This document shows, in pieces, positions 1-27,636 of a stretch of DNA of 27,636 nucleotides; position 1 is the stretch's first letter; every line of letters starts with the position of its first letter. The stretch is from a virus (taxonomy: Duplodnaviria > Caudoviricetes). The translations under genes were made by a program, and so were the position numbers. The notes beneath the pieces were generated by a model. The model saw only the letters and a program-made list of their open reading frames with translations. It made no database searches and was not told the origin of the DNA. Location of the stretch: positions 1 through 27,636 of IMG/VR virus record IMGVR_UViG_3300025018_000468. One strand, given 5' to 3'.

Positions 1-1
1 G

Positions 2-535
2 GCCGCGGCGCAGGTCTGCTACGGGGTGCAGTGCGACCTGCCCAACTACGCGGCCTACGAGATCTCGAAGCTGCCCGAGATGTTCTGGCGCAGTTTTGTG
101 TGGCACGGCGAGCTGCTCCGGGAGCACCTGGTGCGGGACGATCTGGATCGGTCGCTGGTGCGGTCGCGGACGGTGACGCAGATGACCACAGCGCAGGTGC
201 GGGCGGCGGTCGAAGCGGAGCTGAAGAAGGTCGAGGCCGGCGGCGCGGAGGCGGCGCCGCCGGAGGGTCCGCGCGACGACGATCCGTTGGACCGCTCCCC
301 GCTACTCGACAAGCCGATGTACCAGGGCGAGCTGCCGCTGGAGTGGGGCGAGTTCCGGGATCGGTCGCGGGTGCTCCACGCGGTGGCGAAGGAGCTGAGC
401 GACGAACAGTTGGTCGAGGCGCTGCACCAGTTCGCCCCGGCGCATATCGCGGCGAGCAGCGCCTACCACGAGCTGGTGGCCGAGGCGAGGCGCCGGAAGC
501 TCGACAAGCGAGGGCTGATCGTCCTGCCCTCCTAG
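2..535 (+). CDS. Early phage protein of unknown function, 5'-truncated by the window edge
   Basis: Frame open from base 2 to TAG 533-535, GC3-rich codons, directly upstream of the transposase. Confidence 0.7.
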   Translation, partial: AAAQVCYGVQCDLPNYAAYEISKLPEMFWRSFVWHGELLREHLVRDDLDRSLVRSRTVTQMTTAQVRAAVEAELKKVEAGGAEAAPPEGPRDDDPLDRSPLLDKPMYQGELPLEWGEFRDRSRVLHAVAKELSDEQLVEALHQFAPAHIAASSAYHELVAEARRRKLDKRGLIVLPS

Positions 536-546
536 CACGGACAGGT

Positions 547-576
547 CGTAGGGGCACGGCAGGCCGTGCCCCTACG
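547..576. repeat. GTAG-type REP-like palindrome (family C)
   Basis: cgtaggggcacggc-ag-gccgtgcccctacg, perfect 14-bp arms, immediately followed by the GGAGAG RBS of the transposase. Confidence 0.9.
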
Positions 577-586
577 GGAGAGCGCG

Positions 587-2371
587 ATGGAGCGACAGAA
601 ACGGCAGGGGCCGGAAGCCGCCAAGCAGCAGGCGGCTTGGGAAGACGCGTTCCGGCGGATCATCGCGGCCGAGCCGGGTCCCGAGCGGATGCGGATGAAG
701 GAGGCGATCGCGGCCGAGTTCGGCTGCGGCGTGTCGAACGTCTCGAACCGCTTCACCGCGTATCTGAAATGGGGCGAGAAGGCCGCGGCGCGCAAGGAGC
801 GCAAAGACGCGGGGCAGCCCCGGGGCGGTGACGACACCGCGGCGATGAAGATCAAGTGGCAGTGGTACTGCCAACACCCGGACTATCAGCCGCTGAGGAC
901 CGCGCGGCTGCTGCCGATCTTCGTGGAGGACTGGTGCGCGCCGCGAGGTCTGACGCCGCGGCATTACGCGACGATGCAGAAGTGGCGCCGGGAGGTTGAC
1001 GAGCGGCACGGCATGACGGACAAGGAAGCGAAGCGGTCCTCGACCAGCAAGCACAGGCTGCAGGCGAAGTACAGCAACCAGGTCTGGATCGCGGACCAGC
1101 GGACGGCCGACGTGTTCGTGAGGGAGCCGGACGAGATCGACAAGGAGACCGGGGAGATCCTGACGTGGCGGGAGTACCGGCCCTACAAGTTCACCTTCAT
1201 GGACGTCAAGAGCGGCTGCCCGATGGGCGGCGGCTACTACCGCGCCTACGACACCGCGACGGTGGAGGCGGCGCTGATCGACAGCATCTACCCCGACCCG
1301 GCGTACGACTTGCCGATGTGCGGCGTGCCCGAGGGGATCTGGTGGGACAAGGGCCGGCAGCACTGGTCGAAGTGGGCGCTGGGCTCGACCGAGTCGCTGG
1401 GCATCAAGCTGCACGGTAAGAAGTCGGCGGGGGGCGAGCCGACGCACCACGGGCTGATCGAGGGCTGGCACCACATTCTGCTGGACGAGTTCGAGGCCGG
1501 GCTGCCGGGCTACTGCGGCAGCGACGGCAAGGAGGAGAACCAGCCGCTGGCGTTGCGCCTGGTCCACGACGGCGAGGCCAAGCCGGCCGAGTTGTTGACC
1601 CTCGGAGAGCTGAACGACCTGCACCGCCGGTGGTTGCCGCAGTTCATCCGACAACCCTGCAAGCGCCACGGGTCGGATGATCGGGCGAGCCGGCTGGTCC
1701 GCTGGCAGCGGGAGATGACGAAGCCCGCGCTGCGGGACGTGCCGAGCCGCGCGGAGCTGGGCTGGGCCTTCATGCACAAGGACACCCGGCAGGTGAGCGG
1801 CGAGGGCCACATCATCTGGAACCACCGCGCGTACACCCATCCCCGGCTGGCCGACTTCGGCGGCTGCGAGATGGAGGTCCGCTATCTCGACGGCTGGACC
1901 GGCGCGCTCTGGGTCGTGCTCCCGGAGACCGACCAACTGGTGTGCATCGCGGAGCCGTTGCCGGACGTGTTCGTCGGCGACAACGAGACGGTGAAGCACG
2001 TCGCGCGGGCCCACAAGGCGGGCCGGGAGCGCGTGAAGGACCTGAAGCGGACGCGGCAACGGGTCGCGTCGCTGGCGGAGCACGGCTTGATCAGCGACGA
2101 GGCGGCGGCGGCGGCGGACGTGGGTCTGCGCGAGGCCGAGGAGGCGATCAAGCCCGGTCGCACGGTCCAGGTGGACGTCGAGCAGGTCATGGCGCCGCCC
2201 AAGCCGGCGCTGGCCGCGGTGGCGGAGCTGCACCCACGGCCGGGCAAACGGCGGCTGACGCAAGAGCCGGACACGGTAGCGGCGGAGGCACTGGCGGGGT
2301 TTGTGATGGCGAGCACGGAGCGGGAGAGCGCGCGGCCTGACAACGACGAGGGCTTAGGCCTCTGGAAGTGA
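587..2371 (+). CDS. Mu-like DDE transposase (MuA-like)
   Basis: Catalytic-triad contexts NQVWIAD, GVPEGIWWDKG and GLIEGWH; C-terminal beta region (TRQVSGEGHIIWNHRAY...EVRY) like the Mu transposase C domain; GGAGAG RBS before ATG 587. Confidence 0.9.
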   Translation: MERQKRQGPEAAKQQAAWEDAFRRIIAAEPGPERMRMKEAIAAEFGCGVSNVSNRFTAYLKWGEKAAARKERKDAGQPRGGDDTAAMKIKWQWYCQHPDYQPLRTARLLPIFVEDWCAPRGLTPRHYATMQKWRREVDERHGMTDKEAKRSSTSKHRLQAKYSNQVWIADQRTADVFVREPDEIDKETGEILTWREYRPYKFTFMDVKSGCPMGGGYYRAYDTATVEAALIDSIYPDPAYDLPMCGVPEGIWWDKGRQHWSKWALGSTESLGIKLHGKKSAGGEPTHHGLIEGWHHILLDEFEAGLPGYCGSDGKEENQPLALRLVHDGEAKPAELLTLGELNDLHRRWLPQFIRQPCKRHGSDDRASRLVRWQREMTKPALRDVPSRAELGWAFMHKDTRQVSGEGHIIWNHRAYTHPRLADFGGCEMEVRYLDGWTGALWVVLPETDQLVCIAEPLPDVFVGDNETVKHVARAHKAGRERVKDLKRTRQRVASLAEHGLISDEAAAAADVGLREAEEAIKPGRTVQVDVEQVMAPPKPALAAVAELHPRPGKRRLTQEPDTVAAEALAGFVMASTERESARPDNDEGLGLWK

Positions 2372-2379
2372 GGAGAGAC

Positions 2380-3117
2380 ATGCGAGTTTTCGAGACCGAG
2401 GGACTGCGGCAGGTGACCGGCGTGTTACGCGCCGCGCCGTCGATGGGGCGGCTGGTGGTGGTCTGCGGGCAGAACGGCTGGGGCAAGAGCGAGGCGGTCG
2501 ACCGCGCGCCGGCGCGCGATGAGGCGCTGGCGACGCGACTGGCGACGGTGCGGCTGGAGCCGTACGCGAACAGCGGCCGCGGGTTCTGGGGCTGCATCGC
2601 GTGGGGGCTGGGCGTGGTCGTCGGCCGGTCCGACGGCGCGGCGGACCTGGCGCGGCAGGTGGCGATGCGGCTGGAGCAGACCGAGCAGATGCTGGTGCTG
2701 GACCACGCCGAGCACCTGCGTCCGAGCAGCCTGGCGTACCTGCGCCACGCGATCGACCTGTTGGGCAACCTGGTGGTGGTGGGCAGCCTGGGGCTGCAGG
2801 CGACGATGGCGCCCGACGACGCGCTGTCGGCGCGGCTGCGGTACCGGTTCGACATGCCGAAGGTGGACGAAGCGGAGCTGCACAAGGCGCTGGGCGGCGA
2901 GTTCTGCGCCGACTGGATCAGCGAGGCCCACCGCGCTGGCTGGGGCGCGCCGGACCCGCGGGTGGTGGACCAGCGGGCGAGCTACGGCTGGAACACGGTG
3001 TGGGGGATGGTCGAAAGCGAGCGGATGCGGAGCCTGGTGCGGCAACGGCCGACCACGGACGCGACGGCTGACGACGCGCGGCGGGTGCTGAAGACGCTGA
3101 GTGCGCGGGCGGCGTAG
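2380..3117 (+). CDS. AAA+ transposition ATPase (MuB-like)
   Basis: Walker A GQNGWGKS, Walker B-like MLVLDHAEHL, directly after the transposase; AGGAG RBS before ATG 2380. Confidence 0.85.
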   Translation: MRVFETEGLRQVTGVLRAAPSMGRLVVVCGQNGWGKSEAVDRAPARDEALATRLATVRLEPYANSGRGFWGCIAWGLGVVVGRSDGAADLARQVAMRLEQTEQMLVLDHAEHLRPSSLAYLRHAIDLLGNLVVVGSLGLQATMAPDDALSARLRYRFDMPKVDEAELHKALGGEFCADWISEAHRAGWGAPDPRVVDQRASYGWNTVWGMVESERMRSLVRQRPTTDATADDARRVLKTLSARAA

Positions 3118-3159
3118 ACCTCACCCCCTAGCCCCCTCTCCGCACGCGGAGAGGGGGGA
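3118..3159 (+). repeat. REP-like hairpin (family D, CCTCACCCC...CCCTCTCC/GGAGAGGG)
   Basis: ccccctctccgc-ac-gcggagaggggg hairpin preceded by acctcaccccc; related copies at 10288-10331 and 13889-13926. Confidence 0.85.
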
Positions 3160-3171
3160 TTGGAGAGCGAC

Positions 3172-3459
3172 ATGGTGACGGACGAGCAATGGGAGCAGTG
3201 GGCCGTAGAGGGGGCAGATCTATACATTGCCCTGAGTTTGCCCGAGGAAGCGATTGACGATCTGCTGGCCGAACTGGCCGAAGCGGTAGACAGGATGGAC
3301 GTGGCCTACGCGGCCACCTGGCCTGGGCATCAACTGGCGTTGGCGCTGTCGGCCGCTGTCCAACTGAAACTGACCCTCGACGAAGCTGGGCGGCTCTTGG
3401 CGATGTTGCGCGCGCACCTCGGACCGCCCGAGGACGACGAAGACGAGGACGGCGAGTAG
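3172..3459 (+). CDS. Small acidic hypothetical protein
   Basis: GGAGAG RBS before ATG 3172; fills the operon gap; acidic C-terminus. Confidence 0.65.
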   Translation: MVTDEQWEQWAVEGADLYIALSLPEEAIDDLLAELAEAVDRMDVAYAATWPGHQLALALSAAVQLKLTLDEAGRLLAMLRAHLGPPEDDEDEDGE

Positions 3460-3462
3460 CCC

Positions 3463-3912
3463 ATGCCCGCCCTTGAGCACCACACCCCCGAACCGTTGCG
3501 CGTGGCCCTGGCAGGTCTGTTCACGACCCGCTGCCAGGGCCGGGAGCAGGCCATGACGCTGGCGCAGCTCTGCGCCCGGGTCGACATCGGGCGGTGGCCG
3601 GGGCGGACGGTGCGGGAGGCGATTGCGGAGCTGGTGGTGATCGACGGGCTGCCGATCTGCGGGGACAGCGGCTGCGGGTATTACCTCGCGACGACGGCCG
3701 AGGAACGGCTGGCGCAGTGCCGGGAACTGGCGCGGCGGATACGGAGCCTGGGGCGGCGGATGCGGATCTTCGCCGGCCGGGCGGGCGAGCGGACTTCGGG
3801 GCAGATGAGCCTCGATTACACGATGACGCCGGAAGAGATCGCGTCGGAGCAGGCTTGGTTGGAGGGCGTGCTGGAGGCGATCGGGGCTGACGGAGGCGGA
3901 GCCGAGCCGTGA
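3463..3912 (+). CDS. Putative winged-HTH DNA-binding protein
   Basis: GREQAMTLAQL...RTVREAIAELV..GLPIC....GYYLA pattern typical of small phage wHTH proteins. Confidence 0.65.
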   Translation: MPALEHHTPEPLRVALAGLFTTRCQGREQAMTLAQLCARVDIGRWPGRTVREAIAELVVIDGLPICGDSGCGYYLATTAEERLAQCRELARRIRSLGRRMRIFAGRAGERTSGQMSLDYTMTPEEIASEQAWLEGVLEAIGADGGGAEP

Positions 3913-3952
3913 ACGGCCGGCTGGATAGGGCAAAGGCCGCCTGCGCGGCCTG
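3901..3952 (+). repeat. 52-bp double-hairpin repeat (family B), copy 1
   Basis: gccgagccgtgaacggccggctgg...aaggccgcctgcgcggcctg; copies at 10701-10776 and 16964-17015; supplies the TGA stop of 3463..3912. Confidence 0.85.
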
Positions 3953-3968
3953 AGTACAGGAGACGAGG

Positions 3969-4490
3969 ATGGCACAGACGGGCTATTTCGACGAGGACTA
4001 CGAGGGCCTCAAGGACATGTTGGCGCGGGCGTATGGGCTGGGCGCGAAGGAGATCGAGACGGAGGTGCTGGGCGACGCGCCGGCGCTGGGGCCGCTGCCC
4101 GCGGGTGTGCGAGCCCGAGCGATTCTGGTGCGGGCCGACGGCGTGGTGATCAAGCGCACCGGGACGGCGCGGTTGGGCGACGCGCGGGTCACGGAGCCGC
4201 TGCCGGCGGCCGAGGACATCGACGTGGAGGACCGGGCGCAGCGCCGGGCGGCTCGGGCGGCGATCCGGTTCGCGTACCCGGACAAGGACGAGGAAGGCCA
4301 GCCGCCGCATGTGAAGCTGGCCCAGGCCTACGTTCGCCGGGCGGCGCCGCGGTTCCACCTGTCCCGTGACGAACTGGCGGCGGTGGTCCACGAGCGGTAC
4401 GGCGTGGCGAGCCTGAACGACGTGACGCCGGAGCAGACCGACGCGATCGTGGAGTGGCTGGAAGAGTACGTCAGCGGGGACGAGGGATGA
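3969..4490 (+). CDS. Hypothetical protein; C-terminus resembles Mu gp16/GemA (DUF1018) family
   Basis: GAGG RBS; C-terminal LSRDELAAVVHERYGVASLNDVTPEQTDAIVEWL resembles the GemA-like helical motif; position matches the Mu early/middle region. Confidence 0.5.
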   Translation: MAQTGYFDEDYEGLKDMLARAYGLGAKEIETEVLGDAPALGPLPAGVRARAILVRADGVVIKRTGTARLGDARVTEPLPAAEDIDVEDRAQRRAARAAIRFAYPDKDEEGQPPHVKLAQAYVRRAAPRFHLSRDELAAVVHERYGVASLNDVTPEQTDAIVEWLEEYVSGDEG

Positions 4491-4855
4491 CAACGGAGCG
4501 GGCCGACATGCTGGTGTTGTTGGCCCTGCTCCTGGTATTCGCGTGTTGCGCGGAACTTCCGCAGCGAGCTGCGGGCTGGGAGGTTGGCATGGGTCGGGCG
4601 GGTGGTGAGCGGGCGGCGATCGAGGGCGGCCTGACGCTGCGGCAGGTTGCCGAGCAGCTATCGGCCCGGCTCGGGTTCGAGGTGACGCCGCAGCAGGTGC
4701 ATTATCTGGCGAAGCGGAAGGGCGCGGTGACGGTCGGCCGGACGGCGATCACCGTGCCGCGGACGGTGGAAGTGGACGCGATCGCCCCGGGCGATCTGGA
4801 CACGCTGGAAGCGGCGGCGCGAGTGGCCCTTCGACTGGCTCAGGACATGCCTTGA
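4487..4855 (+). CDS. Putative HTH regulator (possible late-gene regulator); alternative start at 4589
   Basis: ATGA overlap with the upstream stop; LTLRQVAEQLSARLGFEVTPQQVHYLAKR looks like an HTH; last gene before the lysis promoter, where Mu C/Mor-type regulators lie. Confidence 0.55.
   Translation: MTTERADMLVLLALLLVFACCAELPQRAAGWEVGMGRAGGERAAIEGGLTLRQVAEQLSARLGFEVTPQQVHYLAKRKGAVTVGRTAITVPRTVEVDAIAPGDLDTLEAAARVALRLAQDMP
4826..4851 (+). repeat. Micro-insert family A, copy 1 (23 nt)
   Basis: gcc-cttcgactggctcaggacat-gcc. Confidence 0.8.
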
Positions 4856-4880
4856 CGACCGGCGGCGACTAGGCTAGGCT
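4852..4880 (+). promoter_or_regulatory. Sigma70-type promoter of the lysis/packaging operon
   Basis: TTGACG-17 bp-TAGGCT, upstream of the duplicated hairpin leader. Confidence 0.65.
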
Positions 4881-4888
4881 GAGGGCGT

Positions 4889-4943
4889 GCTGCGCGAAGG
4901 GCGCGGCGGTACCGTAAGGTGCTGCCGCGCCCTTCGTCGTTTT
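4889..4943 (+). promoter_or_regulatory. Conserved leader hairpin/attenuator-like element, copy 1
   Basis: 19-bp stem 4895-4936 with two G-U pairs and a GUAA loop, followed by UCGUUUU; 51/53 nt identical to 13312-13364. Confidence 0.8.
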
Positions 4944-5006
4944 GGGCCGGCGGCCCTCGTGGCGGTCAGGGCGCGCCGTTGGCAGCGCCCCTACGGGAGG
5001 ATCGAC

Positions 5007-5255
5007 ATGCCGATGACCTGGGGCGATGTGGCGGGGCGGGCGTATCCCGACGTGGTGACCGTCAAGCAGGTGTTGTTCGAGAAGAAGATCCTGTTCTTCC
5101 GTCTGACCATCGTGCTGGCCCTGGTGGTCGCCGAGATCGACGGCAAGATTTGCGGTTACGCCAGCGAGGCCAACCAGCCCGTCGGCTCGCCGATGGTGGT
5201 GGCCTTCGGCCCGGCGGCGGCCCGCCAGGAGCTGTCCCGGCGGATCGGGATCTAG
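5007..5255 (+). CDS. Hypothetical protein, first gene of the late operon (82 aa)
   Basis: GGGAGG RBS at 4995-5000, ATG 5007; one hydrophobic stretch. Confidence 0.7.
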   Translation: MPMTWGDVAGRAYPDVVTVKQVLFEKKILFFRLTIVLALVVAEIDGKICGYASEANQPVGSPMVVAFGPAAARQELSRRIGI

Positions 5256-5260
5256 CCGTT

Positions 5261-5325
5261 GGTTGCAGGTTGCGGGTTGCAGGTTAGAACGGCCGTTGGC
5301 AACCCGCAACCATTAACCCGCAACC
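5261..5325. repeat. Inverted heptamer-array hairpin (family E), copy 1
   Basis: (GGTTGCR)n ... (GCAACCY)n; intergenic, followed by GGGAG RBS. Confidence 0.85.
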
Positions 5326-5336
5326 GGGAGTTCGCG

Positions 5337-5987
5337 ATGACCTGGTCGGCGATCGGGGCGATCTGGAAGAACTGGGTGCTGGCGGTGGCCAGCGCACTCG
5401 GCGTGGCGCTGACGCAGTACTGGAACGGCGCGCCGAACCTGCTGCGGATCGCGGCGTATACGCTCGGACCGCTGCTGGTGATCGAGGCGCTGTCGGCGTC
5501 GTGGATGCAGAAGGCGGCGCGACGGAAAATGGCGGCGCTGGGGCTGGAGCTGCCGACCGACGTGCGGATTCTGCCCGCCGCCATCATGGACGCTCAGGAG
5601 GAGTGCAACGCCGCTCTGCGACAGCGGTACGGCGTGGAGGTCTACCCCGGCGACACCTGGCACCGGGCCGGATTGCGGTTCGGCATGACGTTCCTGCTGA
5701 TCTGCCTGGCCGGCGCCGTGGACATGATCCTCGGCACCCGGCACATGACGGTCTTGTGGGTGCTGTTGTGGGGCACCAGCGGACACGCACGGGGGACGCT
5801 GCGACACCTGGAGGTGATCGCGAAGCTGGCCCACATGAAGCTGCCGATCTTCCCTGATGACCGGATGGAGCGGCTGAACGCGTTGACGCCGCCGGAGGCC
5901 GCGGCGGCGGCGGACGTTGCCCGCGCCGTTGGCAGCGCCCCGACGGTGGCGGACGGTAGTGGCGCCGCGCCGACTGTTGAGGAGTGA
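5337..5987 (+). CDS. Holin-like multi-pass membrane protein
   Basis: About 4 hydrophobic segments; upstream of the peptidoglycan hydrolase. Confidence 0.6.
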   Translation: MTWSAIGAIWKNWVLAVASALGVALTQYWNGAPNLLRIAAYTLGPLLVIEALSASWMQKAARRKMAALGLELPTDVRILPAAIMDAQEECNAALRQRYGVEVYPGDTWHRAGLRFGMTFLLICLAGAVDMILGTRHMTVLWVLLWGTSGHARGTLRHLEVIAKLAHMKLPIFPDDRMERLNALTPPEAAAAADVARAVGSAPTVADGSGAAPTVEE

Positions 5988-5988
5988 C

Positions 5989-6081
5989 ATGGTGGTACCC
6001 GTGGCGACGCTGCGGCGGTCGCGGTTGCTGCCGGTGCTGGTGGCGCTGGCCTACGCCTACGTTTTGTGGCGCTGGAGGTAG
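5989..6081 (+). CDS. 30-aa cationic single-TM peptide (absent from the ORF track)
   Basis: GAGGAG RBS; MVVPVATLRRSRLLPVLVALAYAYVLWRWR; exactly fills the gap between the holin stop and endolysin start. Confidence 0.6.
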   Translation: MVVPVATLRRSRLLPVLVALAYAYVLWRWR

Positions 6082-6083
6082 TT

Positions 6084-6656
6084 ATGAATCGCAGTTTGGC
6101 AACGCTGGCGACGCGGCGCGCGGCGGACGGGATCGGGCCGCAGCAGGGCAAGATGTGCCAGATGTGGGTACGCCTGACGGTCCAGGCGTTGTATGGGTCG
6201 CGTTGGGACACGTGGCTCTGGAAGCCGTCGGCGCGGGCGGCCGGGCTGGCGTTCGAGCGGGCGTTCCGGGGCGGCGAGATGTCCCGCGGGTTGCCCGAGG
6301 GCGTCGAGGTGCTCCGGACCAGCCATGTGGGCGATACCCGGCTCGGCGACATCCTGTACCGCACCGGCGGCTCCGATCCGTTCGGCCACGTGATGATCCG
6401 GGTGGAGGCGAACCGCGTCGCGGAGAACAGCACGACAGCGGTGGGCCGAACCCACGGCGCGGTCGGCTTCCGGCCGCTGGCCAGCGTGAAGTTCGACCTG
6501 GTGGTTCGGCTGCCGGACCCGGCGATCGAGCGCGCCGCGCCGTCGCCCCTGGAGCTGCTCGGGGAGTGCTACGCCGAGGCGGCGGGTGACACGGAGATGG
6601 TCGGGGCGCTGAACCGCTTCCGGTGGCATCCCGACGTCGCGGGCTGGCTGGAGTAG
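6084..6656 (+). CDS. Endolysin, CHAP/NlpC-P60-like Cys-His peptidase
   Basis: GKMCQMWVR (Cys), GDILY, FGHVMI (His), ENS; GGAGG RBS before ATG 6084. Confidence 0.7.
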   Translation: MNRSLATLATRRAADGIGPQQGKMCQMWVRLTVQALYGSRWDTWLWKPSARAAGLAFERAFRGGEMSRGLPEGVEVLRTSHVGDTRLGDILYRTGGSDPFGHVMIRVEANRVAENSTTAVGRTHGAVGFRPLASVKFDLVVRLPDPAIERAAPSPLELLGECYAEAAGDTEMVGALNRFRWHPDVAGWLE

Positions 6657-6659
6657 CCG

Positions 6660-7364
6660 ATGGCCAGCCTGCTCAGATCGCTGTACCAGAATCCGCTGCT
6701 GCCGACGCCGCACTGGCAGCCGCGGTGCGAGCTGTGCCGTCTGCGCTATGACAGCCCGGAGGATTACGCCTGGCTGACGCGCCAGTTGACCGGCATGGAG
6801 GATGGTGAGCGCCCCCTGACGCAAGCCCAGATGGCCGCCGAGTTGGAGTGCCGGACCGGCTTGAGCATCACCCAAGCGCAGATCAGCCGGCACAAGACCA
6901 AGCATCTCAACCCGAGCCTGCAGGACGCGATCGAGAGCATGACCGGCCACCTGGTGATGCTCGAACACTTCGCCGGTATGGACGAAGGCGAGATGGCGGT
7001 CGGCTACCTCAAGCTGGCGTTGGCGAAGACTGGGCAACTTCTCAGCGAGGCGGACAACGCGAAGGCGGCGGCGCCGCTGGCCAGCTCGCAGGCGTCCGTG
7101 GCGGCGGTCCTGCTCCGAGCCGAGGGTATCGAGGCGGACGCGGCGCTGAAGAAGGTCGAGGCGCGGCTGGCCACGCTACGGGAGGAAGAGGCGCAGATCG
7201 ACTACGAGGCCAAATTCGCGGCCTGGGTCCGAGCGCACTACCCGGACCTGGAGCCGCTGCTGGCCGATCCCGAGAAGCTGAAGGCGTTGCTGGCGGTGTT
7301 CAAGGGCAAGGCCCCTTCAACCGGCGCAGCAAGCTGCGCCCCTGGAGGCCCGCCCGATGCCTGA
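6660..7364 (+). CDS. Putative small terminase subunit (Mu gp27-like position)
   Basis: CxxC plus HTH-like ISRH segment and coiled coil; overlaps the large terminase start. Confidence 0.6.
   Translation: MASLLRSLYQNPLLPTPHWQPRCELCRLRYDSPEDYAWLTRQLTGMEDGERPLTQAQMAAELECRTGLSITQAQISRHKTKHLNPSLQDAIESMTGHLVMLEHFAGMDEGEMAVGYLKLALAKTGQLLSEADNAKAAAPLASSQASVAAVLLRAEGIEADAALKKVEARLATLREEEAQIDYEAKFAAWVRAHYPDLEPLLADPEKLKALLAVFKGKAPSTGAASCAPGGPPDA
7323..7340 (+). repeat. CAGCAAGCTG-core hairpin (family F)
   Basis: ggcgcagc-aa-gctgcgcc; related copies at 14544, 17600, 19891 and a degenerate one near 10460. Confidence 0.75.
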
Positions 7365-8772
7365 GCTGGACGCCGCAGTCTTCAGCCGCGTCCGGGCCAC
7401 GCGCGAGGCCGCGCGGCAGGTCGAGTGGAAGTTCGACCTGTACCCGGCGCAGCAGGAGATTGTCAAGGACCTGCACCGCCGGCGGATCGTCGCCTGCGGC
7501 CGGCGGTTCGGGAAGTCGTTCCTGGCCAGCCACGAAGCCGTCGACGAGGCGAACGCGGCGGAAGCGACCGTCATTCTGGCCGCGCCGACCTACAAGACGG
7601 CAAAGCTGGGCGTGTGGGCCTACCTGGTCAACAACCTGGAGCCCCGGTTCCGGAAGGTCCATGAAGGCGACCTGGTCCTCGAGCTGAAGGGCGGCGGCCG
7701 GGTGGTGGTCGGCAGTCTCGACCAGGCCGACAACCTGCGCGGTGCCGGCGCCGGGCTGTGCGGGATCATCATCGAGGAGGCCGCGATGGTGCCGGACTAT
7801 CCGGTGCAGAACGTGCTGCTCCCGATGCTGCTGGACTGCAAAGGCTGGCTGCTGGCGATTTCGACCCCGAAGGGCCGGAGCGGCTGGTTCTACCGCTACG
7901 CGCTGCGGGGGATGTCGGACGATCCGAAGGATGCCGCCTACCGCACCTGGCAGATGCCGACCTGGATCAACCCGACCCTGCCCGACATCGACGAACAGAT
8001 CGACGAGATGCGGAACGAGATGCCGGAGGCCGTGTTCCGCCAGGAGATCGGCGCCGAGTTCACCGACAACGTCGGGGCCGTGTTCCGTGACGTCCAGCTC
8101 GCGGAGCTGGCGGAGCGCCAGGTCGACAAGAAGGGCATGCCGCGGCTGATCGCCGGCGCCGACTATTTCATGGGCATCGACTTCGCGCGGTCGGGCGCTG
8201 ACTACACCTTCCCGATCGTGCTGATGAAGCTGCCCAACAACGACTTGCGGCTGGTGTGGATGGACCGCTGGGGGCGGATCTCCGACGAGGAACAGATCGA
8301 CCGCCTGGCGGCGATCCTGCTCCACTTCCGGCCGCGCCGGACGCTGGCCGAGGCGAACAGTTTCGGGGCGGTGTACTGCTCCTGGATGCAGAGCAAGTAC
8401 AGCATCGAGGTCGAGCTGTTCGACACGAGCGGGGCGTCGAAGGGCCCGTTGGTGATGCAGGCGGCGGCCGCGTTCGAGTTCCACCGCGTGGAGATCTGGC
8501 CGAGCACCGATCCGCTGGGCGGCGTGCTGGTCAACGAGCTACTGAGCTACGAGCGGGGCGTGACCAGCCACGGCAACCCGACCTATTCGGCGCCGCAGGG
8601 CTATCACGACGACGGCGTGATGGCGCTCGCGATGGCGATCCGGGCGGCCGAGGGCGAGCCGGACGGGTCGGAGATCTCGGACAGCTTTGAGCAAGACCTC
8701 GAACAGTACCTCGTGCGGGACACGAATATCGGGCGTCCGGGGCTGTTGAAACGGTTGTTGGGAGGTCGCTGA
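7357..8772 (+). CDS. terL: Terminase large subunit
   Basis: Walker A CGRRFGKS, Walker B IIIEEAA, ISTP motif, nuclease MGIDFA and HDDGVMALA. Confidence 0.95.
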   Translation: MPELDAAVFSRVRATREAARQVEWKFDLYPAQQEIVKDLHRRRIVACGRRFGKSFLASHEAVDEANAAEATVILAAPTYKTAKLGVWAYLVNNLEPRFRKVHEGDLVLELKGGGRVVVGSLDQADNLRGAGAGLCGIIIEEAAMVPDYPVQNVLLPMLLDCKGWLLAISTPKGRSGWFYRYALRGMSDDPKDAAYRTWQMPTWINPTLPDIDEQIDEMRNEMPEAVFRQEIGAEFTDNVGAVFRDVQLAELAERQVDKKGMPRLIAGADYFMGIDFARSGADYTFPIVLMKLPNNDLRLVWMDRWGRISDEEQIDRLAAILLHFRPRRTLAEANSFGAVYCSWMQSKYSIEVELFDTSGASKGPLVMQAAAAFEFHRVEIWPSTDPLGGVLVNELLSYERGVTSHGNPTYSAPQGYHDDGVMALAMAIRAAEGEPDGSEISDSFEQDLEQYLVRDTNIGRPGLLKRLLGGR

Positions 8773-10712
8773 TGGCGCGCACGAATAGCCGGAACCAGGG
8801 CGGGCCAGTCCAGCGTATCGCGCGCGCCCTTCGACAGGGCTCAGGACAGGCCATGCGGTCGTTCGGCGAGATGGTGACCCGGCTGTCCAACGCGGTGTTG
8901 ACCCAAGAGGTCGGCATCCCCGGCGGGACGGTGGAGAACGGCGTCTCGGTGCCGAGCTACAACGCGGAGCTGGCCGGGCGGGCGTGGTTCGAAAAGGTTG
9001 ACGAAATGCTCCTGGCGAGCAGCCAGGCGGCCGTCATCGAGCTATGCGTGACGCTGCCGATCCTCTCGGCCGAGACGACGCTGAAGGGCGGTGACGCGAA
9101 GCTGCGCGGGCAGGTCGAGACCAGCCTGTTCGGCACGAAAGGCATGTCCACGACCTGGCGCGAGACACTCTACAACGCGTGCGGGTCGGCGCTCTACGGC
9201 CAGGCCCCGTTCGAGATCGTTTGGAAAGAGACGGACGAAGGTCTGCTGGTCCGGCGCCTGGCGGACCGCGATCCGGCGAGCATCGAAGAGTACCTCCCGG
9301 CGCCCGACGGCGGGCTGGAGGCCGTGCTGCAGAAGGGTCTCGACCCGGAGACAGGCGACGAGATCGAGATTCTGATCCCGATCGAGAAAATGTTGCTGTT
9401 CCCGTACCGCCTGCGCCGGCGGCAGTACCACGGCCGGAGCATTCTGCGGCCGGCGTATCGGAACTACGAGAGCATCAACATGCTCTGCGGGTTCGCCGAC
9501 ATCGGGCTCGACCACAGCATGGTCGGCGTGCCGATCGGTAAGGCGCCGAAGGACGCCAAGCTGAAGGACCTGGAGGGGTTCCGCTCCCTGTTGTCGGCGA
9601 TCCGCCGTCACGAGGCGTCCGGGCTGGTGATGCCCTACGGCTGGGACCTGGTCAACGGCGTGAAGCTCGGTGGCGACGACCAGATCGGGTTTTTGGACTA
9701 CATCCAGTGGCACGAGGGGTGTTTTCTGCGGGCCGGCCTGTCGAGCTTCATGCAGCTCGGCTCGACCCGCACCGGCACCACGGAGCTGGGTGGCGACCTG
9801 ATGGACTTCTCGATCATGGCCTGGTCCGCCCTGGCGGACATGATCGCCGGGGTCTTCAACCGCCACCTGATCCGGCGGCACTGCGACTACAACGCGGGCC
9901 GCGAGCTGGACGAGAAGGCGTACCCCGAGCTGGAGTTCCAGCCGATCCGCGACGTCTTCGGCTCGCATCAGAACCAGGAGCAGGCCGGCCGGTTCATCGG
10001 CGCGGTGGCCGACGGCAAGGAGCTGTTGCCCGAGGACCCGGAGGAGCGCCAGCAGGCGATGCGCGAGGGCTTGCGGCTGCCGGATGGGGATAGCCGGCGG
10101 GAAGGGGCGCCGATGCCAGGGAACAGGAACGGCAACGACCGCCACAGCTTCGCCGAGGCCGACGTGCAGACCGCCGTGTCACGGGTGAAGGCGGACGGAG
10201 CGGCCGCGCGGGATGAGTGGCAGGCAGAGATGACGCCGCGTCTCGAGGCGCTGCTCAGCAATCTGTTGCGCCAGGTCGACCTCGCCCAGACCTCACCCCC
10301 CGGCCCCCTCTCCGCAGGCGGAGAGGGGGAGTCGATCGATGCGCGGCTGGCCGAGATCGCGCCGAACCGGGCGCTGGTCGATGACCTCGCGACGGGCATC
10401 GCCAGGTTCGTCGCCGGCGTGCGGGTGCAGGCGGCGCTGCGGTATGCCGAGGAGACAGGGGCGCAGCAAGCAGCGCCCCTACAGGACCCGGCGCCGGCGG
10501 CCGCCGAGGTCGCAAAGGGCCGAAATGTCGCGGCTCACCTGGCTGAGAGCACCCGGTTCGCGGTGGTCGGCGCCGCGCTGCGGGGCGAGCCGCTGGGGCA
10601 GCTCGCGTCGGCGTTCGCGAAAGCGGTGGACGTGCGGCTGCGGAACGATCTGCGGGCTGAGGCGAAGACGGCAGTGGACGGGGTCAATGGGGCGCCCAGG
10701 GCCGAGCCGTGA
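8772..10712 (+). CDS. Portal protein (Mu gp29/DUF935-like) with long C-terminal extension
   Basis: YGQAPFEIVW, GRSILRPAY, GVPIGK, FNRHLIR and YPELEF motifs; follows terL with a TGATG overlap. Confidence 0.88.
   Translation: MARTNSRNQGGPVQRIARALRQGSGQAMRSFGEMVTRLSNAVLTQEVGIPGGTVENGVSVPSYNAELAGRAWFEKVDEMLLASSQAAVIELCVTLPILSAETTLKGGDAKLRGQVETSLFGTKGMSTTWRETLYNACGSALYGQAPFEIVWKETDEGLLVRRLADRDPASIEEYLPAPDGGLEAVLQKGLDPETGDEIEILIPIEKMLLFPYRLRRRQYHGRSILRPAYRNYESINMLCGFADIGLDHSMVGVPIGKAPKDAKLKDLEGFRSLLSAIRRHEASGLVMPYGWDLVNGVKLGGDDQIGFLDYIQWHEGCFLRAGLSSFMQLGSTRTGTTELGGDLMDFSIMAWSALADMIAGVFNRHLIRRHCDYNAGRELDEKAYPELEFQPIRDVFGSHQNQEQAGRFIGAVADGKELLPEDPEERQQAMREGLRLPDGDSRREGAPMPGNRNGNDRHSFAEADVQTAVSRVKADGAAARDEWQAEMTPRLEALLSNLLRQVDLAQTSPPGPLSAGGEGESIDARLAEIAPNRALVDDLATGIARFVAGVRVQAALRYAEETGAQQAAPLQDPAPAAAEVAKGRNVAAHLAESTRFAVVGAALRGEPLGQLASAFAKAVDVRLRNDLRAEAKTAVDGVNGAPRAEP
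8826..8852 (+). repeat. Micro-insert family A, copy 2 (24 nt, in-frame in portal)
   Basis: gcc-cttcgacagggctcaggacag-gcc, encodes LRQGSGQA. Confidence 0.85.
10288..10331 (+). repeat. Family D hairpin, in-frame in the portal extension
   Basis: agacctcaccccccggccccctctccgcaggcggagagggggag, encodes TSPPGPLSAGGEGE. Confidence 0.85.
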
Positions 10713-10776
10713 ACGGCCGGCTGGGAAGAGCTAAGGCCGCCCGTTCGACAAGCTCAGGACAGGCCTGCGCGGCCTG
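10701..10776 (+). repeat. Family B copy 2, interrupted by family A copy 3 (10739-10765)
   Basis: Aligns with 3901-3952 once 24 nt are removed; supplies the portal TGA. Confidence 0.85.
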
Positions 10777-10960
10777 GCGCAACCGGAGCGCAAACCGTGT
10801 CACTGGCGACGACGACCCTGAGAAGGTTGAGGCCCCGCCGGCGGTGATCGAGGGCGACGTGACCATCTCCGTCACGACGATCCGGCGGTGGCTGCGTGGT
10901 GAACGGGCGCGGCTCTTCGGGCTGCAGTTCTCGATCGACGTGAACGGAGACGACGCATGA
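10709..10960 (+). CDS. Hypothetical protein; start uncertain, N-terminus repeat-derived
   Basis: GTGA and ATGA overlaps with both neighbours; the C-terminal half has normal codon usage. Confidence 0.45.
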   Translation: MNGRLGRAKAARSTSSGQACAAWRNRSANRVTGDDDPEKVEAPPAVIEGDVTISVTTIRRWLRGERARLFGLQFSIDVNGDDA

Positions 10961-11253
10961 CGCGATCTGAATGGCTGAGGCGCAAGCGCGCCGAGTTCCA
11001 GCCGGTGCTGAGGCCGATCCGGCCGCACGTCCCGATCGAGCCCGGTCCCGAGCACGCGAATTGCCCCTGTACGATCATCCCGATCGACGACGGCATCCCG
11101 ATCGATGATGGCTTCGCCACGGTCACCGCGATCGTCAACGACGTGCTCATCGAGCGGGAACTCCGCGAGATCGCCGTCGCCGCGGCCGTCTACGACGCCT
11201 TCGGCGTGCCGCCCGAGCTGCGCCCTTCGACAGGCTCAGGACAGGGTTGCTGA
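10957..11253 (+). CDS. Small protein with MuF-like HxNCxC motif
   Basis: GGAG RBS; PEHANCPCTIIP; 18-bp tandem duplication IPIDDG x2; ends in family A copy 4 (11222-11246). Confidence 0.6.
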   Translation: MTRSEWLRRKRAEFQPVLRPIRPHVPIEPGPEHANCPCTIIPIDDGIPIDDGFATVTAIVNDVLIERELREIAVAAAVYDAFGVPPELRPSTGSGQGC

Positions 11254-12407
11254 TGTTCGCCGAAGACCTGGAGCTGGCGCTGCGGATGGCCGGGCAGGTG
11301 CTGGTCACCGAGACGCAGCAGGAGACCCGCCTGGCGGTGGCCAGCGGCTCCGGCACCGAGCGCGTCGCGTTCAGCGCCGTGGGCGACACCTGCCCGCTCT
11401 GCCTCGCGCTGGACGGCAAAGTCTTTCGGGCGGACAGCGACGACGCGAGGCGGTTCACCCCGCCGCTGCACATCAACTGCGACTGCATCTGGACCGGGGT
11501 CGGCGACGACGAGGTCGGCGCGGTGGACTGGTTCACGCCGGCGGACGCCCAGTCGGAGGAGATGCGCGACCTGATCGAGAGCCACGGTCACTTCGTCACC
11601 AATCCCGATAAGTACACCGCGCTGAAGGTCCCCTCCGGCCCGACGGGCAGGGACTTCACCTTCCGGCGCGGCAAGGCGGGCGAGCCGGGGACGGTGGAAT
11701 GGCGCCGGCCGCGGTACGAGCTGGACGGGCTGGACAGCAGCGTGAAGCAGTCCGGGGTGACGACGACGGGTCCGAAGTTCGAGACCCTGAAGCTGAAGAC
11801 GCTGAAGAAGGCCGAGACGATCTCCGAGATGGAGGCCTGGGCGGTGCAGCGGTTCCCGCATATGACGTTCGACCTGGCCAAAGGCGAGTTGGAGAGCGTG
11901 CGGGCCGGGCTGGCCAAGCTGGACGAGCTGGGCCGGCTCTACCGCGACGTCGAGGCCTCGATCCCGCGGCTGCAGGTGCTCAGCTACGAGGAGTTCGGCG
12001 CGACCCGCAACCCGCTCGGCTTCGGCGCGCTGAACGAGCAGACGCGCGTCATGAGCCTGAACGGCGGTTGGTGGAAGGACCCCGACTGGCTCCGGCAGGC
12101 GTGGGCGCGGGACGTCACAGCCGGCCGCTACCCAGCCGACCCGCACGAGGCGGTGATCGCGCACGAGTTCGGTGAGGCTTACCGGCTCTGGCTGCAGCAG
12201 AAGCGGCCGAATCTCTGGGCGGACGTGTCGCAGCACATCACCGAGCAGCATCCTGCGCAGGGCATCGGCGGCTACGCAGCGACGTCGCCGACCGAGGGCT
12301 TTGCCGAGGGCTTCACCGTGATGCACACCATGCCGCGGGACACCTGGGCGCCGTATGTCAACGGGCTGCGGGAAAAGCTGCGGTACGAGGTGAGAAAGCC
12401 ATTCTGA
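11253..12407 (+). CDS. MuF-like minor head protein with C-terminal zincin-like domain
   Basis: TCPLCLALDGK...PPLHINCDC (MuF motif); VIAHEFGE...YAATSPTEGFAEGF; TGATG overlap gives ATG 11253. Confidence 0.8.
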   Translation: MFAEDLELALRMAGQVLVTETQQETRLAVASGSGTERVAFSAVGDTCPLCLALDGKVFRADSDDARRFTPPLHINCDCIWTGVGDDEVGAVDWFTPADAQSEEMRDLIESHGHFVTNPDKYTALKVPSGPTGRDFTFRRGKAGEPGTVEWRRPRYELDGLDSSVKQSGVTTTGPKFETLKLKTLKKAETISEMEAWAVQRFPHMTFDLAKGELESVRAGLAKLDELGRLYRDVEASIPRLQVLSYEEFGATRNPLGFGALNEQTRVMSLNGGWWKDPDWLRQAWARDVTAGRYPADPHEAVIAHEFGEAYRLWLQQKRPNLWADVSQHITEQHPAQGIGGYAATSPTEGFAEGFTVMHTMPRDTWAPYVNGLREKLRYEVRKPF

Positions 12408-12446
12408 GGGAACTCTACGCTCCGCGCCTTCGTTCGGTAGGGTGAA

Positions 12447-12686
12447 ATGATCGGTCCATCGCCAATCTGCTTCCGTTGCCGCCACTACGCCGGGCAGGAC
12501 AGGGTCTGCGCGGCGTTTCCCGCCGGCATTCCCGACGCGATCTGGAAGAGCCTCGACGACCATCAGGCGCCCGTCGCCGGCGACGGCGGCTTGCGGTTCG
12601 AGCCTTTGCCGGACGCCGACCCGGCCGCGATCGAGGCCGAGCTGAAGTTCCGTGACGCGATGCGGGAGCGGATGGGCAGCGCATGA
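12447..12686 (+). CDS. Small Cys/His-rich protein; candidate MuF partner or immunity protein
   Basis: CFRCRH...CAAFPAGIPDAIW....H, directly downstream of MuF. Confidence 0.65.
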   Translation: MIGPSPICFRCRHYAGQDRVCAAFPAGIPDAIWKSLDDHQAPVAGDGGLRFEPLPDADPAAIEAELKFRDAMRERMGSA

Positions 12687-13189
12687 ACACGTCCGGCACG
12701 TTCCACATGAGCTTCGACATCGACGGCGACCGGGAGCTGTCGCGGAAGATCCACGGCATGCTCGGCTCGGTGACCGACTGGACGCCGGTCTGGAAGACGA
12801 TCGCCGCCGACTGGTCGGCCACGATGGCGAAGAGGTTCGACAGCGAAGGCGCCCACGAGGCCGGCACCGACGAGGAAGGTAACGCGATCCCGGCCTGGCT
12901 GCCGCTGAAGAAGGGGTACGCGGCCTGGAAAGAGAAGCACTTTCCCGGCACGAAGATCCTGCAGCGCAGCGGCGATCTCCGCGCGGCCGCGACGGGTCCG
13001 GCGACGGTGATCACGCCGACCAGCCTGAGCCTGACCGTCGAGAGCCCCTACGCGCTGTTCCACCAATCGACGCGGCCGCGGAAGCGGCTGCCACGGCGGG
13101 CGTTCGCGAGCCTGACGGTGAAGCAGAAGAGCCGGTGGGTGAAGGCGTTCCGGGACCGGATCAAGGCGGCGGCGGAGGGCAAGGCTTGA
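12683..13189 (+). CDS. Virion morphogenesis protein (Mu gpG-like)
   Basis: WLPLK, ILQRSGDLR, YALFHQ and LPRRAF motifs; lies between F and I as in Mu. Confidence 0.85.
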   Translation: MNTSGTFHMSFDIDGDRELSRKIHGMLGSVTDWTPVWKTIAADWSATMAKRFDSEGAHEAGTDEEGNAIPAWLPLKKGYAAWKEKHFPGTKILQRSGDLRAAATGPATVITPTSLSLTVESPYALFHQSTRPRKRLPRRAFASLTVKQKSRWVKAFRDRIKAAAEGKA

Positions 13190-13205
13190 AGCTGTGGCGG
13201 GGAGG

Positions 13206-13253
13206 AGGGCGCCCACAAGGGGCGCCCGTACGGGCCGGCCTTGTGCCTGCCCC
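13206..13253. repeat. Two adjacent family C half-REPs
   Basis: agggcgcccacaaggggcgcccgtac followed by gggccggccttgtgcctgcccc. Confidence 0.75.
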
Positions 13254-13264
13254 GTAGCACCCCC

Positions 13265-13294
13265 TTGACACCCCAAGATCCCCGGTGCTAGACT
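13265..13294 (+). promoter_or_regulatory. Sigma70-type promoter of the head/tail operon
   Basis: TTGACA-18 bp-TAGACT with extended -10 TG at 13286-13287. Confidence 0.75.
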
Positions 13295-13311
13295 GACCCG
13301 TGGTTTGCTGA

Positions 13312-13364
13312 GCTGCGCGAAGGGCGCGGCGGTACCGTATGGTGCTGCCGCGCCCTTCGGCGTT
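13312..13364 (+). promoter_or_regulatory. Conserved leader hairpin, copy 2
   Basis: Same 19-bp stem (13318-13359), loop GUAU. Confidence 0.8.
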
Positions 13365-13383
13365 GGGGCACCAGGGGACTCAT

Positions 13384-14589
13384 GTGGTGGTGCCCGACAC
13401 AGCTCAGATCGCCGTCCAGGCCGCGCAGCCCAGCGCCGGCCGGTTCCGGCAGTTGGTCGTGCCGATCCACCACGAGAACCACCCGGTCTACGGCCCGGTC
13501 GACATCGACCAAGCCGACATCGCCGAATACGCCGCCAACTTCCGGGCCGGCGTGAAGACCTACCACGGGGCCGCGCCGGTCGAGATCGACCACGATGAGA
13601 GCCGCGGCGCCGGCGGGTGGGTCTACCGCGTCTTTGAAGAGCCGGACGGGCTATGGGCCGAAGGCGAGTACACGCCGACCGGCGTCGGCGCGATCGTCGA
13701 GCAGACGTTCCCGTTCATCTCGCCGAACCTCTGGCCGACCTGGACCGACCCGGTCACCGGCCTGACCCACCGCAACGTTTTCGACGGCTTCTCGCTGGTC
13801 ATGCGCCCGGAGTTCCGGAGCCTGCCGCCGGCGACCGTGCAGCACTATCGCGAAGACCCGCACCCGACGGTGATCGTCGTCGGGCACAACCCCACCCCCG
13901 GCCCCTCCCCGCAGGCGGAGAGGGGAGAGGAGAGCGACATCATGGCTGACGAGACGGTCGAGGCGACCATCCCCGCGGAAGCGGTCGAGGAAGGCGCCGT
14001 AGGGGCCGGCCTTGTGCCTGCCCCCGAAGAGGCCGCCCCAGGGCAGGGACAAGCCCAGCCCGTACAGGCCGAGGGCGATCCCGCCGACGGCGACGAGACC
14101 GAGGAGCAGGTCGTCGAGGTCCTGGTTCCGCGCGAGAAGCTGGAGTTCGGCGAGGCGGGCCCGCAGCAGTTCGCCGAGCGGGAGGCGGCGCTGGCGGAGC
14201 GCGAGACGGCGCTGGCGCAGGAGCGGCAGGAGTTCGCCGAGCAGCGCCGGGCCCAGACCCGGCTCCAGTTCAGCGAGCGCGTCGCCGGGCTGAAGTTCGG
14301 CGAGCATCGGTTGGCACCGGCCGGGCGCGAGGCGCTTGCCGACTTGGCTGCGGACATCCACGACGTTGACCCCGCCCTGGCGCAGCGGTTCGGTGAGGCG
14401 CTGAGCGGGCTGCACGCGTACCTCGAAGGCGAGGTTGGGCTGGACCGGCTGAAGCCGAAGCCGGCGGCCGCGGACCCCGAGATGCAGAAGTTCGCCGAGA
14501 CGCACGGGATCGATGACGAGACCATGCAGCAGGCGATGGGACCGAGCCAGCAAGCTGGCTCCAGGGAGAGCACGACATGGCGGCGCTGA
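13384..14589 (+). CDS. Prohead protease/scaffold (Mu gpI/Z-like)
   Basis: EIDHD...AGGWV...GLWA..EYT..G......FPFISP...SLV.RP motifs. ATG 13339 lies inside the leader hairpin, so a GTG at 13384-13390 after AGGGGA is more likely. Confidence 0.85.
   Translation: MVVPDTAQIAVQAAQPSAGRFRQLVVPIHHENHPVYGPVDIDQADIAEYAANFRAGVKTYHGAAPVEIDHDESRGAGGWVYRVFEEPDGLWAEGEYTPTGVGAIVEQTFPFISPNLWPTWTDPVTGLTHRNVFDGFSLVMRPEFRSLPPATVQHYREDPHPTVIVVGHNPTPGPSPQAERGEESDIMADETVEATIPAEAVEEGAVGAGLVPAPEEAAPGQGQAQPVQAEGDPADGDETEEQVVEVLVPREKLEFGEAGPQQFAEREAALAERETALAQERQEFAEQRRAQTRLQFSERVAGLKFGEHRLAPAGREALADLAADIHDVDPALAQRFGEALSGLHAYLEGEVGLDRLKPKPAAADPEMQKFAETHGIDDETMQQAMGPSQQAGSRESTTWRR
13942..14589 (+). CDS. Putative internally initiated scaffold protein (Mu gpZ-like)
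   Basis: In-frame ATG 13942 preceded by GAGGAG; acidic/coiled-coil sequence follows. Confidence 0.6.
   Translation: MADETVEATIPAEAVEEGAVGAGLVPAPEEAAPGQGQAQPVQAEGDPADGDETEEQVVEVLVPREKLEFGEAGPQQFAEREAALAERETALAQERQEFAEQRRAQTRLQFSERVAGLKFGEHRLAPAGREALADLAADIHDVDPALAQRFGEALSGLHAYLEGEVGLDRLKPKPAAADPEMQKFAETHGIDDETMQQAMGPSQQAGSRESTTWRR
13999..14065. repeat. Family C inverted doublet (REPIN-like), in-frame in scaffold
   Basis: gtaggggccggccttgtgcctgccc ... gggcagggacaagcccagcccgtac, encodes VGAGLVPAP...GQGQAQPV. Confidence 0.8.
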
Positions 14590-15398
14590 CCGAGAACGCA
14601 CTGATCGAGTACCGCAAGACCGGGCGGGTGGCGATCCCGGTCAAGGGCGGGGTGGAGATCTTCAAGGGCGCCCACGTCAACGTCCGGGCGGGTTACGCCG
14701 TCCCGGCCGCGGACACCGCGGGCGACGAGTATGCCGGGTTCGCCGAGGAACCGGCGGACAACACCGACGGCAGCGACGGCGACATGACCGTCCTGGTGAA
14801 CACCACGGACGAGCTGCTCTGCACCGGCGTGGGCTTCGCCCAGACCGATGTCGGTCAGGACGTCTTTATCGAGGACGACGCGACGGTGGCGCTGGCCGCC
14901 GGCGTGACGAACCTGGTCAAGGTCGGACAGATCACCGAGTTCAAGTCGACCACGGAGGTGTGGGTCGATCAGCGGCGGGCGCGGCTGTTCGTGGTGGCGC
15001 AGGAAGTGGCCGATCCGGCCGCGGCCACGAGCACCAACAACACGGCCGCAACGGCGGTCCCCGGTGCCCTGACCAGCACCGACGGCACGGCGGCGGCGGC
15101 TGTTCCGGGCGCCCTGACCAGCACCGACGGCACGGCGGCGGCGGCGGCCGCGGACCTGGCCGCGTTGGCCGCCGAAGCCGAGAAGATCGGCGACGACGTG
15201 CGGGACGTTCACGCCGCGATGCTGTTGGCCCAGGCCGAGACCGAGAAGATCGGCGACGACGTGCGGGCCATCCACGCGGCCGACCTGCTGGCCCAGGCCG
15301 AGGCCGAGAAGATCGGCGACGACGTGCGGGCGCTGCGGACCACGCTGGCGGCCGTCGTGACGGCGCTGAAGGCCCAGGGCGTGTTGATCGACCCGTGA
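14577..15398 (+). CDS. Capsid decoration/cement protein with repeat-expanded fibre-like C-terminus
   Basis: Position between scaffold and capsid; IFKGA..V..GYAVPA and DVGQDVFIEDDATV motifs; 2x45-bp and 3x63-bp repeats. Confidence 0.7.
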   Translation: MAALTENALIEYRKTGRVAIPVKGGVEIFKGAHVNVRAGYAVPAADTAGDEYAGFAEEPADNTDGSDGDMTVLVNTTDELLCTGVGFAQTDVGQDVFIEDDATVALAAGVTNLVKVGQITEFKSTTEVWVDQRRARLFVVAQEVADPAAATSTNNTAATAVPGALTSTDGTAAAAVPGALTSTDGTAAAAAADLAALAAEAEKIGDDVRDVHAAMLLAQAETEKIGDDVRAIHAADLLAQAEAEKIGDDVRALRTTLAAVVTALKAQGVLIDP

Positions 15399-15408
15399 TA
15401 AGGCGCCC

Positions 15409-15508
15409 GTAGGGGCGGGGCTCGTCCCCGCCCCGGGGCGACCACGGCGGCGGGACCGGGGCAGGCCCTTCGACGGGGCTCAGGACAGGCTCCAGGCCAG
15501 CCCGTACG
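15409..15508. repeat. Family C inverted doublet; right arm interrupted by family A copy 5 (15462-15490)
   Basis: gtaggggcggggctcgtccccgcccc ... ggggcaggc[24 nt]tccaggccagcccgtac. Confidence 0.8.
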
Positions 15509-15527
15509 ACGATGTGAGGAGCATGCG

Positions 15528-16415
15528 ATGGCGAGCGAGCGCGAGGCCGCGGTAGCGTTCCAGAAGCTGAACAGCTACTTCGGCCAGATCTACAAGGCGC
15601 AGCCGGACCCGATCTGGCTGCAGCTCGGGAAGAAGATCCCGTCGGACGATCTGACGGAGAACTTTGCCTGGCCGGGCGGCACGCCCCGGATGAAGCGGCA
15701 GAAGGGTGAGGATGTCCGCAGCGACATCAGCCTCTACACCCACAGCCTGAGCAACGAGAAGTTCTACATGTCGCTGCCGATCGCCGAGATCTTCCTGATC
15801 ACCGGCAAGGTCGGGACGCTGTTGCCGAGCGTCGGGGAGATGGCGGTGGCGGCGGCGGCCTGGGCGGCGGACAACCTGCGGGACGTGGTCAGCAACTACG
15901 GCAGCTATACCGGCTACGACGGCAAGCCGCTGTTCAGCGCGACCCACAAGGACGGGAAGCAGAGCCAGAGCAACATCATCTCCGGCGCGGGCACCTCGGC
16001 GGCCAACATTGCCACCGACCTGGCGAAGGTGCAGGCGACGAAGGCCGTGTTCACCGACGACCGCGGCAACGCAATCGGCAGCCCGGCGATCGACACGGTG
16101 GTGATCCCGCCGAACCCGACGCTGATCAACAGCTTCCGGGTGGTCACCCGGGGCAATCAGGCCGAGGGCGACGCCGACTGGTCCGGCGAGATCAAGACCG
16201 TGATCATCAACCCCGACTGGGCCGATAGCGCGGTGGACTGGGCCGCGTTCGAGACCGGCGGCGAGCTGCAGGCGCTGCTCTGGACGGAGCTGCTGGGCGC
16301 GACCACCAGTTTCGAGGATCATCCCGAGCGGAGCGGCGACAAGCTGCTCGAGGTCAAGGCGTTCGGGCAGTTCGGCCCGGGCAACTGGCGGCGCGCCGCG
16401 CTGGTGGACAACTAG
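15528..16415 (+). CDS. Major capsid protein (Mu gpT-like)
   Basis: GYDGKPLFSATH hallmark, W.G.TPRMK, GNWRRA; GAGGAG RBS. Confidence 0.9.
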   Translation: MASEREAAVAFQKLNSYFGQIYKAQPDPIWLQLGKKIPSDDLTENFAWPGGTPRMKRQKGEDVRSDISLYTHSLSNEKFYMSLPIAEIFLITGKVGTLLPSVGEMAVAAAAWAADNLRDVVSNYGSYTGYDGKPLFSATHKDGKQSQSNIISGAGTSAANIATDLAKVQATKAVFTDDRGNAIGSPAIDTVVIPPNPTLINSFRVVTRGNQAEGDADWSGEIKTVIINPDWADSAVDWAAFETGGELQALLWTELLGATTSFEDHPERSGDKLLEVKAFGQFGPGNWRRAALVDN

Positions 16416-16419
16416 TCAC

Positions 16420-16499
16420 GGGTTGCGGGTTAGTGGCTGCGGGTTGCGAACGGCAACGGCCCGCCGCGTCCGCAACCCGCAACCCGCAACCTGCAACCG
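16420..16499. repeat. Family E heptamer hairpin, copy 2
   Basis: gggttgc arrays facing cgcaacc arrays, right after the capsid stop. Confidence 0.85.
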
Positions 16500-16516
16500 G
16501 GTGAGGCGGAGAGACG

Positions 16517-16945
16517 ATGTACGCGACCGTCGCCGAGATCCAGCAGTCGTTTCCCTCCGCGCAGTGGGACCCGACGCGGCACGAGCCGCTGACGGCCACG
16601 GTGGAGAGCTGGCTCGGCGACTGGTCGGCGGCGCTGGACGGGCAGCTCGCGGGCGTGGTGCTGACGCCGGTCAACGAGACGAAGAGCCCGGACCTGTACG
16701 CGTTGTGCGGGCAGATCACCCGACTGCGGGTGCGGGCCGACGTCTACGACGTGCGGTACCCGCCGGGCAAGGACGAGCAGGCCAACACGCGGCAGAGCCA
16801 GGTCTGGCGCAAGCAGGCCGACGCGCTGGTCGCCGGGATCCTGGCCGGCGGGATCGGCGACGGGATCGCGGCCGGGGCGACGACCGCGGCGCCGGTGGGG
16901 CACTTCGGCGACGTGACCGGTAAGGTGCGGGACAAGCAGTGGTGA
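16517..16945 (+). CDS. Head-tail adaptor (Mu gp36-like)
   Basis: MYATVAEI start, LDGQLAG..LTP; follows the capsid gene. Confidence 0.7.
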   Translation: MYATVAEIQQSFPSAQWDPTRHEPLTATVESWLGDWSAALDGQLAGVVLTPVNETKSPDLYALCGQITRLRVRADVYDVRYPPGKDEQANTRQSQVWRKQADALVAGILAGGIGDGIAAGATTAAPVGHFGDVTGKVRDKQW

Positions 16946-16963
16946 CGATGTGGCGAGGCGTGG

Positions 16964-17015
16964 GCCGAGGCGTGAACGCCTGGCTGGCAAGAGCGAAGGC
17001 CGCCTGCGCGGCCTG
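16964..17015 (+). repeat. Family B copy 3
   Basis: gccgaggcgtgaacgcctggctgg...aaggccgcctgcgcggcctg. Confidence 0.85.
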
Positions 17016-17023
17016 GGTACGAC

Positions 17024-17485
17024 ATGGCGAAGCTCAGCTATCTGGCCGAAATCGTCGACTGGTTCCAGGCGGCGGAGGGCGTGATCAACGCGCGGTGGGT
17101 GGACGAGGGTCTGCCCGAGCTGCAGCACTGGTTCGACTACGAGCCGGACGACGTGCCGGAGGTCGACTTCCCGTTCGGCTGGTGGGACTGGATCGAGCCG
17201 GAGGATGTCGACATCGAGGTCCGGACGGCCGACGGGAGCGACTTTTCCGTCTACGTGCTGCTGGTGTTGACCTTCGGTGCGGGGAGCAAGACGGAGCTGA
17301 TGGAGACGATCGCCGACGCGGTGCCCCACGCGGTGGCGGCGATCGAGGCGGCGAGCGATTCGTGGGGCTACACGGTGCGTCCGCAGCGGCTGTTGCCAGG
17401 CCCGCCGCCGGGACGGTCACTGACCCGGTTCGTCGGCGTGGTGTTCGAGGTCTCGGGCTTCAGGGACTGGGGCGACGTGATGTGA
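17024..17485 (+). CDS. Putative tail terminator/completion protein
   Basis: Size and position after gp36; acidic. No decisive motif. Confidence 0.5.
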   Translation: MAKLSYLAEIVDWFQAAEGVINARWVDEGLPELQHWFDYEPDDVPEVDFPFGWWDWIEPEDVDIEVRTADGSDFSVYVLLVLTFGAGSKTELMETIADAVPHAVAAIEAASDSWGYTVRPQRLLPGPPPGRSLTRFVGVVFEVSGFRDWGDVM

Positions 17486-17618
17486 TGCTCGTCTAGCTTA
17501 GCTAGACGCCGCCGGTTGCGTTTGGAGGGTGCGGCGGCGACGTGACAGACGCTACGGGCGGGGCGGAAACAACAGGAGCGAAGCGGTGGAGTCGAAACTG
17601 CCTCAGCAAGCTGAGGCC

Positions 17619-18497
17619 ATGCCGAAGGTCATGGCGGGAGGGCCGGTGCGGGACCGGGAGTGGAGCATTCCGCTGTGGCTCGGCGGGCTGCTCGATGCCG
17701 ACTATCCGCGGCACCTCCTGACGCTGGCGATCCTGGTCAACGACAGCCAGGACGGGACCTTCGAGGCGTGCCGCTGGTGGGGCGACCTGGCGAAGCGCGA
17801 GGGCTTCGGGCGGGTGGTCATCGCGCGGCAAGATTTCGGGACGCTGGCGGACAACAACCTCCGCAGCGTCGACGACGCCAGGGACTACTCCGCGTTCGCG
17901 AAGGCGCGCCAGGCGTGGATCGGCCTGGCGCGGGACGAGCAGAAGTTTTTCAGCGTGGACAGCGACGTCCAGACCGCGTCGGACACGCTGAGCCGATTGG
18001 TGGCGCTCTCGGAGCAGCACCAGGCGGCGATGTTGGCGGCGGTGCTCCGGAATCACGCGGGGGCGCCGTACCACCACACGAATGTGATGCACTGGCGGGA
18101 CAACGGCGAGGGGCGGCGCTACCTCGAACACGATTTCTTCGCGTGGGAGCATCCGGACACGCCGGGCGTGCGGCCGTGCGATCTGACCGGCGCCTGCGTG
18201 CTGCTCGATCGCGGATGTTTCGATGACGGCCGCGGGTATCTGTCGGTGCCGGCGTCGCAGATCGCGGCCGAGGGCGAGGATGAGCCCTTCTGCGCGCAGC
18301 TCCGGGCGGCCGGGCTGCAGCCGCATTTCGCGCCGTCGGTGCGGGTGACGCACTGGATGGAGCCGCCGGCGGACCTGCGGTACGTGCAGCGTGCGGATTG
18401 GCACCGGCGGCAGGCAGCGTGGCATGCGCACGCGGCGGAGACGGGGCAGGCACAAGGCCAGCCCCTACGGGAGGCTGACGATGGCGAAGCGGAGTGA
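17619..18497 (+). CDS. GT-A fold (family 2-like) glycosyltransferase
   Basis: PVRDR, NDSQDGT, DxD in FSVDSDV, TGACVLL, GEDEPFC, terminal H; ATG 17619 is the likely start. Confidence 0.85.
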   Translation: MPKVMAGGPVRDREWSIPLWLGGLLDADYPRHLLTLAILVNDSQDGTFEACRWWGDLAKREGFGRVVIARQDFGTLADNNLRSVDDARDYSAFAKARQAWIGLARDEQKFFSVDSDVQTASDTLSRLVALSEQHQAAMLAAVLRNHAGAPYHHTNVMHWRDNGEGRRYLEHDFFAWEHPDTPGVRPCDLTGACVLLDRGCFDDGRGYLSVPASQIAAEGEDEPFCAQLRAAGLQPHFAPSVRVTHWMEPPADLRYVQRADWHRRQAAWHAHAAETGQAQGQPLREADDGEAE

Positions 18498-18527
18498 CGA
18501 TGTAGGGGCTGGCCTTGTGCCTGCCCC
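18443..18527. repeat. Perfect 26-bp family C inverted pair
   Basis: 18443-18468 is the exact reverse complement of 18502-18527. Confidence 0.9.
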
Positions 18528-18762
18528 GGAGACCGCATCCGAGACAGCCCCGGAGACCGCATCCGAGCCGATCCCGCCGGGGCATTGCCGCGTGTTCATC
18601 AAGCCCGGCTCGAAGCTGGCGGAGCGGGGCTGGATGGACAGCCAGACGCACCTGCGGGTGACCCGTGAGCCGCAAATCGTGCCGGAGCACCTGGTGGGCT
18701 CCGGTTGCTACCGTGAGACGGACGTGATCGTGGAGGAATGCGATGGGCACATCACCGACTGA
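18481..18762 (+). CDS. Small hypothetical protein preceding the tail tube (93 aa)
   Basis: GGGAGG RBS; PETASETAPETASE tandem repeat. Confidence 0.65.
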   Translation: MAKRSDDVGAGLVPAPETASETAPETASEPIPPGHCRVFIKPGSKLAERGWMDSQTHLRVTREPQIVPEHLVGSGCYRETDVIVEECDGHITD

Positions 18763-19159
18763 TCGACTGACCGGGCAGAACGCGAAGGTGTTCATTGGCA
18801 GCACGTCCGGCACTTCCGACGTCTATGCGGCCTCGGACATGGAGGGCTGCAACCTCGATCTGAGCAGCCAGAAGGTCGAACTGACGGCCAACGACGACGA
18901 CTACGTGGTTGAGAAGGTGACCGTCGGCCAGGGCAAGATCACCGTCAACAAGTTCGTGAATGCGACGAAGAAGTTCATCACCTCGATCAAGAAGGCGTTC
19001 GAGGACAAGGAAGCGGTGTACCTCAGCTTCCAGGACAGCGCCGGCGAGATCTGCAACGGGCTGTTCAACGTGGACCAGGTCACGATCACCCTGCCCGGCA
19101 AGGGCGCCGCGATGGAGAATGGTACGTTCTCCAGCTCGGGCACGATCACGTTCACCTAA
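18743..19159 (+). CDS. Tail tube (major tail) protein
   Basis: 138 aa, beta-rich, ends FSSSGTITFT; GGAGG RBS; upstream of chaperone and tape measure. Confidence 0.75.
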   Translation: MGTSPTDRLTGQNAKVFIGSTSGTSDVYAASDMEGCNLDLSSQKVELTANDDDYVVEKVTVGQGKITVNKFVNATKKFITSIKKAFEDKEAVYLSFQDSAGEICNGLFNVDQVTITLPGKGAAMENGTFSSSGTITFT

Positions 19160-19163
19160 CGGC

Positions 19164-19228
19164 GGTTACGGGTTGCGAGTTGCAGGTTGCGGATTGCGTG
19201 CGGCCGTTCTAGCGCGCAACCCGCAATC
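19164..19228. repeat. Family E heptamer hairpin, copy 3 (degenerate right arm)
   Basis: ggttacgggttgcgagttgcaggttgcggattgc ... cgcaacccgcaatc. Confidence 0.8.
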
Positions 19229-19250
19229 ATCCAGAACACAGGAGACGCGG

Positions 19251-19802
19251 ATGCATCAGGAGCAGAAGCTGGCGGTTGTCGATCCGGCCGCGCTGCGGTC
19301 GTACAACGACGGGCACACAGCGGTGTTTGTGGACGATGCGTTCGCGCCGGTGCCCGGTGGCATCTGGGTGCATCGGTTGCACACGGACACGCTCGATGAC
19401 ATCACCGAGGCCGCGAAGGTCGGCTCCGGCGACGAAGCGCGGATCGACGTCGATCTGTTCCAGGGGCTGGAGCTCTGCGAAGCGTGCCGGCTCGGCCCGG
19501 AGCCCGACGCCAAGCCGCTCCATCCGTCCGGATCGTGGCAGCGTTGGCGGGAGGTGGCGCCGGGGAACCGGACGCGACTGCTGACGTACGTGGACGCGCT
19601 GCTCGGCTACCGCAACGATGTGTGGGCCGAACTGGGAAACTTGCCCGGTGGGAGCGTCTTCGCCGGATGGCAGCCGTCGGCCACGCCGCCGAGTGGCAGA
19701 CCTTCCGGCTCTGGTGCGTCCACCGGCTCGGACGATTCCCCTGCGAGCTCCACGTCCGATACGAACAAGCCTTCGGAGCCTATCGCGAAGATCGGCGGTT
19801 AG
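19251..19802 (+). CDS. Tail assembly chaperone (lambda gpG-like)
   Basis: AGGAG RBS, ATG 19251; lies between tube and tape measure; contains a slippery site. Confidence 0.75.
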   Translation: MHQEQKLAVVDPAALRSYNDGHTAVFVDDAFAPVPGGIWVHRLHTDTLDDITEAAKVGSGDEARIDVDLFQGLELCEACRLGPEPDAKPLHPSGSWQRWREVAPGNRTRLLTYVDALLGYRNDVWAELGNLPGGSVFAGWQPSATPPSGRPSGSGASTGSDDSPASSTSDTNKPSEPIAKIGG

Positions 19803-19864
19803 GCCTCTGGCCGCCGTTGTCGAACGCGGCCGTGGCGAAGATGCACGGGTACGAGTTGCGTTGA
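19634..19864 (+). other. -1 programmed frameshift site G GGA AAC (19634-19640) and gpGT-like extension to TGA 19864
   Basis: X XXY YYZ in the correct phase; the -1 frame is open and protein-like (KLARWERLRRMAAV...HGYELR). Confidence 0.75.
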
Positions 19865-19923
19865 ACAGGTTGCGCAAGCAACACGGAACCGACCCAGCAA
19901 GCTGGGTCCATCCCGCTCCTGAG

Positions 19924-19951
19924 CCAGGGCCGCCCGCGAGGGCGGCCCTGG
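19924..19951. other. 12-bp GC hairpin with GCGA loop upstream of the tape measure gene
   Basis: ccagggccgccc-gcga-gggcggccctgg; no U-tract. Confidence 0.6.
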
Positions 19952-19996
19952 TGCTATCTGACACCGGCAACGCGAGCAGCACCGGGTAGGTGAGAC

Positions 19997-22900
19997 ATGG
20001 CGGAGAAGGTCGGCCTGCTGATCGACGTCGACAGCTCGCAAGCCGTCAAGGGCTTGCGGGACACCTCCGCGGCGCTCGACAAAATGCGGCAGAGCGGCTC
20101 GCAGCTCGCGGCGGGGATCAACCCCGCGGCGGCGCGGGTCGACGCCCTGGCCGCGGCACAGAGCAAGGCGCGGGGCTCGGCGTCGGAGCTGGCGGCGTCG
20201 CACCGTGAGCTGGTCGGCGCGGCCCGTGACGCGGCCGGCGGCGTCGGCGCGCTGAACCAGAAACTCGCCAATATGAGCGCGGCGAAGGAGCACGCCCGGG
20301 CGCTGACCGCCGAGGTGGACAAACTCGGCACCTCACTGATCCGCGTCGGCGCGGTGGGCATCGGCGCGATGGGCTTCGCGGTCAAGGAGTCGATGTCGCT
20401 GTCCCGGGCGATGGGGCTGGTCTCGGCCCGGACCCGGGCGAGTTCCGACGAGATGAAGGCGCTGCGTAAGAACGCGCTCGATCTCGGCAACGACAACCGC
20501 TTCACGGCGCTGTCGGCGGCGGATGTCGGGCGGGGCCAGGCGGCGCTGGCGACCGGCGGACTGACGCCGGCGCAGATCGTGGGCGGCGCGGCGGAAGGCG
20601 CGGCGGCGGGGGCGATCGTGGGCGGGACCGAGATGGTCGAGTCCGCGGAGTTGATGATCGATGTCCTGAAGACCTTCCGCCTCCAGGCGGACCAGTCGCT
20701 GTCGGCGATGGACGCCATTTCCGCGGCCGCCAGCGGCTCGGCTACGAACTTCGGCGAGCTGAGCGCTGCGCTGCGGATGGGCGGCGGCGCGGCGCAGGAT
20801 CTGCGCCGGCCGATGCACGAGACGATCGGCACGCTGGCGCTGATGGCCGACCACATGATGCGCGGGTCGGACGCCGGCACGGCCTACAAGACCTTCATGC
20901 TGTCGCTGTCCGGAAACAGCGACCAGGCCAAAGACGCGATGAAGGCCCACAACCTCGAGCTGGCGGACGGCGCTGGCAAGTTCAAGAGCATGTCGACGAT
21001 CGCCGAAGAGCTGAAGACGAAGCTGGGCGGGCTGTCGGAAGCCAACCGCACGGCCGCCCTGAAGCAGATCTTCGGCAACGACGCTTACCGGGTCGCTTCG
21101 GCGCTGATGGACGAGGGCGCGGCGGGGGTCGACAAGTACGAGAAGATGGTCAGCCGGGCGGGCGCGTCGGTGGAGAGCGCGACGCGGCAGCAGGAAGGGC
21201 TGCACGGGGCGATCGACGCGCTGATCAGCACGGCCCAGACTTCCGCCACCGTGTTCGGGAACGAGCTGGCGCCGGCGGTGATCGGCGTGGCCAATGCAGC
21301 CAGCGGCCTGGTCAAGAAGCTAGGCGACGCGGACAGCGGCACGGCTCGCTTTGGACGGACGACCGCCGCCGCGACGTCGGTGTTGCTGGTCGCCGGCGGA
21401 GCCTACTTCAAGGTCAATGCGGCCGTCGTCGCGTACCGGGCCAATCTCGCGATTCTCAGAACGCACACCGACGCGGCGGCGGCCTCTCAAGGCCGGTTGA
21501 ACACCGCGCTGAACGCGGCGAAGTTCGGGGCTGTGGCGATCGCCGCGAGCGGCCTGGTATATATGATCAACGAGGTGGACCGGGCCAACAACCGGGCGCT
21601 TCAGGGGATGGACGACTACAACGACAAGCTCCGCGAGATGGAGGCGCAGGGGTACCTCACCGCTGATGCCTTGAAGCGGCTTTCGGTCGACTCCGCTCAA
21701 CTGCCGACCGGTCTGGACCGCTGGAAGACTGTCTATGGCGAGGCCCTGCTCGACAGCAAGATGCGGGCCTTCGATATCCATCACCCCAGCGCCACAGCGG
21801 CCGAGCGCCAGGCACGGGAGGAGCGCGAACGCGCCGCGCTGCCGAAGTGGACCCAGGGGGCGCTGCAGCGGGAGGATTACGAGCAACGTAAGTTCGCCGA
21901 GCCCACTTTGTTGAGCGCCGCCGAGCGAGCCGCGCTGAAGAAGCAGCGGGAGGATGCAAAGGCTGGTCAGGGGAGGCTGCCTGCCGACTTAGAGAAGGCG
22001 TTGTCCGGCCTCGGCGGCGACGGGAAGTCGGGCGGCGGTTCGGCCGCCGCGAAGAAGCAGAAGACGGCGGCGGAGCTGCAGGCCGAGGCCGACGAGAAGC
22101 TGCTGAAGGCGAAGCAGGAACAGCTCGCGGCGGTCGACGCACAGCTCCGGATCATCAAGGCCGGCGGTGCGGCCGCTGCGGAGCAGACCAACAAGACCCA
22201 GGCCGCGGCGCGGATCGCCGGCGACGCGGTCGAGTCCGGCCGGGTGTTCAACAAGAAGCAGCTTCAATGCGCCGAAGCGGTCAGCACGATCTACAAAGAG
22301 GCCGGCGTGCTGAGCCAGGTATACACCGTCACGACGCAGGCCAGCAAGGCGATGCTGGAGCATCCTGACCGCTTCCAACGGCTGTCTCCCGGCGCGGCGC
22401 TGCGGCCCGGCGATTACGTCGCGAAGCCGTACAAGTCGGGCGTCGGTGCGTTCAGCGGCGACGCCGGCTGGCACGCGATGATGGTCACGGATCAGGGCAA
22501 GGTGGCCGGGGCCCCGAACGCAGGATCGACGTTCCAGAACCAGGGCAGTCAGAGCAAGCTACCGTCCGGCTGGGTCGGCTTCCGGCCGAAGAGCGGCGCA
22601 GCCGGTGGTGACACCGCTGGGCTTGAAGCGCAGAAGAAACGGCTCGAAGACGACATCGCGGGGCTGCAAGGCGGCGCGGCCAGCCTGCAGTTGCAGGCGG
22701 AGCGGGCGGAGTCGGCCGCGAAGGCGCAGCAGGAAGCCAGCGAAGCGGCGAAGCAGGCCGCGGACGAAGCCAAGAAGGCAGCCGAGGAACAGCGCCAGGC
22801 GCAGATCGATAAGATTCAGCGCGAAGGCGCGGGCAAGATGGTCCGGGCCGAGGCCGGGATCTGGCAAGCCGAGCAAGGCCGTTCGCTGGCCGGTCAGGGC

Positions 22901-23599
22901 CAGCAAAGCCAAGCGTTCCAGGAGGTTATTGCGGCCCACGAGGCGTTCTGGGCCGCGCGCGAGGAAACCGCCCGGGCGCTGGCCGCGATCACCGGCGACA
23001 CGACGGAGCTAGAGCGCACGCAGCTTGAGACCGAGCGGGAGCGCAGCCAGCTGCTCGACGACGAGATCGCGAAGCAGCGGGCGATCCGCGAGGAGAAGCG
23101 CCGGCAGCGGGAGGAGGCGGAGAAACAGGCGAAGGAGGCGCGGCTGCAGAAGAGTGGCGACGCCGCAACGCTGGCGGACATCATGGCCGAGCGGGCGAAG
23201 ATCCAGGGGGCCTCGGCGCAGACGCAGGCGGCGCTGGAGAAGAAGCAGCAGGGCCTGCAGCTCCGGCACGCCGCGGAGCTGGCCAGGCAGGGCCAGGTGG
23301 TCGAGGCCGAGCGCATCCGGAACGAGGTCCTCCGGGAGCAGATGGAGGGCAGCAAGGCTGGCAAAGACGCGCTCAAGGAGGCGGTGATCGGCGGCGATAT
23401 GGGCCGCATCTCCGACATCCTGCAGCAGGCTCGGCGCACCGGCGGCCCTTCGGCAGGCTCAGGACAGGGCGACGACGATCCGGTGGCGTACGCGATCCGC
23501 AACGGGCGCTCGCAGCAGCCGCGGATCATCGCCGGAGCGGTGGACGAGCGGCTGCGGCGCGAGGCGCTGGAGACCGCGCGGCTGATCGAGGATTCCTGA
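19997..23599 (+). CDS. Tape measure protein with internal Cys/His peptidase-like domain
   Basis: 1200 aa, Ala-rich; GSDAGTAYKT and LKQIFG motifs; QCAEAVS...PGDYV...WHAMMV; contains family A copy 6 (23444-23470). Confidence 0.92.
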   Translation: MAEKVGLLIDVDSSQAVKGLRDTSAALDKMRQSGSQLAAGINPAAARVDALAAAQSKARGSASELAASHRELVGAARDAAGGVGALNQKLANMSAAKEHARALTAEVDKLGTSLIRVGAVGIGAMGFAVKESMSLSRAMGLVSARTRASSDEMKALRKNALDLGNDNRFTALSAADVGRGQAALATGGLTPAQIVGGAAEGAAAGAIVGGTEMVESAELMIDVLKTFRLQADQSLSAMDAISAAASGSATNFGELSAALRMGGGAAQDLRRPMHETIGTLALMADHMMRGSDAGTAYKTFMLSLSGNSDQAKDAMKAHNLELADGAGKFKSMSTIAEELKTKLGGLSEANRTAALKQIFGNDAYRVASALMDEGAAGVDKYEKMVSRAGASVESATRQQEGLHGAIDALISTAQTSATVFGNELAPAVIGVANAASGLVKKLGDADSGTARFGRTTAAATSVLLVAGGAYFKVNAAVVAYRANLAILRTHTDAAAASQGRLNTALNAAKFGAVAIAASGLVYMINEVDRANNRALQGMDDYNDKLREMEAQGYLTADALKRLSVDSAQLPTGLDRWKTVYGEALLDSKMRAFDIHHPSATAAERQAREERERAALPKWTQGALQREDYEQRKFAEPTLLSAAERAALKKQREDAKAGQGRLPADLEKALSGLGGDGKSGGGSAAAKKQKTAAELQAEADEKLLKAKQEQLAAVDAQLRIIKAGGAAAAEQTNKTQAAARIAGDAVESGRVFNKKQLQCAEAVSTIYKEAGVLSQVYTVTTQASKAMLEHPDRFQRLSPGAALRPGDYVAKPYKSGVGAFSGDAGWHAMMVTDQGKVAGAPNAGSTFQNQGSQSKLPSGWVGFRPKSGAAGGDTAGLEAQKKRLEDDIAGLQGGAASLQLQAERAESAAKAQQEASEAAKQAADEAKKAAEEQRQAQIDKIQREGAGKMVRAEAGIWQAEQGRSLAGQGQQSQAFQEVIAAHEAFWAAREETARALAAITGDTTELERTQLETERERSQLLDDEIAKQRAIREEKRRQREEAEKQAKEARLQKSGDAATLADIMAERAKIQGASAQTQAALEKKQQGLQLRHAAELARQGQVVEAERIRNEVLREQMEGSKAGKDALKEAVIGGDMGRISDILQQARRTGGPSAGSGQGDDDPVAYAIRNGRSQQPRIIAGAVDERLRREALETARLIEDS

Positions 23600-25662
23600 T
23601 GCCCGCCCATCAGCTCTGGCTCAAGGTGCCGCGCAACGTGGTTTTCGAGCGCGGGTTCGGCATTCAGCACAAGCCGGGCGACGTGAAGGACGACCTTTCC
23701 GGCGCCGCGCATAGCATCGATCCGCTGACAGGGTTCGCCTGCCCGAAGGTCACCTGGAGCGCCGAGGACCCGCTGAATTGGAGCCTGTCGGGCGATCCCG
23801 TGGCGGACTACGTCTACGGCACGGTGCCGACGACGACGAAGCGGTGGCCGATCCATACGGCCGAGGGGGAGTTCACGGCCACGTCGGCGACGGAGCTGGC
23901 GGCAGGTCACGGCTTCTTCTTCTCGTTTCTGATCTGGCAGGCCCCTTCGACAGGCTCAGGACAAGCGCGGGAGATCCGGGTCAAGTTCGGCGGCGGGTTC
24001 ACGCTGAAGCTGTCAGACGGCGTGGCCGAGCTGCTGCGTGGTGATGGCGAGGCCGCCGAGACGATCGGGTTCCAGAGCTTCTGGCCCCAGGAGGAGTGGT
24101 TCGGCCGGTTCCACACGCTGTACGTCTACAACATCGGCACGGCGGTGGCGGTGCGGCGGCTCGGGGACGCGGTGCGGGAGACCGGCATCCTGGCGTTCGA
24201 CGAGGCCGCGGGCGACCGGTCACCGAAGTTCGCGCTGCAAGCGGCGAAAGTCAGCATCGAATCGACGGGGCACGTCGCGGTGTTCCTCGCGCCGGAACGA
24301 CACGATACGACGCTCAGCTTTCAGCACGCGGCGATCCGGATGCCGGAAACCAGCACGCAGGAGCCCGAGGCGTCGTTCCGCTGGATCGCGCCGAACGTGA
24401 CTGGTGAGGAAGAGCCGCCGGCGGAGCCGACGATCACCGTGCTGGACGGCGACGGCAGCAGTCTCGGCGACGCGCCGTACGAGGACTTTCGGTACCAGGT
24501 CGACGCGACGCTGACCTCGGACACCAGCCCGAATCTGTACGTGACCTCGACGCGGGTCTGGTTCCCGCCGTTGACCGGCTCGGATGGCGCGGCGGCGCAG
24601 GACCTGGCGGCGATCGACGGGATCGCGGTGCAGCGGGTGACCGAGAAGCTGTCGCTGGCGGACCAGGACGGCCGGCTCGATTTCGACCTGATCGCGCTGC
24701 GGGGCAGCGTCAGTCCCTACGTGCAGGCCAACATGTTGGGCGCGTGGAAGCCCCGCGGCGTGTTGCGCGCGGCGTTCCTGACCGACCGGCCGACGCTGGG
24801 CTTCCCGTCGCGGACGCTGGAACGGCTGAGCTTCAGCGCCCGGACGCGGTGGAAGGCGTTCGCGACGCAGAAGTGGACCGGCTCGGAGACGTACGGCGGC
24901 AAGCTGTTGGCGGAGGCTTACCGCGACGTGGCGCTGCGGGCCGGTCTGGACGCCTCCGAGGCGGTGATCTACGCCGGCGGGTACCGGCTGCCCGAGCCGG
25001 ACGACGACGGCGACGAGGGGTTGGAGTTCCGAAACGAGCAGAGCATCGCGGACATCCTGACGTACCTGCGCGATCAGTTCGGCGCCGGCGACGTGCTGCG
25101 GTTCCGGCCGGACGGGCTGTTCTACGCCGAGCCGCTGCCGACGGCGCATTCGGGCGTGACGTTCCACTGGTCGACGCCGCAGACCGAGCTGGCCGACATC
25201 CTGGCCGGCACGTCCGACTACCCGCGCGTTCTGCGGGCGAGCTGGGAGGAGGCGCTGTCCGAGGAGGGCTTCGCCAACGAGGTCTTCGTGCTCGGCTACG
25301 ACAAGGCGAAGCGCCCGCTATTGAGCTTCGCGACGGACTGGGACAGCATCAATCGCCCGACGCTGGACCTGATCGGGACGATCAACCCGAACTACGTCGG
25401 GGAGTTTCGCCGGCTGGTGATCATCGACCCGGCGCTGATGCGGCAGGAGGTCGTCAACTGGGTCTGCCGGCAGGTTTTCGAGCGGGTCAGGAAGCTGCGG
25501 ATCTTCGCGAAGTTCGAGGCGATGTACGTCGACACGCTGCTGCCCGGCGCGCTGGTGACGATCGACGGGCGGGGGACGTGGCGGCTGCTTTCGATGGAGA
25601 CGGAGTGGGTCAAGGACGCGCCGGCGGGGCTGTCGAGCTATGAGGCGGAGGCGGTGCTATGA
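23599..25662 (+). CDS. Distal tail/hub-like protein
   Basis: TGATG overlap with the tape measure gene; hub-like C-terminus (LRFRPDG, FANEVFVLG, LLPGALVTI); contains family A copy 7 (23941-23966). Confidence 0.65.
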   Translation: MPAHQLWLKVPRNVVFERGFGIQHKPGDVKDDLSGAAHSIDPLTGFACPKVTWSAEDPLNWSLSGDPVADYVYGTVPTTTKRWPIHTAEGEFTATSATELAAGHGFFFSFLIWQAPSTGSGQAREIRVKFGGGFTLKLSDGVAELLRGDGEAAETIGFQSFWPQEEWFGRFHTLYVYNIGTAVAVRRLGDAVRETGILAFDEAAGDRSPKFALQAAKVSIESTGHVAVFLAPERHDTTLSFQHAAIRMPETSTQEPEASFRWIAPNVTGEEEPPAEPTITVLDGDGSSLGDAPYEDFRYQVDATLTSDTSPNLYVTSTRVWFPPLTGSDGAAAQDLAAIDGIAVQRVTEKLSLADQDGRLDFDLIALRGSVSPYVQANMLGAWKPRGVLRAAFLTDRPTLGFPSRTLERLSFSARTRWKAFATQKWTGSETYGGKLLAEAYRDVALRAGLDASEAVIYAGGYRLPEPDDDGDEGLEFRNEQSIADILTYLRDQFGAGDVLRFRPDGLFYAEPLPTAHSGVTFHWSTPQTELADILAGTSDYPRVLRASWEEALSEEGFANEVFVLGYDKAKRPLLSFATDWDSINRPTLDLIGTINPNYVGEFRRLVIIDPALMRQEVVNWVCRQVFERVRKLRIFAKFEAMYVDTLLPGALVTIDGRGTWRLLSMETEWVKDAPAGLSSYEAEAVL

Positions 25663-27389
25663 GCGACCTGCTCCGCTTCGAGTTGACCGGCGCCGACATC
25701 GGCCTGGACGCGATCGGCACCAACGCGGCGTGCATGGGGCCGCTGCTCGGAGAAACGGTCGAGCACTCGAACTCGGAGCGCCGGAACGGCGACGGGGCGG
25801 CGCTGGCGTCGGTGATCGCGCTGACGCTGGAGGGGCCGACGACCGTCACGCTCAGCATCGTCGCCTACGGCTGCGCCGTCGACGACGAGATTCTGCTGGA
25901 GTGGGGCGAGTGGCGGTTCGACAGCTTCGAGCCGTACTGGGCGTCGGGGACGAACCCGCCGGCGTGGGAGAGCCGCGGGTTGTTCCGCATCTGGGCGAGC
26001 TACGGCGGGTCGTCGCCGGTCAAGGAGTGGAGCGCCGGGTCGAGCGACCCGCTGGGCAACGGCTCGAACCAGGTGACCGTCGGCGAGGGCGGGTTGATCA
26101 GCTTCGCCGGGCAGAGCTACCAGATCCCGAGCGAACATTGGGACGGGCACCAGGTCACCGAGATCGACTGGAACGCCTGGCGGCCGTGGCGGGCGGAGCA
26201 TTGGCTGTCCTTCGTCGCGACCTACGGCGGCGGTGTGACGCGGCAGACCACGGGCCGGGCGCACAACCATCTCTTCGAGGCGGTGACGCGGGCGTGGGCG
26301 GGCACCTGGTTCAGCGGTGACGAGGAGACGGAGACGCCGGCGGCGCCGGAGGCGCAGGTCCACCTCGTGGCCGACTACTACACGTATTTCGACGTCGGCG
26401 GCGGGAGTTCGAGCGACGAGCATTCGGGCTACTGCACACTCACGAACGATGCGCCGGAAGGCGACCCGCTCTACGGCACGGCCGATCCCGAGACCGGCTA
26501 TTCGACCGACGCGAGCATCGGCCACTGGACGGCACGGCGCGGCGCGGGCCGGTTCGGCGACAACGTCACGCGGCTGGCGAGCGGGACCGAGTACCTGGTG
26601 CGCACCGAGGCAGGCCAGTCGCGGGTGCATCGCCGCGCGGGTCACGGCGAGGACTGGACGCCGGTGATCCTGATCGGCTCGACCGGGACGTTCACCCGGC
26701 CGCCGCTGGGCGCGGCCGCGGGCGACCGGTTCGTCGTGCGGCAGGCGCGCATCGCGGCCGAGGTGACCGACGATCTGGGCCACTCGTTCGCGGCCGTCGG
26801 CGGCGGCGAGGCCGACCCGCAGGTCGCGGCGCTGCGGGACGAGACGGAGCTGATCGCGCTGTCGGCCGACCAGCCCGACGGGTTGATGTGCGGCGTGCGG
26901 CTCTCGGGCGGCCAGCTTGTGGCGGTGGACGCCGACGGCGACACGGACCCGGTCGCCAGCGTCTCGGGCGGTGCGCAGGCGGTCGTGTTCCGGGGCGGCG
27001 ACGGGCGGTGGGAGATCGTCGCGCTCGACGCCGGCACGCTACGGAGCTTCGTCAGCGCGGGCGTGGCGGCGCGGGACTGGTCGCAGACGGCGTCGCAGGC
27101 GCTCGGCGCGGCGGCCGCCGGACTGACGCGGATGGTGGGCTGGAGGTCGCGGGGCGGGCTCGACCTGCTCTGCGGGCACCACCCGACCGACGGCGTCTAC
27201 CGGGTCTGGTACCGGCCGGGTGCGGGCCAGCAATGGCTCGGCGGGAGCCTCGCCCTCCCGTCGCTGGTCGCCTACCCACCTTATCTCTACGAGCGGCCGA
27301 CGGCGCAGATCGAGTTCGGCTACTACGACGGCGGTGTCTGGACGCGCCGGGTCGCGGATCATCCGGCCGGGACTTGGAGCGAGCCGTGA
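25659..27389 (+). CDS. Putative tail tip/minor tail protein
   Basis: ATGA overlap; Gly/Trp-rich beta-type sequence; position. Confidence 0.55.
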   Translation: MSDLLRFELTGADIGLDAIGTNAACMGPLLGETVEHSNSERRNGDGAALASVIALTLEGPTTVTLSIVAYGCAVDDEILLEWGEWRFDSFEPYWASGTNPPAWESRGLFRIWASYGGSSPVKEWSAGSSDPLGNGSNQVTVGEGGLISFAGQSYQIPSEHWDGHQVTEIDWNAWRPWRAEHWLSFVATYGGGVTRQTTGRAHNHLFEAVTRAWAGTWFSGDEETETPAAPEAQVHLVADYYTYFDVGGGSSSDEHSGYCTLTNDAPEGDPLYGTADPETGYSTDASIGHWTARRGAGRFGDNVTRLASGTEYLVRTEAGQSRVHRRAGHGEDWTPVILIGSTGTFTRPPLGAAAGDRFVVRQARIAAEVTDDLGHSFAAVGGGEADPQVAALRDETELIALSADQPDGLMCGVRLSGGQLVAVDADGDTDPVASVSGGAQAVVFRGGDGRWEIVALDAGTLRSFVSAGVAARDWSQTASQALGAAAAGLTRMVGWRSRGGLDLLCGHHPTDGVYRVWYRPGAGQQWLGGSLALPSLVAYPPYLYERPTAQIEFGYYDGGVWTRRVADHPAGTWSEP

Positions 27390-27636
27390 GCCAGCACGAC
27401 GAGATTACCCGCGAGGCGAACCGGCGGCTGGTGCAGCGCCGTGGGCCGGACGCCGGCGTGGTGGTGCGGCGCGAGACGACGCGCGGGTTCGAGCTGGTCG
27501 ACGAACTGCTGAAGGCGTACCAGACCGGCCGGCTGTCGACGGCGGGCCGGTCGCTGACGGCCGAGGGGCCGGACGGCGAGACGCTGGACATCCTGATGTT
27601 CGGCTGGTCGACGTTCGGCAGCGACGACGTGTTCGG
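27386..27636 (+). CDS. Hypothetical tail-region protein, 3'-truncated
   Basis: GTGA overlap with GGAG RBS; MSQHDEITREANRR...FGWSTFGSDDVF open to the window end. Confidence 0.6.
   Translation, partial: MSQHDEITREANRRLVQRRGPDAGVVVRRETTRGFELVDELLKAYQTGRLSTAGRSLTAEGPDGETLDILMFGWSTFGSDDVF

Follow-up and report, generated by a model that had tools for sequence, protein, structure and literature searches.

Copies of the unit in the phage

The window, the whole stretch of 27,636 nucleotides that was analysed, is a Mu-like phage in which a short unit occurs seven times. The features of the window are as follows:

566..2371, +, Mu-type DDE transposase gene; phage context, not the mobiliser of the unit
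3901..3957, +, family B repeat with no unit
4826..4851, +, unit, net +23 nt, within the final codons of ORF 4454-4855, whose tail is shifted in frame; empty in phage L042
8772..10712, +, Mu-type portal gene, holding one copy
8826..8852, +, in-frame unit, net +24 nt, close to the N-terminus of the portal (LRQGSGQA), with an extra G in the loop
10739..10765, +, unit, net +24 nt, within a family B repeat that is uninterrupted at 3901 and 16964
11222..11245, +, unit whose core equals the consensus, at the end of the unannotated ORF 10957-11253; no bracketing repeat
15462..15490, +, unit, non-coding, within a family C (GTAG-type) repeat, in its right arm
16964..17020, +, family B repeat with no unit
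18442..18468, +, right arm of family C, empty
19997..23599, +, tape-measure gene, holding one copy
23444..23470, +, in-frame unit close to the C-terminus of the tape measure (PSAGSGQG); net +1 residue compared with the closest relative
23599..25662, +, gene 3' of the tape measure, no family match, holding one copy; "hub" is the label of the initial annotation
23941..23966, +, in-frame unit within a loop of the tail-region protein of 687 aa (PSTGSGQA); absent from 8/8 homologues

The 20-mer core starts at 4829, 8829, 10742, 11225, 15468, 23448, and 23945, each copy with at most two edits. The chance expectation was 0.0 copies per window at up to three edits in 30 order-3 Markov simulations. The initial annotation had described seven copies on the + strand only. 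All were found again, and the − strand held none at up to four edits. The bracketing repeats listed for six of them (gcc, gcc, gcc, caggc, ggc, and gc) were likewise present, and only the copy at 11222 had none.

In one run, which may be the source sample, contigs matched the window with zero differences across or beside six of the seven copies, which makes an assembly artefact unlikely. None of these contigs showed an empty allele at the seven sites, although contigs may miss such alleles. The window was found in one run only, and no RNA run was among the matches listed. As the initial annotation stated, no mobilising enzyme could be identified within the window. The Mu transposase was considered as mobiliser of the unit and rejected, since carriers are mostly chromosomal sites and Mu-type ends are absent.

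Filled and empty alleles in phages

Phage L042, a relative, is empty at the portal site (+24 nt in the window) and at 4826 (+23 nt), and its terminase gene carries a copy of its own. Filled and empty alleles therefore exist, as the two phages differ reciprocally. The portal alignment with L042 showed a clean 8-residue gap at the 8826 site. At 4826, an empty tail VALTTGGD* had been predicted; it was obtained by removing 23 nt from between the flanks, and across the same junction, GGCCTTGACG, L042 reads AALTVPLQ*, its stop at the identical codon. L042 also holds parent doublets whose stem, GTCCT/AGGGC, is that of the unit. No empty allele was found for the 11222 copy.

The copy at 10739 splits a family B repeat, as described earlier, with a net gain of 24 nt over the intact copies at 3901 and 16964. 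The copy at 15462 does lie in a family C arm, but its pairing with the arm at 18443 as filled and empty states is unproven, and the arms differ beside the junction. A second contig of the same run carries the identical arm-plus-unit composite between different flanks; the composite may have been filled before its arrival.

Three copies had been said to add 8 aa in frame. The peptides LRQGSGQA, PSAGSGQG, and PSTGSGQA are indeed in frame, but the gain of eight residues holds for the portal only. At the tape-measure site, the closest relative, with 79% identity, differs by only 1 residue and reads GGGRAGSAG against GGPSAGSGQG in the window. The hub homologues differ by 6–7 residues in seven of eight cases and by about 2 in the eighth. 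No relatives of hub or P0012 were found in viral contigs, with one distant match in the metagenome scan, so the tape-measure comparison is at the protein level only.

The unit in bacterial genomes

The exact 24-mer was found in about 1000 genome stretches from at least 10 phyla. The core measures 21 nt and the net gain is 23–24 nt; as the search patterns fixed the unit ends, length and flank counts are biased to the canonical form. Units nested in short parent hairpins gave net +23 in 13/19 cases and +24 in 6/19. The in-frame copies in housekeeping genes gave net +21, +21, +21, and +15. Two inserts of net +21 each lie in lpdA, and their sites are empty in 25/25 and 22/23 measured relatives; the 23rd relative has its own unit copy, net +15. 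In a DUF993 gene, the insert of net +21 sits exactly between GGC and GCG, and 11/11 relatives are empty. The insert in a MetRS gene is absent from 14/14 relatives. Clean empty alleles are available in cultured bacteria, e.g., Altererythrobacter lpdA and Microbacterium metG.

A single insertion may duplicate GC (+23), lie between two GCs (+21), or replace a few bases (+15). Within genes, net lengths are multiples of three only. The constant unit of 24 nt or 8 aa first proposed was not borne out, as net gains of +3, +15, +21, +23, and +24 nt were observed and +23 was the commonest non-coding event. The caution that the flanks may be microhomology instead of true duplications was justified: duplications range from 0 to 5 nt and replacements reach 6 nt. 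MITEs and IS derivatives are recognised by terminal inverted repeats together with a target duplication of fixed length, and the unit has neither. The favourite targets are hairpin tips. Copies also cluster, with two in lpdA and four in one 3930-codon gene, and tandem copies have a period of 23 (7) or 24 (5). The L042 and housekeeping-gene alleles together support the initial view of a non-autonomous micro-insertion that has filled and empty alleles and is read in frame.

The common orientation of the copies holds within genes (sense:antisense 30:4) but not outside them (24:20), so that co-orientation as a property of the mechanism was not supported. Since the bias is confined to genes, it is probably due to selection for the Gly/Ser loop peptide. 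No two-block strand pattern was seen by eye along the G002 chromosome. A Citromicrobium copy considered as a solo insert was rejected as one arm of an ordinary doublet.

Such peptides might also be ancestral linkers or Gly/Ser-rich codons that converged by chance, with nothing mobile. The GGGRAGSAG of the closest tape-measure relative is in line with it, as a similar stretch there may predate the unit or be a decayed copy. However, the same DNA is read in three different frames and also lies in non-coding repeats, no copies are expected by chance, and clean empty alleles exist at portal, 4826, lpdA, DUF993, and MetRS. Ancestry was ruled out at every tested site except the tape-measure gene, and we consider this explanation to have a negligible probability.

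The parent hairpin and its nuclease

The unit is a single arm of a hairpin repeat that is found in many bacteria and flanks a small GIY-YIG gene there. Read on the − strand, GCCTG-TCCT-GAGCCTGTC-GA-AGG, the unit belongs to a hairpin family with a co-varying 5-bp stem; its own interior, GA...GA, measures 11 nt, and it lacks a tail. The stem variants around one loop are GTCCT/AGGAC, GCCCT/AGGGC, GGGCT/AGCCC, ATCCT/AGGAT, GTGCT/AGCAC, and GTGGT/ACCAC. G.T stem pairs are possible on the − strand reading only. The unit contains TGTC overlapping the stem, and some parent variants have CCTC before the ATCCT stem. Under standard energy models, the unit folded no better than shuffles (z −1.5 to +0.6). 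One tail variant dominates among solo inserts, for which the model proposed below offers no explanation.

The bracketed gene encodes a GIY-YIG protein of about 95 residues between an inverted pair of hairpins. An automatic scan found a hairpin in the correct orientation no more than about 200 nt from 20/26 hairpin-type genes and hairpins on both sides of 14/26; the comparison gave 0/5 for other UPF0213-like genes and 21/608 for background windows. The cassette occupies one syntenic site in 9/13 related genomes, in both orientations. In the tree, 31/32 nuclease rows grouped with UPF0213-like proteins, apart from 11 Ssn-type rows (100/100). The bracketed nucleases form a sister group of the published Ssn nucleases. 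Their PDB matches were 1zg2 and 1ywl. NCBIfam gave no name for the nuclease, and for the UPF0213 family solved structures but no assigned substrate were found.

Ten of 13 hand-picked carrier genomes have the nuclease and 3/13 do not. In even samples, the counts for co-occurrence of unit and nuclease were 3/3 vs 11/117 (p 0.001) and 2/14 vs 2/136 (p 0.04), uncorrected for kinship and leaving out UPF0213-like genes without hairpins, with L302 moved outside the hairpin group. In the Chloroflexota sample, 11/14 carriers lack the nuclease at E <= 1e-20. The exact unit is absent from 12/14 alphaproteobacterial genomes with the nuclease. One of the three hand-picked carriers lacking the nuclease is a single-contig 3.6-Mb chromosome (G005) with 29 unit copies.

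Proposed mechanism and alternatives

GIY-YIG enzymes hydrolyse DNA and are not known to carry out strand transfer, so capture requires a second process. In the mechanism proposed here, a host UPF0213-type nuclease would free the arm of 23–24 bases as single-stranded DNA, and repair or replication would insert it at GC microhomologies; we give this an even chance. In its favour are the filled and empty alleles, the parent pairs around the nuclease gene, and the co-occurrence of unit and nuclease. Against it count the carriers that lack the nuclease, the nuclease genomes that lack the exact unit, and a predicted fold no better than that of shuffles. By analogy with SsnA, the nuclease would cut a few bases 5' of the hairpin, and the 3' side would be trimmed back to the stem. 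The freed single-stranded oligonucleotide would be captured at hairpin tips or nicks and pasted in by repair or replication at GC microhomologies. Selection would keep the sense-strand copies, which add the peptide PSTGSGQ as a flexible stretch to surface loops. The phage would be a passenger that acquired its copies in its host.

Variable microhomologies at the junctions, the preference for hairpin tips, clustered copies (lpdA and the 3930-codon gene), and nuclease-free carriers would also be expected if no dedicated enzyme took part and a stalled polymerase copied one arm by a double template switch at GC microhomologies. The nuclease link would then reflect the need for the parent repeat as template. 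However, the loop and tail of the lpdA inserts do not match those of the parent doublet 400–800 nt upstream at both loci, and the stem of nested inserts differs from that of the enclosing parent. The template was therefore not a local copy. Identical unit ends also recur in different phyla. Template switching is considered unlikely.

Spread through RNA, with a processed fragment of a repeat transcript copied or serving as primer, has reportedly been proposed for cyanobacterial small dispersed repeats, which the unit resembles in size and behaviour. The G.T stem pairs and the sense bias of coding copies fit RNA. However, non-coding copies are unbiased to the transcribed strand (24:20) and the window has no Rfam match. 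An all-against-all comparison of 3273 ORFs from 162 loci gave no recurring neighbour such as a reverse transcriptase; only orthologous sites clustered. SsnA is inactive on RNA (PMC11893778). The RNA route is rated improbable.

A 23-nt single-stranded circle, made and integrated by a HUH/Y1 transposase (RAYT, IS200/IS605 type), would give +23 with GC duplicated by a crossover in GC. The six bracketing repeats in the window are all substrings of the would-be junction CAGGCC, and the tandem periods agree with such a circle. Nevertheless, a Y1 transposase match is absent from 4/5 carrier genomes, the two matches in the fifth have no adjoining family hairpin, and the +21 and +15 events require two separate junctions. 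We regard the circle as improbable.

The nuclease model has a broader form: UPF0213-type GIY-YIG nucleases would excise their own flanking hairpins from single-stranded DNA, and repair would capture the 23–24-nt product at any exposed GC microhomology. This transposase-free, oligonucleotide-sized mobile element would have spread one identical sequence over at least 10 phyla and seeded Gly/Ser loops in essential proteins. This form is put forward tentatively and is possible but doubtful.

Comparison with known systems

The initial annotation had likened the unit to Rickettsia palindromic elements (RPE), and in-frame intragenic insertion is indeed common to both. RPE-1 is several times longer than the 23–24-nt unit. 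RPE are lineage-restricted, whereas the unit is cross-phylum. RPE are described as repeat DNA translated in frame into an extra peptide within proteins that are otherwise conserved (PMC3733652). The closest analogues are instead small dispersed repeats (SDR) and intragenic REPs.

SDR, which Elhai et al. are said to have described in 2008 in Nostoc and relatives, reportedly form cyanobacterial families of 21–27 nt inserted precisely into other repeats, their own copies, and conserved genes in frame. To our knowledge, no enzyme is known for them. The unit is also about 20–27 nt long, dispersed, and inserted in other repeats, its own copies, and genes in frame. It differs in its occurrence in at least 10 phyla, the nuclease-bracketing hairpin arm, and the candidate enzyme, with SDR1-8 compared by description only. 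A Nostocales genome was named in 0/121 record titles. SDR are mentioned briefly in PMC2884548 and PMC4390886.

According to Di Nocera et al. (2013, PMC3733652), CGTC-tagged REPs have an 8–9-bp stem, a 4–5-nt loop, a CCA tail, and 5' tags (CGTC, TGTC, or CCTC) outside the stem; they have no dedicated transposase, and intragenic copies are included. The unit family shares with them the oriented hairpin, head-to-head doublets, G.T pairs, in-frame copies, and perhaps the unpaired 5' tag, but the stem of the unit is 5 bp and its interior 11 nt, a tail is lacking, and it is mostly solo or nested. Compared by text description, the parent repeat may be among these CGTC families.

Ssn consists of a single-domain GIY-YIG gene between inverted NTS/SRM hairpins, which also occur genome-wide, and its mobility is presented as a hypothesis (Chenal et al. 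2025, PMC11893778). SsnA cleaves single-stranded DNA on the tagged strand alone, a few bases 5' of the hairpin, and NTS are seldom intragenic (2%). The parent cassette of the unit likewise has a GIY-YIG gene of about 95 residues, two inverted oriented hairpins, and scattered copies. However, its nuclease lies outside the Ssn (cd10448) clade and groups with UPF0213, and single-arm insertion is not described for NTS in the available text of that paper. The published SRM pattern matched nowhere in the window, nor in the sequences flanking the 29 nuclease loci that were parsed.

In REPINs/RAYT, the doublet moves and singlets are immobile remnants, according to Bertels and Rainey (2011, PMC3116915). 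The unit is similarly a non-autonomous nesting hairpin DNA, and the host enzyme's gene is flanked by the repeat. In contrast, unit singlets have clean empty alleles, and 4/5 carriers have no Y1_Tnp/RAYT.

In the literature covered, mainly open-access text without figures, the unit motif and its peptides were not found. Within the same scope there was nothing on GIY-YIG with REP and RAYT, UPF0213 with GIY-YIG, or comparable in-frame insertions, and only Chenal 2025 was relevant.

Significance

How 20–30-nt repeats enter new sites, genes included, has been open since SDR, Rickettsia elements, and CGTC REPs. The unit makes the question testable: its 23-nt sequence is defined, cultured bacteria offer clean empty alleles, and there is a candidate enzyme. 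It accounts for a recurrent 7–8-residue loop in unrelated proteins. The nuclease group may add sequence-specific single-strand cutters next to Ssn. If the nuclease model is true, the unit would be among the smallest mobile DNAs known; if its broader form is true, the cassette of hairpin, nuclease, and hairpin would act as its autonomous partner, and its nucleases would make up a second, uncharacterised family of ssDNA nucleases with site specificity.

Copies of the Unit in the Phage Window

The window is a Mu-like phage contig with 69% GC, and its genes, all on the + strand, encode a DDE transposase, a transposition ATPase, a terminase, a Mu-type portal, and head and tail proteins. An indel-tolerant search for the core of the 23–24-nt unit returned exactly seven copies, all on the + strand (4826, 8826, 10739, 11222, 15462, 23444, and 23941), and none was expected by chance at up to three edits (30 simulations). 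The coordinates, bracketing repeats, and peptides that the initial annotation had assigned to these copies were all borne out on re-examination. All but one of the copies lie within open frames (two of these frames lack annotation), and this explains most of the co-orientation.

The phage also carries no fewer than four further families of small repeats, probably acquired from a repeat-rich host.

Other small repeat families in the window
3116–3157, 10288–10329, 13885–13926: CCCCCTCTCC hairpin, one copy in frame in the portal gene
4889–4941, 13312–13364: 53-nt palindrome
13221, 13992, 15402, 18442, 18495: GTAG-type family C
5261–5325, 16421–16499, 19163–19226: GCAACCC heptamer arms

Contigs of run X1, possibly the source sample, were compared with the window. 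One lacks 27 nt at 14536–14564, where the protease-like gene ends in a near-tandem duplication; this may be an allelic difference or one of assembly. Another matches a family C arm plus unit (15444–15506) with other flanks and an additional copy downstream; the family C composite therefore exists outside the phage.

Filled and Empty Sites in Phage Relatives

The related phage contig L042, whose portal is 61% identical to that of the window, is eight residues shorter where the window portal has its copy, a net difference of 24 nt. At the 4826 site it has the empty form, with the stop codon and the bases of the junction unchanged; here the net difference is 23 nt. Its terminase has its own unit copy (net +5 residues), which the window terminase does not carry. 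All eight homologues lack the insertion in the hub gene (23599..25662); seven of them are a net 6–7 residues shorter there, and the eighth about 2. The tape-measure site was the exception: at the protein level, a 79% identical relative differed by a net +1 residue only (GGGRAGSAG versus GGPSAGSGQG in the window), with identical sequence downstream. Two readings fit: the unit replaced a stretch that resembled it, or the copy in the relative has decayed; the DNA of this relative was sought and not found.

Two further observations were made on L042. It has no counterpart of about 500 nt between the portal and the Mu F-like gene (window 10709–11253), which includes two unit copies. Its terminase–portal spacer (5030–5340) is mosaic, combining a parent doublet (one inverted pair of parent hairpins) with two unit-like pieces nested in the CCCCCTCTCC hairpin.

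Insertion Sites and Net Length

The unit has inserted at unrelated sites. Many copies lie where a GC marks the tip of some other hairpin repeat, whether of the parent family, of CGTC or GTAG type, or the unit itself. The search patterns behind the counts given here and for copies inside genes fix the unit ends and pass over divergent forms. The gain over the known short empty parent was +23 in 13 of 19 cases and +24 in six, mostly by one added 3′-end base, and the period of tandem copies was 23 (n = 7) or 24 (n = 5). Altererythrobacter lpdA had two inserts, each net +21, which were absent from 25/25 and 22/23 measured relatives; lpdA of another genome had, in that same loop, a copy gained independently (net +15). 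A DUF993 gene gained a net +21 exactly between GGC and GCG (empty in 11/11 relatives), and metG gained +42 from a parent with a nested unit (empty in 14/14). At the junctions, GC was duplicated, GC was adjacent, or a few bases were replaced. The varied net gains measured against the DNA of relatives indicate that the repeats bordering the unit are microhomologies, exploited at each of its ends.

The 3930-codon gene at locus L231 (2102–13894), which contains RTX calcium-binding repeats, has four sense copies, and the left flank is AT rather than GC in three. At locus L248, some 170 nt upstream of the nuclease gene, another 24-nt hairpin that shares the RCARGC tail occurs twice inside parent hairpins, which suggests a wider class of hairpin-plus-tail inserts.

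Copies Inside Genes

The coding scan led from 147 non-redundant sites to 196 sufficiently long open frames, of which 92 passed a coding-likeness filter. Pfam matches, a few of which do not extend across the insert, were found in 30 of the 92 (sense 29/61, antisense 1/31), and 25 of these 30 used the PSTGSGQ frame. The host genes included MetRS, PheRS beta, RF3, lipoamide dehydrogenase, YbeY, thiolase, and homoserine dehydrogenase. By a simple codon model, 30 coding copies were sense versus 4 antisense; between co-directional genes, the counts were 24 versus 20. Since the bias is present in coding copies but not between co-directional genes, it is most simply explained by selection on the encoded peptide; in addition, one of the antisense frames of the unit contains a stop.

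At loci L323–L413, the parent-tail form was also seen solo within coding-like frames (9/83, rough filter), with doublets far commoner (36/83).

Distribution Across Genomes

The 21-mer was present in 41 viral stretches. A scan of 8 of the 64 parts into which the genome collection is divided gave 121 loci with the exact 24-mer, for an estimated ~1000 stretches overall; the record titles named Chloroflexota, several Proteobacteria classes, former Deltaproteobacteria, Nitrospinota, Actinomycetota, Bacteroidota, Acidobacteriota, Eremiobacterota (WPS-2), Patescibacteria, and Planctomycetota. Five carrier genomes had 10–73 matches each at one mismatch, parents counted in, and the reversed control had 0. 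In even samples, the unit was found in 14/120 genomes of one phylum and 4/150 of one class. Eight homologous tail-sheath-like genes (loci L004, L010, L020, L023, L025, L027, L036, and L039) share one in-frame copy whose flanks have diverged; some insertions are therefore old and stable.

Parent Hairpin and GIY-YIG Nuclease

Read on the − strand, the unit is GCCTG-TCCT-GAGCCTGTC-GA-AGG. Among 450 distinct copies, many chosen by the analyst's own patterns, at least ten complementary 5-bp stems surround one loop, with G·T pairs on the − strand reading only; energy models did not favour the unit fold. The copy at locus L064 is just the downstream arm in an inverted doublet, and L042 has doublets with a stem identical to that of the unit.

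The parent hairpins flank small GIY-YIG genes head to head. The bracketed proteins matched the UPF0213 structures 1zg2 and 1ywl and stood apart from Ssn-type proteins, which are flanked by CGTC REPs in the same genomes. In an automatic scan (more were seen by eye), a correctly oriented hairpin adjoined 20 of 26 hairpin-type nuclease genes, on both sides in 14, versus 0/5 plainer UPF0213-like genes and 21/608 background windows; a reversed copy was additionally present at 8–9 of the 26. At one syntenic intergenic site (L441–L453), 9 of 13 relatives had the hairpin–nuclease–hairpin cassette, three in one orientation and six in the opposite, and the remaining four had a CGTC doublet or other DNA instead.

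Proposed Mechanism

According to PMC11893778, SsnA binds its own hairpin solely when this is single-stranded and of the tagged strand, and its cut falls a few bases upstream. By analogy, the sister nuclease would set the 5′ end of the unit within the tag, and the stem would set the 3′ end. GC at each end might then let the freed oligonucleotide be captured at nicks or at the tips of hairpins. Within genes, the survivors would be events that keep the frame and are compatible with the loop. We infer every enzymatic step from this analogy, and we give nuclease release with GC-microhomology capture an even chance of being correct.

The nuclease gene was found in 10 of 13 hand-picked carriers and not in G003, G005, and G037. 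Template switching, which would require no dedicated enzyme, is a possible but rather unlikely route. Unit–nuclease co-occurrence in the even samples was 3/3 versus 11/117 and 2/14 versus 2/136, by statistics that ignore kinship. Compared with nuclease release, spread templated by RNA is improbable, and a circle produced by an HUH enzyme slightly more so; Y1 transposases occurred in one of five carriers, and no family hairpins were found beside them there.

Comparison With Known Systems

Tested against the definitions of CGTC-REP, SRM, MITE, and REPIN, the unit fell outside each. No literature report of the motif, its peptides, or the UPF0213–hairpin link was found in a search that left outside it the Di Nocera consensus figure and the Elhai sequences. 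The micro-insertion unit is real, and in size and behaviour it works like cyanobacterial small dispersed repeats. Its behaviour also resembles that of intragenic REPs (PMC3733652), and its parent has a layout in common with the Ssn system (PMC11893778).
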